From: an uncultured Verrucomicrobiae bacterium
GTDB lineage: Bacteria > Verrucomicrobiota > Verrucomicrobiia > Chthoniobacterales > JAFAMB01
DNA: 64,000 bases
Assembly: GCA_963762565.1 (NCBI GenBank)
Contig: CAVXLD010000011.1
Span: 64,001 to 128,000 of the forward strand
Reading direction: 5' to 3'
The translations under genes were made by a program, and so were the position numbers. The notes below the pieces were generated by a model that saw only the letters and a program-made list of their open reading frames with translations, did no database searches and was not told where the DNA came from. Below, in pieces: positions 1 to 64,000 of the stretch; position 1 is the stretch's first letter; the number at the start of each line of letters is the position of its first letter.

Positions 1-1
1 G

Positions 2-589
2 GATGCTGCGCCGCAAAGCCAGTGCTTTTCTTTCCAACCGAATCCTGGCTGCGGTTTCGATGATTTGGTCCAATTGAGCTTCGGCCAAGTTAGATAGCGG
101 ACTGCAGCAAGCACCGGGTTTCGCCAGAGCGGATTCGGTATCGGTTAATGTCAGTCCCGTGGTCTTGAGTTGAACCTGTACAACCTCTCGGTGGTCAATG
201 GTCCGGGTAAAGAAATCCGAGCCGGAATTCTGTAAGAAAAGATGTAGAACCACGTTTCGAAAAGCGGGGTTATCGCCATGCCCGTGCCGTTCCCAATCCA
301 CCACGTTCATATCCAGCTCGATGTCGCCTTTGAGCTCTTGGGCGCCATCGATTCGAATCACCGTATTCACAAAATCCGGTCCCGGTTCCCGATTCCAAAA
401 TCCGAACTGAATGACCTCGACTAGCGAACCATTGGTCGCGCGAAAACTGGAGCCGAATGCCCCCGCGTACCAAAGCGCCTGATACTCCAGCTCCGACCAC
501 CGGCGCGCAAGCAGCGGCTCGTCTTCAACCACCGAAACCTCCAACGCGCGAAGATAAAGGGAGTTAAATGCGTCCACAGGTAAGAACAT
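2..589 (-). CDS. DUF2851-family protein, 3'-truncated by the window edge
   Basis: Not in the ORF track. Manual translation from ATG at 589: MFLPVDAFNSLYLRALE...ELEYQALWYAG...VIQFGFWNREPGPDF...KGDIELD...DWERHGHGDNPAFRNVVLHLF. The WN.E.GPDF, GDIE and W..HGH..NP.F..VVLH motifs are typical of DUF2851. Confidence 0.8.
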   Translation of the reverse strand, partial: MFLPVDAFNSLYLRALEVSVVEDEPLLARRWSELEYQALWYAGAFGSSFRATNGSLVEVIQFGFWNREPGPDFVNTVIRIDGAQELKGDIELDMNVVDWERHGHGDNPAFRNVVLHLFLQNSGSDFFTRTIDHREVVQVQLKTTGLTLTDTESALAKPGACCSPLSNLAEAQLDQIIETAARIRLERKALALRRSI

Positions 590-667
590 CTATTCAAAAT
601 GTTACTACAGGCAAGTCAAAATAACAACATGGATAACTAATGTTAGCAGCCGCCTTTCAAAGACAGA

Positions 668-1562
668 TAAAATATCCGCAGCCCCGAAATCCTCCGGGGT
701 AAAATTACGCAGAACTAGTCGCGCCGTAGGCTTTGCGAAGGCGGATTACGCAGATTACGGTTTGGGGTGTAGTTGCATGACGGAAGGACGACGGTGATGG
801 GCTTCGGATCGAGCGCTTGGCTGACTTTGAGTATCGGCGAATTTCTAGGCAGAGCTTGCTTGATATACCAACAGAAATAATATATGTATCGTATAGTGGA
901 CCAGGAAACCTATCGGATCATTGGGGCAGCCATTGAAGTTCACAAAGAGCTCGGTCGGGGGTTTCTTGAACCCGTTTATCAGGAGGCTCTCGAGCTCGAG
1001 TTCAATGATCGCGGCATCCCATTTCGGCCACAGCTCGAGCTGCCGATATTTTATAAGGGCAAAAAGCTCAGAACCCACTATCGCTCCGACTTTGTCTGCT
1101 ACGAGGATATTATCGTAGAGTTAAAGGCACTGGCGCGGCTTGGCGACGGAGAGTTGGCCCAGGTACTAAATTACCTGAAGGCGTCTCGCCGGCAGCGCGC
1201 GCTATTGATCAATTTCGGATCCAAGAGTCTAGAACATGAGCGCGTTGTATTGTCACGCAGCGCCGCGTTTCAATCCGAATCCGAGGATGTCCAAAGTCGA
1301 CCCAGCGCTTGATCCGGAGCCCCATTACTCGTCGAGCCCCTCCACGTAACTACGCCTAAAACCGTAATCTGCGTAATCTGCGTAATCTGCGGATATTAAC
1401 CAAGTTGGCCCAGCGCTTGATCCGGAGCCCCATTACTCGTCGCGCCTCCCCGCGTAACTACGCCTCAAATCGTAATCTGCGAAATCCGCCTTCGCAAAGC
1501 CTACGGCGCGACTAGTTCTGCGTAATTTTACCCCGGAGGATTTCGGGGCTGCGGATATTTTA
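668..1562. mobile_element. Fold-back element with 92-bp inverted arms (9-mer ATTACGCAG based) enclosing the GxxExxY gene
   Basis: 668-759 and 1471-1562 are reverse complements with 1 mismatch. Degenerate complementarity continues inward (760-830 vs about 1291-1370 and 1409-1470). The right arm is duplicated (1301-1397 and 1409-1562). Confidence 0.7.
884..1312 (+). CDS. GxxExxY protein (PD-(D/E)xK nuclease-like family)
   Basis: IIGAAIEVHKELGRGFLEPVYQEAL (GxxExxY), YRSDFVC..IIVELKA, QVLNYLKAS...LLINFG; 142 aa. Confidence 0.92.
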   Translation: MYRIVDQETYRIIGAAIEVHKELGRGFLEPVYQEALELEFNDRGIPFRPQLELPIFYKGKKLRTHYRSDFVCYEDIIVELKALARLGDGELAQVLNYLKASRRQRALLINFGSKSLEHERVVLSRSAAFQSESEDVQSRPSA

Positions 1563-1605
1563 CCTCTTCTCGAGGCGGGAACACCACCGTCCCCTAATCT
1601 GCGGA

Positions 1606-2382
1606 TCACAGTTCCAAGCGTAGCCCATCGTAGGCCAGGGAGCACGATGTCGGGAGCGTCTTGCTAGTCTCGGCGTGACTGACATCGTGGCTAAGATGCG
1701 TGAGGAAGGCGCGCTTCGGCTTTAGCAGCGAGATCAAGCCCAGTCCTTCCGAAATACTGAGATGCGAGAAACGTGACATCTTCAGCGGAGTTCCCAGAAC
1801 TAAAACTTCGACGCCAGCCAAATCGTGTAAACCTTGATCGGAAATGATCTTGCAATCGCTGATGTAGCCGAGGATCGGCTGGCCTTGCTGGCGAATGAGA
1901 AATCCCAGGGTGTGAATCGTGCCATGTTCAACCTGGATCGGGACCACTTCGTTCTCACCCAACATAAAAGGTCCCTCGATGATGTACGGTACCGGTTGAA
2001 CATAACCTGGGAACCTGGCCTCGCCGCTAAAAGCGTATTCGAAGCTGCATGCCAGGCGGTCCATCGTTTCCCGCGACGCATAGATCGGCATCTCGTCGCC
2101 ATTGGCGCTGCTGAATCGTCTTAGATCGTCAAACCCTGAGATATGATCAGCGTGTGCGTGGGTGAAGATCGCGGCGTCCAACCGCGTGATGTTGGCCCTG
2201 AGCGCCTGCAACCGGAATTCAACCGCAGTGTCAATTACCCAAGAAGCCGTAGGAGTCTCGATATAGACGGAGGACCTCCAGCGCTGGTCTCGGCTATCCG
2301 AGGACCGGCACACCGAACAGTCACACAGTGGAACCGGTATGCCTACGGAGGTTCCTGTGCCCAAAAAAGTGGCCGTCAGCAT
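1606..2382 (-). CDS. MBL-fold metallo-hydrolase, PhnP-like phosphodiesterase
   Basis: FLGTGTSVGIP..CDCSVC, THAHADHISGFDDLR, HLS and THLSH motifs. Confidence 0.88.
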   Translation of the reverse strand: MLTATFLGTGTSVGIPVPLCDCSVCRSSDSRDQRWRSSVYIETPTASWVIDTAVEFRLQALRANITRLDAAIFTHAHADHISGFDDLRRFSSANGDEMPIYASRETMDRLACSFEYAFSGEARFPGYVQPVPYIIEGPFMLGENEVVPIQVEHGTIHTLGFLIRQQGQPILGYISDCKIISDQGLHDLAGVEVLVLGTPLKMSRFSHLSISEGLGLISLLKPKRAFLTHLSHDVSHAETSKTLPTSCSLAYDGLRLEL

Positions 2383-2422
2383 CTATTGAAAAAAGGTCGT
2401 CGGACCCTTACATAACCTGCCA

Positions 2423-4093
2423 GTGCCCGCAACGCTCCGATCACTCCGAATCCGTAACTTGGCTTTGGTTGAACAGCTCGATTGGGAGCTTGCCGCTGGG
2501 TTTAACGTGGTTACCGGGGAGACCGGCGCCGGTAAATCGATTATCATTGGAGCGCTCAAGATGATACTTGGCGAAAGGGCCGACAAATCGGTTATCCGAA
2601 CCGGGGAGGATCAATGTTCGGTGGAGGCATTGTTCAATTTACAGGACGCCGATCGCATCAATGCGTTGTTAGCTGACGAAGGGGTTGATCCGTGCGAGGA
2701 GGGCGAGCTCTTAATCCGGCGAGTATTATCCGTCAGCGGCGCGAACCGGCAATTCATCAATGGATGCCAGACGACATTAGGATTTCTCAAGGATGTGGGA
2801 GACGGTTTGGTCGATCTTCATGGACCGCATGACCATCAATCGCTCCTCTCCAAGGAGTATCAGCTGCGTTTAGTTGACGCTTTTGCCGGGAACGGAGATC
2901 TCTTTCGCTCTTATCCAGACGTATTTGGGCGCTGGCAGCAAACGCGAAAAGAACTGGACGAGTTCGAAGCCGAAACCGCGCTCAGTAACCTCGACCTTTG
3001 GCGACATCAGTTAGCGGAAATTCAGGGCGCCGGAATTCGGGCTGGGGAGCGCGCCGAGCTAGAATCCCAATATTCGATAGCGGCCAACGGGCGTCGAATC
3101 TTAGAGCTCACAGGCGCCGGGATCGCCCTCCTTTCCGAATCAGAGAACGCTCTGTTGACCCAGCTCGGAGAACTAGCCCGCCTCCTCAGGGAACTGGAAA
3201 AAATCGATGGCCAAACCCACGAATTTGTCGAAGATCACGAACGGGCCACCGTCGAGCTGGAGGAGCTCGAACGATCGTTGGTATCGTATCAGCAGCGCGT
3301 CGATTTGGACCCGGGTGCGCTTCAAATGATGGAAGAACGATTGAACCTCTTGGAAAGGCTCAGTCGCAAATACGGGCGAGACGAACCGGGCTTGCTGGAA
3401 CTTGCCGCCGAGTTGGAAACCAAGTTGAGCCGGACCGAGCATCGGGAGTCGATTTTGGAAAAATTGCGTCTGGATGCGGATAACCTTCAAAAAAAGGCGT
3501 GGTCGATTGCTCAGCAGTTGACCCGAGTCCGGCATGCCGGCGGGGTGGAACTTGCAGAAAGTATTCGTGCGCATTTGCAGGATTTAGGGTTCGCTCAGGC
3601 CAGCTTTGACATTGTGTGGGAAACGCTGGCGCAACCGAATCGAACCGGATTTGATCAGGTCGAATTTCTCTTTTCTCCTAACCCGGGCGAACCTTTGAAA
3701 CCGTTACGGGCAATTGCTTCCAGCGGAGAAATCTCTCGGGTCATGCTGGCCATCAAGACGGCGTTAGCTCAACAGGACTTGATCGGCTTGTTGGTCTTTG
3801 ATGAGATTGACGCCAATGTTGGAGGCGAGATCGCTTCTGCAGTCGGCAAGAAGATGCAAACGCTCGGCGAAAATCGTCAGGTGGTTGCGATTACCCATAT
3901 GCCTCAGGTAGCAGCCGGCGCTGGCACTCATTTCTTCGTGACCAAGGAAGTTATCGACGGCCGGACCCGCACCTCACTCCAGGAGGTACGCGGCGACCAA
4001 CGACTCCAGGAGTTAGCCCGGATGCTAGGGGGCAGGACGTCATCGGCGCTGGAACATGCGCGCACACTGTTACGCGCCGGAGGTGAGAAGTGA
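2423..4093 (+). CDS. recN: DNA repair protein RecN
   Basis: Walker A TGETGAGKS, DLHGPHDHQSLL, ASSGEISRVMLA, FDEIDANVGG, ITHMPQVAA, ELARMLGG. Confidence 0.96.
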   Translation: MPATLRSLRIRNLALVEQLDWELAAGFNVVTGETGAGKSIIIGALKMILGERADKSVIRTGEDQCSVEALFNLQDADRINALLADEGVDPCEEGELLIRRVLSVSGANRQFINGCQTTLGFLKDVGDGLVDLHGPHDHQSLLSKEYQLRLVDAFAGNGDLFRSYPDVFGRWQQTRKELDEFEAETALSNLDLWRHQLAEIQGAGIRAGERAELESQYSIAANGRRILELTGAGIALLSESENALLTQLGELARLLRELEKIDGQTHEFVEDHERATVELEELERSLVSYQQRVDLDPGALQMMEERLNLLERLSRKYGRDEPGLLELAAELETKLSRTEHRESILEKLRLDADNLQKKAWSIAQQLTRVRHAGGVELAESIRAHLQDLGFAQASFDIVWETLAQPNRTGFDQVEFLFSPNPGEPLKPLRAIASSGEISRVMLAIKTALAQQDLIGLLVFDEIDANVGGEIASAVGKKMQTLGENRQVVAITHMPQVAAGAGTHFFVTKEVIDGRTRTSLQEVRGDQRLQELARMLGGRTSSALEHARTLLRAGGEK

Positions 4094-4436
4094 GAAGTGA
4101 TTGGTGATTGGTGATTGGTGATTGGTGATTGGTGATTGGTGATTGGTGATTGGTGATTGGTGATCGGTGATCGGTAGGGCGAGGCTCCGGAGAGACCCAG
4201 CGATTAATCAAGGGAAAATTGACGACACGCGACCTATCATCGACCAAGGCCAAAAGACGCGCCGAGCCGTGGCCCACGATAGACCACGGCTCGGCGCGCT
4301 TTTAGATTTGGCTTGTTAATTGGTTAGGTTTACGCAGCTAAGCCTTGTTGACCCGCTCGCTCTTTCGGGAGCCTCGCCCTACCAGGCATCAGCCCCCACC
4401 AATCACCTCTCACCAATCAATTCTCACTTCTCACCT
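4082..4436. repeat. Heptamer-armed fold-back element with a nested GTAG-REP pair
   Basis: Left arm GTGAGAA x2 then about 9 x GTGATTG (4082-4173; contains the recN stop). Right arm CACCAAT/CTCTCAC/TTCTCAC units at 4397-4436. Inside: GTAGGGCGAGGCTCC (4174) ... GGAGCCTCGCCCTAC (4382). Confidence 0.85.
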
Positions 4437-4441
4437 TCGGT

Positions 4442-5524
4442 TCACAGCCCCATAATGTGTTCGTACACTCGCACCAATTCCGTACCGCACAGAATCCAAA
4501 GGACGGCTCCGGCCGAAAGGAACGGACCGAATGGAACCCGAACCGATAAACTCTTGTGCCGGAGCAGAATGGCTACCAGCCCGAAGGTGCAGCCCAGCAA
4601 GGCAGCAATGGGAATGGTAAACAGAACTCCTTGCCAACCGATGAATGCTCCAATTGCGGCGATCAGTTTGACGTCGCCGAGCCCCATCGCTTCTCGCGGA
4701 AATTCGGCGTGACTCGTTCGGCCGGACAATTCTCGGATCTCTTCCAACGGGATGTCATGACGAACTGTCTTGAGCCGATCGTGAAAAAAGCGCAGATCCA
4801 GGTTCTGGCATTTCTCGCCGTTGATCGTGACCTCAGCGGCTCGAACGAGAATCTTGTCTTTGGAACGCAGAAAGTGGGTTGTCCATTCGAAAGGTTCTCC
4901 GTCCAAAAGAATCCGCGGATTTTCGGTCTCGCCGTTCTCGAACGAGAATCGGACCGGACTGCCGGGCAATATTTTATATCGGCCAAACAGCAATTTCCCG
5001 CCCTCGCTGACCAGATAGAGAATGCTACCGCCTAGCAGACAACCGGCGAGGCTTAGACCGGCGCTTGTAAGTCCTGAGGAAACGTGATGAAGGGATGGCA
5101 AAAGAAAGCTTAAGAGCAGGCCCGCCCCGATTCCGAAGAACGTGATCTCATCGGGGATAAGCAGAAACTCAAGGTCGACGAATGTTGCCACCAGCAACAC
5201 TAGCGCCAAGACGATGTCCGCAATCACAGTGGGCCAATTGACTCGGAGCGCGAAAGCCACGAACAGGGCTGGGGTGAAGAGCTCGACCAGCAAATATTGA
5301 ATCGAGATCGGTCTACCGCATCGCGAGCAGCGACCTCGCGAGACCAGCCAACTCACAACAGGGATATTATCCACCGCTCTCAGCTGCGTCCCACATTGCG
5401 GACAGAATGAACGTGCGGGTTTCCACAGCGAAATCTCACGTGGTAGTCGATAGATACAGCATCCCGCAAATGAGCCTAGGACGAGGCCAGCTAGTGCAAC
5501 GCAGGCGAGGTAGGCGAGGGTCAT
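4442..5524 (-). CDS. Prepilin peptidase / N-methyltransferase (A24, PilD-like) with an inserted soluble domain
   Basis: GSFAGCCIYRLP, SFCPQC...DNIPVVSWL..RGRCSRC, FVDLEFLLIPD, MGLGDVKLIAAIGAF, VPFGPFLS. Confidence 0.9.
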   Translation of the reverse strand: MTLAYLACVALAGLVLGSFAGCCIYRLPREISLWKPARSFCPQCGTQLRAVDNIPVVSWLVSRGRCSRCGRPISIQYLLVELFTPALFVAFALRVNWPTVIADIVLALVLLVATFVDLEFLLIPDEITFFGIGAGLLLSFLLPSLHHVSSGLTSAGLSLAGCLLGGSILYLVSEGGKLLFGRYKILPGSPVRFSFENGETENPRILLDGEPFEWTTHFLRSKDKILVRAAEVTINGEKCQNLDLRFFHDRLKTVRHDIPLEEIRELSGRTSHAEFPREAMGLGDVKLIAAIGAFIGWQGVLFTIPIAALLGCTFGLVAILLRHKSLSVRVPFGPFLSAGAVLWILCGTELVRVYEHIMGL

Positions 5525-5531
5525 TCAAACG

Positions 5532-5780
5532 GTGAGAAGTGAGAGGTGAGAAGTGATAGGTGGAAGATGCGTGCTCGCGCAGGCGGATGGCCGTTGGTTC
5601 GACTCTGCTGCTCGCGTCCGTGTCCAGTCTGATGCCATCCACGGCGTCGGGCTCGGAAAGAGATGACATCTCACGGACCGGGCATGACTTGACCCTGTTG
5701 GCATCCAAAGGCCAGATGTCATGCTGCCGCGAGAGCCTTAACCACCTCTCACCTTTCACCAATCACCTCTCACTTCTCAC
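5532..5780. repeat. Heptamer-armed fold-back element between gmhA and the prepilin peptidase
   Basis: GTGAGAAGTGAGAGGTG (5532-5548) is the exact reverse complement of 5764-5780. One arm contains the gmhA stop; the other ends 7 nt before the next ATG. Confidence 0.85.
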
Positions 5781-6342
5781 TGGCTTTCTGCAGCGCCGGC
5801 TCTATCAGCTCACAGATGATGTGAATGACCACTTTGTGGGCTTCTTGGATGCGAGCCGTAACCTGGTGGGGCACGATCAACTCCAAAGAAGCGAGCCCTT
5901 TGCACACTCCACCGTCCCGGCCTAGAAGGGCGATCGATTCGATCTTAAGCTCGCGGGCAACATCAAGGACGCGCACGATGTCACGGGATTGTCCGCTGGT
6001 GGAGAGCGCAAACAAAACATCTCCGGGCCGCCCAAATGCCACTAGCTGACGGGCAAACACTTCCTCGAATGAATAATCGTTTCCGATCGCGGTGATTAAC
6101 CCTCCATCGTTGGTCAGGCTGAAGCCCGGAAACGGTTTGCGATCACCGAGGAATCGGCAGGCTAGCTCAGCGGTGAAATGGGAGACATCGGTAGCGCTGC
6201 CACCGTTGCCACAACCCAGTACCCGATGGCCAGTTAAGAGCGCATTCTCGATCAGTTCGGCGGCGGCCCGGATTTTGTTCTCCAAAGGAACCAAAAGACC
6301 AATCGCGTTTATCGCGTCGTCGATACTTTGGCGAACGGACAT
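5770..6342 (-). CDS. gmhA: D-sedoheptulose-7-phosphate isomerase (SIS domain)
   Basis: GCGNGGSATD, TAIGNDYSFEEVFARQ, LSTSGQS, TARIQEAH. ATG at 6342 (MSVRQ) preferred over the upstream alternative start at 6378. Confidence 0.92.
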   Translation of the reverse strand: MSVRQSIDDAINAIGLLVPLENKIRAAAELIENALLTGHRVLGCGNGGSATDVSHFTAELACRFLGDRKPFPGFSLTNDGGLITAIGNDYSFEEVFARQLVAFGRPGDVLFALSTSGQSRDIVRVLDVARELKIESIALLGRDGGVCKGLASLELIVPHQVTARIQEAHKVVIHIICELIEPALQKASEK

Positions 6343-6415
6343 GATCGCGATCGTCGTGCGCACATGTGCCGATTTCAACTGGAAAACTATGCTGCCGGGT
6401 CAATAATATCGCCGG

Positions 6416-6718
6416 ATGCGGTATGTACTCCTTCTCTTCACGCTATTGATCTTCGTTGGCTGCGAGACTGAGGCGCCAAAGACGGCTGCGGCGATCACTA
6501 AGGAGCGCGCCATCGCGATCGCCATGGAAACAAACAAGGACCCTGAGTTTACTCAGGTTACCCGGTCAACCTGGCGTACCGATCCCACTGCTGCCGGAGG
6601 GGGATATTGGGCTATCGATCTGAAAGATGAGGACGAAGAATTGGGCAAATTCTACCTAATCGATGGCCACGGGAAAGTTGTCGGCCAAGGCCGTATCGAG
6701 GGCGACCGGTATTTTTGA
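6416..6718 (+). CDS. Small lipoprotein, possibly PepSY-like
   Basis: Hydrophobic N-terminus with lipobox FVGC. ITKERAIAIA...YLIDGHGKVV resembles a PepSY pattern. Confidence 0.6.
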   Translation: MRYVLLLFTLLIFVGCETEAPKTAAAITKERAIAIAMETNKDPEFTQVTRSTWRTDPTAAGGGYWAIDLKDEDEELGKFYLIDGHGKVVGQGRIEGDRYF

Positions 6719-6747
6719 CGACCAATAGCCGATAGCAGGTGAGCGTG

Positions 6748-6912
6748 ACGGCGAATGGGCGAGACGGCGAAACGGCGAATGGGCGATAAAAGGCGCGACA
6801 GAACCGGGGTTATCGATCCTGCGAGTTACTCAGGCAGTCAGATCCGCGCCTACAGATCGCCCCTTCGCCCCTTCGCCCTTTCGCCAATACGCCGATTCGC
6901 CCACTCGCCATT
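6748..6912. repeat. 8-mer-armed fold-back element upstream of lhr
   Basis: ACGGCGAA/TGGGCGA units at 6748-6787 face TTCGCCC/TCGCCA units at 6858-6912. Confidence 0.7.
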
Positions 6913-6944
6913 CCCCCCAGGCTAGGCTAGCTTTCTGGTAGGCC

Positions 6945-9900
6945 ATGCAGTCATTTCAGTTCCATCCGGCGGTTGCGACGTGGTTCGAACAGACCTTCGG
7001 TACACCAACTGAGCCGCAGCAACTCGGATGGCCAGCGATTCAGTCTGGCGCCGATACCTTGGTGGCTGCGCCCACTGGTTCCGGTAAAACACTGGCTGCT
7101 TTCTTGGCTTCCCTTGATCAGCTTTTTCAAGCGGGGCTTGATGGAACTCTCGCCGATGAGACCCGGGTCCTTTATGTTTCGCCTCTCAAGGCGCTCAGCA
7201 ACGACATTCACAAGAATTTGGACCAACCGTTAACCGGTATCCGCGCTGCGTTGCGAGCGAGCTGCAACCGCGACATAGACATCCGGGCCGAAGTCAGGAC
7301 TGGGGATACACCGGCGGCCAAACGCCAGGCGATGGTTCGCAAACCGCCCCACATTCTGGTTACCACCCCGAGTCTCTCTATCTGCTGTTAACGTCCTTGT
7401 CTGGTCGGAAGCTTTTGCGAACCGTTCGAACCCTGATCCTGGATGAGATTCACGCCGTCGTAAGTAGTCGTCGGGGATCGCATCTGGCGCTTAGCGTGGA
7501 GCGATTGGCTGCCCTGACGAACCATCCTTTGCAGCGGATCGGTTTGTCCGCCACTCAAAAGCCGATGGAAGAAGTAGCGCGTTTTCTAGTCGGTACCCGC
7601 AATCTAGATGGCGCCGGTAACGCTCGTTGCACAATTATCGATTGCGGACACAGCCGGAAGCTGGACGTAGCCATCGAGTTACCGGGCTCACCACTGGATG
7701 CTGTCATGTCGACCGAGGTCTGGGCCGAGGTGTACAACCGTTTGGCTGATTTGGTCGAGGCTCACCGGACGACGCTAGTATTCGTTAACACTCGGCGCTT
7801 GGCCGAACGCGTCACGCATCATCTTTGCGAACGATTAGGCAAAGACAAAGTGACGTCCCATCACGGCAGCCTTTCCGCGAAGCTGCGTTTGGATGCCGAG
7901 AATCGATTGAAGCGTGGCGAATTGAAGGCGCTCGTTGCCACAGCGTCACTGGAGCTGGGGATCGACATCGGCTCAATCGATTTGGTTTGTCAGTTAGGTC
8001 CGACCCGCTCAATCGCCACACTCCTGCAACGAGTAGGCCGAGCCGAACATCGGCGTGGCGGCTTGCCCAAAGGCCGATTGTTTCCGCTGAGCCGAGATGA
8101 ACTGGTCGAGGGCGTGGCCACCCTGCGCAGCATCCGCAACGGCGAGCTCGACCTATTGGAAATGCCGCAGAAACCGCTCGACCTGTTGTCCCAACAGATT
8201 GTGGCATGCGCCGCTTGTGAAGATCTGGACGAGAGCGCCCTTTTCGAGCTGATGCGGTCCGCTTATCCGTATCGCAATCTAACCCGGAAGGAGTTTGATG
8301 ATGTGGTGCGGATGCTGACCGAAGGATTCAGTACGCGGCGTGGCAGGCGTTCCGCGTTGATCCATCATGACGGGGTTAACCATCGGATTAGGGCCCGCCG
8401 CGGCGCCAGGCTTCTAGCGCTGACCTCCGGCGGTGCAATCCCGGATAATGCCGATTATCGCGTCGTCGTCGAGCCCAGCGAAACCTTTGTCGGAACCGTC
8501 AATGAAGATTTTGCCGTGGAAAGTATGGCCGGCGATATTTTCCAGCTCGGCAATGCTTCTTGGCGAATCTTGGGGATTAACTCCGGAACTGTCCGAGTGG
8601 AGGATGCGCATGGACAACCACCCGGCATTCCCTTTTGGTTAGGCGAAGCGCCAAGCCGCACAGCAGAACTCTCCCGGTCTGTCTCTAAATTTCGCGAAGA
8701 CGTTGAGGAACAGTTGCGCCCGGGAGGGATCGCGTCCTCGCGATCCGATGCCCCCGGAGCCGAGGGTGTAATTAGAGTCTCCAAGGATATCGTTCGGCCA
8801 GACAAGGTATTCGCGGCGCGCGAGGACGCGCGCCCTCCCGGGTCATCGAACGATCCCATAACGAACGAACCGGAGTTTCTCCCTACCGCCTCAGATCTCA
8901 TCTCGAGCGTTGCCTCTTGGATCGAACGCGAGACTGGGCTTAGCGAAGCCGGTGCTTCTCAGCTGGCCGATTATTTCAGCGCGGTATACCGGACCCTGGG
9001 CGTCATTCCGTCTCAGAACAAACTCGTGCTAGAACGGTTCTTTGATGAGTCCGGCGGGATGCAATTGGTGATCCATTCGCCGTTCGGTAACCGGTTGAAT
9101 CGGGCCTGGGGCTTGGCATTACGCAAGCGGTTTTGCCGGTCCTTTAACTTCGAGTTGCAAGCCGCGGCTACGGATGACGCCATCGTGCTCTCGTTAGGCA
9201 CGCAGCATTCATTTCCGCTGGATGATGTTTTTCATTATCTGAACAACAAAACGGTTCGCGACATTCTGATCCAGGCGCTGCTTGATGCTCCTATGTTCGG
9301 AATTCGTTGGCGATGGAATGCCGGACGTTCACTAGCTTTACCTCGGCAGCGTGCAGGTCGTCGGGTTCCGGCCCCTTTGCAGCGGATGGAGTCCGAAAAC
9401 CTTTTGGCCGCGATCTTCCCGGACCAGCTGGCTTGTCTCGAGAATATTGCGGGTGATCGGGAAATACCGGAGCACCCGTTAGTTCAGCAGACCATCGACG
9501 ATTGTCTGGTTGAAGCGATGGATATTGACGGCTTGATCCGCTTGCTCGACCGGATCGAGAAAGGGGAGATCGAATGTATCGCTCGGGATTTACCGGAACC
9601 GTCGCCGTTGGCCCATGAGATCTTGAATGCTAAGCCATACGCGTTTCTGGACAACGCTCCGCTCGAAGAACGGCGTACTCAAGCCGTCTATACTCGGCGA
9701 GCAGGTGAGCCATTGGCGGAAGGTGGCCTTGGATTACTTGATGCAAACGCGATCGAGAAAGTTTGCGCGGAAGCGTGGCCACAAGCGACCAGCGCTGACG
9801 AGCTACATGAAACGTTGCTCTTGGTGGGCGCCTTGACCGATGACGAGGTCCGGACGGTCGGGTCTGATCCATTTGAATGGCTACAGGAGTTGCAGAGTGA

Positions 9901-11591
9901 TAAGCGAGCCGGGCGTTTGCAGGATCCGCCTCGTGGAACGCGCCTCGTTTGCGAGGCCGATCGGTCGGAGCCTCTTGGGCTCCGTTCTGGATAGCGGCGG
10001 AGAGAGTTCCGATGTTGAAGGCGGTCTATCCCGACCTCAGGGTTGAGCCTGCTCTCGTTCCTCCCCAAAGCGAGAGTGAACGGCAGTGGCAGCGGGCTGA
10101 CGCGGTGCGAGAACTTGTGCGCGGCCGCTTGGAAGTAGCCGGTCCAACTACAGCGACCAAGCTGGCAAGTCTGTTTCAGCTACCGGTCAACGAGATCGAT
10201 ACTGCATTGATTGCGCTGGAAGGTGAGGGATTCGTCCTAAGGGGCAAATTTCATCCAGGTTCTGCCTCGCTGGAATGGTGTGATCGCAGGCTGTTGGCGC
10301 GGATTCATCGTTTAACGTTGAACCGTCTCCGGGCGGAGATTCAGCCTGTTTCAATTGCTGAATTCCAACGGTTCTTATTGGCTTGGCAACGCGTCGGGAT
10401 TGAGCACCGGGCAGAAGGAGTCGAAGGGGTACGAGCGGTTTTGGAGCTGCTAGATGGATATGAGCTACCGGCGGCAGCCTGGGAGCCGGAAGTATTAGTC
10501 CTTCGCGTCAAAGAATATCAACCGGCTTGGCTCGACCAGCTCTGTTTCACCGGTCGCCTCGGTTGGGGCCGGCTAACTGCGCCGCAAAAGACCAATGGCC
10601 GGCCGCCGCTGCCTGTGCGTTCCAGTCCGATTTCTTTATTCTCACGCGAGAATCTTGGACATTGGCTAGCGCTTTCGGCTCCTCCCGACGAGATCGAATT
10701 TTCTCCAGATACAACCCGGGCCCTGGAGGCTCTGGCTCAAGCAGGTGCTCTATTTTTTGGCGAGCTCGCGCAAAAAACCGGTCTATTGCCATCCCGGCTA
10801 GAGAGAGCTTTGGCCGAACTCGTCGCTCAGGGATTGGTTACCGCCGACAGTTTCGAAGGGTTGAGAGCTTTGTTGGTTCCCGAAGAAAAGCGTGCGCCGT
10901 TTGCCTCGGCTGAACGGCGCCGCCACCATAAGCCAGTCACGAGCCTGGAGTTTGCTGGCCGTTGGTCTTTGCTGAGGAACGCCGGGAGCGCCGTGAACGA
11001 TTTTGCGAGTTCCATCGCAACTGGAGCCAGGAATCGAACGGCGACCGATGACCCAGCGCTTACAGACTCCGTTCCCGGCGCTCTCGGCGCTCACGGCGTT
11101 AGAAGACGTGAAGAGGCAGTTGAAGCCTTTGCTCGGGTATTGCTCCGTCGTTACGGCGTCGTATTTCGCCGGGTCTTGGAACAAGAATCGTTGCGAGTCA
11201 CCTGGCTCGAGTTAGTCCGGATCTATCGAACATTAGAAGCGCGCGGCGAGATCCGTGGCGGCCATTTCGTCGCTGGCGTCAGCGGCGAACAATACGCGTT
11301 ACCGGAAGCTGTTGGATTGTTACGTTCGATTCGGAAAACAGCGCCCAAAGGTGATCTTATCCCGATCAGCGCAGCCGATCCCTTGAATCTGACGGGAGTT
11401 CTCACGCCCGGATTACGGGTCGCTGCTATCAGTGCCCATCGCGTTCTTCTACGTGATGGCGTACCTACCGTCGCTCTCAAAGCCGGACAGCTTATCCCTC
11501 TAACTCAGGCGTAGAGGTGGTCGATCAGGCAATCGAACGCGCTCTGCGCGTCGGCAGTATGCCCGCTGTCCTCAGGCCTTACTACGCTTAG
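6945..11591 (+). CDS. lhr: Lhr-family DEAD/DEAH helicase, split by about 3 frameshifts (about 7370, 9950-9980, 11510)
   Basis: [22 protein letters not shown], a TTPESL motif broken by a missing base at about 7370, [68 protein letters not shown]. The true C-terminus is probably ...[20 protein letters not shown] ending at 11591. Confidence 0.88.
8719..8842. repeat. GGAG-REP doublet (family A) in frame inside lhr
   Basis: GGAGGGATCGCGTCCTCGCGATCC ... GGCGCGCGAGGACGCGCGCCCTCC. Related copies at 21711, 33885, 35291, 47073 and 48758. Confidence 0.85.
10978..11100. repeat. 9-mer-armed fold-back element (123 bp) in frame inside lhr
   Basis: AACGCCGGGAGCGCCGTGAAC ... GTTCCCGGCGCTCTCGGCGCTCACGGCGTT; lies between the conserved GRWSLL and [10 protein letters not shown] motifs. 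Confidence 0.7.
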
Positions 11592-11681
11592 AGGTATAGC
11601 GTCCACTCAAGCGCTTTTGGCGGTCATGCTTCGCGCCAAGTCGCGTTACAAAGTTTCTGGGTATTTATAACATTTCTGGTA

Positions 11682-11709
11682 TTTACACTGCCTTAGATTT
11701 CGATATAAT
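11682..11709 (+). promoter_or_regulatory. Putative sigma70 promoter of the phosphoesterase gene
   Basis: TTTACA-16 nt-TATAAT, 11 nt before ATG 11721. A TTTCTGG(G)TATTTA direct repeat lies at about 11654-11686. Confidence 0.5.
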
Positions 11710-11720
11710 AAAAAAACTTA

Positions 11721-13233
11721 ATGCCGAATTATTTCAAGGCATTAGCAGCTGGCGTCGTGCGATTTACAGCTTTGTTTCTCCTACGGTCTGCGCGTTTGCC
11801 CAGGTTAGCACGCCGATCACGAACTTCATTTTTATCATTCAAGAGAACCATTCATTCGACAACTATTTCGGCACCTTTCCGAATGCGAACGGCATTCCAC
11901 CTAACACGGCTCTCCCCGAATATCCGGGCGGGCCGCCGGTCCAGACACCATTTCTTCTCACCACGCCCTACACGGCCGGTGACCTTTCCCATTCGTGGAG
12001 TAGTGTTGTACTTGCCTACGATAACGGCTCACCTGAACCGTTTCCTCTGGGCGGAGTGGCCAACCGTTGTCCATTGACTACGGCGCAGAGTATTCCTGTT
12101 CCCACTCCTAACCCGGCTTTGGTTTCAACTCGTTCCCAAAACCTCACCGACCCCCACCCCTTCAGTCAAACACCTCCAAGAATTACCATCCGGTGAGGTT
12201 CGCTCTCCTAACGGCTTTGCTGACGACGAGGATGATGAGGCTCCTCGCATTGAAGAATAAAACGAAAAAATCCTAATGGCCGCACCTACGCCTTCGGGTA
12301 CACCCAACTGGAAAAAGCGGCCAGCATATGTCAAGAACACTCTCGGGTACTACGATGCTTCTATCATTCCAAAACTACTGGCAGTACGCGAGCACGTTTA
12401 CTTTGTGCGATGCATTCTTTTCGTCATTGTCCGGCCCAAGCCAGCCGAATCATTTGTACGTCGTGGCGGCGCAGTCGGGTGGTCTCGTACAGAACATTTT
12501 AGGCCCCCAAAATGAAGCCATTTACAGCTTTAATAGCATCATTGAGTTGCTAGGAGGAGCGAACATTAGTCTGACTTACTATGTGAGTGTTAACAACCCG
12601 ACGAGCGAGACCCTTTGGAATCCGCTCCCGGCTTCGAAAATTACGCGGGGCCCGGTGCGGTGACACCGCATCTTGCGCAAACCACTCAGTTTTTCGATGA
12701 TTTAGCTAATGGCACGCTGCCGCAAGTCTGTTGGCTGATACCCGGTAGAGGCGTAAGCGAACATCCGCCCGCCGACGTCCAGAACGGGATGTGGTACGTA
12801 ACAAACCTGGTTAACGCCGTAATGCAGAGCCAGTATTGGAACACTTGCGTGATCATCATCTTTTGGGATGACTACGGAGGCTTCTACGATCACGTTTCCC
12901 CGCCTCAGGTCGATACGTATGGATATGGTTTTCGAGTTCCTGCGATCGTCATCTCGCCGTATTCTCAAAGCGGTGTTGTAGTCCACACCATCTACGATGA
13001 GACGTCTCCTTTAGCACTGTTGGAGCAAGTTTTTGGGTTGCCTCCGCTTACCAATCGCGACGGACAAGCCAACGCGATGCTGGTATTGTTTCGACTTCTC
13101 ACAGACACCGTTACCTCCGCTGGTGATCCCAATGCCAACGCCGACCCCAACGCCAACGCCAACCACCAACGCTGACACCGACCCTAACGCCGACACCGAC
13201 CCCAACACCGACCCGACTCCAACACCAAGCTAG
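11721..13233 (+). pseudogene. Phospholipase C / phosphoesterase (AcpA-like), multiply frameshifted
   Basis: Motifs spread across frames: [80 protein letters not shown], and a PT-repeat tail. About 5 frameshifts and an apparent in-frame TAA at about 12258. Confidence 0.8.
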
Positions 13234-13602
13234 CGTCCTGCTCGTGTACGGCGCCTAATCTCGTTCAGAGATTCAGCCAGCCCCGATCAGTTGGCGGTCC
13301 TAGAACCCAAAGAACCGCCACCAAGGCCGCTGTTGTTGGTCTCATCGGATTCTTTTACGTGACGGCATCCCCACTGCCGCCTTGCGAGGCGGGCGATTGA
13401 TCCCGTTGGATCAAGGTGCGACGGCGCTGGATCAAACTTTAGAACGCGGGTTACGGATTGGCAGCATGCCAGCAGTATTGCGGCCCTATTACACGTAGCA
13501 GGTTAACAAACCGTGGTAGCAAAACGCGCCTAAACCAATTGAGCTGTTCTTTGCTTAAAGATCTCTTAATATCTCTTAGCTCTTCTCCATAAAGCCTCCC
13601 TC

Positions 13603-14674
13603 ATGAGAAAAATCAGGAATTCGGTACTGCGGGTACTGGCTTTTATGGCATTCGTTGCCAGTGCCACTTTAACAGCGCCCGGTGTAGCCCAAGCATCGCT
13701 CGAAAACGAATCGGTATCGCAAAGTGGCCTTCCCGAAAACAAGGTGATCGCGACTCTTTCAGTCGGTGTCTTCCCTTTTAGCCTAGCGATCATTCCGAAA
13801 GGAGATGAAGTTTACGTCCCCAATTCGCACACTCACACGGTGTCGGTAATACAAACTTCGACTAACACCGTAATCGCTACGATTCCAGTCGGGAACACCC
13901 CAACCCACGTTGCGATTAGTCCAAACGGGAAGCTCGCTTACGTCAGCAATACCGGTAGCCATTCCGTCTCCGTCATTTCCACTGAAAAATAAGACGGTGC
14001 TCTACAAGTTCGGCGTAATTTCGTACTTTCCGGAGGGTCTCGCGGTTAGTCCTGATGGTAAACAGCTTTATGTCGCCAGCGCTGGCTACCCGTACTATGG
14101 CGGCTTTATCTCAGTAATCGATACTAATAATTTGGTGCTTTTAAATGTATTCAAACCGGGTGGTGATCCCGAAGAGGTAAGGTTCTCCCCGGATGGGGAA
14201 TACCTTTACGCGCTTAACAAACGTGGGATCGGCCACGGTTATATTTGTACGATCGACACCGCGTCGCAGACGATAGTACAGACGGGAATAGGGTCGACAG
14301 ATTTTACTGGTCTACCCACTGGCCTCGCTATTAGCCCTGACGGAGCGACGCTCTATGCGTCGAACCGGGTGACTTTTGTTTTCGCGTTTGACGCAGCTGA
14401 TGGTTCGCTCGAAAACACAATCAAAATTATCTCTAACGGCGAGAAAGAACGGCAAGTGTATGAGCCAGTGGTTACCCCGAACGGTAAATTTTTGTACGTA
14501 CCGGATCCGTATCGGGGTACTGTCACGATGGTTGATACCGCGACTCGCAAAGTCGTTGGCTCCCCAATCAAAGTGGGCGCATTTCCGATGTATATGGCAG
14601 TAACGCCTGACGGTAATTATCTCTACGTTAGCAACGAAGCCGACAACACCGTTTCTGTCGTCGATATCAGATAG
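13603..14674 (+). CDS. Secreted YVTN/YncE-type beta-propeller protein, frameshifted at about 13985
   Basis: Signal peptide and repeated VIATIPVG..P..VAISPNGK.AYVSN...SVSVI blades across ORFs 13603-13992 and 13910-14674. The shift falls in an A-run (GAAAAATAAG). Confidence 0.85.
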
Positions 14675-15300
14675 GGACTAGAACCCAAAGAAACGCCACC
14701 AAGGCCGCCGCGGCTGTTGTTTGTTCTTACTGATAAGGCGGCCCGAATTGCCGCTGGGTTGCTCACCTGATAAACTCGGTTTCGCGGAGTCGTCCCAAAT
14801 ACAGTAACGGGGGTCCCGACAGAGACGGCGTTGAAAAATGCGATCGCTTTTTCTTCCGGCATCCGGACACAACCATGTGATGCGGGGTATCCGGGCAGAT
14901 AACCTGCATGCATGCCGATCCCAGGTGCAAAATTCATGTAGTACCGCATCGGCGCATTCACGAACCGGGTTCCATAGGTGACCGGCATATCAACGTCGGC
15001 GTCTGCGACGACGGTGCGCCCATAATAGTCCACAATTTTGCCGTAAATGCTGGAGGTATGGTTCAAGTCTTTGTCGGTGATAGTGAATGTCCCGCTCGGC
15101 GTTAGATGACCGTATCGGCCAGTGCTGATGGGCGACTCCATGATTGCCCGATCCTCATACAAGAGATAGGCCTTCTGATCACCAAGGTCGATTTGCACCG
15201 AATATTGGGCACGAGCTGTACCCATTAACAGCGCCGTGAATGCCGTGATCGCCGTGATCGCCGGGAATGTGAAGCCCAAACTAAGCCCGAAGATCTTCAT
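14623..15300 (-). CDS. L,D-transpeptidase (YkuD/ErfK family)
   Basis: Signal peptide, SPISTGR, TPSGTF, GIGMHAGYLPGYPASHGCVRMP (HxxxxxxxxxSHGC). The true end may be ...RPWWRFFGF* at 14678 through a frameshift. Confidence 0.9.
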   Translation of the reverse strand: MKIFGLSLGFTFPAITAITAFTALLMGTARAQYSVQIDLGDQKAYLLYEDRAIMESPISTGRYGHLTPSGTFTITDKDLNHTSSIYGKIVDYYGRTVVADADVDMPVTYGTRFVNAPMRYYMNFAPGIGMHAGYLPGYPASHGCVRMPEEKAIAFFNAVSVGTPVTVFGTTPRNRVYQVSNPAAIRAALSVRTNNSRGGLGGVSLGSSPYLISTTETVLSASLLT

Positions 15301-15398
15301 ACAAACCAGTTGCTACCTGAAAGACGGACAAACGCCCAAAATGTACGTATTTCTTCCAGCTGTTTGCCACCCCTTGTTTTATTGTCGGCGAAGCCGTG

Positions 15399-15630
15399 GT
15401 AGGGCGAGGCTCCGGAATTGCCGAAAGGGATCGCAGGGCGAATTGGCGCTTCATGTTATATGGGGTCCAACACCTGAAAGCTGCCGAGCCGGGGGCGGCG
15501 CAACCAGCGGCTCGGCAGCTGTTAGACGATGCACCCGATATACCGACGAAGCGCCATCCGCCATGCGACTTTCTTTCGGTCATTCCGGAGCCTCGCCCTA
15601 CCAAGGCCTCGCAAGCGACGCGCGCTCCAC
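15399..15630. repeat. GTAG-REP pair (family B) plus adjacent GGAG-REP (family C)
   Basis: GTAGGGCGAGGCTCCGGA...GCCGAGCCG...CGGCTCGGC...CCGGAGCCTCGCCCTAC, followed by GGCCTCGCAAGCGACGCGCGCTCCAC (15605-15630). Confidence 0.8.
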
Positions 15631-15659
15631 CCGTCGCTTGCTGTAACGCAGAGCCACCC

Positions 15660-16328
15660 ATGCTAAGCTCGAAAATGGACGACAAGCTCGATATTGCCCG
15701 CCTGCGGAAGGAATACACACTGCACGGTTTGCATCGAAAGGATCTGCTTCCTAATCCGATGCAACAGTTCAAAATCTGGTTTGAAGAATCGGTGCGCACC
15801 GCCGGCGATCGAGAACCGAACGGAATGACCCTCGCGACCGCGGATCGGGAAGGGCGTCCTGCCGCCCGAATCGTCCTTTTGAAGGGGGTCGATGAACATG
15901 GATTCATCTTTTTCACTAACTACGAGAGCCGAAAAGGCCGCGATCTGGCGCAGAACCCGAGAGCCGCCCTCAATTTTCATTGGCCTTGGCTAGAACGACA
16001 GATCCAGATCGAAGGTAACGTTACTAGAGTTTCTCGCGATGAATCCCAGGCTTATTTCGATAAAAGACCTCTGAAAAGCCGGCTTAGCGCCATCATCTCG
16101 CCGCAAAGCAGCCCGGTCACTAGCCGGATTGAGCTTGAACGCCGATTCGAAGAGGTCTCAGCCCAGTACGCCGATCGCAACCCTCCAGTGCCGGAATTCT
16201 GGGGCGGCTACCGGGTTTCTCCCGAACGGATGGAATTTTGGCAGGGAAGGGAGAACCGGCTGCATGACCGCTTTCTCTACACGCTAACCATCGATGGAAC
16301 TTGGCACATAGAGCGTCTAGGACCGTAG
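15660..16328 (+). CDS. pdxH: Pyridoxamine 5'-phosphate oxidase
   Basis: LRKEY, EPNGMTLATAD, RIVLLK, FFTNYESRKG, EFWQGRENRLHDR. The ORF-track extension from 15396 is translated repeat DNA. Confidence 0.95.
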   Translation: MLSSKMDDKLDIARLRKEYTLHGLHRKDLLPNPMQQFKIWFEESVRTAGDREPNGMTLATADREGRPAARIVLLKGVDEHGFIFFTNYESRKGRDLAQNPRAALNFHWPWLERQIQIEGNVTRVSRDESQAYFDKRPLKSRLSAIISPQSSPVTSRIELERRFEEVSAQYADRNPPVPEFWGGYRVSPERMEFWQGRENRLHDRFLYTLTIDGTWHIERLGP

Positions 16329-16337
16329 GTCGGCTAT

Positions 16338-16458
16338 AATCGTCCTCGTGCTCGAAAGGAAACTGTTGAAATACCCCTGGTGATTTTCTTTCCGTGCGTT
16401 CGAATCGTAGCAGTGCAGCAGCAGTGCCCGACTTAACAAATCGAGCACGAGGACGATT
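16338..16458. repeat. Hexamer-type inverted arms between pdxH and ogg
   Basis: AATCGTCCTCGTGCTCGA (16338-16355) and TCGAGCACGAGGACGATT (16441-16458) form a perfect 18-bp inverted repeat ending 6 nt before the ATG. Confidence 0.8.
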
Positions 16459-16464
16459 AAGTCG

Positions 16465-17331
16465 ATGAGCAACCGCCTCTCACTTTTCCGCATCTCGGCC
16501 GAAGGGATCGACCTCGCAAAAACCCTGAACTCCGGGCAAGTGTTCCATTGGATCCAACATGGCAAAGGGTTTGTGGGCGCCATCGATCAAGCACCCTGCT
16601 ATCTCGAAAAATCTGGAAACGATTTGCTGGTGTCTAAGGGCTTGACGGCGCAGGTCCGCCATTACTTGGCCTTGGATCATAGGATGAACGAGATCCAAGC
16701 CACTTTTCCAAATGATCCGACGCTAGATGCGGCCATGCGTTACGCAGACGGTATCCGAATTCTGCGCCAACCGGTTTGGGAATGTCTCGCCACTTTTCTC
16801 ACGTCAGCTCTAAAACAAGTCGCTCATATCAGAAGCATCTCGCTTTTGATTCGTGAAAGGTACGGCCGGAGATTTGAGATCGCCGGGACGGCCGTCTTTT
16901 CCTATCCTGGTCCAGAGGTTCTAGCCGGATCAACCCTGGGCGAAATTCAGGCCTGCCGGTTGGGATTTCGCGCAGCAAATTTGCTCGCGGCTGCTCGAAT
17001 CGTTTCCGCCGGTGAGATCGAACTCGACGGCCTGGCCAAGCTGCCGTCGAACGAAATACGGTCGGTACTTTGCCGTTTCCCGGGTGTCGGCGATAAGATC
17101 GCAAATTGTGTGCTGTTATTTGCTTTCGGAAGGTTGGAAGTGATGCCCATCGACGTTTGGATTGCACGGGTGCTCAGAGAAAAATACTTCCCTGAAAAAA
17201 GGACGATTCGCCCCGCCCAGCTCGCTGATTTTTGCCAACAACATTTCGGTCCATACGCCGGCTACGCTCAGCAATATCTCTTTCACCATTGGCGCCTCAC
17301 TTATCGTAAGGAGCTAGGAGCTAGAATCTAG
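16465..17331 (+). CDS. 8-oxoguanine DNA glycosylase (OGG, HhH-GPD)
   Basis: DLAKTLNSGQVFHW, GIRILRQ..WECL, LGFRA, FPGVGDKIANCVLLF, PIDVWI, FGPYAGYAQQYLFH. Confidence 0.9.
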   Translation: MSNRLSLFRISAEGIDLAKTLNSGQVFHWIQHGKGFVGAIDQAPCYLEKSGNDLLVSKGLTAQVRHYLALDHRMNEIQATFPNDPTLDAAMRYADGIRILRQPVWECLATFLTSALKQVAHIRSISLLIRERYGRRFEIAGTAVFSYPGPEVLAGSTLGEIQACRLGFRAANLLAAARIVSAGEIELDGLAKLPSNEIRSVLCRFPGVGDKIANCVLLFAFGRLEVMPIDVWIARVLREKYFPEKRTIRPAQLADFCQQHFGPYAGYAQQYLFHHWRLTYRKELGARI

Positions 17332-17502
17332 GAGCTAGGATGATCGGGTATTGGCAGTCCGTAAGCATTGGTCTTCAGTTCTCAGTTGCACTGATTACTG
17401 ACCTAATTGATTACTGGGCACTTGGAACAAAATTTTTCTTTGCCTCGTGGATACCTGACCCACAACTCTCCTAGCTCCTAGATTCTAGCTCCTAGCTCCT
17501 TA
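17307..17502. repeat. Perfect 34-bp heptamer (GGAGCTA) inverted arms bridging the ogg stop and the comB start
   Basis: 17307-17340 is the exact reverse complement of 17469-17502. The last paired base is the A of the comB ATG. Confidence 0.9.
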
Positions 17503-18209
17503 TGATCGACGTCGCCCTTTGTCCCTCAGAAATTCGGCGGTTCGAGGGCCTCGATTTAAGCCGGACCACCGCGGTTGTGTTTGATGTGTTACGCGCGACG
17601 TCCACCATGATTACGGGCTTGGAACACGGGGTGGCCCGGTTTTTTCCGGTCGAGACCGTTGAGGCAGCCCGAGCTCGCAAGGCTCAGGATCCGAACCTTC
17701 TCTTAGCCGGCGAGCGCGGAGGCCTCCCCTTGGAAGGATTTGATCTCGGTAACTCGCCGGCGGAGTTCAAAAGGATCGGCGGTAAAAGTGTCGTGCTCAC
17801 TACAACGAATGGAACGGTGGCTCTCCATCGTGTCCGCCGCGCCAAACGGGTCTATATCGGCGCATTATTGAATCTGGATGCGCTGGCCCAGGTCCTGGAG
17901 CACGAAAACTCAACGGACCTTTTATTAGTATGCGCTGGCACCGGGGAAGAATTCGCCATTGAAGACGCGACCGCCGCGGGAGGACTCGTAGAGCGGTTAC
18001 CCTCCAAATCGCTGTCGGATGCGGCCGTGCTTGTTAAGACTCTATATCGAGAAGCAAGCCCAGACATATTTACCTCCCTTCGCCAGTCCAGGAATGGCCA
18101 CGCCCTGGTAGGAATCGGCAAATTGCAAGACGTCGAAGAATGCGCTCGCCTCGCTGTTAGCCAGACCGTTGGCGTCATGGAGGACGGAGCCGTGGTCAAG
18201 CTGGCGTGA
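17502..18209 (+). CDS. comB: 2-phosphosulfolactate phosphatase family protein
   Basis: VVFDVLRATSTM, LAGERGG...GFDLGNSP, LTTTNGT, CAGT..EFAIED. Confidence 0.9.
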   Translation: MIDVALCPSEIRRFEGLDLSRTTAVVFDVLRATSTMITGLEHGVARFFPVETVEAARARKAQDPNLLLAGERGGLPLEGFDLGNSPAEFKRIGGKSVVLTTTNGTVALHRVRRAKRVYIGALLNLDALAQVLEHENSTDLLLVCAGTGEEFAIEDATAAGGLVERLPSKSLSDAAVLVKTLYREASPDIFTSLRQSRNGHALVGIGKLQDVEECARLAVSQTVGVMEDGAVVKLA

Positions 18210-18222
18210 CGGCGCCATACTT

Positions 18223-18805
18223 GGTAGGGCGAGGCTCCCGAATGGGCGCTAGGTTTTCCCAGCGAACTTGATCTATCCCGACGAATCATGAGCAACGCCG
18301 GAACCGCGCGCCGAGCCGCAATTGATCCAGCGTTCATTTCGTTCTCAAAGCTATTCCTGAGGTCTTCGCGATGATCCTTATTCCGAAGTCCCGCTCAGCG
18401 ATGGCGCATCAGGGGTCGGCGGCTCGGCGCGTTCTGTGGCGTCGGGGACTGGGGATTGGTAACCGATCAGCACCGTTGCGGACGGAGGAGGGTCGTTCGG
18501 GAGGGTCCGTGGTCAAGACATAGGTAACAAATCATGGTCAAGACATGGGTAACAGGTACATACAAAAAATGACTGGGGTGACTCGGAGATCCGCCCAGCT
18601 GGCCGACGGAGGTCAGCTGATAAAAATCGCATGCCGATCGTTCGCGAGAATCGTCGCTTCTGCCCCTCTCACACATTTCACCCTCAAAAAGGACAACCAA
18701 AGGAACCATACATTTTTTGATTGCCCAAGAATAGGTATATAAAAAGCACATTTTCTCGACAAAGTGTTACCTATGTCTTGACCACGTTCAGGAGCCTCGC
18801 CCCAC
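18223..18805. repeat. GTAG-REP pair (family B) enlarged by a nested MITE
   Basis: GTAGGGCGAGGCTCCC (18223) ... GCGCCGAGCCG ... CGGCTCGGCGC ... GGAGCCTCGCCCCAC (18805). Confidence 0.7.
18508..18786. mobile_element. 279-bp MITE with IS481-like ends
   Basis: Perfect 22-bp terminal inverted repeats: CGTGGTCAAGACATAGGTAACA (18508-18529) and TGTTACCTATGTCTTGACCACG (18765-18786). A second subterminal copy lies at 18535-18554. No transposase. Confidence 0.65.
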
Positions 18806-18979
18806 CAAGCCGCCCATACGCTCTTCTGTCCGCTCGCCACACTCCGCTTGCTCGCAGCCCACCTCTTGATTACAGTGCGCCCGAACCCCAAAAAACGATG
18901 GTCCACTGCAGGGACATCGACCGTCCCGATAAGGCTTGAGGGTTTTAGGCTGAAGACTTAGGCTACCGCGATTTTTCCG

Positions 18980-19945
18980 ATGTCGAAGAGGAAGAAAATT
19001 ACGTTAGCGGTTGTCGGCTCACTAGTCTTTCACCTATTCCTCTTCCTTTCTGTAGTTGGGTACTACACAATCTTTCCCCCTCCGGCGAACCCGAAAGCAA
19101 CCGACACCCAGGATGCGCCGGAATTGACGATTCTTGATACGCCGCCAGATCAAGCTCAGAAGCAATACGTCCGCACGGAGGACGATCAGAAGACGGATCA
19201 AAAACCGGACAATGCCCCGTTCGAGTCCGATAAAGACACAGCGGCTGCGTCCGAGAAACAGAGTAACGAGCAAGCTCCTCTGCCAACCCAGGACGGGAAG
19301 GATCTCCAATCATTAATGTTCCGGAACAACGACTTCTCGCTGGCGATGAACGGCCAGGATTATTCGCGGAATAGCGCTGACGGTGGCGAGAGTGCGGCTT
19401 CGACTCCAGCGCCGACGCCTGATACGACACCCACACCTTCACCCACACCGGCACCGACACCCAAAGACGACGATCTCGCGATGTTGCAGTCGACGCCGAC
19501 TCCGCTGCCGACGCCGAATCCTAACGAAGCCAAAAATAACCAGAATCGGCCCGGTGCTCCCCGAACTGCTTATCGCCCGCAGAATATTATCACCCGAATG
19601 CAGGGGAATATTGGGACCCGCGGACGTTCGTCGGTTGCGGCGCTGGGTACTCCGCAAGGCAGGTTCCAGAAGGCGGTCGAAGACGCTGTGGGCTCATTAT
19701 GGTACTACTACATCCAACAACGCTCCGATCTGGTTGGGATAGGTACCGTAAGAATTGATTTTGTGGTTAGCCCTAGCGGTGAGGTGGTGAGCGCCCGGGT
19801 GGTAAGCAATTCCTCGAATGAGACTCTGGCAACCTGTTCTTTACAATCAATCCGCCAGGCCAAGATCCCGCCCATGCCTCAGGAATTGATTCCTCTGGTT
19901 CCTGAACGTGGACTCGAATTTACTTTCAGCTTCAACTACATGTAA
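18980..19945 (+). CDS. TonB/TolA-family energy transducer
   Basis: N-terminal TM with S..H motif (SLVFHL), Pro/Thr-rich spacer, C-terminal VRIDFVVSPSGEV..ARV domain; upstream of exbB-exbD. Confidence 0.8.
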   Translation: MSKRKKITLAVVGSLVFHLFLFLSVVGYYTIFPPPANPKATDTQDAPELTILDTPPDQAQKQYVRTEDDQKTDQKPDNAPFESDKDTAAASEKQSNEQAPLPTQDGKDLQSLMFRNNDFSLAMNGQDYSRNSADGGESAASTPAPTPDTTPTPSPTPAPTPKDDDLAMLQSTPTPLPTPNPNEAKNNQNRPGAPRTAYRPQNIITRMQGNIGTRGRSSVAALGTPQGRFQKAVEDAVGSLWYYYIQQRSDLVGIGTVRIDFVVSPSGEVVSARVVSNSSNETLATCSLQSIRQAKIPPMPQELIPLVPERGLEFTFSFNYM

Positions 19946-19954
19946 CTATCAAAA

Positions 19955-20644
19955 ATGACGTTTTTAGCTTTGTTCCAAAGCCCGATCGATTTCGTTGTCA
20001 AAGGCGGAGTCTTCATGTGGATTTTATTGGCATGTTCGTTTGTTGCCATAACTGTGATTCTTTTGCGCTTGGTGGCGTTGCGCAAAGGCGCAGTCGTCCC
20101 TCGTCTGATTGAAAAATCGATCGTTGGCTATCGTCCCGGAGAAAGTCTGGAACCTTTGCGCAGAATGGTAAAAGACGACGATTCCGCCATGGGCCAGATC
20201 CTGGACGCAGTCGTCCGGTCTGCTAATGCGACCAAAGCCGAGACGTTGGAAATAGTCCAAACCCGGGCACGCCGTGAGGTGGTTGGGTTAGAATCCGGGC
20301 TCTTCATTCTGGAGATTATCGTCGGTATCTCTCCGCTGCTCGGCCTCCTGGGAGCGGTGACCGGTCTAGTGAAAGTGTTCGCCAATATTGGGTCGGGCGT
20401 AACCTCGACGTCCGATCTGAAAGAGATCGCTTCCGGCATCAGCGAAGCCTTGAGTACAACCATTGTCGGATTAGCCATCGCCATACTCGCAATCGTTGCT
20501 TGGTCGACTTTTACCCGGCGAGTCGAGACCTTAGCCATCCAAATGGAGTCACTAGTGACTGAGTTAATCGATAAAATCTTCCAGCGAGGCGGTCAGGCCG
20601 ACTCGGATCATCGACCCGAAACTCTGGAGGAGGTTACGCGATGA
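19955..20644 (+). CDS. exbB: MotA/TolQ/ExbB proton channel
   Basis: GGVFMW, SPLLGLLGAVTGL, GISEALSTTIVGLAIAI. Confidence 0.88.
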   Translation: MTFLALFQSPIDFVVKGGVFMWILLACSFVAITVILLRLVALRKGAVVPRLIEKSIVGYRPGESLEPLRRMVKDDDSAMGQILDAVVRSANATKAETLEIVQTRARREVVGLESGLFILEIIVGISPLLGLLGAVTGLVKVFANIGSGVTSTSDLKEIASGISEALSTTIVGLAIAILAIVAWSTFTRRVETLAIQMESLVTELIDKIFQRGGQADSDHRPETLEEVTR

Positions 20645-21063
20645 GGTTCTACGTTAAACGTAGAAAAACGCCGCAGATCATTATCGTTTCATTGATCGAC
20701 GTTTTCGCGATTCTTCTGATCTTTTTCATCGTCACAACCACCTTCAAGACGGCCCAATCGCAGTTGTCCATTAACCTGCCTCAAGCAAAGAGTGCAACCC
20801 AAGGAGCGGAACCCCAGGAGCCATTGGTGCTTTCGATTACTCCAGACGAGAAGATTTATCTGGGCGACAAACAACTCGCCGGCGTTGACCAGTTAGCCGC
20901 TCAGCTAAAAGAGCATCAAGAGAAGTCGCCCAATCAGCCGGTCGCCATGAGTGCTGACAACAAAGTGTCGTTTGGTTTCCTGGTCCAAGTTTTGGACGCG
21001 TTAAAACAGGCAGGAATCAAAAATCTACCGGCTTTTACTCAACCTAAAGACACGACGAAATGA
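20641..21063 (+). CDS. exbD: ExbD/TolR protein
   Basis: SLIDVFAILLIFFIVTT, INLPQA, ADNKVSFGFLVQVLD; ATGA overlap with exbB. Confidence 0.9.
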   Translation: MRFYVKRRKTPQIIIVSLIDVFAILLIFFIVTTTFKTAQSQLSINLPQAKSATQGAEPQEPLVLSITPDEKIYLGDKQLAGVDQLAAQLKEHQEKSPNQPVAMSADNKVSFGFLVQVLDALKQAGIKNLPAFTQPKDTTK

Positions 21064-21608
21064 TTCGTGAAATCGTTATCTACGGTGATCCGGTCTTGCG
21101 AAAAAAAGGGAAGCAAATCGACAAGATCACAGAAAAAATCCGGACCCTGGCTCAGGATATGATTGAGACCATGCACGACGCCCACGGTGTCGGGCTGGCC
21201 GGGCAACAGGTTGGTGAACCGATTCAATTGACGGTGATCGACGTCTCCGACGCCGAGAGCCGGCCAAGCCGGATGTGGATCGACGGCCAGGAAGTTGATC
21301 CGAAAGAACACATGCCATTAGTCCTGATCAATCCGCAGCTGGAATTGGGCCGGCAAACTGAGATTGCGCCGGAAGGTTGCCTCAGTTTCCCGGAGATTAC
21401 CGCCGATATCGCGCGGGCTGAACATGTCAAAGTCAGGGCCCTCGATCTGGATGGTAAACCGGTCGTCTTCGAAGCCGAAGGTCTATTGTCGCGAGCGGTC
21501 CAGCACGAGACCGATCACCTGAACGGCATCCTTTTTATCGACCGGATGAATTCGGCCGCCAAAGTGACGCTAGCCAGCAAGCTCAAAAAGCTTGCCGCCG
21601 GCGAATAG
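21060..21608 (+). CDS. def: Peptide deformylase
   Basis: YGDPVLR, GVGLAGQQVG, EGCLSFP, QHETDHLNGILF. Confidence 0.96.
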   Translation: MIREIVIYGDPVLRKKGKQIDKITEKIRTLAQDMIETMHDAHGVGLAGQQVGEPIQLTVIDVSDAESRPSRMWIDGQEVDPKEHMPLVLINPQLELGRQTEIAPEGCLSFPEITADIARAEHVKVRALDLDGKPVVFEAEGLLSRAVQHETDHLNGILFIDRMNSAAKVTLASKLKKLAAGE

Positions 21609-21710
21609 CGGAAGCCGAAATTTGGTGGGGCGAGAGCTTGCCGCGCCGTAGGCTTGGCGGAGGCGGGCTCCCGAAAGAGCAGCTAAACGTGGTCGCAGCG
21701 TGCAAAGCGG

Positions 21711-21832
21711 GGAGGGCGCGCGTCCCCGCGCGCCGCGAGGACGTGGAACCACCAAAAGGCGTATTTCTCGTCATCGATCACAGCGCGTCCTCGGCTTCTG
21801 TAACGACGGATCGCGAGGACGCGAATCCCTCC
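21711..21832. repeat. GGAG-REP doublet (family A)
   Basis: GGAGGGCGCGCGTCCCCGCGCGCC ... GGATCGCGAGGACGCGAATCCCTCC. The interior is homologous to the 33885 copy. Confidence 0.85.
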
Positions 21833-21862
21833 CTGGCGAGGGGCCTACAGGGCCCTACCGCC

Positions 21863-22705
21863 TTACACCACACTATCGTCTGACCCAGACCCGAAATCAT
21901 CGGATCCTCCGAAATCGTCCGACCCTCCGAAGTTATCGTTCTGGGTTAAATCGTTATCAGCGGTCAGATTGGGATCAAAATCAATGTTTTGATTCTGATC
22001 GAGGTTGTTTTGAGCGACCCCCGGCTGGTAGTCGGTATGTTCCGAAGCTGCTTCTCCGGATCCCGCGGGCTTCTCATCGTAGTAGTTGTTGACGATCTCG
22101 GTGTTGCCAGCTTCAGCCGGATTAAACCCCCGTTCGCCGAGAGCGGGCCCAAAAGCACCTGCATTGCGCCCAATCAGGCTCTCGATTCCTTGGAAAAGCG
22201 CGGCACCCCCTGCCACCCCCGCTGCCGTAGCCAGGGCGCTCTTTAAGAAGCCGCCTCCGGAACTCGGCGCTAGATTTACCGTGGATGGATAAGGTATCGC
22301 TTGCGGAGCCGCCATCGGCACCGGTGGCGGGTTGACCGGCGCCCCTGTGCCTGGGACTTGCTGATACTGCGGTTGCTGCGCTTGCTGCGGCACTGGGGGA
22401 GGCGTTGCGGGCTTGCTGCCTCCAAAGAGGCGGCTCACGCCCGAAAGGAAACTGCCTCCTCCGCTCGCAGGCTCATTTTGGCTGGCTGCGGCGAGGCGGT
22501 TCTCCAGTTCGGCGATCCGCGACTGGGCGTTAGCCAGCGCATGTTCTTGGACAATCACTGCCTGTGCCAAAAGATATGGCGCCGACGGAAGGGCTGTGGT
22601 TTTCGCCCGGATCAATTGCTCAGCCTGAGGATCCTTCTGCGTGCTATCCGCCTGCCGCAATCGCTCAAACAAATTTTCGATCAAATTCTGTTCGTCTGGA
22701 GTCAT
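21863..22705 (-). CDS. DUF2076-family protein
   Basis: MTPDEQNLIENLFERL...DPQAEQLI...PSAPYLLAQAVIVQEHAL, GGGFLKSALATAAGVAGGAALFQGI, acidic tail. Start at 22705. Confidence 0.85.
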   Translation of the reverse strand: MTPDEQNLIENLFERLRQADSTQKDPQAEQLIRAKTTALPSAPYLLAQAVIVQEHALANAQSRIAELENRLAAASQNEPASGGGSFLSGVSRLFGGSKPATPPPVPQQAQQPQYQQVPGTGAPVNPPPVPMAAPQAIPYPSTVNLAPSSGGGFLKSALATAAGVAGGAALFQGIESLIGRNAGAFGPALGERGFNPAEAGNTEIVNNYYDEKPAGSGEAASEHTDYQPGVAQNNLDQNQNIDFDPNLTADNDLTQNDNFGGSDDFGGSDDFGSGSDDSVV

Positions 22706-22763
22706 ACAAATTGTGATATTGACGATCCAATACTTCGACAGGAAAGCCAGTCCGATCGTTCGA

Positions 22764-24026
22764 ATGATTAATTTACTACGCTTCCCCCCATTCCTGGGGG
22801 CCGTAATTCTTGGTCTCGGAATGAATAACTGTCCGGCGGAACCTGGTCGCGCCGTCTTGTCCTCCATAGCTTTAGCGACGGAGGAAGGCTTGGCGAAGGC
22901 GGAACCGGCTGCCGGCCAGAACAATATCTTCGGGATGTCTTTGCTGGTCAAGTTGATGGCGGAGCGGAGCGACGAGAACATCGTCATTTCACCATTCAGC
23001 CTCGAGCTCGCCTTGGGTATGGTTTATGCCGGCTGTAGCGGAACTAGCGCGGACGAACTGAGCCGTGTCATGGGGTTTACTTCTCAACCCGGCTCCCAAG
23101 AGTTCCACGTTCCGGGGATGGACCTCGTTTCTGCTCTCCCTCCTACGATAACCCTAAAAATCGCGAATTCGCTATGGTGCGACCGGTCGACAAAGCTGCG
23201 GCCAACATTTGAGTCAAAGGTGAAGGACCTCTTCAACCCGGAAATTCAATCCACGGACCTGGAGACGCCGGGCACGATGAAAGCAATCAACGATTGGGTC
23301 GCTAAGGCGACCGGAGGGAGGATCACCGATCTCCTCCAGAAGCCACCTAAGCCGCCCTTGGTTCTGATCGATGCGGTCTATTTCAAAGGCGCCTGGAAGG
23401 ATGCATTTCCAGATTCACAGAATTTTCCCGCTCAATTCAACCGGGAACGTGGCGGACCCTGCCAGGTTACCATGATGAAGCGCAGTCTCTCAGCGCCCTA
23501 TCTGGAGACAGGTGATTTCCAAGCCATCAAACTTCCATATAGCGGCGGCGGACTGGAAATGGTCCTGATTTTACCGGCTGAAGGGATCGGTCTGGGCGCC
23601 GTTGTGCAGCGGCTCAGCAAAACTTCTTGGAAAAGCACAATTGACCAATTCACTGAAGGGACCGGAACAATCAGCTTGCCGCGATTCAAGGCTACTTTTC
23701 GTGATTCTTTAGTTTCTCCGCTGGCTCAATTAGGCATTAAGGCCGTCTTCGAACCAAGCACGGATTTCGCTCCGATGTTCGAAGACACTCGGAAGTTTTT
23801 TGTCTCCAACATAATCCAACAGACCTATCTCCGGGTCGATGAGAAGGGAAGTGAAGCTGCTGCCGCCACCGAGGTGCAGATAGAAGCAATGGCGAGGCGT
23901 GCACCTCCCAAGAAACCGTTCAACCTGGTTTTTGATCGCCCATTCCTATTCGCGATTACGGATGACCAATCCGGCCAGCTCCTCTTCGCCGGCGTCTTGT
24001 GCGACCCTGATCAAGCAAAGCTATAA
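22764..24026 (+). CDS. Secreted serpin (serine protease inhibitor)
   Basis: ENIVISPFS, INDWVAKATGGRI, DAVYFKGAW, hinge DEKGSEAAAAT, FDRPFLFAI. Start at 22764. Confidence 0.92.
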   Translation: MINLLRFPPFLGAVILGLGMNNCPAEPGRAVLSSIALATEEGLAKAEPAAGQNNIFGMSLLVKLMAERSDENIVISPFSLELALGMVYAGCSGTSADELSRVMGFTSQPGSQEFHVPGMDLVSALPPTITLKIANSLWCDRSTKLRPTFESKVKDLFNPEIQSTDLETPGTMKAINDWVAKATGGRITDLLQKPPKPPLVLIDAVYFKGAWKDAFPDSQNFPAQFNRERGGPCQVTMMKRSLSAPYLETGDFQAIKLPYSGGGLEMVLILPAEGIGLGAVVQRLSKTSWKSTIDQFTEGTGTISLPRFKATFRDSLVSPLAQLGIKAVFEPSTDFAPMFEDTRKFFVSNIIQQTYLRVDEKGSEAAAATEVQIEAMARRAPPKKPFNLVFDRPFLFAITDDQSGQLLFAGVLCDPDQAKL

Positions 24027-24030
24027 GCTT

Positions 24031-24402
24031 TTTCGTTCTCGTCCTCGTCGTCGTCCTTCCGCCTTCGCCAACGTCCCGGTTGTGGAGCGCGCCTCGCTTG
24101 CGAGGCCGACTTCCAGCGGTTGGCAACATAGACCATGGGCTTCGTCGGACAGGCTGTCCTCGAATCCGGTTACGCGGAGTGATGGAGTGTGGGAGTGTTG
24201 GAGTACTGCGCCAAGTCCGAAAGGCACCCGCGTAGCGGGTTCGAGATGCTGAAGGGGCGGCAGAATCACTTCCTGAGATAGGTAAAACGCTAACCCAACA
24301 AGCCGCCGGTCCCAACTATCTATCGCCCCTTCAGGGGGATCGTTTTGGAATGTATTCCTGGGGTTAAAACCCCACGCTGAGTCCCATAGTCCCTTCGGGA
24401 CA
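24031..24402. repeat. Mosaic of short repeat families
   Basis: CGTCCT-type hexamers (24034), family C REP GTGGAGCGCGCCTCGCTTGCGAGGCC (24082), GGAGTG-type 9-mers (24175-24208), and GGGGTTAAAACCCC / GTCCCTTCGGGAC palindromes (24361-24401). Confidence 0.65.
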
Positions 24403-24528
24403 AAAACCTCCCTGAAATCTCCGCAGAATCGAAGCAACCCCATCCGTGCCTGACCCCGCGCTGAGTTTCAACACATCGACACAGCCCCGATTCTCATATA
24501 AAAATTGCTGAGCTCCTTCTCTCTCCCC

Positions 24529-25419
24529 ATGAAAAACTACTTCATCTATCTACCGAATCGAAAATCACACGATCCATGGGAGTGTGTAGCGACTTCGCTC
24601 GGGTACTCGAAGATCCCGCCTCATCACGATTATCCGCCTCTACGTCACCCGGTGGACCATCATTTTACCTGGGCGAATGGTCGCGTCCTGCAGGCATATC
24701 AGATCATCTATATATCGGAAGGGCGAGGAGTCTTTGAGTCTGAAGGATTGACTAAGCGTTGGCGGGTTGGCCCCGGTAGCGTCCTCTTATTGTTTCCCGG
24801 GGTCTGGCATCGTTACGCACCGGACGACAAGACGGGCTGGGCCGAACATTGGATCGAATGCAGCGGCGGATGTTTCGATCGAGCCAGAGAAACCGGACAG
24901 ATCGATCCGGGGCGCTCGGTTTTGCGCATCGGTTTTGTCCCGGATCTGCTCCTTTGTTTTGATCGTTGCCATAGCTTAGCCCAACGCCTGTCGCGGGGGA
25001 GTCAGGCGTTGCTTTCCACCATGGGCATACACATTTTATCGCTCGTGCTAGAAGCCGCTCGCTTGCGTCGTAGCGCTCACCTCCGAGGAGATGACTTTGT
25101 CCAAGGCGCCCAGTGGCTGATTATGGAAAAGTACCAGGAACGGATCCGGATGCAGGAAGTCGCTAGCACCTTACGCATCGGCTATTCGCGTTTCCGCCAA
25201 GCTTTCAAAAGCCGGACCGGGCTGAGCCCCAAGCAATATCAGCTCCAGGCACGGATCCAGAAGGCGCAAGATCTTCTACTGAATACTCCAATGTCCGTGA
25301 AAGAGATCTCGTTAGTTCTGGGCTTCGATTCTCCTTACCACCTCTCCCGTCAATTCAAGCATCATGTCGGACTAGCCCCACGTTATTGGCGCCAGGATCG
25401 GCGAACAGTTCGTGGTTAG
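24529..25419 (+). CDS. AraC-family transcriptional regulator
   Basis: Cupin (LFPGVWHRY) plus C-terminal HTH FKSRTGLSPKQY...SVKEIS..LGFDSPYHLSRQFK. Confidence 0.92.
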   Translation: MKNYFIYLPNRKSHDPWECVATSLGYSKIPPHHDYPPLRHPVDHHFTWANGRVLQAYQIIYISEGRGVFESEGLTKRWRVGPGSVLLLFPGVWHRYAPDDKTGWAEHWIECSGGCFDRARETGQIDPGRSVLRIGFVPDLLLCFDRCHSLAQRLSRGSQALLSTMGIHILSLVLEAARLRRSAHLRGDDFVQGAQWLIMEKYQERIRMQEVASTLRIGYSRFRQAFKSRTGLSPKQYQLQARIQKAQDLLLNTPMSVKEISLVLGFDSPYHLSRQFKHHVGLAPRYWRQDRRTVRG

Positions 25420-25631
25420 CAGTTTGCGGTTGGCCGTTTACTGTTTGCGGTCTATCCGGACCCATAAGTCCCATGAGTCCCATGAGTCCTATAAGTCCCA
25501 TCTGACCAAGTACTTAAAGTGTTGCAGCTTTCATTAACTGTTACCGAAGCTGCACGCTTCCCCGCAGCCTCGCATGGACAACCGGCCCCATTTGCCGTAA
25601 ACCGTGAACCGCCAAACGCCAAACGCCAACC
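25406..25631. repeat. Degenerate heptamer-armed element with an internal 9-mer array
   Basis: GTTTGCG/GTTGGCC units spanning the AraC stop face AACCGTG/AAACGCC units ending 4 nt before ATG 25636. (CCCATGAGT)n lies at 25461-25501. Confidence 0.65.
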
Positions 25632-25635
25632 CACC

Positions 25636-26454
25636 ATGAACTTGGCAGCATTTCCTAAGCGCCCTCTGGGATTAGCCGAGGGCACCGGCACGAAGCGAAA
25701 GATATTTGTGCTCTTACTTTCCGCGCTGTTTTTCGCAGGTTGTTTCCTGGTTTTCGCCCTGGCTCTCGGGCCCGGTGTTCTTGAAGACATCCGGCTAGCT
25801 AAGGAAGGCAAACCCGCGTTGAGCGGCACCGTGAGCGGTGAGATCAGAAGCCGGCTATTTACCAATTGGGGCGATCTCAAGCTGGAGTACACCATACCGG
25901 GACGAGGCCGGAACGGAGGCGCGACTTCTTTTAGCCGGAACAAGGATATCTTCTTTGTTGGCGATCTCGATGAATCCAAAGAGGCGAAGATCTATTACCT
26001 GGAGAGTGACCCTTCGATCGCCACGGTTTCGTACGGGTTAGATCTGTTGCTCAATCGAGAAATCACTTTGGTCGTTTCTTTGGTCATAGAACTAGCCTTC
26101 GTCATTATGGCGATGGCAGGCTGCTTCCGCGTGGGCGCTATCGGGCGCAGTATGCGTCGCGCCGCCGACCATCCCGAGCCGATCGAAGTGACCATCGTTC
26201 GCAGCCGGTTTTATCGGCGCCGCCACTACATTAGTTACGAATGGCAAAACGGCGGACGCCGGCGTGCGACCGTAGCTTGGAGACAGGAGCGTGATCCGTT
26301 GTTCACCGGTCCAACCCAGGAGCGCGCCCTGGCCATCAAAGGCCCCGATGGTTATGCCCATCTCGTAGACTCCGATTTCAGGCCATTCGAATTAACGGAG
26401 GAGGAGAGGGAGCGGGTGCTGGGTGAAGGGGCGAAGAGGGGCAGTGATTGGTGA
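25636..26454 (+). CDS. Hypothetical membrane protein (2 TM)
   Basis: Two hydrophobic segments flank a beta-rich loop. ATG at 25636 follows the repeat arm; the stop lies in a GTGATTG array. Confidence 0.6.
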   Translation: MNLAAFPKRPLGLAEGTGTKRKIFVLLLSALFFAGCFLVFALALGPGVLEDIRLAKEGKPALSGTVSGEIRSRLFTNWGDLKLEYTIPGRGRNGGATSFSRNKDIFFVGDLDESKEAKIYYLESDPSIATVSYGLDLLLNREITLVVSLVIELAFVIMAMAGCFRVGAIGRSMRRAADHPEPIEVTIVRSRFYRRRHYISYEWQNGGRRRATVAWRQERDPLFTGPTQERALAIKGPDGYAHLVDSDFRPFELTEEERERVLGEGAKRGSDW

Positions 26455-26651
26455 TTAGTGATTGGTGATTAGTGAAAGGGTGCCGCGGAAGGGATGGGGT
26501 ATGCCTGCGAACTCGGTTCTTGAATGGCGTGTAGCCGAGATGCCGTTAGACTGAACCACTTTCGCCGCGATCTGACCGATTTGAGCTTATCAAAAGGTAC
26601 GCTTGTTCGCGGACGCCTTTCACCAATCACCAATCACTAATCACCAATCAC
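26443..26651. repeat. Heptamer-armed fold-back element between convergent genes
   Basis: GTGATTG/GTGATTA units plus GTGAAAGG (26444-26479) face CCTTTCAC plus CAATCAC/TAATCAC units (26616-26651). Confidence 0.85.
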
Positions 26652-26663
26652 GCCTGCCTCCCC

Positions 26664-27587
26664 CTACGCCACACTAACGATCACCGTCTCACTCCGATAC
26701 CGCCGCAGCACGTTATTGAAAACTTTCAATGCCTCGGAATTAGCTTCATTCCTCCAGACGAAGTTACGCCGGAGTACTGCATTTCGAGACACTAAAATGC
26801 GGTATACCAGCCCACGACCAATCATCTGGGTCAAAGTCTCAGACGCAATCGCTATGCCGGTTCCGGCAGCGACCATCGCTAGTACCGCTTGGACACTGTC
26901 GGATTCTTGTACGATCCGCGGCGAAAAACCTGCCGCTAGGCAAAGCTCGTCCACCAATCCTCGAAAAGGAGCAGCTCGGTTGCGAGAGATCATGACCCAA
27001 TTCTCGTCTTTCAGATTGGCCAGCGTCAGCTTGCAGGACTTACGGGCAAACCGATGATCTTCCGGAAGAACGATCACCAGCGGAACTGTCTTCCAATTGA
27101 ACAGCTTCAGATCAAAGAGAGGTTCTTCAGGGCCAATGCCAAAAAATCCGCCGTCCAGTTTGCCTTCGCGGATATCATTGAGCTGATCGCCAGGCTCCAT
27201 GTCGATCAGCTCCACTTGGCACTGCGGGCGCGCCTTCCGAAACGCCTGCAGCACCTCCACCAGATCCGGCGCCAGCAAGTAACCGATAAATCCCAAACGT
27301 AACCGCTCCGTCTCTCCCTGTTGCATTCGCTGGACCGTGATCATCGCTCGATCCAGCCGGTGAAGCGTTTCGCGGGCATCATTCAGAAAATTTCTGCCCG
27401 GTGAAGTCAGTTCCACTGACCGAGTCTTTCGTCTAAGCAGCTGCACCCCTAATTTTCGTTCCAGACTCTGAATTTGCCGGCTTAACGGCGGTTGCGACAT
27501 GTGTAACCGCCTCGCGGCTTTGGAGAAATGGAGCTCTTCGGCCACGGCAATGAAACACTCCAGCTCGCGGACACTAGGGCGATCCAT
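26664..27587 (-). CDS. LysR-family regulator
   Basis: FIAVAEELHFSKAARRLHMSQPPLSRQIQSLE; substrate domain with AGFSPRIVQE. Confidence 0.95.
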   Translation of the reverse strand: MDRPSVRELECFIAVAEELHFSKAARRLHMSQPPLSRQIQSLERKLGVQLLRRKTRSVELTSPGRNFLNDARETLHRLDRAMITVQRMQQGETERLRLGFIGYLLAPDLVEVLQAFRKARPQCQVELIDMEPGDQLNDIREGKLDGGFFGIGPEEPLFDLKLFNWKTVPLVIVLPEDHRFARKSCKLTLANLKDENWVMISRNRAAPFRGLVDELCLAAGFSPRIVQESDSVQAVLAMVAAGTGIAIASETLTQMIGRGLVYRILVSRNAVLRRNFVWRNEANSEALKVFNNVLRRYRSETVIVSVA

Positions 27588-27600
27588 ACTGAAAAGGTAT
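27586..27600. promoter_or_regulatory. LysR recognition box
   Basis: ATAC-N7-GTAT (T-N11-A) overlaps the LysR start codon in the divergent LysR/RND region. Confidence 0.65.
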
Positions 27601-27738
27601 CAAATTGATCCCAGTATAGCATTTTAGGGAACGAGAGAAAGATCGATAATCGTAGAACATGTCGTGGAGCGTGCCTCGCTTGCGAGGCCGAAGGCGTAGC
27701 CAACGCGCAGCGCCCAGGACGGGTCAGGAGAAAAATCT

Positions 27739-30700
27739 ATGTGGATCGTCAATCTGGCACTGCGGAGACCTTACACCTTCATCGTGCTGGCTATTTTCAT
27801 TCTGATCGCCGGAGTTCTAGCTATCCTCCGAACTCCGAAAGACATCTTTCCTTCCATCAATATTCCGGTGATCTCCGTCATCTGGAACTATGGCGGACTC
27901 ACTCCCCAAGACATGGAGGAGAAGATCACCTGGCCTTATGAGCGAGTTCTAACCACGACCGTTGACAACATCGAACATATTGAGTCACAGTCCCTCTATG
28001 GGGTTGGCGTGGTTAAGATTTTCTTGCAACCCACCGCCTCTGTGCCGACTGGCATTGCGCAGGTTACTTCCGTTTCCCAGGCGATATTGAAACAGCTGCC
28101 GGTCGGCATTACGCCGCCGTTGGTCTTAAGCTATAGTGCGACCAACGTCCCTGTGTTACGCGTGGGCCTGAGCGGTCAAGGCCTTTCCGAACAGCAACTC
28201 GGCGACCTGGGACTGAACTTTGTTCGAACGCAGCTCATCACCGTGCCCGGTGTTGCCGTTCCTTATCCTTATGGCGGCAAGCAGCGTTATGTTTCCGTCG
28301 ATCTCGATTACCAAGCATTGCAGTCTCGTGGCCTGACGCCCACGGACGTGATCAACGCAGTTAACGCCCAGAACCTGACACTGCCGGCAGGGACCGCGAA
28401 GATCGGTGAACTGGAATATCAGGTCGGCTTAAACTCGAGTCCCAGGACGATCGACGGGCTCAACGCCATCCCGGTGAAAACCGTCGGCAACAGTATCATC
28501 TACGTGCGTGATGTGGCCAACATTCGGGACGGCTTCATTCCTCAGACTAACGTCGTTCGCTTCAACGGCCAGCGCGCATCCATGCTTGATATTCAGAAGA
28601 CAGGGAGCGCCTCCACGCTGGATATCGTTTCCGGAGTCAAAAATCTCCTGCCGGAACTGAAGAAGACGTTGCCGGACAACCTTAAACTTCAGCTATTGAC
28701 CGACCAATCGATCTTCGTCACCGCGGCGATCGAGGGCGTGATTCGGGAAGGCGTGATTGCTGCTTGCTTGACCGCTCTGATGATTCTCATCTTTCTCGGG
28801 GACTTCCGAAGTACGATGATCATCGCGATCTCGATTCCACTCGCGATCCTCTGTTCGATCGTAACGCTTAGCGCCCTGGGTGAAACCATCAATATCATGA
28901 CTCTGGGCGGTCTGGCCTTGGCCGTAGGTATCCTGGTGGATGACGCGACGGTAACCATCGAGAACATCGACCGCCATTTGGCCGAAGGGAAACCAAAGCT
29001 CGATGCAATTCGCGATGGCGCCGCGCAGATTGCAGTGCCGGCGTTCGTTTCTACGCTCTGTATCTGTATTGTTTTCGTACCGATTTTCTTTTTGTCTGGC
29101 GTCGCCAAGTACCTGTTCGCGCCCCTCGCCGAATCGGTGATTTTCGCGATGCTGGCTTCTTACATTTTGTCCAGGACGCTGGTTCCAACTTTGGCCATGT
29201 ACTGGATGAAAGAAGTGGGCCCCGGAGGGCATGCTACGCACGCGCCGGGCCGCGGAGTCTTCGGCTGGTTTGGCGCATTCCATCAGGGCTTCGAACGGTG
29301 GTTCGAAGCACTGCGTGAAGGTTATCGCGATCTCTTGAGCTTGTGCCTTCGAAATGCAGGAAAGGTGGTTACATTGGTGGTGGGCTTTTCCGTGGTTTCC
29401 TTAGCCTTGTTTCCATTCCTCGGGCAGAACTTTTTCCCCAGCGTTGACGCCGGCCGTTTCGATTTGCATGTGCGGATGAAAACCGGAATGCGGATCGAAG
29501 AGACTGCTCGCAATGTCGACTTGATCGAGCAAATGATCCGCCAGGTTATTCCGGCGAATCAATTACAGGGAATCATCGATAACCTGGGTATTCCGTACAG
29601 CGGGATCAACCTTTCTTACAACAACACCGGGACCATGAGCGCCGCGGACGGTGACATTCTCGTCTCGCTAGAAGAGAAACATGATCCGACGGACAACTAT
29701 ATACAGAAGATCCGAATCCGTCTGCAAAAGGACTTTCCTGGGGTCACCTATTGGTTTCCACCCGCCGATATCGTCGCCCAAATTCTGAATTTCGGCTTAC
29801 CAGCACCGCTGGATATCCAGGTGATCGGCGCAAACCGGCCGGCTAACGCGGTTTTCGCGCGGAACCTAATGGAGAAGGTTCGTCGTGTCGCCGGCGCGGT
29901 CGACGTCAGAGTACAGGAGCCAACGGATGCGCCTCGGCTTAACCTGACGGTCGATCGTTCCAAGGCAGCTTTGCTGGGCCTGAACCAAACCCAGGTGGCG
30001 AATTCGGTTTTGAATGCTTTGGCCGGGTCAAACACCACGGCACCGAATTTCTGGGTCGATCCAAAGAATTCCGTGAACTACCAGATTAATGCGATGGCGC
30101 CGCAGTACGACATCGACTCCTTAGATGCGGTGCGCAATCTTCCGATCCTAGGAGGTAACGGCCAAACCCTTCAGATTTTAGGTAACGTTGCTGATATCTC
30201 GAGAGGCGCCACTATCCCAGTAGCTGACCACTTCAATATTCGCCCGGTGACCAATATCTATGCGAATGTTTCGGGCAGAGATCTAGGCGCGGTGGCTGCA
30301 GATGTTCAAAAACTCATTGCGGGTGCCGAGAAAGATCTGCCGAAAGGTAGTTCCATCGTCCTTCGCGGCCAGGTTCGCACCATGAATGATTCCTTTGTGG
30401 GACTTTATTTAGGTCTGCTCTTCTCTATGGTCCTGGTCTATCTACTCATGGTGGTAAATTTCCAGTCCTGGATCGAGCCGTTGATCATTATCACGGCATT
30501 GCCTTGTGCATTGGCCGGGATCGTTTGGATGTTATTTATTACTCACACGACCTTAAGCGTCCCGGCGTTGATGGGCGCGATTATGTGCGTGGGAGTTGCC
30601 ACTGCTAATAGCGTGTTGGTTGTCACTTTTGCCAACGAGCAACAAGCAGAGGTCAAAGATTCTTACCGGTCAGCACTGCAAGCGGGTTATGTCCGGTTGC

Positions 30701-30927
30701 GGCCCGTTCTCATGACCGCTTTGGCCATGATCATCGGTATGGTGCCCATGGCGCTAGGCCTGGGGGAGGGCGGTGAACAAAACGCGCCGCTCGGCCGGGC
30801 AGTCATCGGTGGACTCCTGTTTGCGACCGCGGCCACACTTTTCTTTGTACCCACCGTCTTCATGCTGGCCCGGAAACGGCAGTCGTCCCGGACCGGATCG
30901 AGCTCTCCAGAACCTGCGGCCGCTTAA
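27739..30927 (+). CDS. RND efflux permease (AcrB/AcrD/AcrF family)
   Basis: 1062 aa; [55 protein letters not shown]. Confidence 0.95.
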   Translation: [1062 protein letters not shown]

Positions 30928-30954
30928 ATTTGAAGAATTAGACTAACAAACGAT

Positions 30955-32208
30955 ATGGATGGAAGCATTCTGGAAGTCGAGCCGGACAAATCGGCTCAAC
31001 CCACGGCGCGTGTGGATCAGCGACCTAAAGCAGCGCGTTCCGGGGTGATTAAACTGACCATTGTGGTTTGCCTGGCAGTTTCTGTTCTGTTGGCAGTCAC
31101 CGGTATTATGTCTCGCTCCGCCTCAACGGCGGCCTTACAGCAGCAAACTAACCAGGCCGCTGAACCGACGGTCGCGGTGGTGGCGCCGGAGAAAGCACCC
31201 GCCACAGTTTCTGTTGATCTCCCTGGTCAAACTCAAGCTTATACTGAAGCACCAATTTTTGCCCAGACCACCGGCTACGTGAAGAAGTGGTACTTCGATA
31301 TCGGTGCGAAGGTTAGAGCCGGCGACATCCTGGCCGAAATTGATACTCCTCAGGTCGACCAAGATTTGAACCAGGCCAAGGCCAACTTAGCGCAAGCTCA
31401 GGCGGCTCTGGATCTGTCCCGGGTTACTTTCCGGCGGGACCAGGATCTCCTGGAACGAAAAGTGATTGCCCAGCAGGATTTCGATACCGCGTCGAGCGAT
31501 TTGCACTCGAAGGAGGCGACCGTAAATGCCAACGCCGCTGCCGTTTCCCGATTGCAAGCCTTGGAAGATTTTAAGATTGTCCGGGCGCCTTTTGACGGGA
31601 TCGTCACTCGCCGAAATACGGACATTGGTCAGATTGTTAACTCGGGATCAGGAACGCCGCTTTTTGATGTGGCCCAAGTTTCGCCGCTGCGGATCTACGT
31701 GAACGTACCGGAGGCCATGGCAGGATATGTTCGAATCGGTGGCCCAGCTCATGTAACCTTTAGCGCCTTTCCCGGACAAAAGTTTTCCGGACACGTTGTC
31801 AGGACAGCGCAGGCTATCGACCCTGCTTCTCGGACATTACTGACCGAGATCGATGTCGCTAATGATTCTGGCCAACTTTTGCCTGGAGCCTATTCGCCGG
31901 TTCATTTGGAAACCGAGGGACCCAGTTCGTTGCTGGTCCCTTCGAGCTCTCTCCTTTTCAGGTCGGAAGGAGCATCGCTTGGGGTTGTTGGATCAGACAA
32001 CCGGGTTCAAATCAAGAAGGTTACGATCGGCCGCGATTTAGGGAGCAAATTGGAGATTGTGAGTGGGCTTTCACCCACGGACCGGATCGTGGTGAATCCA
32101 GTGGATGGTTTGGCTAACGGGACGCTTGTTCGTGTGCAGGGCTCAAACGGGCAGGAAACGCAAAAACTTAGCGAAAGTGTGGCAAGCAAAACAATTTCCG
32201 GGGGCTAA
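30955..32208 (+). CDS. RND periplasmic adaptor (MFP)
   Basis: N-terminal TM, lipoyl half-motifs GAKVRAGDILAEID and IVRAPFDGIVT, IDPASRTL. Confidence 0.93.
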   Translation: MDGSILEVEPDKSAQPTARVDQRPKAARSGVIKLTIVVCLAVSVLLAVTGIMSRSASTAALQQQTNQAAEPTVAVVAPEKAPATVSVDLPGQTQAYTEAPIFAQTTGYVKKWYFDIGAKVRAGDILAEIDTPQVDQDLNQAKANLAQAQAALDLSRVTFRRDQDLLERKVIAQQDFDTASSDLHSKEATVNANAAAVSRLQALEDFKIVRAPFDGIVTRRNTDIGQIVNSGSGTPLFDVAQVSPLRIYVNVPEAMAGYVRIGGPAHVTFSAFPGQKFSGHVVRTAQAIDPASRTLLTEIDVANDSGQLLPGAYSPVHLETEGPSSLLVPSSSLLFRSEGASLGVVGSDNRVQIKKVTIGRDLGSKLEIVSGLSPTDRIVVNPVDGLANGTLVRVQGSNGQETQKLSESVASKTISGG

Positions 32209-32327
32209 AAGCCTGAATGGCCGCGGATCGACGCCGATTCGAGCTCATGTGAATGACTCGTCAAATGATGCTCATGACGATCCGCGCCATTCAGGCTACC
32301 TCTGAACCACAGATCGAAGATGAAATT

Positions 32328-32479
32328 ATCCGCAGATTACACAGATTACGCAGATTTCGTTTTGCGGCTCCGCTCCAGCGCAAAACTAACGAAAACGCGA
32401 TACCGCCAGAAGATGTTTTAGCTCACCGGCAGTATTCAACCTTAAGGAGTAATCTGCGAAATCTGCGTAATCTGCGGAT
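32328..32479. repeat. Empty 9-mer-armed element of the same family as the GxxExxY arms
   Basis: ATCCGCAGATTACACAGATTACGCAGATT (32328-32356) and AATCTGCGAAATCTGCGTAATCTGCGGAT (32451-32479). Confidence 0.85.
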
Positions 32480-32591
32480 TTAAAAACGGTTTTAGTTAGG
32501 AAACGAAATGTTCAACAATTCAGCGATTAATGGCCTGCATTGCTCGGAGATGTATGCGTCCCACGACCGTGGGGTGGGCGCGGCAGGCTAA

Positions 32592-33869
32592 ATGCGAGAG
32601 ATATCAGTTAAACATCCGCGGTTTAGAATCGGTCCACAATCCAAGTCGTTCATCTTCTTGTTGGCGGCGAGCATTGCGTTACCCTCTCTTTCGATCGATT
32701 CATGCCTGGCATCGTTGCCAGTCATCGGCGTTTCCCTGGGTGTACACGCAGGCGACACCGTCTCTATTTTGAGCCTTTTCATGGTTGGGTTTGCGGGTGG
32801 CCAACTCGCCTTCGGTCCGCTATCGGACCGAATCGGACGTCGCCCCGCGCTTCTTTTGGGTTGCGTTCTCTTTGCCGTTGCGGCGCTTGGTTGTGCCTGT
32901 GCGCCCACGCTGACCGTCCTGGCTTTCTGGCGATTTGTTCAGGGACTGGGAGCTGCCGCTGGATCGGTTATTACGTTTGCCATCATCCGTGACCGTTTCT
33001 CCGGAGCCGCCGCCCGTTCCCGTCTATCTTACATTAGCGTGGTCGGCACTATTGCTCCGATCGTGGCCCCCACTCTCGGCGGTTTGATCGCCACTTGGGA
33101 AGGCTGGCGGGCCGTCTTTTTCTGGCTCGCCGCCGCAGCTGCACTCCTGGTCATCATCCTTCTCCTCGGTCTTGAAGAATCCTTGCCGAGTCGGAACCGC
33201 CATGCTTTGCAACCACGACATCTGGTCAAGAATTACTGGCGCGTCTTGTCTCGTCGAACCTGCCTTCTGTATTTGCTGATCGGCGGGTTCAGTTTTGGAG
33301 CGCTCTTTGCTTATGTAAGCGGCTCAGCTTTTGTGTTCATCGATGTCTTTCGAGTCGATCCACGGATCTTTGGCGCTCTTTTCGCGGTAAACGCATTTGC
33401 CATAGCCGTGGGCGCGTTCACCGGCGGCCGGCTGAGTACCCGCGGCGTTTCGGCAAATCGGTTAATTATCGCCGGCCTGCTCATCTCGTTTTGTGCGACG
33501 GCCGGGTTATTCGGTGGCGCAATCTGGGGATGGCTCAATGCGTTCTCGATCATGCCTCTCCTGGTTCTCAATACTTTCTCGATGGGGTTAGTCACGCCGA
33601 ACGCCGTCCATGGTGTCATGGAACCAATGCCCAGAATTGCCGGTGTCGCTTCCTCGGCATTCGGCGGTATCCGGATGCTCGGAGGCGCCATCTCGAGCGA
33701 ATTCGTAGCCATATTGTATCACGGAACGCCGGCTGCCATGGGTGAAACCATGGCCCTGTTTGCTGCCTGCGCTCTGTTTGTCGGCCTTCTCTTAATTCAG
33801 CCGCGACGGAACCAAGGGGAGCGCCGGGAACGAGCACAACCGATCGCGAACGCCCTTAACGCGCGATAG
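32592..33869 (+). CDS. Bcr/CflA-family MFS efflux transporter
   Basis: LSIDSCLASLP, GQLAFGPLSDRIGRRPALL, RFVQGLG, APIVAPTLGG, LEESLP. Confidence 0.9.
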   Translation: MREISVKHPRFRIGPQSKSFIFLLAASIALPSLSIDSCLASLPVIGVSLGVHAGDTVSILSLFMVGFAGGQLAFGPLSDRIGRRPALLLGCVLFAVAALGCACAPTLTVLAFWRFVQGLGAAAGSVITFAIIRDRFSGAAARSRLSYISVVGTIAPIVAPTLGGLIATWEGWRAVFFWLAAAAALLVIILLLGLEESLPSRNRHALQPRHLVKNYWRVLSRRTCLLYLLIGGFSFGALFAYVSGSAFVFIDVFRVDPRIFGALFAVNAFAIAVGAFTGGRLSTRGVSANRLIIAGLLISFCATAGLFGGAIWGWLNAFSIMPLLVLNTFSMGLVTPNAVHGVMEPMPRIAGVASSAFGGIRMLGGAISSEFVAILYHGTPAAMGETMALFAACALFVGLLLIQPRRNQGERRERAQPIANALNAR

Positions 33870-33884
33870 GGGCGCCAAAATTGG

Positions 33885-34064
33885 GGAGGGCGCGCGTCCC
33901 CGCGCGCCGCGAGGAAGTGCCACAACCCAAAAGCGTATTGCCGTCAGTGATCACGACGCGTCCTCGGTTTCGGTAATAACGGATCGCGAGGATCCGACGT
34001 CGCCAGCCCTGGGGAAGAGGAAGCGGGTAACAGACGGCTATGTCGGACAGGCAGCGATCCCTCC
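33885..34064. repeat. GGAG-REP doublet (family A) with nested palindrome
   Basis: Same ends and interior as the 21711 copy. TCCGACGTCGCC...GGCTATGTCGGACAGGCA is inserted in the second hairpin. Confidence 0.8.
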
Positions 34065-34100
34065 CGGGCGATGGGCCTGCACTCGCGGAAAAATCCGAAC

Positions 34101-34150
34101 TTGACCTTTACCTAACGCGTGTTAGCTGTGCAGAAACTAACACGCGTTAG
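34101..34150 (+). promoter_or_regulatory. Promoter with two LacI-type operators upstream of the sugar ABC operon
   Basis: -35 TTGACC at 34101. Near-palindromes CTAACGCGTGTTAG (34112-34125) and CTAACACGCGTTAG (34137-34150) are reverse complements of each other. A LacI gene ends the cluster. Confidence 0.7.
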
Positions 34151-34271
34151 CTAGCGAGATTTCCCCCCAGAAAATGCTCGGTCTCTCCCCATTGCCAATG
34201 ACCATCCACCAGTCACCAATCACTAATCACTAATCACATCCCCACCTTCGCGTCGCCTTCCAAATCCCCCT

Positions 34272-35228
34272 ATGTCTGTGCGCGCACAACCCAAGGCTAC
34301 CTCGCTACCTCAGCCCTCTGACTCTCGGCCTCGTCGTTCGTCTTCCTTTTTCCGCGCTCTTCGTTTCAGAGAATCTTATGCGGCTTGGATCTTTATCGCT
34401 CCGGCGGTAATCGGCTTCTTCACTTTCTATCTAATGCCGGCTTTCAGAGCGCTCTACATTAGCTCGACCGATTGGAACCTGCTGCGCGCTCCAAAATTCA
34501 TCGGCGCAGCCAACTTCTCGAAACTCTGGAATGACTCCGCCTTTTGGGAATCGATGAAGGTCACGCTGCTCTACGTGATCTACAATATCCCGATCCAAAC
34601 CGTCATCGGTCTGCTGTTAGCAGCGCTGCTCGCCCGCTTGGGGCGATCGGTAGTGCTTCGTTCAATGATCCTGGCTCCCTACCTGATCGCGAACGTTATC
34701 GCCGCGATCATCTGGTTTTGGATGCTCGATCCTCTACTGGGCTTTGGGAATGCTGTATTGCACTGGATCGGGATCGGCCGGGTCGCGTTTTTCAGCGACC
34801 AGCATCTGGCGTTGCCGACCGTCGCCATGGTCAACATTTGGCGACACATGGGATTAACGGCATTGCTGTTCTACACCGGGATGCAGGCCATCCCGAGGGA
34901 TATCTATGAAGCCGCCAAAATAGAAGGAGCGGGGCCCTGGAGAAACTTTTTTGGCATCACCTTGCCCTTGATTCGGCCAACCATGGTGTTCGTTCTGGTC
35001 ACCAGTATCATCGGGTCATTTCAAGTCTTTGATACGATCGCTGTAACCACCCTGGGCGGGCCGAACTACGCTACTCGAACCATCGTCTGGTACATCTACG
35101 AAAACGGCTTCGTTAACTTCCGGATGGGATACGCCTCTGCGCTATCATGCGCTCTCTTCGTGTGTCTTGCCATCGTCACATTAGTGCAAATGCGGATCCT
35201 TCGTTCCGGCCAATCAGAACTCGGATGA
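34272..35228 (+). CDS. Carbohydrate ABC transporter permease (CUT1, MalF/UgpA-like)
   Basis: EAA loop IPRDIYEAAKIEGAG..F.GITLPLIRP; MGYASALS. Confidence 0.93.
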   Translation: MSVRAQPKATSLPQPSDSRPRRSSSFFRALRFRESYAAWIFIAPAVIGFFTFYLMPAFRALYISSTDWNLLRAPKFIGAANFSKLWNDSAFWESMKVTLLYVIYNIPIQTVIGLLLAALLARLGRSVVLRSMILAPYLIANVIAAIIWFWMLDPLLGFGNAVLHWIGIGRVAFFSDQHLALPTVAMVNIWRHMGLTALLFYTGMQAIPRDIYEAAKIEGAGPWRNFFGITLPLIRPTMVFVLVTSIIGSFQVFDTIAVTTLGGPNYATRTIVWYIYENGFVNFRMGYASALSCALFVCLAIVTLVQMRILRSGQSELG

Positions 35229-35243
35229 ATACAAAACAAAAGC

Positions 35244-35449
35244 TGAACCGCGAATGGACACGAATGGACGCGAAGGTGGTCACTGACCAGGGAGGGATCG
35301 CGTCCCCGCGATCCGCCGTTCGCGAAGTTTCAACGCCGATTGCCATCCAATGGCTAAGCTAGACCCAAGCGCTACGAACGGCTTCGAGGCGCGCGAGGAC
35401 GCGCGCCCTCCTGGGTTTGAGGCGCCGACGCGTGTCCATTCGGGGTTCA
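35244..35449. repeat. 9-mer-armed element with nested family A REP doublet in the 5' end of the second permease
   Basis: TGAACCGCGAATGGACACG (35244-35262) and CGTGTCCATTCGGGGTTCA (35431-35449) match at 18/19. Family A copy at 35291-35411. Confidence 0.8.
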
Positions 35450-36315
35450 AATTTTCTGTCTGGGTCGGGTGGGGGATATTGGTCGTGTTTGCCATTGTCT
35501 CGCTTGGCCCAATGTGGATCGCGGTCAAGACCGCACTAAGCGATAGCAGCACGCTCTTCACCGGCGCGAGCTCCCTGCTGCCTCAACAGCCCACGCTTTT
35601 TAATTTCGAGCGTGTCATTGGCCTGGTGAATCCCAACGATCCGCGTCTCCAACAAACCAGCTTCGGCAAGGTTGACTTCTACCGGGCGCTGATGAATAGC
35701 GCTGCTTTTACTCTATTAGCCGTGGTCCCCCAAATCGCTTTCAGCGCTATGGCGGCTTTTGCCTTCGCGCGCCTTCGATTTTTTGGACGCAGACTAATCT
35801 TCTTCCTTTTTTTGGCTGCCACCATGATTCCTAGCGTGGTCCTCTTCATTCCCAATTTCATTCTGATCAAAGACCTCGGTTGGTTGAACACCTATCAAGG
35901 CATGGCGGCGCCGTACGCTTTGATGACGCCATTCGCGGTGTTTTTCTTGCGTCAGATGTTTCTATCTACGCCAAGAGAACTTGAAGAATCCGCCCTCATC
36001 GACGGCGCTTGCTATTTCACCATTTTCTTTCGGGTGGTACTCCCGGTGCATCGGTCGGCACTTGCTACCTTGACGATTCTGGCGGCACTGAATGCCTGGA
36101 ACGACTTCTTCTGGCCGTTCCTGGTCGGACGAGATCGCTCAATTCAAGTGATGGCGGTAGCCATTAACTCTTTCCGCGCGCAGCAAGCCGGCGGCGTGCC
36201 GGATTGGAGCGGTCTCATGGCCTGCACCGTTCTCGGTATCGTCCCGGTCGCCATCCTGCTTGTTCTCTTCGGACGCAAAGTAGTCGAATCCTTACAATAC
36301 ACCGGCTTCCGATAG
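35350..36315 (+). CDS. Carbohydrate ABC transporter permease (MalG/UgpE-like); start uncertain
   Basis: AAFAFARLRF.GR, LRQMFLSTPRELEESALIDGA, AWNDFFWP. The first about 33 aa are repeat-derived; the ancestral start is probably ATG 35225. Confidence 0.9.
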   Translation: MAKLDPSATNGFEAREDARPPGFEAPTRVHSGFKFSVWVGWGILVVFAIVSLGPMWIAVKTALSDSSTLFTGASSLLPQQPTLFNFERVIGLVNPNDPRLQQTSFGKVDFYRALMNSAAFTLLAVVPQIAFSAMAAFAFARLRFFGRRLIFFLFLAATMIPSVVLFIPNFILIKDLGWLNTYQGMAAPYALMTPFAVFFLRQMFLSTPRELEESALIDGACYFTIFFRVVLPVHRSALATLTILAALNAWNDFFWPFLVGRDRSIQVMAVAINSFRAQQAGGVPDWSGLMACTVLGIVPVAILLVLFGRKVVESLQYTGFR

Positions 36316-36335
36316 CGCGAGCGCTACGCGCATAC

Positions 36336-36470
36336 CCAATAGCCAATAGCCAATGACAAATGACAAATGACAGAATGCCAAAAGCGCTACCAACGACTAA
36401 CCACTAGCCACTAACGACCAACCACCAATCACCAATCACCAATCACCAATCACTAATCACCTTTCACCTT
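36336..36470 (+). repeat. One-sided mixed heptamer arrays
   Basis: CCAATAG, AATGACA, CCACTAA and CCAATCA units between the permease and SBP1. Similar one-sided arrays at 34194-34238, 37827-37858, 39185-39222, 40770-40830, 51420-51465 and 56131-56162. Confidence 0.8.
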
Positions 36471-36499
36471 CACCCCCACCTCCCCCCCACCTCCCCCTC

Positions 36500-37810
36500 A
36501 TGACCTCCCTGACTAAAGTACTGCTTGCGGCCAGCTTCGTGGCAGGGATTCCGGCACAGGGCGCAACGGAAATTAATTATTGGTTATGGGATAGTAACCA
36601 GCAACCCTCCTACCAAGCGTGTGCAGACGCGTTCGAGAAGGAAAATCCCGACATTAAAGTCAAAATCACCCAAACCGGGTGGTTTGATTACTGGACGTCA
36701 CTAAGTACAGCTTTTGTTTCCGGAACGGCACCGGACGTTTTCTGGGATCATCTGTCCCGCTATCCGGAGTTTATTGATAACGGCTTGCTTGTGGATCTCT
36801 CTCCGCTGATCGCTCGCGATCACGTACCGACAGATATCTACGTCGGCGGGTTAGTAAAAGTGTGGGGTAGGGACGGAAAGCAATACGGCCTACCGAAAGA
36901 CTGGGATACGATCGGGATCGTTTACAACGCGGACTTGCTCAAGAAGGCGGGCGTCGATCCTAAATCGTTGTGGGACCTGGATTGGAACCCAAAAGATGGC
37001 GGCTCTTTCGGCCAGCTTCTGGCCAAACTGACCGTTGATGAGGCCGGCAAGAACGGTTTGGATCCGGGCTTCACTCCGAAAGCCGTCAAGCAATACGGTC
37101 TGCTATTGAATGGGTTGTCAGACGGTCTCGGACACGAGGAATGGGCGAACTTCGCTGCTTCTGTGGGCTGGAATTATTGTGACGCTCCCTGGGCCACTCA
37201 TTTTTATTATGACGATCCTAAATTAGTAGCCACGATCCAATGGTTCGCCGAGATGAGTCTGAAAAAGGGGTTCATCGTGCCGGCAAAAGACGCTCGGCAA
37301 GCCCAAGCTACAGGCCTCTTTGCAGCCCAGAAAGGTGCTCTTGCCCTGACCGGATCATGGTTAGTTCATTGGTTCACGGAGAACTGTAAGTTTCCCATCG
37401 GGTTCGCTCCGTTGCCTAAAGGCCCGGTAGGCCGACGATCGGTAATCAATGGTCTCGCTGATTCCATTTGGGTTGGTAGTAAACACCAGGAAGAGGCTTG
37501 GAAATGGGTCAAGTTTCTTGCTTCTCCGGAAGCCCAAAAAATTGTGGGCAGCTATGGGATTGTCTTCCCGGCAATACCCGAAGCCGCGGAGATTTCTGAG
37601 AAAAAGATGGCTTCTAAGGGAGTCGACGTTTCGGCTTTTATGGAAGAAGGGAAAGCGCCAGGAGGGACTTTCTTTCTGCCGATCTCGGAGCACAGCAGCG
37701 ATGTAGTCCGGATCTTACGAGCAAATTTCGATTCTATCTTTCTAAACGGAACAGACCCGGCCACCGGCCTGGCCGCCGCGAACAAAGAGATCAACGCGCT
37801 GTTTCAATAA
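36500..37810 (+). CDS. Sugar ABC substrate-binding protein 1
   Basis: Signal peptide, FEKENPDIKVK, GTAPDV, DGKQYGLPKD, SKHQEEAWKWVKFL. Confidence 0.92.
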   Translation: MTSLTKVLLAASFVAGIPAQGATEINYWLWDSNQQPSYQACADAFEKENPDIKVKITQTGWFDYWTSLSTAFVSGTAPDVFWDHLSRYPEFIDNGLLVDLSPLIARDHVPTDIYVGGLVKVWGRDGKQYGLPKDWDTIGIVYNADLLKKAGVDPKSLWDLDWNPKDGGSFGQLLAKLTVDEAGKNGLDPGFTPKAVKQYGLLLNGLSDGLGHEEWANFAASVGWNYCDAPWATHFYYDDPKLVATIQWFAEMSLKKGFIVPAKDARQAQATGLFAAQKGALALTGSWLVHWFTENCKFPIGFAPLPKGPVGRRSVINGLADSIWVGSKHQEEAWKWVKFLASPEAQKIVGSYGIVFPAIPEAAEISEKKMASKGVDVSAFMEEGKAPGGTFFLPISEHSSDVVRILRANFDSIFLNGTDPATGLAAANKEINALFQ

Positions 37811-37880
37811 TCACTGTGTGCTTTTGCCACCAATCACCAATCACTTCTCACCCCTCACGAAAAAACAAACACCCCCGAAT

Positions 37881-39191
37881 ATGCGAAACCTAAATAGAAT
37901 CCTGATCCTGGCCAGCTTAGTTGCCGCCGGGATTTCAGCCAAGGCGGTTACCGAGATCACCTACTGGTTGTGGGATAACAATCAGCTGCCTGCTTACCAG
38001 GCCTGTGCGGCCGAGTTCGAAAAGCAGAACCCGGACATCAAAGTCAAGATTACCCAAACCGGCTGGTTTGATTATTGGAACTCGTTGAATACCGCGTTCG
38101 TTTCCGGTACCGCTCCGGATGTGATTACCAACCATCTGGCGCGCTACCCGGAATTTATTCAAAACAATCTGTTAGTCGATCTGGCCCCTTTGATTGCCCG
38201 AGACAAAGTGCCGACTAACATTTACCTGGGCGACCTGGTGAAGGTCTGGGGTCGGAATGGTAAACAATATGGCTTACCTAAAGATTGGGACACGATCGGG
38301 ATTGTGTACAACAAAGCGATGTTAGAGAAAGCTGGCATCGATCCGAAATCCTTATGGAACCTGGATTGGAATCCCAAAGACGGCGGCACGTTTGGCCAGG
38401 TCATTGCAAAACTGACATTGGATGCAAATGGCAAAAACGCGTTAGAACCCGGCTTCGACCCTAAGAACGTCAAGCAGTACGGTTTCTTAATCAATGGACA
38501 GGTGGATGGATACGGACAGGTGGAATGGAGCCATTTCGCCGTGTCGGACGGCTTCAAGTTCAACGATGGCCCGTGGGCCACTCACTTGAACTATGATGAT
38601 CCGAAGTTGGCCGAGACTATCCAGTGGATTGCTGGCGAGATGAAGAAGGGGATTATCGTACCGGCAGCCGATGCTCGGCAGGCGGGTAACAGCGGTCTAT
38701 TTGCGGCCCAAAAGGGTGCCATGGGTCTAGACGGGGACTGGATGGTGCATTGGTACACCGAGAACGCGAAATTTGAGATCGGGTTTGCGCCGTTACCAAA
38801 AGGCCCTGTCGGGCGACGAACGATGTTCAATGGTCTAGCTGACTCGATCTGGGTTGGCAGTAAACATCAGGCCGAAGCCTGGAAGTGGGTCAAATTCTTG
38901 GCATCACCTGAAGCTCAGAAGATTGTGGGGAGCTACGGCGTAGTCTTCCCGGCGGTACCCGATGCCACCGAGATTGCCAAAACTAAAATGGCTGCAAAAG
39001 GTGTCGACGTTTCCGCCTTTGTCGAAGAAGCGACGGATCCCAAAGCTACCTTCCTGTTCCCGATCACCGACCACGCCAGCGATATCAATCGGATTATGTC
39101 GGCAGCTTTTGACGCCATCTATCTGAACGGAGCAGATGCAGCCACCACCTTTAAAGCAGCCAATACAGAGGTAAATGCCCTGTTCCAATGA
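37881..39191 (+). CDS. Sugar ABC substrate-binding protein 2 (tandem paralog)
   Basis: Colinear with and highly similar to SBP1. ATG at 37881. Confidence 0.92.
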   Translation: MRNLNRILILASLVAAGISAKAVTEITYWLWDNNQLPAYQACAAEFEKQNPDIKVKITQTGWFDYWNSLNTAFVSGTAPDVITNHLARYPEFIQNNLLVDLAPLIARDKVPTNIYLGDLVKVWGRNGKQYGLPKDWDTIGIVYNKAMLEKAGIDPKSLWNLDWNPKDGGTFGQVIAKLTLDANGKNALEPGFDPKNVKQYGFLINGQVDGYGQVEWSHFAVSDGFKFNDGPWATHLNYDDPKLAETIQWIAGEMKKGIIVPAADARQAGNSGLFAAQKGAMGLDGDWMVHWYTENAKFEIGFAPLPKGPVGRRTMFNGLADSIWVGSKHQAEAWKWVKFLASPEAQKIVGSYGVVFPAVPDATEIAKTKMAAKGVDVSAFVEEATDPKATFLFPITDHASDINRIMSAAFDAIYLNGADAATTFKAANTEVNALFQ

Positions 39192-39362
39192 CAGAATGAC
39201 AGATAACAAATGACAGATGACAGCTGGTTTTCGGTCCAGCGCGGCGGCCATCGGCCGCCAGGGCCGCACTGCGCCTACTCCGTCCACTCCGTCCACTGAA
39301 TATACCGAGCTGCTGACTGCCACGCGCCCCCCGAACGCCCTCTCACCTAAACCAAGACCCTC

Positions 39363-40685
39363 ATGACCCAAAGCACATCAAAACGAAAAATAGCTTTTAT
39401 TGGCGCCGGGAGCACTGTCTTCGCGAAGAATTTACTTGTCGATATTTTGTCGTTCCCTGAATTGGCCGATTCCAAGGTCTGTCTCTTCGATATTGACGCA
39501 GAACGGCTCCGGACATCCGAAATAGTTGCTCGGCGAATCGCTCAGCAATTAAAGGTAGCTCCAGAGATCGAGATAACCACCGATCGCGGACACGCGTTTG
39601 ATGGGGCTACCTATGCCATCAACATGATCCAGGTCGGTGGCTATCGTCCTTGCACGGTCACCGATTTTGAGATTCCAAAAAAGTATAGTCTACGTCAGAC
39701 GATTGCAGACACCCTGGGGATTGGTGGGATAATGCGTGCATTGCGGACGGTGCCTGTCCTGATTGCCATGGGCCACGAAATGGAGCGTCGTTGTCCGGAC
39801 GTTATCCATCTCAATTATGTCAATCCGATGGCGATGAATTGTTGGGCCTTGGCTCGGGCGACTAAGATCAAGACGGTCGGGCTTTGCCATAGTGTGCAAC
39901 ATACCGCTGAAGAGCTAGCTACGGACATTGGCGTCCCTGTTTCCGAGATCAATTATGTCGTCGCCGGGATCAATCACCTTGCTTTCTACCTGAAATTCGA
40001 ACGAAACGGAGAAGATCTATATCCGTTGATTCGGCGCGTAATAGAGGAAGGTGGGGTCCCGGCAGATAACCGGGTCCGGTACGATATGTTCCAGCGCTTA
40101 GACTATTTCGTTACGGAATCCAGCGAACACTTCTCTGAATATGTCCCTTGGTACATCAAGAAAGGTAGAGAAGATCTGATTGAACGGTACAACATTCCTT
40201 TGGACGAGTATCCGCGCCGGTGCGAACGGCAAATCGCAGGTTGGCAACAATTGAGAGACAGCTTGGAACAAACGGATTCGCCTATGGCGCTTGAACGCAG
40301 CGTCGAGTATGGATCAGGTATTATCCATAGCGTTGAGACCGGCCAACCAAGGGTAATCTATGGAAACGTTGAAAACCGCAACCTGATCACGAACCTGCCC
40401 AATGGCTGTTGCGTGGAAGTGCCGTGCCTGGTTGATAAAAACGGTATTCAGCCAGTGCAGATCGGCGCCATCCCTCCGCATCTGGCTGCTCTCATGCAAA
40501 CCAACATCAATGTTCAATCCTTGACTGTAGAAGCAATACTAACCGGCAAACGCGACTATATTTATCACGCGGCGATGTTAGATCCTCACACCGGGGCCGA
40601 ACTAGACTTAGATCAGATTTGGAGCCTGGTTGATGATTTGCTGGCCGCGCATAAAGATTGGCTACCCAAGGAGTTCGCGGGCTAA
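39363..40685 (+). CDS. melA: Alpha-galactosidase, glycoside hydrolase family 4
   Basis: KIAFIGAGSTVF, QTIADTLGIGGIMR, LNYVNPMA, GLCHSVQ, ESSEHFSEY, AAMLDPHT. Confidence 0.93.
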   Translation: MTQSTSKRKIAFIGAGSTVFAKNLLVDILSFPELADSKVCLFDIDAERLRTSEIVARRIAQQLKVAPEIEITTDRGHAFDGATYAINMIQVGGYRPCTVTDFEIPKKYSLRQTIADTLGIGGIMRALRTVPVLIAMGHEMERRCPDVIHLNYVNPMAMNCWALARATKIKTVGLCHSVQHTAEELATDIGVPVSEINYVVAGINHLAFYLKFERNGEDLYPLIRRVIEEGGVPADNRVRYDMFQRLDYFVTESSEHFSEYVPWYIKKGREDLIERYNIPLDEYPRRCERQIAGWQQLRDSLEQTDSPMALERSVEYGSGIIHSVETGQPRVIYGNVENRNLITNLPNGCCVEVPCLVDKNGIQPVQIGAIPPHLAALMQTNINVQSLTVEAILTGKRDYIYHAAMLDPHTGAELDLDQIWSLVDDLLAAHKDWLPKEFAG

Positions 40686-40733
40686 CCAAGAGCCGCGATC
40701 GCCACTCCGTCTACTCAAGTCCACTTTTGTCCA

Positions 40734-41891
40734 GTGTCTCGCTCGACTGCCCACACCGCCCGCACAACCACCAAACGCCAAACGCCAACCGCCAAACGTG
40801 AACCCCCAACCGTGAACCGTGAACCGCGAACTGCGGACCCAGGAGGGCGAACTGCAAACCGCTTAACCAGCCAAGATATCGCTCGAGCTGCTGGAGTGTC
40901 TCGGACCACGGTTTCATTGGTGCTGAACGGTAAAGAAGACACGGGTATTAGCGCCCGGACTCAGGCTAGGGTCTTGGAGACCGCTGCCAGCTTCGGTTAT
41001 GTGCCGAATTCGGCGGCGCGCATGTTAGTGAGTGGCCGGAGCCGGACGCTGGGGTTAATCCTTGCCCATGGAGACCTGATGAGCTTCGACGCTTTTGCGC
41101 CTCCGCTAATGTTCGGGATTAGTCGCGTTTGTAATGCCAGAGGGTACAAACTGTTAATCGAGGCAGTTGAAGGAGAACGCCGGAGAAACGGTTATTTGGA
41201 TTTGGTAAAAAGCAAAAGCATTGATGCACTTATCGTATTGAATTCGAGCGCCGAGGACGAGGGCCTGGCGCGGTTGATTGATTCACAATTTCCGGTGATC
41301 CTCTTCGGTTCGATTGGTCATCCCAAAGAGAATTCGGTCCGGTCCGGGACGGACCGAGCGGCTGAATTGGTTACCCGGCACCTCTTGAAACTGGGTCACC
41401 GCCGAGTGGCACACATCACCTATGCTCCAAAACGGTACACGGGCCCGATGGATCGATTCCACGCCTTTCGGCGAGCTTTGGACAAGGCAGGGGCGCGATT
41501 CGATGAGAAACTGCTGGCCTACGGAGACTTCACCGCCGAGAGCGGATATCGGGCCATGTGGGAAATCCTCAGACGCGACAGGCGGTTCACGGCGCTTTTT
41601 GCCGGCAACGACACCATAGCGGTCGGTGCGATGGCTGCCCTAAGAGAAGCAGGGCTATCGGTTCCCCGCGATGTGGCGGTAGTTGGTTTTGACGATCTTC
41701 CGATTGCTGCTTACTCCCAACCAACTCTGACTACCGTCAACACCGAGCCAATCGTTCAGGGAGAATATGCGGCGTTAGCCGCCTTTGAGTTACTCGATGG
41801 TCGTCGAGTCGGCACCAGAAAATGTAAACTCTCTTTAAACCTAATCCTCAGAGAGTCCTGCGGCGCGAAACTCGCCAAGCGTGAGAAGTGA
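40734..41891 (+). CDS. LacI-family regulator; start uncertain, N-terminus runs through heptamer repeats
   Basis: LTSQDIARAAGVSRTTVSLVLNG, YVPNSAAR, NDTIAVGA, VPRDVAVVGFDD, LILRESC. Confidence 0.92.
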   Translation: MSRSTAHTARTTTKRQTPTAKREPPTVNREPRTADPGGRTANRLTSQDIARAAGVSRTTVSLVLNGKEDTGISARTQARVLETAASFGYVPNSAARMLVSGRSRTLGLILAHGDLMSFDAFAPPLMFGISRVCNARGYKLLIEAVEGERRRNGYLDLVKSKSIDALIVLNSSAEDEGLARLIDSQFPVILFGSIGHPKENSVRSGTDRAAELVTRHLLKLGHRRVAHITYAPKRYTGPMDRFHAFRRALDKAGARFDEKLLAYGDFTAESGYRAMWEILRRDRRFTALFAGNDTIAVGAMAALREAGLSVPRDVAVVGFDDLPIAAYSQPTLTTVNTEPIVQGEYAALAAFELLDGRRVGTRKCKLSLNLILRESCGAKLAKREK

Positions 41892-42429
41892 GAAGTGAGA
41901 GGTGAGAGGCGGCCTAGGGTGTTGGCTCATCCAAATCACCAATGAACACATCGTCGGTTAGCAATGGTTCTTCGTTTACTATTCCTCGATAGTCTGTGTC
42001 GGAGGAGTACTTACAAAAGTCCGCGGCGCGATCGATCATTCGGGCAAGCATTGACGTTATTGAAGACCAATCATTGTCCATTCTTTCGAATCGGTCTAAA
42101 GCGAGATAGCCCATATCAAGGGCATCATCGAGCCACGATTGCGTCTCCGTGGCTTCCCCCAACGCCTCGTCTATCTTGCTAATAAAGGCCGCGCGGTAAC
42201 GGCGTCGCGCCCATCCCTCAGCGATGAGCGCCTTCGTCGCCCGGGCAGAGCGACGAATCTGATCCGTTAGCTCATGCTTCTCCTCGCGGGGAAAAACTCT
42301 TGTTACCTCAAAAATCTCGGAAACCGCTTTTCGAGCGAGCTGATAAACTCTCAAATGACGAAACGATTTCGCAACGCCCATACCCCAACCACCTCTCACT
42401 TCTCACCAATCACCTCTCACTTCTCACGG
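41880..42429. mobile_element. Heptamer-armed fold-back element enclosing a four-helix-bundle gene
   Basis: CGTGAGAAGTGAGAAGTGAGAGGTGAGAGG (41880-41909, contains the LacI stop) faces CCACCTCTCACTTCTCACCAATCACCTCTCACTTCTCACG (42389-42428, 5 nt from the kinase stop). Confidence 0.7.
41914..42381 (-). CDS. Four-helix-bundle protein (23S rRNA IVS protein / Avd-like family)
   Basis: SFRHLRVYQLA...FPREEKHELTDQIRRSA...IAEGW.RR......I..A.GE..ETQSWL. ATG at 42381. Confidence 0.9.
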   Translation of the reverse strand: MGVAKSFRHLRVYQLARKAVSEIFEVTRVFPREEKHELTDQIRRSARATKALIAEGWARRRYRAAFISKIDEALGEATETQSWLDDALDMGYLALDRFERMDNDWSSITSMLARMIDRAADFCKYSSDTDYRGIVNEEPLLTDDVFIGDLDEPTP

Positions 42430-42433
42430 CTAA

Positions 42434-45400
42434 TTATTGTCCCCATTCTTTCTTCAACGAAGTCCTTGCTGCGTTGTGGTCCCGGTCTGCTTGACCTTTC
42501 TCCTTTTGCCACTGGGTGAGCTTTTGCTTCCATTGGGTTTGGGTGGGGCCCGTGGAATTTTTTATCTGGTAGTCGAGATCCTGTTTCTCGGCCCTTAGCG
42601 CATTCTGTTTCGCTGCCCACTCGTTATCAAATAAGCGAAACGCTTGTTCCTTAGCTCTTTCTCGCTGTGCATCAGGAGTTGGTTTTGCTGTTGGCTTCGC
42701 TGTTGCTGCTGCAGTCCGAGATTGAGATTGATAAGTCTGACGCGTTGGCGACGGTGTGCTCCGTTGTCTGGGCGTTGGGGTAGGTCTTGGAGTAGGTCGG
42801 GGATGCGGAGTGGGCCGCGTTCGAGTCGTTTCCTCACGGCTTCTTTCGTGACTCGTCGGCTCCGGAGTTGGAGTGGCGGTTTCAGTTGGCGTCGCGATCG
42901 GAGTCGGTGTTGCGGTTGGGCTTGGTGTTGCCGTAGGAGTTGGTGTTGCGATAGGGGCCGGCGTCGTAGTTGGTGTTGGCAGCACTATCGGGACGATAGG
43001 TTGGGCCGGAGTTGTCGCTACAGTCGCGGCCGGCGAAGGAGTGGGCTTCGGCGTCTCTAATTTCGGAACCGGAGTTGAAACAGGAACCACTGTCGCCATC
43101 GGAGTGCTGCTCGGCGCGAGGGTTGGCGCGGGAGTGACGGACCCAGTGGGGGTTGAGGTAGAGGAGACTAACGACGATTTAACAGGAGTTGCCGAATTGA
43201 ACTGAACATGAAGATCAAAGCGTTGGCCTTCGGCTAGCGACACCGTGTTCATTTTGTCAGGAGCGTTAGCCGCAGCTAATAGAACCTTGTGATTGCCAGG
43301 TGGTAGCAGGGCTTGGGCGGGGAGATGCCCGATTTCTTTGCCGTCAACAAATGCGCGCGCATCCGCTCGGTCGCTGCTAATCATCAGGGTCCCGTAAGAA
43401 TGTTTGAACTGTACCGCAGTAACCCATTGTGGGTCAGGATTGATATTTTGGGTAACCGGCGCCAGGTCTCCAAAGCGCGAGCTGATTTCCAACGGACCAG
43501 AAGGCAAATTCACGGTGAGTGGGGTTTCGCCGAGTTTGGTCTTACCGAGAAAAATGCTGGCTCCAGTGGGATCACTGCTAAGCGTGACATCAGTACCCCG
43601 GAACGTGTGATTGATCTCAGCCGGGTTATTGGCTGTGAGTTCTATGGTTTCTGAATAATCCGGCCAACCCGGTTGGCTTAGGGTAATCTGATATTTGCCC
43701 ACGACTAAGTCTTCGAGGCTAGCAGGTGTTTTCCCCGAGATCGTTTTCTGGTCAGGACCGGTGAGTTTATACGCAACGCCGTTGGGAGTTGTTGTTAGCT
43801 GAATTTTTCCTGACTCCCTGGCCAGAGCGATGAGGCCGAGGTCTGCAGTGGCTCCGTCTTTCACCGAGAACTCAATCGGACGCGTCAGGTAGTTCGGCAT
43901 CGCTAGTTCGATGGTCTGATCACCCACCGGCAGTGCGTAATTAACCAGCGGTGTTTTGCCGATCTCGTGTCCTTGCCAGCGGACCGTTGCGCCCGGCGGC
44001 GAAGAAGAAATTGAAAATGTGCCCGTGGCTGCCCCTTGATTGGCTAATCCGGGTGAAAAGCGCTCGAAGACTTTGTATCCGAAGAAGCCGAGGCCGACAG
44101 CCGCCAAAGCCCAGAGAATCAGGGCAATCGGGCCACGGAACCGTCTCGGCTGGCGCGACGGCGGCACCGCTGGAGTAATCTCGCCTGGGGCAGAACTCGC
44201 GCCAGGCGTAGCCTCCCGGAGTTTAAACGACGGGGCGAAGTCTGGCTCGATCGGCGCCACCTCTTTTGCCGCTCCAGGTAGAGTAACCCCTGACTTCGGC
44301 AGTGGCACATCCACCGCATACTTGATCACTTCTGATTGGAAGTCGCGGCGATTAAAACGTTCCAGCTCCGCAAAAAAGTCGACCGCTGACGGGAAATAAT
44401 CCGGGTCTAGCAATGCCCGTCGTAGCACGGTATTGCCATTTTCCGTTAGCTTGGGCAAAGGGGCAAAACGCGAGACACCCGCTGCTGATCCAGAAGGATT
44501 CGGCACGCCGCCCAAGAGTTCGTACAGCAAGGCGGCTAACTGGCGGACAGGATGGTCCGAAAAAACCAAGTTCGATCCTGTAACCAGTGTTTCTGTTGGT
44601 TCAGCCGGCTGCACATCTGTGCAGAGGTCAAGCGTGTCCGCTTTAACTGAATAGGTTGGCCAAGAACTCAACGGGCTGGGTTGCAAGCTTTCAACGTCCC
44701 TAGCGTCCTCAGCAAATGCGACCAATGTTTTTCGCAGCTTGATCACACCCTTAAGTTCTTGGCGATCAGTCAGGAAATCTAACACCGAGGCGAATGGCCT
44801 GGCTAAAACAAGTACTTCCGGCCAACTTAGCTCACGGCGCACGCGGAGTAGGTCTAATAAGGTAAATCCGTGAATCCATTCACTGACCACAACTAGGGTG
44901 TTCTCGTACTGTTCGACGTCATTTATGGCGACTAGATTCGGGTGCCGGATGTCACGGAGGAAATAGAATTGCTCGGCTTCTCTGGGATCCGAAATCGGGA
45001 GCTGTTTTGGTAGAAAAACTCTTAAGCTCACCGGTTGCTGACTCTGCAAATCGACCGCTCGAAACACCGAGGTATCTGCAGCCCATCTTTGCTTAACTTC
45101 GTAGCGATTAGCAATAATCTGTCCGGTGGAAAACAGAGAATCAGGAATGCTGGCGGACTGGGCTACAGGAAGAGTGAGTGAGGTCGTTGCTGCCATTGGC
45201 TCGACTTCCTTAAGCAACTGATCAAGCGTCTGGCTCAGTTCGAGCGGACTTTGAAACCGGTCTTCCGGGGCCTTGGCGAGCATCTTACGAAGGAGATCAG
45301 CGACCGGTGAAGGCATCTGGCGAAGCACTTCTTCGGGCGGTGGAACCGCCATGTGATCGTAAATGACTTCTGCGATTGACCCTCGGAATGGTGGCTGGCT

Positions 45401-46057
45401 TGTCATCATGAACCACAGGGTTGCGCCTAGAGAATAAATATCCGATCGCAGGTCGACGTTTTGTTCTTTGAGCTGCTCCGGACTGGCAAAGTGGGGTGTA
45501 CCTACAAAGCCTCCCACCGTGATAGCGCCAGACAAATCAGCGCCCACAAGTGATTTTGCTAACCCAAAATCGATTACCTTCACCTGGATATGCTCGTCGT
45601 CCTCGCTGTGAACGAGCATAATGTTTGATGGTTTAATGTCGCGGTGGACCAGTCGTTGTCTTTCGGCCGCGATCAGCGCGCGCGTCACTTGACGAACAAT
45701 GCGCAGGGCCAGATCGAGGCGGATCGGTCCCGTCCGCTGGACTCTGCGTTCGACCGTTTCCCCATCGACATATTCCATCGCATAAAAGAACCCGGCGTCG
45801 GTTTCTCCCAAATGGAATACGCGCGCCACGTTAGGATGGGAAAGTTGAGCGGCGGAACGTGCTTCTCGAATGAAACGCTGTTTGACTGAGTCGCTGGTAA
45901 TAAGTTGAGCGTTTATGACTTTCAGCGCGACGTCGTACCGAAGGTTAGTGTCAAAAGCTTTATAGGTTATACCCATGGCGCCGCGTCCCAGTTCCCACGG
46001 CGTTCCATCCGGCCTCTGCAAAATGCGGAAATGCTGAAAGGAATCGGTATTACTCAT
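42434..46057 (-). CDS. Hanks-type Ser/Thr kinase with degenerate second kinase-like domain, TM, PEGA repeats and a PT-rich tail
   Basis: LGRGAMG, VALKVI, FIREARSAAQLSHPN, HRDIKPSN, DFGLAK, GTPHFASPEQ, DIYSLG. The second domain has HPNLV but no HRD/DFG. SSPPGA.V..G...GKTPL repeats follow. Confidence 0.92.
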   Translation of the reverse strand: MSNTDSFQHFRILQRPDGTPWELGRGAMGITYKAFDTNLRYDVALKVINAQLITSDSVKQRFIREARSAAQLSHPNVARVFHLGETDAGFFYAMEYVDGETVERRVQRTGPIRLDLALRIVRQVTRALIAAERQRLVHRDIKPSNIMLVHSEDDEHIQVKVIDFGLAKSLVGADLSGAITVGGFVGTPHFASPEQLKEQNVDLRSDIYSLGATLWFMMTSQPPFRGSIAEVIYDHMAVPPPEEVLRQMPSPVADLLRKMLAKAPEDRFQSPLELSQTLDQLLKEVEPMAATTSLTLPVAQSASIPDSLFSTGQIIANRYEVKQRWAADTSVFRAVDLQSQQPVSLRVFLPKQLPISDPREAEQFYFLRDIRHPNLVAINDVEQYENTLVVVSEWIHGFTLLDLLRVRRELSWPEVLVLARPFASVLDFLTDRQELKGVIKLRKTLVAFAEDARDVESLQPSPLSSWPTYSVKADTLDLCTDVQPAEPTETLVTGSNLVFSDHPVRQLAALLYELLGGVPNPSGSAAGVSRFAPLPKLTENGNTVLRRALLDPDYFPSAVDFFAELERFNRRDFQSEVIKYAVDVPLPKSGVTLPGAAKEVAPIEPDFAPSFKLREATPGASSAPGEITPAVPPSRQPRRFRGPIALILWALAAVGLGFFGYKVFERFSPGLANQGAATGTFSISSSPPGATVRWQGHEIGKTPLVNYALPVGDQTIELAMPNYLTRPIEFSVKDGATADLGLIALARESGKIQLTTTPNGVAYKLTGPDQKTISGKTPASLEDLVVGKYQITLSQPGWPDYSETIELTANNPAEINHTFRGTDVTLSSDPTGASIFLGKTKLGETPLTVNLPSGPLEISSRFGDLAPVTQNINPDPQWVTAVQFKHSYGTLMISSDRADARAFVDGKEIGHLPAQALLPPGNHKVLLAAANAPDKMNTVSLAEGQRFDLHVQFNSATPVKSSLVSSTSTPTGSVTPAPTLAPSSTPMATVVPVSTPVPKLETPKPTPSPAATVATTPAQPIVPIVLPTPTTTPAPIATPTPTATPSPTATPTPIATPTETATPTPEPTSHERSREETTRTRPTPHPRPTPRPTPTPRQRSTPSPTRQTYQSQSRTAAATAKPTAKPTPDAQRERAKEQAFRLFDNEWAAKQNALRAEKQDLDYQIKNSTGPTQTQWKQKLTQWQKEKGQADRDHNAARTSLKKEWGQ

Positions 46058-46415
46058 GCCGCCATCCTTGCTGAAGTTCCTCCTTGCGCGTGAGCGCTTT
46101 GTTATCCCGATTGCTGAGATTACACAGGGTGCTTCGGCAGGATTTCGGCGTGATTATACGAGCCGGCTTGGAGGTCCTGTCTCTCCTCCACCTACGATAA
46201 CATTCCTTGCCGTTGCCAATGCCAGAGCCCATGGTTCGAACCTGCCGTTGCTCCTACCTTCGTCGCAGCCGAAAATGATTCTGCGAAAAGCATCCGATAA
46301 TGCAAAGAATAAAACGGTTGTAGATTAAACTGGTTGTGAGTGGCACGGGCTGTGCGAGTTACGACAGGCGGTCTATGTTAGGTCCTTCGTTCTCTTCCTT
46401 GGCGTCGTCCTGGTT

Positions 46416-46599
46416 GTGGAGCGCGCCTCGCTTGCGAGGCCGTGGTGAGCAAAGGCACATCGTGATGCACAACCCAACTTCTGTCAGGGCTCAATACCTC
46501 AAACCGGCATCTTAACATCCAAGGGCCAGGCGCGACTATCTGTCTGCCCGATCGTCATCCCTTGCTCACCACGGCCTCGCAAGCGAGGCAGCGCTCCAC
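46416..46599. repeat. REPIN-like doublet of family C
   Basis: GTGGAGCGCGCCTCGCTTGCGAGGCCGTGGTGAGCAA ... TTGCTCACCACGGCCTCGCAAGCGAGGCAGCGCTCCAC. Single copies at 9933, 15605, 24082 and 27664. Confidence 0.85.
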
Positions 46600-46773
46600 G
46601 GTTCCGACCGCGCAGCCCCGTCGTGTAACGCTCCAAGACTCTAGGCTTGTCGCGCCCCGGTTTGCTGCTTAGTATGTTCAAATGCATCGCGTAGACGCGG
46701 TGAGGAAAATGTCCTCTTTCTGGGTTCGACAGCGCTCTTTTTGGCGTAGCGACAACCTGCCATTCCTTTCTAA

Positions 46774-47049
46774 ATGAGCCTGAATACGCGCCGGGTAGCT
46801 GCTGTTATTGTAAAAGGAGTTGAGCTCCGACCGGGAGATCGAGTCAAGATCCAACCGAAACATCACGAGGTCTTTTCCAGCACGGTGCTCACGGGAAAGA
46901 TCGGTGTCATTGAGGCGTTCGAACAAGACACCGAAAGTCGAGTCCACGTTGCTTTGGTGCTGGAGCGGGATGGAGCTGAGGGAGGGGCGGCGCCAAACCG
47001 GCCCGGCGAGCGGTTTTTGTTTACCCTGGACGAAATCGAGCCCGTTTAG
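46774..47049 (+). CDS. Small hypothetical protein, SH3-like barrel
   Basis: GVELRPGDRVKIQP...GKIGVIEAFEQD...VHVALVL...RFLFTLDEIEP reads as a real beta-barrel domain. Confidence 0.55.
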   Translation: MSLNTRRVAAVIVKGVELRPGDRVKIQPKHHEVFSSTVLTGKIGVIEAFEQDTESRVHVALVLERDGAEGGAAPNRPGERFLFTLDEIEPV

Positions 47050-47072
47050 CGGTAGGGCGAGGGCCTGACCCG

Positions 47073-47223
47073 GGAGGGCGCGCTGCCTGTCCGCCATAGC
47101 TTTAGCGACGGAGGATCCCCGCGCGCCACGAAGACGTTCAAGACCTAGAGACGTAATTTAGCCCCACGGTTTCCGAACGTGTGAAGCTCCGGTCATAACG
47201 GATCGCGGGGACGAGATCCCTCC
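47073..47223. repeat. GGAG-REP doublet (family A) with nested palindrome
   Basis: GGAGGGCGCGC[TGCCTGTCCGCCATAGCTTTAGCGACGGAGGA]TCCCCGCGCGCC ... GGATCGCGGGGACGAGATCCCTCC. Confidence 0.8.
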
Positions 47224-47232
47224 CTACGTTGC

Positions 47233-48603
47233 CTACTGCACCTTATACGGCACCAGTTTGCGGCTCGCTATGTCGACCGTAACAGAATCATCTGGTGTTT
47301 TGGCGGCTTCGCCGTCTGAGGATGGATGATATTCGATCCGAAGCTGTTCCTGGTCGGCGATGATTCGTAGATAACCATATTCAGCATCGTCGTAGTTTTC
47401 GAAAACGACTTGGTCTTTTCCGTTCGAAAGAGGCGCTTGAACTGCCGGGGTCCGCAAAGTCGGCATACCCTTCGTCGTTAGGGGTTGAATGGCGTGTCCT
47501 CCGTTACCTGCAACCACAAAAGGCGTCTCCCGGTCGTCGAGAGAACGGGTGAAACGCTGATAGTTATGAGCGTGACCTGACAGGACGGCGTGCGGCCAGA
47601 CCCCAGTACTAGCGCAGGTCGTATCGATGTCCTTCAACATCAGCGGACTCCCGCCGTGCCGCCCGGTATTTATTTTCGGAGATCGCGTTACAGCCACGTA
47701 GGGCGGGTGATGCACCGCGATGATGACTGCCCCGGGGAACTTCTCTTTTTTAACCCGTTGTAACGCAGTCTGTAGATACGTCAATTGAGCGTCTGTCAGT
47801 GAAGGATAAGCGCCATCCTGATCAGAAATCACACCGGGATCTTCCAAACAGTTGCTATAAAGGCCTAGGATGCGAACGAATGGAGCTTCCAGCGTAAAGT
47901 ACACTCCGGGTTGAACTTGTGCAGTTCTCGCTAAACCACCCGATTCTGCCGTCCGGTGCGGTGGTTGTCCAACGGCACAAAAGTTCTCCCGGAAAGCGGC
48001 TAGCGATTCCGCCGAGGAATTTGGCGCCACCATACCGTCGTGATTACCCGGCACTGCAAAAATGGGGGCAGGATAGTTGCGGAACGGGTCGTAGAATTGG
48101 TCGTAGTAGTATTCGGATTCACCGAAGCTGTAGACCACATCTCCCAGGTGATACAAAAATGAGGGAACAGCTCTGGGATCCGCTTCGGTGTAGTCGCTAA
48201 CCATCTTGTCGGCAACCAGCTCCATGTCATGTGGTCCCTTGGTGTTGCCGGTGTCGCCAACTGAGTGGAAGACGACCTGTCCAGCCCTGGTAATAGCATC
48301 TTCGATATCTGATCCCTTCTTTCCAAGTGCGTCTGCCAAAGTTAACCGCGGCTCGGAGTCACTTGCGATCGGGAAAGGAAGCGGCTGTAAAGATCCTTTT
48401 TGGCTGTCTAGAATTTTGTAAGCTTGGCTATCAGACCCATGCTTAACCGTGAATTTAGTGGGATCTGGTGTCGGCGCAGGTTCACCAAATCGTGGTCCGT
48501 TTGTCGGAATTATTTGTGAGTTTTCCGGATTGGAATCAGACGGCACCGAATCTGTCGATGGTTCCGTTGTCCCCGAATCTCTGGATTTAGAACGGCGTGC
48601 CAT
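47233..48603 (-). CDS. Calcineurin-like metallophosphoesterase (purple acid phosphatase-like)
   Basis: VGDTG, HLGDVVY, PGNHDG, AVHHPPY, SGHAHNYQR. ATG at 48603. Confidence 0.88.
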   Translation of the reverse strand: MARRSKSRDSGTTEPSTDSVPSDSNPENSQIIPTNGPRFGEPAPTPDPTKFTVKHGSDSQAYKILDSQKGSLQPLPFPIASDSEPRLTLADALGKKGSDIEDAITRAGQVVFHSVGDTGNTKGPHDMELVADKMVSDYTEADPRAVPSFLYHLGDVVYSFGESEYYYDQFYDPFRNYPAPIFAVPGNHDGMVAPNSSAESLAAFRENFCAVGQPPHRTAESGGLARTAQVQPGVYFTLEAPFVRILGLYSNCLEDPGVISDQDGAYPSLTDAQLTYLQTALQRVKKEKFPGAVIIAVHHPPYVAVTRSPKINTGRHGGSPLMLKDIDTTCASTGVWPHAVLSGHAHNYQRFTRSLDDRETPFVVAGNGGHAIQPLTTKGMPTLRTPAVQAPLSNGKDQVVFENYDDAEYGYLRIIADQEQLRIEYHPSSDGEAAKTPDDSVTVDIASRKLVPYKVQ

Positions 48604-48757
48604 ACGTGGTGTTTTGATGGGGTAACTAAGCCCAACATCGCCTATAACCACGCACCGCGCTTTTCGGAATATGTTACAACATTGCTACTTGACGTGGATC
48701 ATCGGGGGCTTCGTTCTCGTCGTCGTCGTTCTTCTAATGAACATAGGCCCATCGCCG

Positions 48758-48935
48758 GGAGGGATCGCTGCCTGTCCGACATAGCCTTCTCTTCCTAGTT
48801 CCTTTTCTCCCAAATGAGGCGACGTCGGATCCTCGCGATCCTTCGTTCTCGAAGCCCAGTGAAAGGCCCAATCCAGCGTTGGAGTATGTCCGAAATTATA
48901 GAGCCGTTCGCGGCGCGCGAGGACGCGCGCCCTCC
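48758..48935. repeat. GGAG-REP doublet (family A) with nested palindrome
   Basis: GGAGGGATCGC[TGCCTGTCCGACATAGCC...GGCGACGTCGGA]TCCTCGCGATCC ... GCGCGCGAGGACGCGCGCCCTCC. Confidence 0.8.
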
Positions 48936-48981
48936 CACGCCGCGTTCGACCGATGTAACGCTTCCCAGCGTTATCCACCGA

Positions 48982-50151
48982 TCAAAGCTCGCGTTCCGCC
49001 GCATCGGCTTCTGATGCAAGTTCGTTCACTACGTCGAAGAACTGGGATGATTGTCCGTCGAATAGGCCGCTTCCGGTGAATCCAGCAATGGCTGCTATGG
49101 CGCCCGCAACTTGGTCGTCACTTGGGCGGATCACTGCACATGGAGGTAAGCTCGCGCTGATAAACTCGCACGGGATCGGGAAGATCAAGTTCGGCTGAAA
49201 CTCTGGCGTTCCCGGATTTTTGAAGAAATTGGGGAACGTTAGGCCGCCGCTCGTGACAGGCGCCACCGGCGTTTGAACTCCATTGCCTGCGAAATCCACC
49301 CATTCCAAAAAATGGGCGACTTCATCGCCGCCAATACCTAGCGTAATTTTTAAAACCTCTAGACTCGTGACTTTCTGGCTGAGCGTAGCATAGAGACTTG
49401 ATCCGCCTTGTTCAATGGTCCCGAAATGGAACGCCGCAGTGTTAGCGATAACCTGAATGCGATCCTTATTCTTCATGTCGGCGTTAGTAATAGGGATCGC
49501 GGTTCGGTTAACGATATTGATCGCTTGCGGAAATGTGGCCCCGAAGTCTGGGTTAGTTGTGCTGCGGTACCGAATGAACCAGCTGGTATCGACGTTGAGG
49601 TTCATGAGGTTGGTGAGACGCAGTTCACTGGCTGACCCGGACACTGGTGTTGCCTGGCTGCCCGTAAGGGTCTGAAACGGGCTGAGATCAACCGGCTCGG
49701 CGCCTTTGGAGACTAAGTACGCATTGAGGAAGGCGGCGTGACTCTGTTCGTCAAGCGTGTTGCTGGTGATGTATTGTGGACCGTCAGAGTCCAGATTCGA
49801 TAGAGCTGTTTGATAGCCATTCAATGTCTGAGTCGGGTCATTTTCGATAGGGGGTGCGCCCGGGGTTATACCGCCCAGTTCCCGGTATTGGAGCCAGAGA
49901 TCGCTCTCGATGAGTTCCGCCGCAGCCAGGAACCGAAGGATTGCCGTATCTCCTTTGGTAAGACCGCTGGTCGGACTTTTCCCGAATGCTTTCTTGCCGC
50001 TTAAGAGACCGGCCCCCACCAGTGCACTGGTGGCAGCGATGCCTTTAAGAAAAGAACGCCGTTGCAGTTGTTTTACCCTTATTGAACTAGGCGCGGATTC
50101 TGAGAATGGTCGTTCACTTGCTGATTCACTATTGCTAAATTGTCTTCTCAC
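48982..50151 (-). CDS. Tat-exported ferritin-like domain protein
   Basis: QRRSFLKG twin-arginine signal; AAELIESDLW, DEQSHAAFL, IEQGGSSLY and DEVAHF (two ExxH di-iron-type motifs). Confidence 0.8.
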   Translation of the reverse strand: MRRQFSNSESASERPFSESAPSSIRVKQLQRRSFLKGIAATSALVGAGLLSGKKAFGKSPTSGLTKGDTAILRFLAAAELIESDLWLQYRELGGITPGAPPIENDPTQTLNGYQTALSNLDSDGPQYITSNTLDEQSHAAFLNAYLVSKGAEPVDLSPFQTLTGSQATPVSGSASELRLTNLMNLNVDTSWFIRYRSTTNPDFGATFPQAINIVNRTAIPITNADMKNKDRIQVIANTAAFHFGTIEQGGSSLYATLSQKVTSLEVLKITLGIGGDEVAHFLEWVDFAGNGVQTPVAPVTSGGLTFPNFFKNPGTPEFQPNLIFPIPCEFISASLPPCAVIRPSDDQVAGAIAAIAGFTGSGLFDGQSSQFFDVVNELASEADAAEREL

Positions 50152-50604
50152 AGTTTTTCCCGTTAGTTAGTTTTTTGAGTTAGTCGGTAAGCAGGTTCTT
50201 TCTATTCGACGTAACGCCTGCTCATCGAGGAAGACCGTGAACGGCAAACTTTATTCCCGGCTTTAATCGCGCGACTCACCCGAAACCATCAAAATCAGCT
50301 TAAAAAGGTTTCACTGACTCGACTTGGACACGCCCAACTATGACCCGCAGTTAGTGACGGTAAAGATTCTCGGAATAATAATTAGCCGGCGGAGTCTGGA
50401 TCAGTGTTGTCACATACCCGAAAATCCCGCATGGCAATGGCTTTGCGCAACTTTGCTTGAATGTTGGGTTCCCGCCGGGAATAAATGGCAATGAACCGAG
50501 TCTCTGTAGATGCAGCCACTAGTGCATGGTAGCAGGATCAGATTTTTGGATTGTCTTTGGGTTGGCCGTCGTTTAGAACCTGTTGAGGAACAGGAGGTCT
50601 ACGC

Positions 50605-51105
50605 ATGACGCTCAACAATCCTATACCCATGCAAGTTCCTACGAAATGTCTCTGTGGACGTCTGTTGGCGCCCATTTTTTTATTGTTTGCCGTGGTTTAT
50701 CCTGTGCTCTGCAAAGCCGATGCACAGGAACAGATGCTGCAGACTACCGGCGCTCTTTGTGCTCAAGGCTTGTACCTTACTTATACCTCCGTTGGGACGT
50801 TGGCGGACGGTTTTGGGAAGAAAGTGTACGACAAGGATACGACCAGCCAGTTCCTGCAGTCGTACCTGCAAATCATTAAAAACATCAAAGACCAACTCAA
50901 TAAGCTGCAACAGTCTGGGGCCCTTCAGGGGGAAGATGTGACTTTTATGGCGAAGGTGGTCGATACTTACGACCTCCTGGCGGCGGAAGCGAACGCGTTT
51001 CAAAGCTACGTAACCAGTGGTGGCCAGGCCAACATCGATGTCTATGATGGTAAGCGAAAGGCCGCCTGGAAGAATATCAAGGAGATCTTGGGCATCAGCG
51101 AGTAG
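50605..51105 (+). CDS. Hypothetical secreted alpha-helical protein
   Basis: AGGAGG RBS before the ATG, hydrophobic signal-like segment, amphipathic helices. Confidence 0.7.
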   Translation: MTLNNPIPMQVPTKCLCGRLLAPIFLLFAVVYPVLCKADAQEQMLQTTGALCAQGLYLTYTSVGTLADGFGKKVYDKDTTSQFLQSYLQIIKNIKDQLNKLQQSGALQGEDVTFMAKVVDTYDLLAAEANAFQSYVTSGGQANIDVYDGKRKAAWKNIKEILGISE

Positions 51106-51168
51106 CCTCCATACGACCATAGAGCGAAACACGCGCAGAATCGGGCAACGCCAGCAAAAACAGGAACG

Positions 51169-51304
51169 ATCCGCAGATTAACGTAGATTACGCTTGGCGG
51201 CGGCTCAACAACGCGAGGTAAGGGAGAACGGGTCGCCTACGAAAGCTTTGTTTCTCGCCCCGGCCGTATCAAAGCTCAAAACGAAATCTGCGTAGTCTGC
51301 GGAT
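51169..51304. repeat. Empty 9-mer-armed element (ATCCGCAGATT family)
   Basis: ATCCGCAGATTAACGTAGATT ... AATCTGCGTAGTCTGCGGAT. Confidence 0.75.
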
Positions 51305-51453
51305 GATCCCCTCTGCAGCGTTGCTCGGCCTAATGAGATGCTTCGCTCTATTGTGTTGCCCGTCCGCACTTTATCATCTGCGTTCATCTGCGGTTCGTTT
51401 TCCGTTTTCGCGTCCGGCTTTTCACCAATCACCAATCACCAATCACCTGCCTT

Positions 51454-52377
51454 TCACTTCTCTCCCTTACCCAGCACCTTGGAGAGTGCGAGCTCGTTGA
51501 TCGCGACGGGAGTCTGTTGCAACAGCTTGCCCAGGTAAGCCTGGCTGTTCGACTGCGTCTTCTCTTTCCGGAGCTGCTGCGCCAATGCCGCCCGGACCTC
51601 CTCCAGAGTCGGCGTATACGCTTCCTTGATGTCCAGCACCTTGATAATATGCCAACCATCCTCGAGGCGAAGTGCTTCCGAGACAGTATTTTTGCTAAGC
51701 GAACCAAGCTGTGATCGCACTTCAGGTTGGATCTGGTTCTCGGTCAACCAACCGATTTCGCCTCCGCGAGCGGCGCTTTCCGATTCCTCACTATTGGCTT
51801 TGGCGATCGCGCCAAAATCTGCGCCCGATTGGTGGAGACTCTTTTTTATAGTCTCCAGCTTCGCTTGAACTTTATCGGCGGTGGCTTTATCAGCGTTCTT
51901 CGGAAGCGCTAGGAAAATCTGCGCGAGCCGAATTTGTTTGGGAACCAGTAATTGCGTTTTTCTGGCTTCATAAGCGGCTTGCAGCTCGGTTTCGCTCGGA
52001 TAACTATCGGCCGGCTTGGAAACGGATTGCAAGTAGCTCTCGACCACCGCGTTGTCGCGTGCTCGTTGAATCAGCGTGGCGACGGCGGGCTCTTGATCCC
52101 AGTGCTTGGCTAAAGCTTCCTTCAAAACGACTCGTCGCATCAGGAGCGTCCGGACTGTCTGGCTCAGCAAACTCGGATCGCGCGCCAGAGCGGCCTGGTC
52201 CCGCGCATCCAAACTTTCAATCGCGCTACGAATCTCATCCAGCTTTACCTCCGCATCTCCGACTCGGGCGATCACGGTGGAATCCGAATTTCCTGGGTCA
52301 GCGGCGGCTGCAGCATAAGCTCTTTGGCTAACCGCTACCCAACTTGCAGCGAATAAACAGGAGACAAAAAATCTCAC
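51454..52377 (-). CDS. PpiC-type peptidyl-prolyl isomerase
   Basis: IRLAQIFL, GADFGAIAKANSE..SAARGGEIGW, GWHIIKV. GTG at 52377 gives the signal peptide MRFFVSCLFAASWVAVSQRAYA; ATG 52521 is the alternative. Confidence 0.85.
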   Translation of the reverse strand: MRFFVSCLFAASWVAVSQRAYAAAAADPGNSDSTVIARVGDAEVKLDEIRSAIESLDARDQAALARDPSLLSQTVRTLLMRRVVLKEALAKHWDQEPAVATLIQRARDNAVVESYLQSVSKPADSYPSETELQAAYEARKTQLLVPKQIRLAQIFLALPKNADKATADKVQAKLETIKKSLHQSGADFGAIAKANSEESESAARGGEIGWLTENQIQPEVRSQLGSLSKNTVSEALRLEDGWHIIKVLDIKEAYTPTLEEVRAALAQQLRKEKTQSNSQAYLGKLLQQTPVAINELALSKVLGKGEK

Positions 52378-52540
52378 GCAAAGACGCAAAGACGCAAAGC
52401 TTCTAGTAAAGACGGTCGCCACGCCTGGACTTTTTCTTGTGGGCACCGAGAAGGTCTGCCATTCAGGGCGGTTGGCGTTTCTCGAAAAGTCACAGTGGCG
52501 TTCACAAATATTAGTCTTCATCTTTGCGTCTTTGCGTGAG
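52373..52540. repeat. 9-mer-armed (GACGCAAAG) fold-back element overlapping the PPIase start
   Basis: 52373-52392 and 52521-52540 form a perfect 20-bp inverted repeat. Confidence 0.85.
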
Positions 52541-52560
52541 TTTTTATCTGTGTCTTCGGG

Positions 52561-53244
52561 TTAGTGTTTAGAGGGCGCGGGTGAAGCTTTAGGCGCCGGC
52601 GGTACCGAAGCGCCCGGCTTGATCGTCTGATCCAACAATTTATCAGAATAGTCCTGGACCAGGTTCTGGAGTTTCACTTTGGTAATCCCAACGAAAGGTT
52701 CGCGTGCCGTGATCGCGGTACCAAGCCCGAACTTTTCGTACCGGCTCAGAATGTCTTTTCCCAGATCATACAGAGCCAGGTTCTTGGTTTCATCATCCTC
52801 TACTCGTCGTTGCAACACGATTGCCTGCGACTCGAACTTCGCCCGCTGAGCTTCCTTGGTGTTGGCCAGCTCAACGGCTTTATTGTAGGCGTCCTTCCAT
52901 TTGTCCAAGGCATCTTTCATCTGACTGATCAGCGTGTTCTGATCGGTCACCTTGGCGTTAAGATCAGCCATCGCTTTGGTAGCAGCATCTTTATCGGCGG
53001 CAGCTTGTTTGGTGAGTTCGTCGAGGCGGTCGCTAAGTTCTTTCTTTGCTTTTTCGCTTTCAGTTTGAGCGCTCTGTAACGTCGCCACCTGGTTTTGGGC
53101 ATCCCGGAGCTGCAACATCGTGCTGCGCAGCATCCCCCGCAGCCGCTCTTCGGGTGAGTTTGCTTGATCTGCTGCGCGCACTTTTGAGTTGGCCAGAAAC
53201 GAGGCGAACAAACAGAGAAGAATGATGGGAAATTTTCTACGCAT
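52561..53244 (-). CDS. Periplasmic coiled-coil protein of the TPS/Ton operon
   Basis: ATG at 53244 (MRRKFPIILLCLF signal peptide), EERLR..LR....QLR coiled coil, KNLALY..G.DIL.RY, EPFVGI..VKLQN..QDY. Confidence 0.8.
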   Translation of the reverse strand: MRRKFPIILLCLFASFLANSKVRAADQANSPEERLRGMLRSTMLQLRDAQNQVATLQSAQTESEKAKKELSDRLDELTKQAAADKDAATKAMADLNAKVTDQNTLISQMKDALDKWKDAYNKAVELANTKEAQRAKFESQAIVLQRRVEDDETKNLALYDLGKDILSRYEKFGLGTAITAREPFVGITKVKLQNLVQDYSDKLLDQTIKPGASVPPAPKASPAPSKH

Positions 53245-53246
53245 AA

Positions 53247-55292
53247 CTAGAATTGAGCGCCGATGTCGAATTGGAATACGTCGGATTTGAACGGAGGTCC
53301 TGAGACCGAGTTGGCGCTGTAGTAATGGAACCCAACATAAACAGCCGGTGTCAGCGCGAGACTGCCGAATATGGTGTAACCTTTCAGGTTGGTGCCGTTG
53401 AGAGGTGTACCGAAATCCGAGTCGTTGAAGCCATCGATCACCGCGTCTGACTCCACATAACGGTACCCGATGCCGAGGTTCCAATCCCACCGTTTCTGCA
53501 GCACGGGTGCGCCGAGCGTTAGATAGACGTTCCAGGCGCTGTTTCCGCCCTCGTAGGTACCTAGGGTTCCACCGGTGGAGGTGCTTCGGTTATTCACTGC
53601 CTTCGCTGCCACAGCGCTTTTATCAAACGCCGTGTTCGTTACCCATTCAGCGGTCAACGATAATTGGAACGGTTCGAAACGGTTATATTCCAGTCTTCCA
53701 GTCACAGCGACCTCATGGAACGGAGTTGCCAGCCCGTAGTATTGAAACTGGTCGATTTGGCCGAAGTCATTGGCGGAGGTGGGCAAGATATTGCGCAGAG
53801 CCATGTAGGTATTACCGTTCTGGGCAAATGCCGGACGGAGGTCATCCGTATTTCCTTGGTCCGTGCTGGTTAGCGGTACGAACGGGGTGGAAAGTTTGCC
53901 CTCGATATTATTGAAATCGTAAAAGGCGCCGGCCACTTTCATGTGAAAGTCGCGGGTTATACTCCAATTGGTCCCTCCCTGGACCGCGTAAAGATATTTA
54001 TCGGTGCTGTCGTATTTGGAGGGAAGCGTATTCGGGAAGTTAAAGTCAGTGTTGTACACCGGGAACGCACCTGCCGTCAGGAAGGGCACCAGGCCTCTAA
54101 GGATCTCGTATCGCCCGCTGATCACCGCCCCGTCGAACCCAAGGTCATTTGCCCATATCAAAGTGGTGGAGAAAAACGGATTATCCATCCGGCCGACCGT
54201 AACAGTGAGATCCCGTTCCGGTAGCCCACCGATCTCCCATTTAAGAAAAGCGCGATCGAGCCAAATCGAATATTTCTGAAAGTTGCCACCCTGGGCGGAA
54301 TTAGCATTGCCGAGTGTCTGGTTCTCGGTAACCGGCGAATCATTTTCACCGGTGGCGCCGCGGATACCGAGACTGAATCCGTCGCCCAAATCGACATTCA
54401 GACCGACTCGGACGCGAAATCGGAATCGATCACGGTCTTTGTCCACGTTGTACTCAGGCGGGAACGAGGTACCGGCGGTATCGAAAGGGGCGCCTGTATT
54501 GATCGCGTTAAAGTTAGGAAAAGCGCCGGTGTTGTCATTACCGCCCGGGAAATTGTCGAGCTCATAGCGAAGGCGAATATCGCCGAAGGGAGTGACCCGG
54601 GAGACCCACTCCGGCACCGATGCCGGCAAACCTAATTTTTCATCCCGCAGCACGTCTTGTTCGATTTGGTCTCGCAGCTGGTTCTTCACAACCTCCGGAA
54701 TGTAGGTAACCCTGACCGTGTTATCCGGGCCTGGCTGCAAAGCGGGCGGTATCTCTTCCTGGGGTGGTGAAGAAGCTGGGGGAACATTCTGGGCCTGAGC
54801 CGTTGCGTTCTGGAGTTCTCCGTTGGGTGGCAACAGCCCGGACTGAGCGAAATCCGAGCCCTGAACCAGAGTGGCGCTCGCTTTTGCCGCTTCCTCTTTG
54901 GCCTTAGCGGCATCAGCCTCCGCCTGCTGGATAAGGTCGGACGCCTCGTCCTTACTCAGTACTCCTTTTTGCACGAGCCGGTTAATCAGATTGATCACCA
55001 CGTTCTGAGACGGTGTGGGCGATGGTTCAGGAGTTGGTGAGCCTGAGGGCGGTGATCCAGGATTTGTTGGCGATGCTGCCGGACTGGGCGATGCCGCCGC
55101 CACTGGCGATCCCTTCGGACTAGGTGACGCCAGCGGAGCCGGCGAGGGTGGGGCGCCATTCTCAGAGGTTGGCGAACTCTGAGGGGTAGGAGAATTGGCT
55201 GGGTCCGCGGCATGTACGGTTGCCACGGACACAAAACAGATAACCAATAACAACAATCCCGGCCGGCGGAACAGAATTTTTCTATAGTTCAT
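53247..55292 (-). CDS. Putative porin (outer-membrane beta-barrel)
   Basis: Signal peptide, Pro-rich linker, INLINRLVQKGVLS, GDIRLRYE, DRDRFRFRVRVG, IWLDRAFL, C-terminal FQFDIGAQF. Confidence 0.85.
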   Translation of the reverse strand: MNYRKILFRRPGLLLLVICFVSVATVHAADPANSPTPQSSPTSENGAPPSPAPLASPSPKGSPVAAASPSPAASPTNPGSPPSGSPTPEPSPTPSQNVVINLINRLVQKGVLSKDEASDLIQQAEADAAKAKEEAAKASATLVQGSDFAQSGLLPPNGELQNATAQAQNVPPASSPPQEEIPPALQPGPDNTVRVTYIPEVVKNQLRDQIEQDVLRDEKLGLPASVPEWVSRVTPFGDIRLRYELDNFPGGNDNTGAFPNFNAINTGAPFDTAGTSFPPEYNVDKDRDRFRFRVRVGLNVDLGDGFSLGIRGATGENDSPVTENQTLGNANSAQGGNFQKYSIWLDRAFLKWEIGGLPERDLTVTVGRMDNPFFSTTLIWANDLGFDGAVISGRYEILRGLVPFLTAGAFPVYNTDFNFPNTLPSKYDSTDKYLYAVQGGTNWSITRDFHMKVAGAFYDFNNIEGKLSTPFVPLTSTDQGNTDDLRPAFAQNGNTYMALRNILPTSANDFGQIDQFQYYGLATPFHEVAVTGRLEYNRFEPFQLSLTAEWVTNTAFDKSAVAAKAVNNRSTSTGGTLGTYEGGNSAWNVYLTLGAPVLQKRWDWNLGIGYRYVESDAVIDGFNDSDFGTPLNGTNLKGYTIFGSLALTPAVYVGFHYYSANSVSGPPFKSDVFQFDIGAQF

Positions 55293-55334
55293 AGTCGGCG
55301 AAGTAAGTTGCTAAGCGGAAGACGAAAGGAATGG

Positions 55335-56054
55335 TTAGGTTGAGCGGTGTGCGGTAACTCGTAGAACAATCGGCATCGGCATATCCGAGGGCGGCGCCTC
55401 TTTGAGCTGGAGACCGGTCAGGACTTCATTCGTGATTGCGCTATCGACTGCCGGGTCACCGGTGCTCCCAACTAGCTGGGCTTTGGTTACCCGGCCGGTG
55501 TTATTGGCCCAGATCCGAATCTTGACTCCGGGAATGGACGCAGACTTGGTTCGGCTATTTGCCCGCAGCGCTTCTTCGATCCTGGCCTGAACTTGAGCTG
55601 CGTACCAGCCGAAGCGGCTACCACCACCACTGCCGCCTCCATCCAGTAAACCGTTGCCGCCTGGTCGGCCGACCAATCCAAATGAATCTCCTTGTCCTTC
55701 TCCCTTGGCATTTACACCTAGCGGACCGGGCGGCGCTTCTTTCTTACTGGCTTCTTTTGGCTTATCATCCGGATGGAGCGGTTTTGTTTCCGGCTCTACC
55801 ATCTGTTTCTGCTCCATCATTTGCTGCTGAGGCTGGGGCGTGGATTGAGGCTGTGGCGGTGGCGGCGTTGGTGTCGAGACCGGCGGCAGCAGCTTAACGA
55901 AAGTCATTGGTGCGACTCTGGCGGTTGGCTCTTTGGTGGTGAGCGTCTTGATAGCCAGTGTGATCGGCGCGATCAGAATGACGGCGCCGCCCACCCAGAT
56001 CAGGTAGCGAAACCTCCGGTAAAAACCTAACTCTTGTTCGTCGCCAGGATCCAT
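55335..56054 (-). CDS. TonB-like protein (TM, Pro-rich, TonB C-terminal domain)
   Basis: ATG at 56054; TM, PPPQPQ spacer, Gly-rich segment, KIRIWANNTGRV..AQL..STGDPAVD. Confidence 0.82.
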   Translation of the reverse strand: MDPGDEQELGFYRRFRYLIWVGGAVILIAPITLAIKTLTTKEPTARVAPMTFVKLLPPVSTPTPPPPQPQSTPQPQQQMMEQKQMVEPETKPLHPDDKPKEASKKEAPPGPLGVNAKGEGQGDSFGLVGRPGGNGLLDGGGSGGGSRFGWYAAQVQARIEEALRANSRTKSASIPGVKIRIWANNTGRVTKAQLVGSTGDPAVDSAITNEVLTGLQLKEAPPSDMPMPIVLRVTAHRST

Positions 56055-56171
56055 GTGGGTTAGCGGTTTCTCAATCGTTCTCGTCCTCGTCCTCGATCGG
56101 CCCTTCGCGTTTACAGTCCTAAGCCGCAATTTGCTACCGGCTATTTGCTATTTGCTATTCCATCTGCTCCC

Positions 56172-56576
56172 TCATTTAACTAACGGCTTAGTAGCCAGAC
56201 CTACCTGAGTAATTCCAACCCGGCCCAGCAAATCCAGTACGTCCATAATCTTCTGATATTGGGTTTGACCATCGCCGCGTACGACGACAGGGAAATCGGG
56301 GGTTTGCGCCTTAATCTGGCTTAACCGTTGGGCTAGCTCCTCAAGTGTAACCGGAATGGTATCCAGAAAGATCTTGCCTTCGTTAGTTACGGTGATGGCT
56401 TTCGTCTGCGGTTTCGCCAGGCTCGGGGCGGCGCTGGCCTTAGGTAAATTGACCTTTAATCCCTGCACCGACGCTGTCGTCATGATGATGAAAATTACGA
56501 GCAGCACGTACGCTAGATCGAGCATCGGCGTGATATTAATATCGTCGTACGGTTTCTCTTCAGATTGAACTTGCAT
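56172..56576 (-). CDS. exbD: ExbD/TolR protein
   Basis: DDINITPMLDLAYVLLVIFII, VNLPKAS, VVRGDGQTQYQKIMDVLD. Confidence 0.92.
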   Translation of the reverse strand: MQVQSEEKPYDDINITPMLDLAYVLLVIFIIMTTASVQGLKVNLPKASAAPSLAKPQTKAITVTNEGKIFLDTIPVTLEELAQRLSQIKAQTPDFPVVVRGDGQTQYQKIMDVLDLLGRVGITQVGLATKPLVK

Positions 56577-56587
56577 AGGATTAGAAT

Positions 56588-56757
<170 letters not shown>

Positions 56758-56766
56758 TTTTGATTG

Positions 56767-58611
56767 TTATTCTCTAACGAACTCATCGGGCTTGCTGCTG
56801 TAGAACTCGGCCATCTTGGTGGTGAATTCGTCGATGAACACTTGCATGTCGCTGGTCATCGATTTGATCCGAGTAAGCAAATAGTTGTAACCAAAGAGTG
56901 AGGGAATGGCGACGCCGAGACCGGCAACAGTCGCCACCAAGGCGGCGGCGATACCGGGTGCGATCGAGTTGACGTTGACGTCGCCCGCCGCGGCGATGGC
57001 GGCAAAGGTAATCATCACGCCCACTACCGTACCTAGCAGTCCTAGGAATGGACCGCCGGAAATCGCTAGCGTCAGAAACACCATCAAGTTATTTAGTTTC
57101 TGCGTTTCGCGGACCAGGCCGCCATCGAGGCTCGCCCGGATAGCTTCAATTGATGATGCAGATAATACCTTGGATCCGGGCCCGGTCATACGCCGCCGAA
57201 TTTCTTCGGCCCCGATATGATAGATGCGATAGATAGCAGCGCGCCGGATCACCCGGCTGCCGATCTTGTCGAAACGCGCATCCAAAGCTTTAACATCCCG
57301 TTCGTTGTTGGAATCCAAGGCAGTAAGATCCCGCGAAATATGGTCCCATTCCTTAAGGAAACGATCGTTGCCCTTACCAACACTGTTGAGGTAGGCGAGC
57401 CGGTTGAACATCACGAACCAGCTAAAGAGTCCCATCAATATCAGGATTCCAATGACAACCCAACCGTCCGGTGTTACCGACTTCAGGATGACGCCGAAAT
57501 AGCCTCCGCTGAGCCAGCTTGACGTCTGTTCGTCCTCACCGTAGGTGAGTAACTTGGAGGTATCGCCGGGTCCCTGGTTTGTGGCGATAAATTTGATCAG
57601 CCCGGGTGATAGACTGACCTTCGAAATCTCCAATTCATCCATTTCCCCTTTGAACCCGGCGCCGTTAGGATCACCGCCCAAGATAGGTGCACTGGTCATT
57701 GCCGGCACCCTGGCGCTGAGCGTACCGTACGATTCGCCATCGACGTACAGGGTGATCATCGATCCGTTAGAGGCGATGGCTAAATGGTGCCAAGTCTTAG
57801 CCGTTAACGGCGTTCCAGAATTCGTGCGACCAGAGCCTCCGGATCCGTTGACCTCGACATAAGGCACGCCGTTATCCAGACCGATCACGAAACTCGATCC
57901 GTTATCTCGACGACTATACAGCGCGGTGTTCGGTTGTAGCTCGTCGGCATTAACCCATGCGCTCCAGGTAAATGTTGCTCCATCGCTCCAGGCCAGGGAC
58001 GGAGAATCGGAAAGGGTAATATTGTTCTGGCCGTCATACCGTACGCCATTCCCAATCAGAGAGCCCTCTACTTTGGTAGCGGCCGTTTTAGCGTTGTTGC
58101 CATAGCTGGTCACATCGACCGGCGGCTCTTCCGTAAAATGATAAACCAGGAGGGTTTCGGGATCGTAGGTGACTTTTGCGTTATCTACCCGGGACGCACC
58201 GTTCCCGGTGTTACCATAGTAGAGCCAGAAAGCAGTTTTGGCTCCCGGCGCCACATTAGGAATTTTTACCCAGATAAAGGCTTCGTTAAGGAGGGAATCG
58301 TATTTCTCGACGTGATACGTAAGCAGGGTCTTATCATCGGCGGCAATGAAGCGGATATCGCTGCCGTCGTCCTTAGCGGCCCCGAATTGAAAATTACCGT
58401 CATGCAAGCGCAATAGAACGACCGCGGGTCCTATCGGTTGGTTAATCGCGACTCCGGTGGCAGAAGTGTCGATCGTAATTTTCTTGCGGATCGACCACTC
58501 GCCATTCCACCAGGCCTTGGCCTGGCCTGTGAGAAACAGAGCGATGCCGAAAACTAACAAAAAAACGTTTAGCTTTGAGAGGTTAAACGGTAGGGATGAA
58601 TTCCCGCTCAT
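56767..58611 (-). CDS. DUF2341-LamG-MotA/TolQ/ExbB fusion protein
   Basis: Signal peptide, WWNGEWSIRKKITID, DGSDIRF...IWVKIP...LYYGN (DUF2341), WHHLA...LYVDG...FKGEMDEL (LamG), GGPFLGLLGTVVGVM...GIAAALVATVAGL (ExbB). Start at 58611 or 58698. Confidence 0.88.
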   Translation of the reverse strand: MSGNSSLPFNLSKLNVFLLVFGIALFLTGQAKAWWNGEWSIRKKITIDTSATGVAINQPIGPAVVLLRLHDGNFQFGAAKDDGSDIRFIAADDKTLLTYHVEKYDSLLNEAFIWVKIPNVAPGAKTAFWLYYGNTGNGASRVDNAKVTYDPETLLVYHFTEEPPVDVTSYGNNAKTAATKVEGSLIGNGVRYDGQNNITLSDSPSLAWSDGATFTWSAWVNADELQPNTALYSRRDNGSSFVIGLDNGVPYVEVNGSGGSGRTNSGTPLTAKTWHHLAIASNGSMITLYVDGESYGTLSARVPAMTSAPILGGDPNGAGFKGEMDELEISKVSLSPGLIKFIATNQGPGDTSKLLTYGEDEQTSSWLSGGYFGVILKSVTPDGWVVIGILILMGLFSWFVMFNRLAYLNSVGKGNDRFLKEWDHISRDLTALDSNNERDVKALDARFDKIGSRVIRRAAIYRIYHIGAEEIRRRMTGPGSKVLSASSIEAIRASLDGGLVRETQKLNNLMVFLTLAISGGPFLGLLGTVVGVMITFAAIAAAGDVNVNSIAPGIAAALVATVAGLGVAIPSLFGYNYLLTRIKSMTSDMQVFIDEFTTKMAEFYSSKPDEFVRE

Positions 58612-58747
58612 CCGGAAAGTCCGGCGATTGACCCGGTGAACCGCACAAGAATGATTTGGTTCCGCCAGGTGCTTTAGCTGCGCTGATTGACTCTGCATTG
58701 GTGGCTAGAAGACTTCGATGTTTTCTGAAAATCGTTGGTTCTAAGCA

Positions 58748-58783
58748 GCCCTTAAACCGGCGCGTTTGCGCCGGTTTAAGGGC
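58748..58783. terminator. Strong hairpin between tpsB and the exbB fusion
   Basis: GCCCTTAAACCGGCGC-GTTT-GCGCCGGTTTAAGGGC is a perfect 16-bp stem. There is no U-tract, so it may be a stabiliser or attenuator. Confidence 0.5.
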
Positions 58784-58839
58784 CATCTAACCCGCAATCG
58801 ACCTGTTGCTTTCTCTCTCATGTATTTTTTGCGGGTTAG

Positions 58840-60618
58840 TTAGAAGTCGGCCCATAGTCGGAAAATAAACCGCACCTCATGCGCAGTAGTGTCCTGAGAG
58901 CTGATCATCGGGACAGCGATATCCAGTGAACCGTTGAAATGCTGATACAGCTGGATGCGGCTCCCGAATCCCCAGCTAGCCAGGTCAAAAACATCGTTCT
59001 GCTCCGGGAGCGGTTCTCGTATCGTTAAGGTGCCGGCATCTAGAAACGCGTAAAAACGCCACTCATCTTCTTTCTTATGCATCCAGCTCAGTAATGATGG
59101 GCTGCGCAATTCAACGGTCCCGAAAATGCCGTTATCACCTAGTTCCTCGGCTTCGTAATAACCGCGTACGGTTCCCAAGCCGCCGCCACCGATCTGCTCA
59201 CTATTCACCAATGGCTGATCGGCAACCTGGCCTTGTACCTTGGCATAGACCTGCATGCCTCCCGGCAAATCATGGGTATGAGATAAATCGCCCCGGAAGT
59301 AGATGAAGTTACCGCTGGCCTTAAACCGGGTGTTATCGAACTCGTTATCTTTGCTGCCCAATCCTCGGATACCGAAAGTAACCCCAGCGTTCAGATCGGT
59401 TTCCGAACCTTTCGGAACCCATGTCGCGGTATAAACCGCACTAACCGGATAGTAAGTGATCGGTGAGGTAAGCGCTCCAGTAGTGAGACCGACGCGTTGA
59501 TCGAAATGCTTCCAATCGAAACCGGCGCTGATCGACTCATAGAAATCTTTCCCGGCCGGCAACGTGAAAATACCGCGCATCCCGAAGATCGAACCCTTTC
59601 CGGCAACCGCGATGCTACCCAGCGTCGATACGTCGCTATTTTGCTTGGTCCCTTGCAGGAGGAGGCTGAATCCCTCGAATCCAGGGAAACGCGCTAAATA
59701 ATAACCGGAGAAAACTTCAGCGTCGCTCAGGTTTTCAGGTGCGATTTGAAAACTGAAACCGGCCGAATGTCCGAGTTGCCAGAAATTGTTATAACTAATT
59801 GAGCCATTGAGCCGGAGGGACGTCGTGTCGGGGCTGTTACGATCATTCAGCTCCAAACTCCCGTGCAACGGAAGGGTGTCTTTAACGTTAAGATCGATGT
59901 CCACCGTTCCCGGTTCCACTCCGGCGCGCAAAGTCGGTGTGATCCGTCGATCCGGTAATTGGTTAAGAGCCACAATGTCACGGGTCACATCGTTGAAGTT
60001 GGGAACGGTCCCTTCGGCGAGAGAGGGCGCCTGTTTCCGGATCTGGCTCAACGAAAAGTAACGCGAACCGAGGATGCGAAGCCGGCCAACCTTGCCTTCG
60101 ATCACTTGTAAGACCACCACACCATTCCGAACCTGCTGGGGCGGGATCTGTACGGCAACGGTCTGATATCCCTTATCCTGATAAGCCTTCTCCAGCGCAG
60201 CTCGTGCATGTTCTACATCCTCAGTAGTCCGGCCTGGACCGAGGTAAGGATAAACGGCCTCCTCTACCTCCAACGGAGTCAGCTTGTGCGACCCTTCAAC
60301 CCGATACTCTTGAATATAGATCTGCCGTTCATCTTGGCCTGAGCTCGTCGAATGGGCCTGCCCTGAGCCTGTCGAAGGAGCCTGCCCTGAGCTTGTCGAA
60401 GGGGTCTGCGCGTTCAATGACAATGGCGCTGTCGTTAAGACCGCCCAGAACCAATAAATGATAACAAGGAATCGCCGGCTTCCTGCCCAAATCGTGATGA
60501 CATCAAACACCGTCGCCGCAGCGACGGTGTGATCGCGCGCCCAATATTCTTTTGGGCTGATCCTTTCCGCTGTCATTTGTAGCAGTTGCCATCTTGGCAC
60601 TTCTGAATTTGCCACCAC
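58840..60618 (-). CDS. ShlB/FhaC/HecB (TpsB, Omp85) transporter; start uncertain
   Basis: POTRA motifs YRVEG..L...EVEEAVYPYLGP, LEKAYQDKGY, VIEGKVG; NSEQIGGGGLGTVRGY (VRGY motif); C-terminal RLWADF. Confidence 0.9.
   Translation of the reverse strand: MVANSEVPRWQLLQMTAERISPKEYWARDHTVAAATVFDVITIWAGSRRFLVIIYWFWAVLTTAPLSLNAQTPSTSSGQAPSTGSGQAHSTSSGQDERQIYIQEYRVEGSHKLTPLEVEEAVYPYLGPGRTTEDVEHARAALEKAYQDKGYQTVAVQIPPQQVRNGVVVLQVIEGKVGRLRILGSRYFSLSQIRKQAPSLAEGTVPNFNDVTRDIVALNQLPDRRITPTLRAGVEPGTVDIDLNVKDTLPLHGSLELNDRNSPDTTSLRLNGSISYNNFWQLGHSAGFSFQIAPENLSDAEVFSGYYLARFPGFEGFSLLLQGTKQNSDVSTLGSIAVAGKGSIFGMRGIFTLPAGKDFYESISAGFDWKHFDQRVGLTTGALTSPITYYPVSAVYTATWVPKGSETDLNAGVTFGIRGLGSKDNEFDNTRFKASGNFIYFRGDLSHTHDLPGGMQVYAKVQGQVADQPLVNSEQIGGGGLGTVRGYYEAEELGDNGIFGTVELRSPSLLSWMHKKEDEWRFYAFLDAGTLTIREPLPEQNDVFDLASWGFGSRIQLYQHFNGSLDIAVPMISSQDTTAHEVRFIFRLWADF
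60333..60404. repeat. 3 x 24-bp CCTGAGC(C/T)TGTCGAAGG palindromic repeat, in frame in tpsB
   Basis: Encodes PSTSSGQA-PSTGSGQA-HSTSSGQD just after the signal peptide. Confidence 0.8.
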
Positions 60619-60729
60619 ACCGAACGACTTTTCACGGCAGTTCAGATCTCGGGTAGAGGTTCAGTTTCCTAGCACTCATTTGCCCGGTCAAACAAGTGCT
60701 CGATTGTTACGATCCTGCGACAATCGGGT

Positions 60730-60968
60730 GTGAAAGGTGAGAGGTGAGAGGTGATTGCTGGGCGCGTGGTGAGTTGAGGAGATTGCTGAGCGCTGATGAC
60801 GTCCCAATCTAGTAGGAGTACGAGGACTAGAGTCTTCGGCCGAACAGGACTTAGGCGACTCGATGGACTTACGAATGAGTTCCCACAATTCGCATGATTT
60901 TCAGAGATCCCCCCTGTGATCAGGCCGGCGCTAGCGCTCCCTGACTTGCTCACCAATCACTAATCACC
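60730..60968. repeat. Heptamer-armed element between the FHA-like gene and tpsB
   Basis: GTGAAAGGTGAGAGGTGAGAGGTGATTG (60730-60757) faces CTCACCAATCACTAATCACC (60949-60968, contains the FHA stop). Confidence 0.7.
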
Positions 60969-63900
60969 CGAAGAATCCCCGCCGCCATACCCGAGGACTT
61001 CAACGATGATTACCGATTCAGGTTGTTGCTCGGCCTGATTCGCCTGTTGTTTGGCGACTTCGTTAGCGGCATTCGTGTTGGCCCCGGCGGCGTTACTAGC
61101 CGCAGTCACTGCCGCTACGTTCGGCGATACTACCGTCGGGATACCGGTGGTCTTGCCACTGACTGAAATATTAGCAGCGTTAACGATGACGCGGGCCGCC
61201 AGGTTTGCATTGCCCGAAGCGCGAATCCCTGCTTCACCGGCATTAATGGTTCCTTCCGGTGCAATCAGGTTCACATTACCGGCGGGGATGTCCGGGATGG
61301 GATCCAGGGTGCCGATACCGGCGCCGGAACTGGGCGAGGTCGGAGATAAGATAATATCGTTGTAATCGTCATAAACGATCCCGGGCGGCGCAAAGATGAC
61401 GGTGCCTTTGGCGCCAATACCCGCATTGATGTCGCCAGCGCCGGACCAGATCACGATATTGCCGCCATAGGTCGTAAGAATGCGGCTTTCCCCAAGCAGC
61501 ACGCTGCCTTCGGAATACATGTTAATATCGCCCGAGCCTTGGGTCAGGATACCCGCGTGCGCCCCCGGCGTAACCCCGGTAACTCCAACGATGGTTTGAC
61601 CACCCGGCACCAACGTCGTAATCCCGCCTCCGAAATCGGTCAAAATACTGCTATCGCCTGCTTGGCCGCTGAACATGGTCAGGCTGCCGTTATAAGTAAT
61701 TTTCTGCCCGTTTTTTGCTCCGGTGGTTGGGAATAGGGTTGCAATTGCTTCCTGACCTTGCAGATAGCTTTGATAAAAGGGGCTGGTCGGATCGTTATAT
61801 TCCAAACCGGACTGATTCAATTCACTGAAATAGACCTGCAACAGAAAGATGCTCTGTTGCTCGATCGGCAACGACTCAAAATAGGCCAGCGCTCCAGTCG
61901 AGGATCCGGTATAGCTATAGTTTTGTTGGAGCCAGGTTAACAACTGATGCTGATAGGTCTGAACCACTTTCCCGGGCTGGTCGACTAACAACTGATTAGG
62001 ATTCGCCAGGTTAGCCGGATTCAGATAGAAATTGGCGAATCCCTCCCAATTCGGTCCTTCGGAACCGACTCCGGCAAACACAATGATTCCGGCGCCGCCG
62101 TCCGGATTCTTGATCTTAGGAGCGCCGATTAGACCGATCGACACGATGTTACCCTGGTCACCCTGATAGACGTTACCACCCGCGCTGACCTCCAAATTAC
62201 CGGGTCCGGCAATATCAACGTTAGCGAATAAAATCTCGTTCCCGGCCGAAACCACCGACACATCGGTTTTGGAATTATTCAGGATGAAGCTAGGACTGCT
62301 ACTGGATTGACCAAAATTGACAATGTCATCTCCGGCCCGGATGTCCACGGCTTTCGCACCGATATATTCCGGCACGGTTTGGCCACCGAAACTGGTAGTC
62401 GTGAGTTGTCCGAACTGCAGTCCAACAATGTCACCGGTCACCGCATAGATTAGAGCCGGCGCGTTATCGTTTGCGTGCAGGGTTCCAGAAGCAGAATCCA
62501 GTTCAAACGCAAATAGAGTCGGGTTGTCATGAGGAGGCGTGGTGGCGGGAATCGTGTTCCAGGCTAACGCCATAAGAGAGGTCAGCGCAGTCCCAGGGGT
62601 GTGCCCCATGGTGGAGAGTAAGTAGAAAGCGGGATCGAACGGACTAGGCAGAGAACCGGCGGCCGTGCTCGCCCCGGATATTTCAAAGATCTGCCCGCTG
62701 ACGCTTCCTGAGCCCGCCTCGGCATAGATCGATTGCTCGGCCAGAATTTCTAGTTGCCCGTTAGGTGAGGGGGCTAGTTCAAGCGGGCTGCTGAGACCGG
62801 CGTAAACGCTCCCACTCGTTGCGAAAAGGCGCAGGGTTGCAGGGAACAACCCCTGATTGCCACTCTCGGAAGAGTTTACGGCATTCGGTACAATGTTTCC
62901 GCCGGCCGACAGCCCTTCGATCGAAGTTGCTGCTGTCCAGAGCGAGAAGAAAGAATTGGCAAGTCCCTGATTTGATGGATCGGCTGTTTCGGTCCCCTCT
63001 GTCGTGTTCACAACACTGAAGGGATTAATGATACCGGCATCAGTAGCGTTACCGAGAACCAAATCACCGCGAACTTGAATTTGGATGGTGGCGTCGCCCG
63101 GAATCAATTGAGGCCCGCCAAAGGCGTAGCTGTAGACGGCCGCGGTGGAGACGCCGGTCGGCCGCGAATCTCCGGTACCGGATTGCCCGTAAACCAGGTC
63201 GATTCCCCCGATCGAACCCGCCTGAATGTTCAGATTTCCGCGGAGATTCACGAAAGTGCCGCCGGAGAAACCGGGATCGATGGCATTACCGTAGCCTACC
63301 GCAACCGGGTTCAACGTCTCGCCGATTTCCACCGTAACATTTCCGCCGCCAGTTTCCACCAGGTCGCCTCCTCCTGAGCCGTTGATTGAAACCACTCGAC
63401 CGGTGGCGCCAATTGCGATGACGAGACTGCCGCTGGTTTCGGTGTTGGATGAAAAGGCCATGACGCCGGCGTTACCGCCCGCCGAAACCATTACATTGCC
63501 TCCGCCGAGGGCACCGATGCCGGTAAACCCGGCAACGAACGGAGCACCGGTGTCGTTAGGGGCGTACGTTCCGAAATTAATCCACCAAGCGGCGTGTTGG
63601 CCGATAAGACTACCGCCCTGGGTCCACAACCAATTGCTCACGTTGTACGTTGCGGAGTAGATGCCGTTTAGCCCGGTCACGCTGAAGCCGGTGATATCTC
63701 CCTGCGCCAAAACGAGCACATTGCCGCCGCCAGCCGGATAATAGGCCTGATAGTCATTACTGGCGATGTACTCATAGACCGAGCTCGCATAGTTACTTCC
63801 TAGAATACTTCCTTGGTAATTACCGCGAGGCAAATCGAACGATCCGCCGTCCGCGGCCGTAATGGTCGGTGTCCGCGCTCCGGCCGTATAAATGCCATAC

Positions 63901-64000
63901 AACGAATCTTCAACGAAACTTCCTCCCGCCAGGAGATCAAGATAGCCGGTGCCCGTCCTGATCACGCTGAAAATCGGCGTATTGCTCGCCAGATCGTAAT
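60960..64000 (-). CDS. Large filamentous-hemagglutinin-like exoprotein, C-terminal part (DUF3739-like end); 5' end outside the window
   Basis: Gly/Ser/Asn-rich beta-helix-like sequence, IRTGTG.LDL.AG, GILTQGSGDI.....GS...GESRILT..GG.I.IWS..GDINAG.GAK, GTINAGEAGIRASGN, terminal IIVEVLGYGG. The frame appears open to the window end. Confidence 0.88.
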   Translation of the reverse strand, partial: YDLASNTPIFSVIRTGTGYLDLLAGGSFVEDSLYGIYTAGARTPTITAADGGSFDLPRGNYQGSILGSNYASSVYEYIASNDYQAYYPAGGGNVLVLAQGDITGFSVTGLNGIYSATYNVSNWLWTQGGSLIGQHAAWWINFGTYAPNDTGAPFVAGFTGIGALGGGNVMVSAGGNAGVMAFSSNTETSGSLVIAIGATGRVVSINGSGGGDLVETGGGNVTVEIGETLNPVAVGYGNAIDPGFSGGTFVNLRGNLNIQAGSIGGIDLVYGQSGTGDSRPTGVSTAAVYSYAFGGPQLIPGDATIQIQVRGDLVLGNATDAGIINPFSVVNTTEGTETADPSNQGLANSFFSLWTAATSIEGLSAGGNIVPNAVNSSESGNQGLFPATLRLFATSGSVYAGLSSPLELAPSPNGQLEILAEQSIYAEAGSGSVSGQIFEISGASTAAGSLPSPFDPAFYLLSTMGHTPGTALTSLMALAWNTIPATTPPHDNPTLFAFELDSASGTLHANDNAPALIYAVTGDIVGLQFGQLTTTSFGGQTVPEYIGAKAVDIRAGDDIVNFGQSSSSPSFILNNSKTDVSVVSAGNEILFANVDIAGPGNLEVSAGGNVYQGDQGNIVSIGLIGAPKIKNPDGGAGIIVFAGVGSEGPNWEGFANFYLNPANLANPNQLLVDQPGKVVQTYQHQLLTWLQQNYSYTGSSTGALAYFESLPIEQQSIFLLQVYFSELNQSGLEYNDPTSPFYQSYLQGQEAIATLFPTTGAKNGQKITYNGSLTMFSGQAGDSSILTDFGGGITTLVPGGQTIVGVTGVTPGAHAGILTQGSGDINMYSEGSVLLGESRILTTYGGNIVIWSGAGDINAGIGAKGTVIFAPPGIVYDDYNDIILSPTSPSSGAGIGTLDPIPDIPAGNVNLIAPEGTINAGEAGIRASGNANLAARVIVNAANISVSGKTTGIPTVVSPNVAAVTAASNAAGANTNAANEVAKQQANQAEQQPESVIIVEVLGYGGGDSSGD

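Follow-up and report, generated by a model that had tools for sequence, protein, structure and literature searches.

Hairpin genes with word-built arms and their gene-less copies: apparently an undescribed kind of selfish element, akin to rRNA-interrupting spacers

The window analysed is a stretch of 64,000 nucleotides from an uncultured Verrucomicrobiae bacterium (contig CAVXLD010000011.1). Two small genes in it lie in cassettes bounded by inverted arms of short tandem units ('words'). The first cassette (665–1565) is double-layered. Its outer arms (665–774 and 1456–1565) are 110 nt long and 95% complementary (folding z = −22.8), and both hold a small symmetric hairpin module (about 682–699 and 1531–1548). 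Within them, inverted-repeat search and TRF delimit an inner cassette (741–1396) with ATTACGCAG/CGCAGATTA units, its arms at 741–779 and 1343–1381; the TRF array at 1363–1391 has a period of 9 and 3.2 copies at 100%. The inner cassette ends in ...CTGCGGATATT and in this matches a gene-less family, the same ends being found in the congener G004 and in 21 gene-less copies. Sequence reading and self-matches revealed a tandem duplicate of the right end of the cassette at 1409–1486, which copies about 1301–1381 and includes the last codons of the gene.

The gene of this cassette (884–1312, forward strand, 142 aa) is antisense to both neighbours. Its profile matches (TIGR04256 with 138.5 bits at a cut-off of 35, and PF13366) agree with an earlier note, made from the letters alone, which had read it as a GxxExxY gene of PD-(D/E)xK fold. 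The AF2 model (pLDDT 82.6) gave nuclease-fold matches, and G24, G26, E29, Y32, D69, E79 and K81 are invariant in 28 of 28 GxxExxY sequences. This cargo class is a protein of roughly 120 aa with a PD-(D/E)xK nuclease fold in which the D...ExK site is intact.

The second cassette (41880–42428) has arms of GTGAGAA/GTGAGAG/GTGATTG heptamers at 41880–41907 and 42401–42428 (28 nt, 89%; z = −5.8). Its gene (41914–42399, reverse strand), with a likely ATG at 42381 right behind the 5′ arm, is the four-helix-bundle (4HB) gene that had been proposed (TIGR02436 with 85.8 bits at a cut-off of 24, and PF05635). PDB relatives of the protein are 2rld and 2gsc, and the cargo class is the S23p/23S-IVS protein family.

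The earlier note had counted at least 15 loci with inverted tandem-unit arms. All 16 arm pairs that it listed were located, exactly or within a few bases, by TRF, inverted-repeat search and sequence reading, with units of 6–10 nt. Fourteen are clear, 60730/60968 is weak and 10978/11100 lies within the Lhr helicase gene. In RNA folding, with 30 dinucleotide shuffles per locus, 15 of the 16 pair end to end (z from −3.4 to −22.8); the exception is 60730/60968 (z = −0.7). TRF returned 79 rows for the window, 53 of them with a period of 6–10, as compared with 9–18 rows, of which 4–13 had such a period, in three approximate dinucleotide-preserving shuffles. Four of the seven loci described as 9-mers retain this unit length, while TRF gives 10 nt for 35244/35449 and 8 nt for 52373/52540 and 56588/56757.

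As had been claimed, the window also has gene-less instances of either arm type: CGCAGATTA arms at 32328/32479 and 51169/51304, and GTGAGAA-type arms at 4082/4436 and 5532/5780. The term 'empty' used for such copies is not accurate, as their interiors measure 14 to about 250 nt and many hold nested palindromic elements from other families. Among the heptamer cassettes, that at 4077–4440 (GTGAGAA, then 11 × GTGATTG; TRF, inverted repeats, z = −13.9) contains a nested REPIN-like element with GGTAGGGCGAGGCTCC ends; a stand-alone copy of this element, found by inverted repeats at 15388–15612, is not a tandem-unit cassette. Further heptamer cassettes are of the GTGAGAA type (5528–5784; arms 38 nt, 82%; z = −9.2), the GTGATTG/GTGATTA type (26440–26655; arms 44 nt, 91%; z = −7.7), the GGCGTTT type (25400–25635; TRF, z = −3.8; nested 9-mer array at 25461–25501) and the AGGAGCT type (17300–17510; arms 38 nt, 97%; z = −10.2). 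The last overlaps the adjoining stop and start codons; its identity to G004 is 0.92 in the arms and 0.58 in the interior, and it is replaced in G002 and G005. A weak member (60726–60972) has GTGAGAG and TCACCAA arrays (TRF) with partly complementary units.

The gene-less cassettes at 32325–32482 (inverted repeats; interior 94 nt) and 51165–51310 (interior 96 nt; z = −3.4) belong to the CGCAGATTA family of the GxxExxY arms; the former has arm identities of 0.98 in G003 and 0.95 in G005 and is absent in G002. Units of 10 nt, CGAATGGACA, flank a nested GC-rich palindrome at 35236–35457 (TRF, inverted repeats, z = −7.5). There are three 8-mer cassettes: 6740–6920 (ACGGCGAA / TCGCCCAT; TRF, z = −4.6), with other elements in its place in G004 and G002; 52366–52547 (ACGCAAAG; arms 25 nt, 96%; z = −7.7), which fills its spacer, with an A-run before and a T-run after it; and 56583–56762 (CACAGAGA; TRF, inverted repeats, z = −4.5; against G004, arms 0.89, interior 0.55), whose unit is also that flanking GxxExxY genes across phyla. 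The hexamer cassette TCGTCC/TCGTGC (16330–16465; z = −6.3) occupies an entire spacer and is kept at the same site in all four congeners, where each arm counts 3 to 8 units (identity 0.88–0.90 in the arms, 0.46–0.54 in the interior). The 9-mer-armed palindrome at 10970–11105 (TRF, z = −4.4) is not intergenic: it lies in the Lhr ORF (9949–11514), where it is read through and forms a variable in-frame linker that separates Pfam domains, also in all four congeners compared. A mosaic of unpaired ATAGCCA, AATGACA and ACCAATC-type arrays (36332–36497, TRF) is aligned throughout in all four. Cassettes were seen to adjoin stop and start codons.

GxxExxY and 4HB genes are strongly enriched within inverted arrays. 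In their own genome, inverted flanks (score of at least 14) were found at 11 of 12 GxxExxY and five of eight 4HB loci, against seven of 600 random 350-nt segments; by TRF, seven of the eight 4HB loci have inverted arrays. In a phylum sample made up of the 30 best-scoring loci per family, from related genomes and thus not independent, inverted arms are present at 21/29 GxxExxY and 16/30 4HB loci and at none of 106 shifted controls. Farther afield, 79 loci of one GxxExxY clade span more than 15 phyla, and 53 of the 73 with sufficient flank have inverted arms, chiefly of CACAGAG/CACGAAG/CACGGAG units. Arms were undetected at 8/29 GxxExxY and 14/30 4HB loci of the phylum sample and at 20/73 cross-phylum loci. 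The ends of the GxxExxY cassettes are sharply conserved, A|CCRCRRAG ... CTYYGYGG|T: of 42 loci in which both terminal motifs are present, 38 have A as the adjoining outer base on the left and 41 have T as that on the right.

The arm type goes with the cargo in the genome itself, throughout the phylum and beyond it. GxxExxY arms, found in over 15 phyla, consist of 8–10-nt units that share the conserved core CRCRRAG; 4HB arms, found in five phyla, have 7-nt units of arbitrary sequence. Counting period-7 loci among loci with tandem arms (Fisher tests), we found 0/12 GxxExxY versus 5/7 4HB in the own genome (p = 0.0018), 1/16 versus 14/15 in the phylum (p = 8.6e-7) and 1/40 versus 6/7 in other phyla (p = 4.5e-6). 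Arm similarity also tracks the protein (29 cassettes, Mantel r = 0.246, reached by 18 of 2,000 permutations).

Genome-wide, an inverted partner (score of at least 14, within 1.5 kb) was found for 711 of 3,852 short arrays and a direct one for 132; among adjacent arrays, inverted pairs outnumber direct ones 473 to 27. Polarity is constant in 502 of 508 cassettes from 35 unit families. The earlier note's two parallel families do have gene-bearing and gene-less members, but the unit families number at least 35. That the arrays are ordinary slippage-derived simple repeats lying near small genes by chance, the null of that note, is hardly credible in view of this orientation and polarity, the arms at the two gene families as against random segments, the pairing of period with cargo (p down to 1e-6) and the termini conserved across phyla. 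Slippage fits the whole-unit changes between congeners (3 to 8 at 16330) and the over-representation of heptamer repeats in bacteria given in the available text of one paper (PMC4692102). As a full account it is contradicted by the counts, as it covers changes in unit number and not conservation of unit sequence or fixed polarity. None of the three outcomes named against the cassette reading (no enrichment, no pairing, no polymorphism) occurred.

As to polymorphism, gene-bearing, gene-less and decaying forms are found at the same orthologous sites. At the GxxExxY site, the 9-mer cassette of G004 shares the ends but lacks a gene, and G002, G003 and G005 have another element. G003 carries the 4HB cassette intact, as does G005 up to the contig end; the G002 copy has lost 172 nt internally, and in G004 the cassette is replaced. 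In the own genome, 3/12 GxxExxY and 3/8 4HB loci are fragments or split frames. Against a reading as mobile selfish elements, no movement was caught, no clean empty site was found at the orthologous junctions compared, and 35 of 42 loci lack a target-site duplication.

The gene-bearing (G000) and gene-less (G004) cassettes with the same ends at one site would also suit homing, in which the hairpins are older, primary residents of spacers and the small genes homing-type passengers, so that the gene alone moves between hairpins of the same word. The nuclease would cut a cognate gene-less hairpin, and arm-homology repair from a gene-bearing copy would install the gene. The strict pairing of arm and cargo, the intact nuclease site in all 28 sequences, the lack of a target-site duplication in 35 of 42 loci, and arms that are alike around diverged interiors, as repeated conversion would yield, are in its favour; the duplicated right end of gene and arm in the window cassette could be a leftover of aborted repair. 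We consider this route, both for the passenger genes and for their installation, possible but rather unlikely. It leaves the arrival of gene-less hairpins at new sites or phyla unexplained, arm homology is merely about 25–45 nt, and 4HB comes without a nuclease. Moreover, gene and arms occur together across phyla with conserved ends; the whole cassette has therefore been transferred, at least between genomes.

Retained orthologous cassettes have identities of 0.88–0.98 in the arms, 0.77–0.85 in the flanks and 0.46–0.65 in the interiors. Arms conserved better than coding flanks can also be explained by a host function, which speaks against a selfish nature, as do several cassettes kept at one site throughout the genus. 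The hairpins might serve the host as RNase III sites, mRNA end stabilisers, terminators or site arrays for a global DNA-binding regulator, with small genes merely lodging in them. Some cassettes are at one site in all five genomes compared, cassettes abut stop and start codons, and that inside Lhr is read through in five of five genomes. In the available parts of the respective papers, paired heptamer repeats of Geobacter metallireducens are interpreted as global regulator sites (PMC2700814) and heptamer sites of Xanthomonas are stable in position (PMC4692102). Even so, we regard a host function as improbable: GxxExxY genes in more than 15 phyla share arm words and ends, which is not expected of a host-specific signal, at least 35 word families are found in the same kind of place, and unrelated elements occupy orthologous spacers of different congeners. 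With a crude gene model, compact cassettes occupy 13.5% of the co-directional spacers, 16.4% of the convergent ones and 11.7% of the divergent ones, and no bias to gene 3′ ends was found across these three types. Copy number within the genus also varies widely: the CGCAGATTA double unit has 188, 91, 70, 38, 31 and 6 copies in six congeners, 0–18 in other genera and 0 for a reversed-pattern control.

The gene-less copies partly match gene-bearing ones. The gene-less CGCAGATTA family has its ends and an inner stem extension in common with the gene-bearing copy, and its interiors retain residual homology (mean pairwise identity 0.397 versus 0.289–0.329 in shuffles). In 257 of 551 compact gene-less cassettes, the unit differs by at most one mismatch from that of a gene-bearing cassette in the same genome. 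The other 294, which include the large AATGACA (46) and AGGAGCT (34) families, lack a unit-matched gene-bearing counterpart in this genome, which weakens the case for selfish cassettes. So do the gene-less interiors, most of which are mutually unrelated (266 of 529 are singletons); 225 fall into a single BLAST cluster because nested palindromic elements of other families sit inside.

In the reading that we favour, these are selfish cassettes, with terminal repeats built of cognate words and with derivatives that lack the gene; the cassettes probably combine an IVS-like design with RAYT/REPIN-like logic. Each cassette would then be a small gene or its remnant between terminal inverted repeats of about three tandem word copies each. 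Directly supported are the architecture, enrichment, cargo–arm pairing, polarity, cross-phylum termini, orthologous presence/absence with decay, and constraint on the arms. Recognition of the arms by the cargo proteins and movement of copies are what we infer from these. The protein of a cassette may use the iterated words as its recognition sites, both in cis and in trans. Gene-bearing copies would lose the gene through internal deletion, and the gene-less hairpins would survive and multiply as non-autonomous partners, as in RAYT/REPIN or transposon/MITE pairs. Recognition, gene conversion among copies, or both could keep the arms of one family alike, with unit number drifting through slippage. 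Against this reading, we know of no catalytic activity of any kind in 4HB proteins, which therefore cannot alone mobilise DNA. Some arm pairs of correct polarity surround ordinary genes (a Sir2-like gene, carbonic anhydrase), and a direct match score of at least 14 also occurs at 18/73 cross-phylum loci.

A published likeness is the Coxiella 23S IVS, for which the available text describes an S23p ORF that follows two to three GACAGAT heptamers in tandem, an inverted-repeat stem of 28 bp, cut by RNase III at the first repeat, and one strain with a 176-bp ORF deletion (PMC4990558). It thus shares heptamers and an S23p-family gene with the 4HB cassettes. The cassettes described here are, on balance, built like such ORF-bearing 23S rRNA IVS, but lodge between, occasionally inside, ordinary genes. 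By the same analogy, transcripts may tolerate cassettes whose arms form long stems cuttable by RNase III, and the stems may loop the insert out of host transcripts, as the earlier note proposed, so that cassettes would be excised from RNA; an RNase III gene is present in the genome. A literature search found no description of this hairpin-armed cassette design. Classical RAYT-type elements with non-tandem arms occupy the same spacers.

Short tandem arrays are abundant in the window. TRF returned 79 rows in the 64 kb, 53 of them with a period of 6–10 nt, compared with 9–18 rows in three approximate dinucleotide-preserving shuffles. An inverted-repeat scan of the window revealed 59 arm pairs within 1.2 kb. 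An earlier note based on the sequence had listed 16 such pairs as fold-back loci with 6- to 9-mer arms, and its coordinates agree with most of the 25 longest pairs shown by the scan. Fifteen of these 16 loci fold end to end as RNA (z from −3.4 to −22.8); the partial complementarity of its two arrays makes the pair at 60730/60968 a weak one (z = −0.7). At three loci described as 9-mers the unit length has to be corrected, to 8 nt at 52373 and 56588 and to 10 nt at 35244. No Rfam family matched the 64-kb window at the gathering score.

We use the term cassette for the stretch between such inverted arms, whose tandem units we call words; short gene-less cassettes are called compact. Two cassettes in the window carry a gene: GxxExxY (884–1312, plus strand) in the cassette 665–1565, and a four-helix-bundle (4HB) gene (41914–42399, minus strand) in the cassette 41880–42428. 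Both genes had been correctly named in the earlier note, and both arm types recur without a gene within the window, as it had also reported. The GxxExxY protein matches TIGR04256 with 138.5 bits (cut-off 35) and PF13366 PDDEXK_3 with 132.6 bits (cut-off 22). Residues G24, G26, E29, Y32, E39, Y57, D69, E79, K81, Q93, Y97, N110 and F111 are invariant in 28 of 28 sequences, and among them is the D...ExK core of PD-(D/E)xK nucleases. The structural model (pLDDT 82.6) shows a loose likeness to lambda exonuclease, Cas4 and RecE-type nucleases (TM about 0.5, best E = 5.7e-4). The fold search returned generic PD-(D/E)xK nucleases only, and a PDB sequence search with the protein matched no solved structure. 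The 4HB protein matches TIGR02436 with 85.8 bits (cut-off 24) and PF05635 with 91.2 bits (cut-off 33.8), and has relatives in the PDB, 2rld and 2gsc (XCC0516), with five chains deposited each. A likeness to Avd that had been suggested for it holds as a distant relationship only, the score against NF033474 being 22.8 bits at a cut-off of 80. Profile searches with TIGRFAM/Pfam-type models found no transposase in the cassettes.

Two smaller features were seen in the GxxExxY cassette, the arms of which belong to the 9-mer word family CGCAGATTA. A small hairpin module of the CCCCGAAATCCTCCGGGG type lies symmetrically in both arms (682–699 and 1531–1548); the congener G004 (locus L091) has the same module, in a single arm of its gene-less CGCAGATTA cassette at the 32325 site. 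The last codons of the gene and the right arm are duplicated in tandem (1301–1396 and 1409–1486), which gives the cassette two right ends.

The source genome (6.12 Mb, 15 contigs, designated C1 and so on) contains 14 matches to TIGR04256, representing 12 loci (nine intact, three fragmented or split), and nine matches to TIGR02436, representing eight loci (five intact, three partial or split). Enrichment of the two gene families between inverted arms, as predicted by the earlier note, was found at two levels. Inverted arms with a score of at least 14 flank 11 of the 12 GxxExxY loci and five of the eight 4HB loci, but only seven of 600 random 350-nt segments. Within the phylum the families are present in 74 (GxxExxY) and 98 (4HB) of 151 genomes. 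The 30 best-scoring loci per family from the 150 other genomes were analysed, 29 for GxxExxY after a locus of the source genome itself had been left out. Arms with the same score were found at 21 of 29 GxxExxY and 16 of 30 4HB loci, as against none of 106 shifted control positions.

The arms differ between the two families. All 12 GxxExxY loci of the source genome lie between inverted arrays of 8- to 10-nt units (nine with period 9), and seven of the eight 4HB loci lie between inverted arrays of period 7 (five), period 8 (one) or a hexamer-like unit (one); the eighth, a weak and partial match, has none. Tandem arms in the phylum sample have period 9 (nine loci), 8 (five), 10 (one) and 7 (one) at GxxExxY genes, and period 7 (14 of 15 loci) or 6 (one) at 4HB genes. 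Outside the phylum, five genomes searched for 4HB genes yielded eight loci, from an acidobacterium, a planctomycete, a cyanobacterium and an Anaerolineales bin; period-7 arms were assigned at six of them by the period estimator and at a seventh by eye, with a different heptamer at each locus. By estimator, six of seven tandem-armed 4HB loci in other phyla thus have period 7. When period 7 is set against all other periods in Fisher tests, p is 0.0018 in the source genome, 8.6e-7 in the phylum and 4.5e-6 in other phyla, values which overstate the significance because related genomes are not independent.

The five genomes used for this 4HB search come from a cross-phylum scan for GxxExxY, carried out with one genome per species. 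The scan covers the ‘GPGLLES’ clade only and not the clade of the window copy, because an alignment of eight sequences from one clade served as query. We analysed the 79 best of at least 589 loci, which are 56–68% identical to the query. Their records are labelled Acidobacteriota, Planctomycetota, several Proteobacteria, Chloroflexota, Bacteroidota, Cyanobacteria, Omnitrophota, Chlamydiae, Actinobacteria and a Methanothrix MAG, among others. Among these best 79 of at least 589 loci, 73 have enough flanking sequence, and inverted arms scoring at least 14 were found at 53 of them; direct matches of this score were found at 18 of the 73. Arms are tandem in 40 of the 53, with period 8 (18), 9 (17), 10 (two), 11 (two) or 7 (one). 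The words are nearly always CACAGAG, CACGAAG, CACGGAG or CGCAGAG plus one or two free bases, and usually there are three per arm. The ends of the cassettes are sharp as well. In the 42 loci with both terminal motifs anchored they read A|CC[AG]C[AG][AG]AG ... CT[CT][CT]G[CT]GG|T, the base outside being A on the left in 38 and T on the right in 41; 35 of these 42 cassettes have no target-site duplication. The ‘9 versus 7’ rule for arm types, as first proposed, therefore holds in so far as the period differs by cargo, but the distinction is a sharper one: GxxExxY arms conserve word and ends, and 4HB arms conserve the period only.

Arm and protein vary together. For 29 GxxExxY cassettes the Mantel correlation between protein identity and arm similarity is 0.246, a value reached by 18 of 2,000 permutations, and for pairs with less than 70% identity r is 0.208. 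In a genome from a different genus (G012), a GxxExxY gene with 71% DNA identity to the window copy directly adjoins an array of CACAGATTACGCAGATTA. The Methanothrix record (L123, labelled as a Methanothrix sp. MAG, an archaeal bin) contains a GxxExxY gene which shares 62% identity with the query from bacteria and at which the arm search found no arms; this could be a transfer or a binning error.

Genome-wide, TRF revealed 4,479 array loci, of which 1,542 have period 7, 819 period 9 and 637 period 8. Neighbouring arrays with related units are inverted in 473 cases and direct in 27. When the arrays were scanned without gaps, 711 of 3,852 proved to have an inverted partner within 1.5 kb at a score of at least 14, and 132 a direct one. 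All arm finding was gapless and used a simple period estimator. For 35 unit families with at least four cassettes each, the left-arm word is on the same strand in 502 of 508 cassettes, so that the polarity of the cassettes is fixed. Of 551 compact cassettes, 468 have a purine-rich left arm and 79 a pyrimidine-rich one. According to a crude ORF-based gene model, 535 of the 551 lie outside called ORFs, and compact cassettes occur in 13.5% of co-directional, 16.4% of convergent and 11.7% of divergent spacers. Transcription termination as the main role was dropped because of this similar frequency in the three types of spacer.

A phmmer search of the 161 wide arm pairs identified GxxExxY in eight and 4HB in four. 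Another 39 have reversed polarity and represent the arms of two neighbouring cassettes spanning a host gene. Inspection by eye of the remaining wide pairs revealed no further recurrent cargo. Arms of correct polarity also surround some ordinary genes, such as those for a Sir2-like deacetylase and a beta-carbonic anhydrase (C7:422580–423731; C1:882949–883936), which may be captured genes or lie between two half cassettes.

Nearly half of the compact gene-less cassettes (257 of 551) have a unit within one mismatch of a gene-bearing unit in the same genome. The CGCAGATTA family is stereotyped, with ends ATCCGCAGATTAC..., three words per arm and an inner stem extension that is common to the gene-less copies and the gene-bearing one. 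The interior is 86–98 nt long in 21 of 23 copies. These 21 interiors have a mean pairwise identity of 0.397, compared with 0.289–0.329 in shuffles, a weak homology which extends over the whole length and was found within this family only. The whole element was therefore copied at some time in the past; since then the interiors have been almost randomised and the arms have not. The CGCAGATTA double unit occurs 188, 91, 70, 38, 31 and 6 times in six congeners, 0–18 times in other genera of the family and 0–2 times in other families of the order; a reversed control pattern does not occur in the same genomes. A core shared by gene-less cassettes in general, as indicated by one BLAST cluster of 225 of 529 interiors, was rejected: the cluster results from elements of other families that are nested in the interiors, and from remnants of arm units. 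The largest families for which no gene-bearing copy was found in the source genome are AATGACA (46) and AGGAGCT (34). AATGACA cassettes (e.g. C1:289302, C1:789325) are minimal hairpins with four to five heptamers per arm and a G+C-rich loop of 14–42 nt that is different at every locus.

The orthologous sites were compared in four congeners (G002–G005), whose flanking genes are about 75–85% identical, which is too distant to show single insertion events. The cassette at the GxxExxY site of G004 has 9-mer arms and the same ends but lacks the gene, its interior being about 95 nt long. G002, G003 and G005 have a different palindromic element there, the terminal repeat of which flanks a RAYT-like Y1 gene in the source genome (C4:78656). 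The 4HB cassette is intact in G003, and in G005 up to the contig end. In G002 the arms are kept and the ORF has suffered a 172-nt deletion; in G004 the right arm is related and the interior unrelated. Other spacers keep the same cassette with a changed number of units, for example three to eight hexamers at 16330, or have it replaced by an unrelated element. Clean empty sites were not found, every orthologous spacer examined in G002–G005 holding some other element. In retained cassettes (six cassette–genome pairs) identity is 0.88–0.98 in the arms, 0.77–0.85 in the mostly coding flanks and 0.46–0.65 in the interior; replaced cassettes score about 0.4–0.5 throughout. This high conservation of the arms, together with long retention at some sites, is what a host function for the hairpins would lead one to expect, and we consider such a function the main alternative. 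It does not fit with the cross-phylum co-transfer of word and gene, nor with the many interchangeable word families.

Larger differences between the genomes were noted at two places. The region 11585–14677 (about 3.1 kb, five small ORFs) corresponds to 109–381 nt in G002, G004 and G005, and the G003 contig ends before the site; the region is an insertion or island specific to the strain. In the 16330 spacer, G003 alone (L080) has a 4-kb insertion, which contains a large ORF and lies beside the retained hexamer cassette.

A parallel in design is given by REP/REPIN elements, which reportedly go with a RAYT, a Y1 transposase. Both kinds of element have a single small gene between inverted copies of a repeat which is also dispersed as gene-less inverted doublets in intergenic DNA, both show co-variation of repeat and protein, and both lack a target-site duplication. 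The cassettes differ in having GxxExxY or 4HB cargo instead of a Y1 (HUH) transposase, tandem words instead of a single REP hairpin, and a period tied to the cargo family. This parallel system is also present in the source genome, with 12 Y1_Tnp (IS200/RAYT-type) matches (C7:408772, C3:712536, C3:55497, C9:102253, C1:119032, C4:78656 and others) which lie in their own arms, without a matching tandem array. TRF rows were found beside two of the ten matches examined and beside none of the other eight; five small Y1 genes have composite inverted arms of 21–52 nt and no TRF tandem array nearby. MITEs and their parent insertion sequences are comparable in their terminal inverted repeats, in the excess of gene-less over gene-bearing copies, in nesting and in lineage-specific copy number. 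The cassettes differ from them in that no transposase and no target-site duplication was found, and in that interiors are barely conserved and arms are. The Foldback (FB) transposons of Drosophila have long inverted arms composed of short tandem repeats, and a coding loop may be present or absent at the centre. They are eukaryotic, much larger and without sequence relation, and the likeness is one of design only.

Inheritance and spread at the level of the element are indicated by the conserved words, the sharp ends across phyla, the fixed polarity, the cargo-specific arms, the presence or absence of the gene, and the decay intermediates. The same observations argue against local slippage or a host signal as the origin of the arrays. 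Because of this evidence and the parallel with RAYT/REPIN we favour, from the sequences, selfish cassettes whose arms would be arrays of sites for their own protein, accompanied by gene-less derivatives. The cargo protein would read its own arms, and as to movement, either whole cassettes may insert without duplication, or the gene may home into empty hairpins of its cognate type. RNase III, for which the source genome has a gene at C1:1331812–1332465, would remove the cassette stems from transcripts.

An element resembling the 4HB cassette is known from rRNA. The intervening sequence (IVS) in the 23S rRNA of Coxiella burnetii, as described in the available text of PMC4990558, is an element of 428 nt whose inverted repeats form a 28-bp stem. 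Two or three GACAGAT heptamers in tandem stand before the S23p ORF, their number differing from strain to strain. RNase III cleaves at the first of these repeats, and the ORF of one strain has lost 176 bp by deletion. A Leptospira IVS with an S23p/4HB ORF is cited in the same text. The window 4HB cassette likewise has a small ORF between terminal inverted repeats which form a long stem: its arms (41880–41907 and 42401–42428) are 28 nt long, 89% complementary, and pair end to end in the RNA fold. Heptamer arrays of variable number directly before the start codon (here reaching the ATG at 42381), decay of the ORF by an internal deletion of about 175 nt, and a sporadic distribution that points to horizontal spread are further similarities. 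By these features, the Coxiella IVS as described there is a 4HB cassette of the present type placed in rRNA. No copy in the source genome lies in rRNA, be it at helix 25 or helix 45 of 23S: the only LSU match (C12:223485–226335) comprises 2,851 nt for 2,925 model positions, without an insert, and none of the nine TIGR02436 matches is on C12. The cassettes also differ from the IVS by a second cargo family, GxxExxY, with its own arm type, and by hundreds of gene-less copies. RNase III excision has been shown for the IVS and is predicted for the cassettes.

Paired heptamers have been reported elsewhere. The available text of PMC4692102 (Rehm et al.) describes 70–75 convergent pairs of GGGAATC heptamer arrays in Xanthomonas, for which quadruplexes are discussed, and GGGGAYT heptamer repeats in Nostoc; that of PMC2700814 lists paired tandem heptamers of Geobacter metallireducens as putative sites of a global regulator. 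Like the cassette arms these are intergenic and tandem, often convergent inverted pairs, near gene ends and positionally stable. They were treated as G-quadruplex or regulator sites, whereas here the same design brackets 4HB genes; the available portions of the two papers contain no link to any gene. A literature search outside subscription journals found no published account of such cassettes with a gene in locations other than rRNA, and one mention of GxxExxY refers to the calling of cas4 next to a CRISPR-associated reverse transcriptase and not to these cassettes.

A more general proposal can be made tentatively, and we rate it as possible but short of probable. A PD-(D/E)xK nuclease of about 120 residues or, in a parallel class, a 4HB protein would recognise the tandem words in its own inverted arms and copy or home among cognate hairpins, forming a class of mobile DNA across phyla. 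ORF-bearing 23S IVSs would be a special case lodged in rRNA, and the excess of heptamers long noticed in bacteria (cyanobacteria, Xanthomonas and Geobacter) would be debris of the class. If true, this would provide function and context for two very large unexplained families of small proteins, PF13366/TIGR04256 and PF05635/TIGR02436. It would also explain the origin of ORF-bearing 23S rRNA intervening sequences, tie together the scattered reports of paired heptamers read as quadruplexes or regulator sites, and place a third protein-plus-palindrome system beside RAYT/REPIN. Since the arms have three conserved words and sharp ends, the central claim is directly testable, a 120-residue protein and short oligonucleotides being sufficient.

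The elements fill a large share of the intergenic DNA in genomes like the present one and even supply a linker within a helicase; annotation and the reading of operon structure should therefore take them into account. The linker corresponds to the palindrome 10970–11105 (listed as 10978/11100), which has 9-mer arms and lies in frame inside the Lhr helicase ORF 9949–11514, with the HTH/WH3 domains on one side and WH4 on the other. The reading frame runs through it, so that it forms a variable linker, in each of the four congeners that were compared with the source genome. Across five congeners the arms are conserved and the middle differs in length and sequence. Here a cassette appears to have turned into a protein linker. 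Lhr itself is represented by two overlapping ORFs, 7397–9994 and 9949–11514 (865 and 521 residues), which could be two separate genes or the result of a frameshift or of a sequencing error. At 36332–36497, directly upstream of a gene at 36500, unpaired arrays from three word families make up a mosaic on one strand, and the position of this mosaic is conserved in all four congeners.
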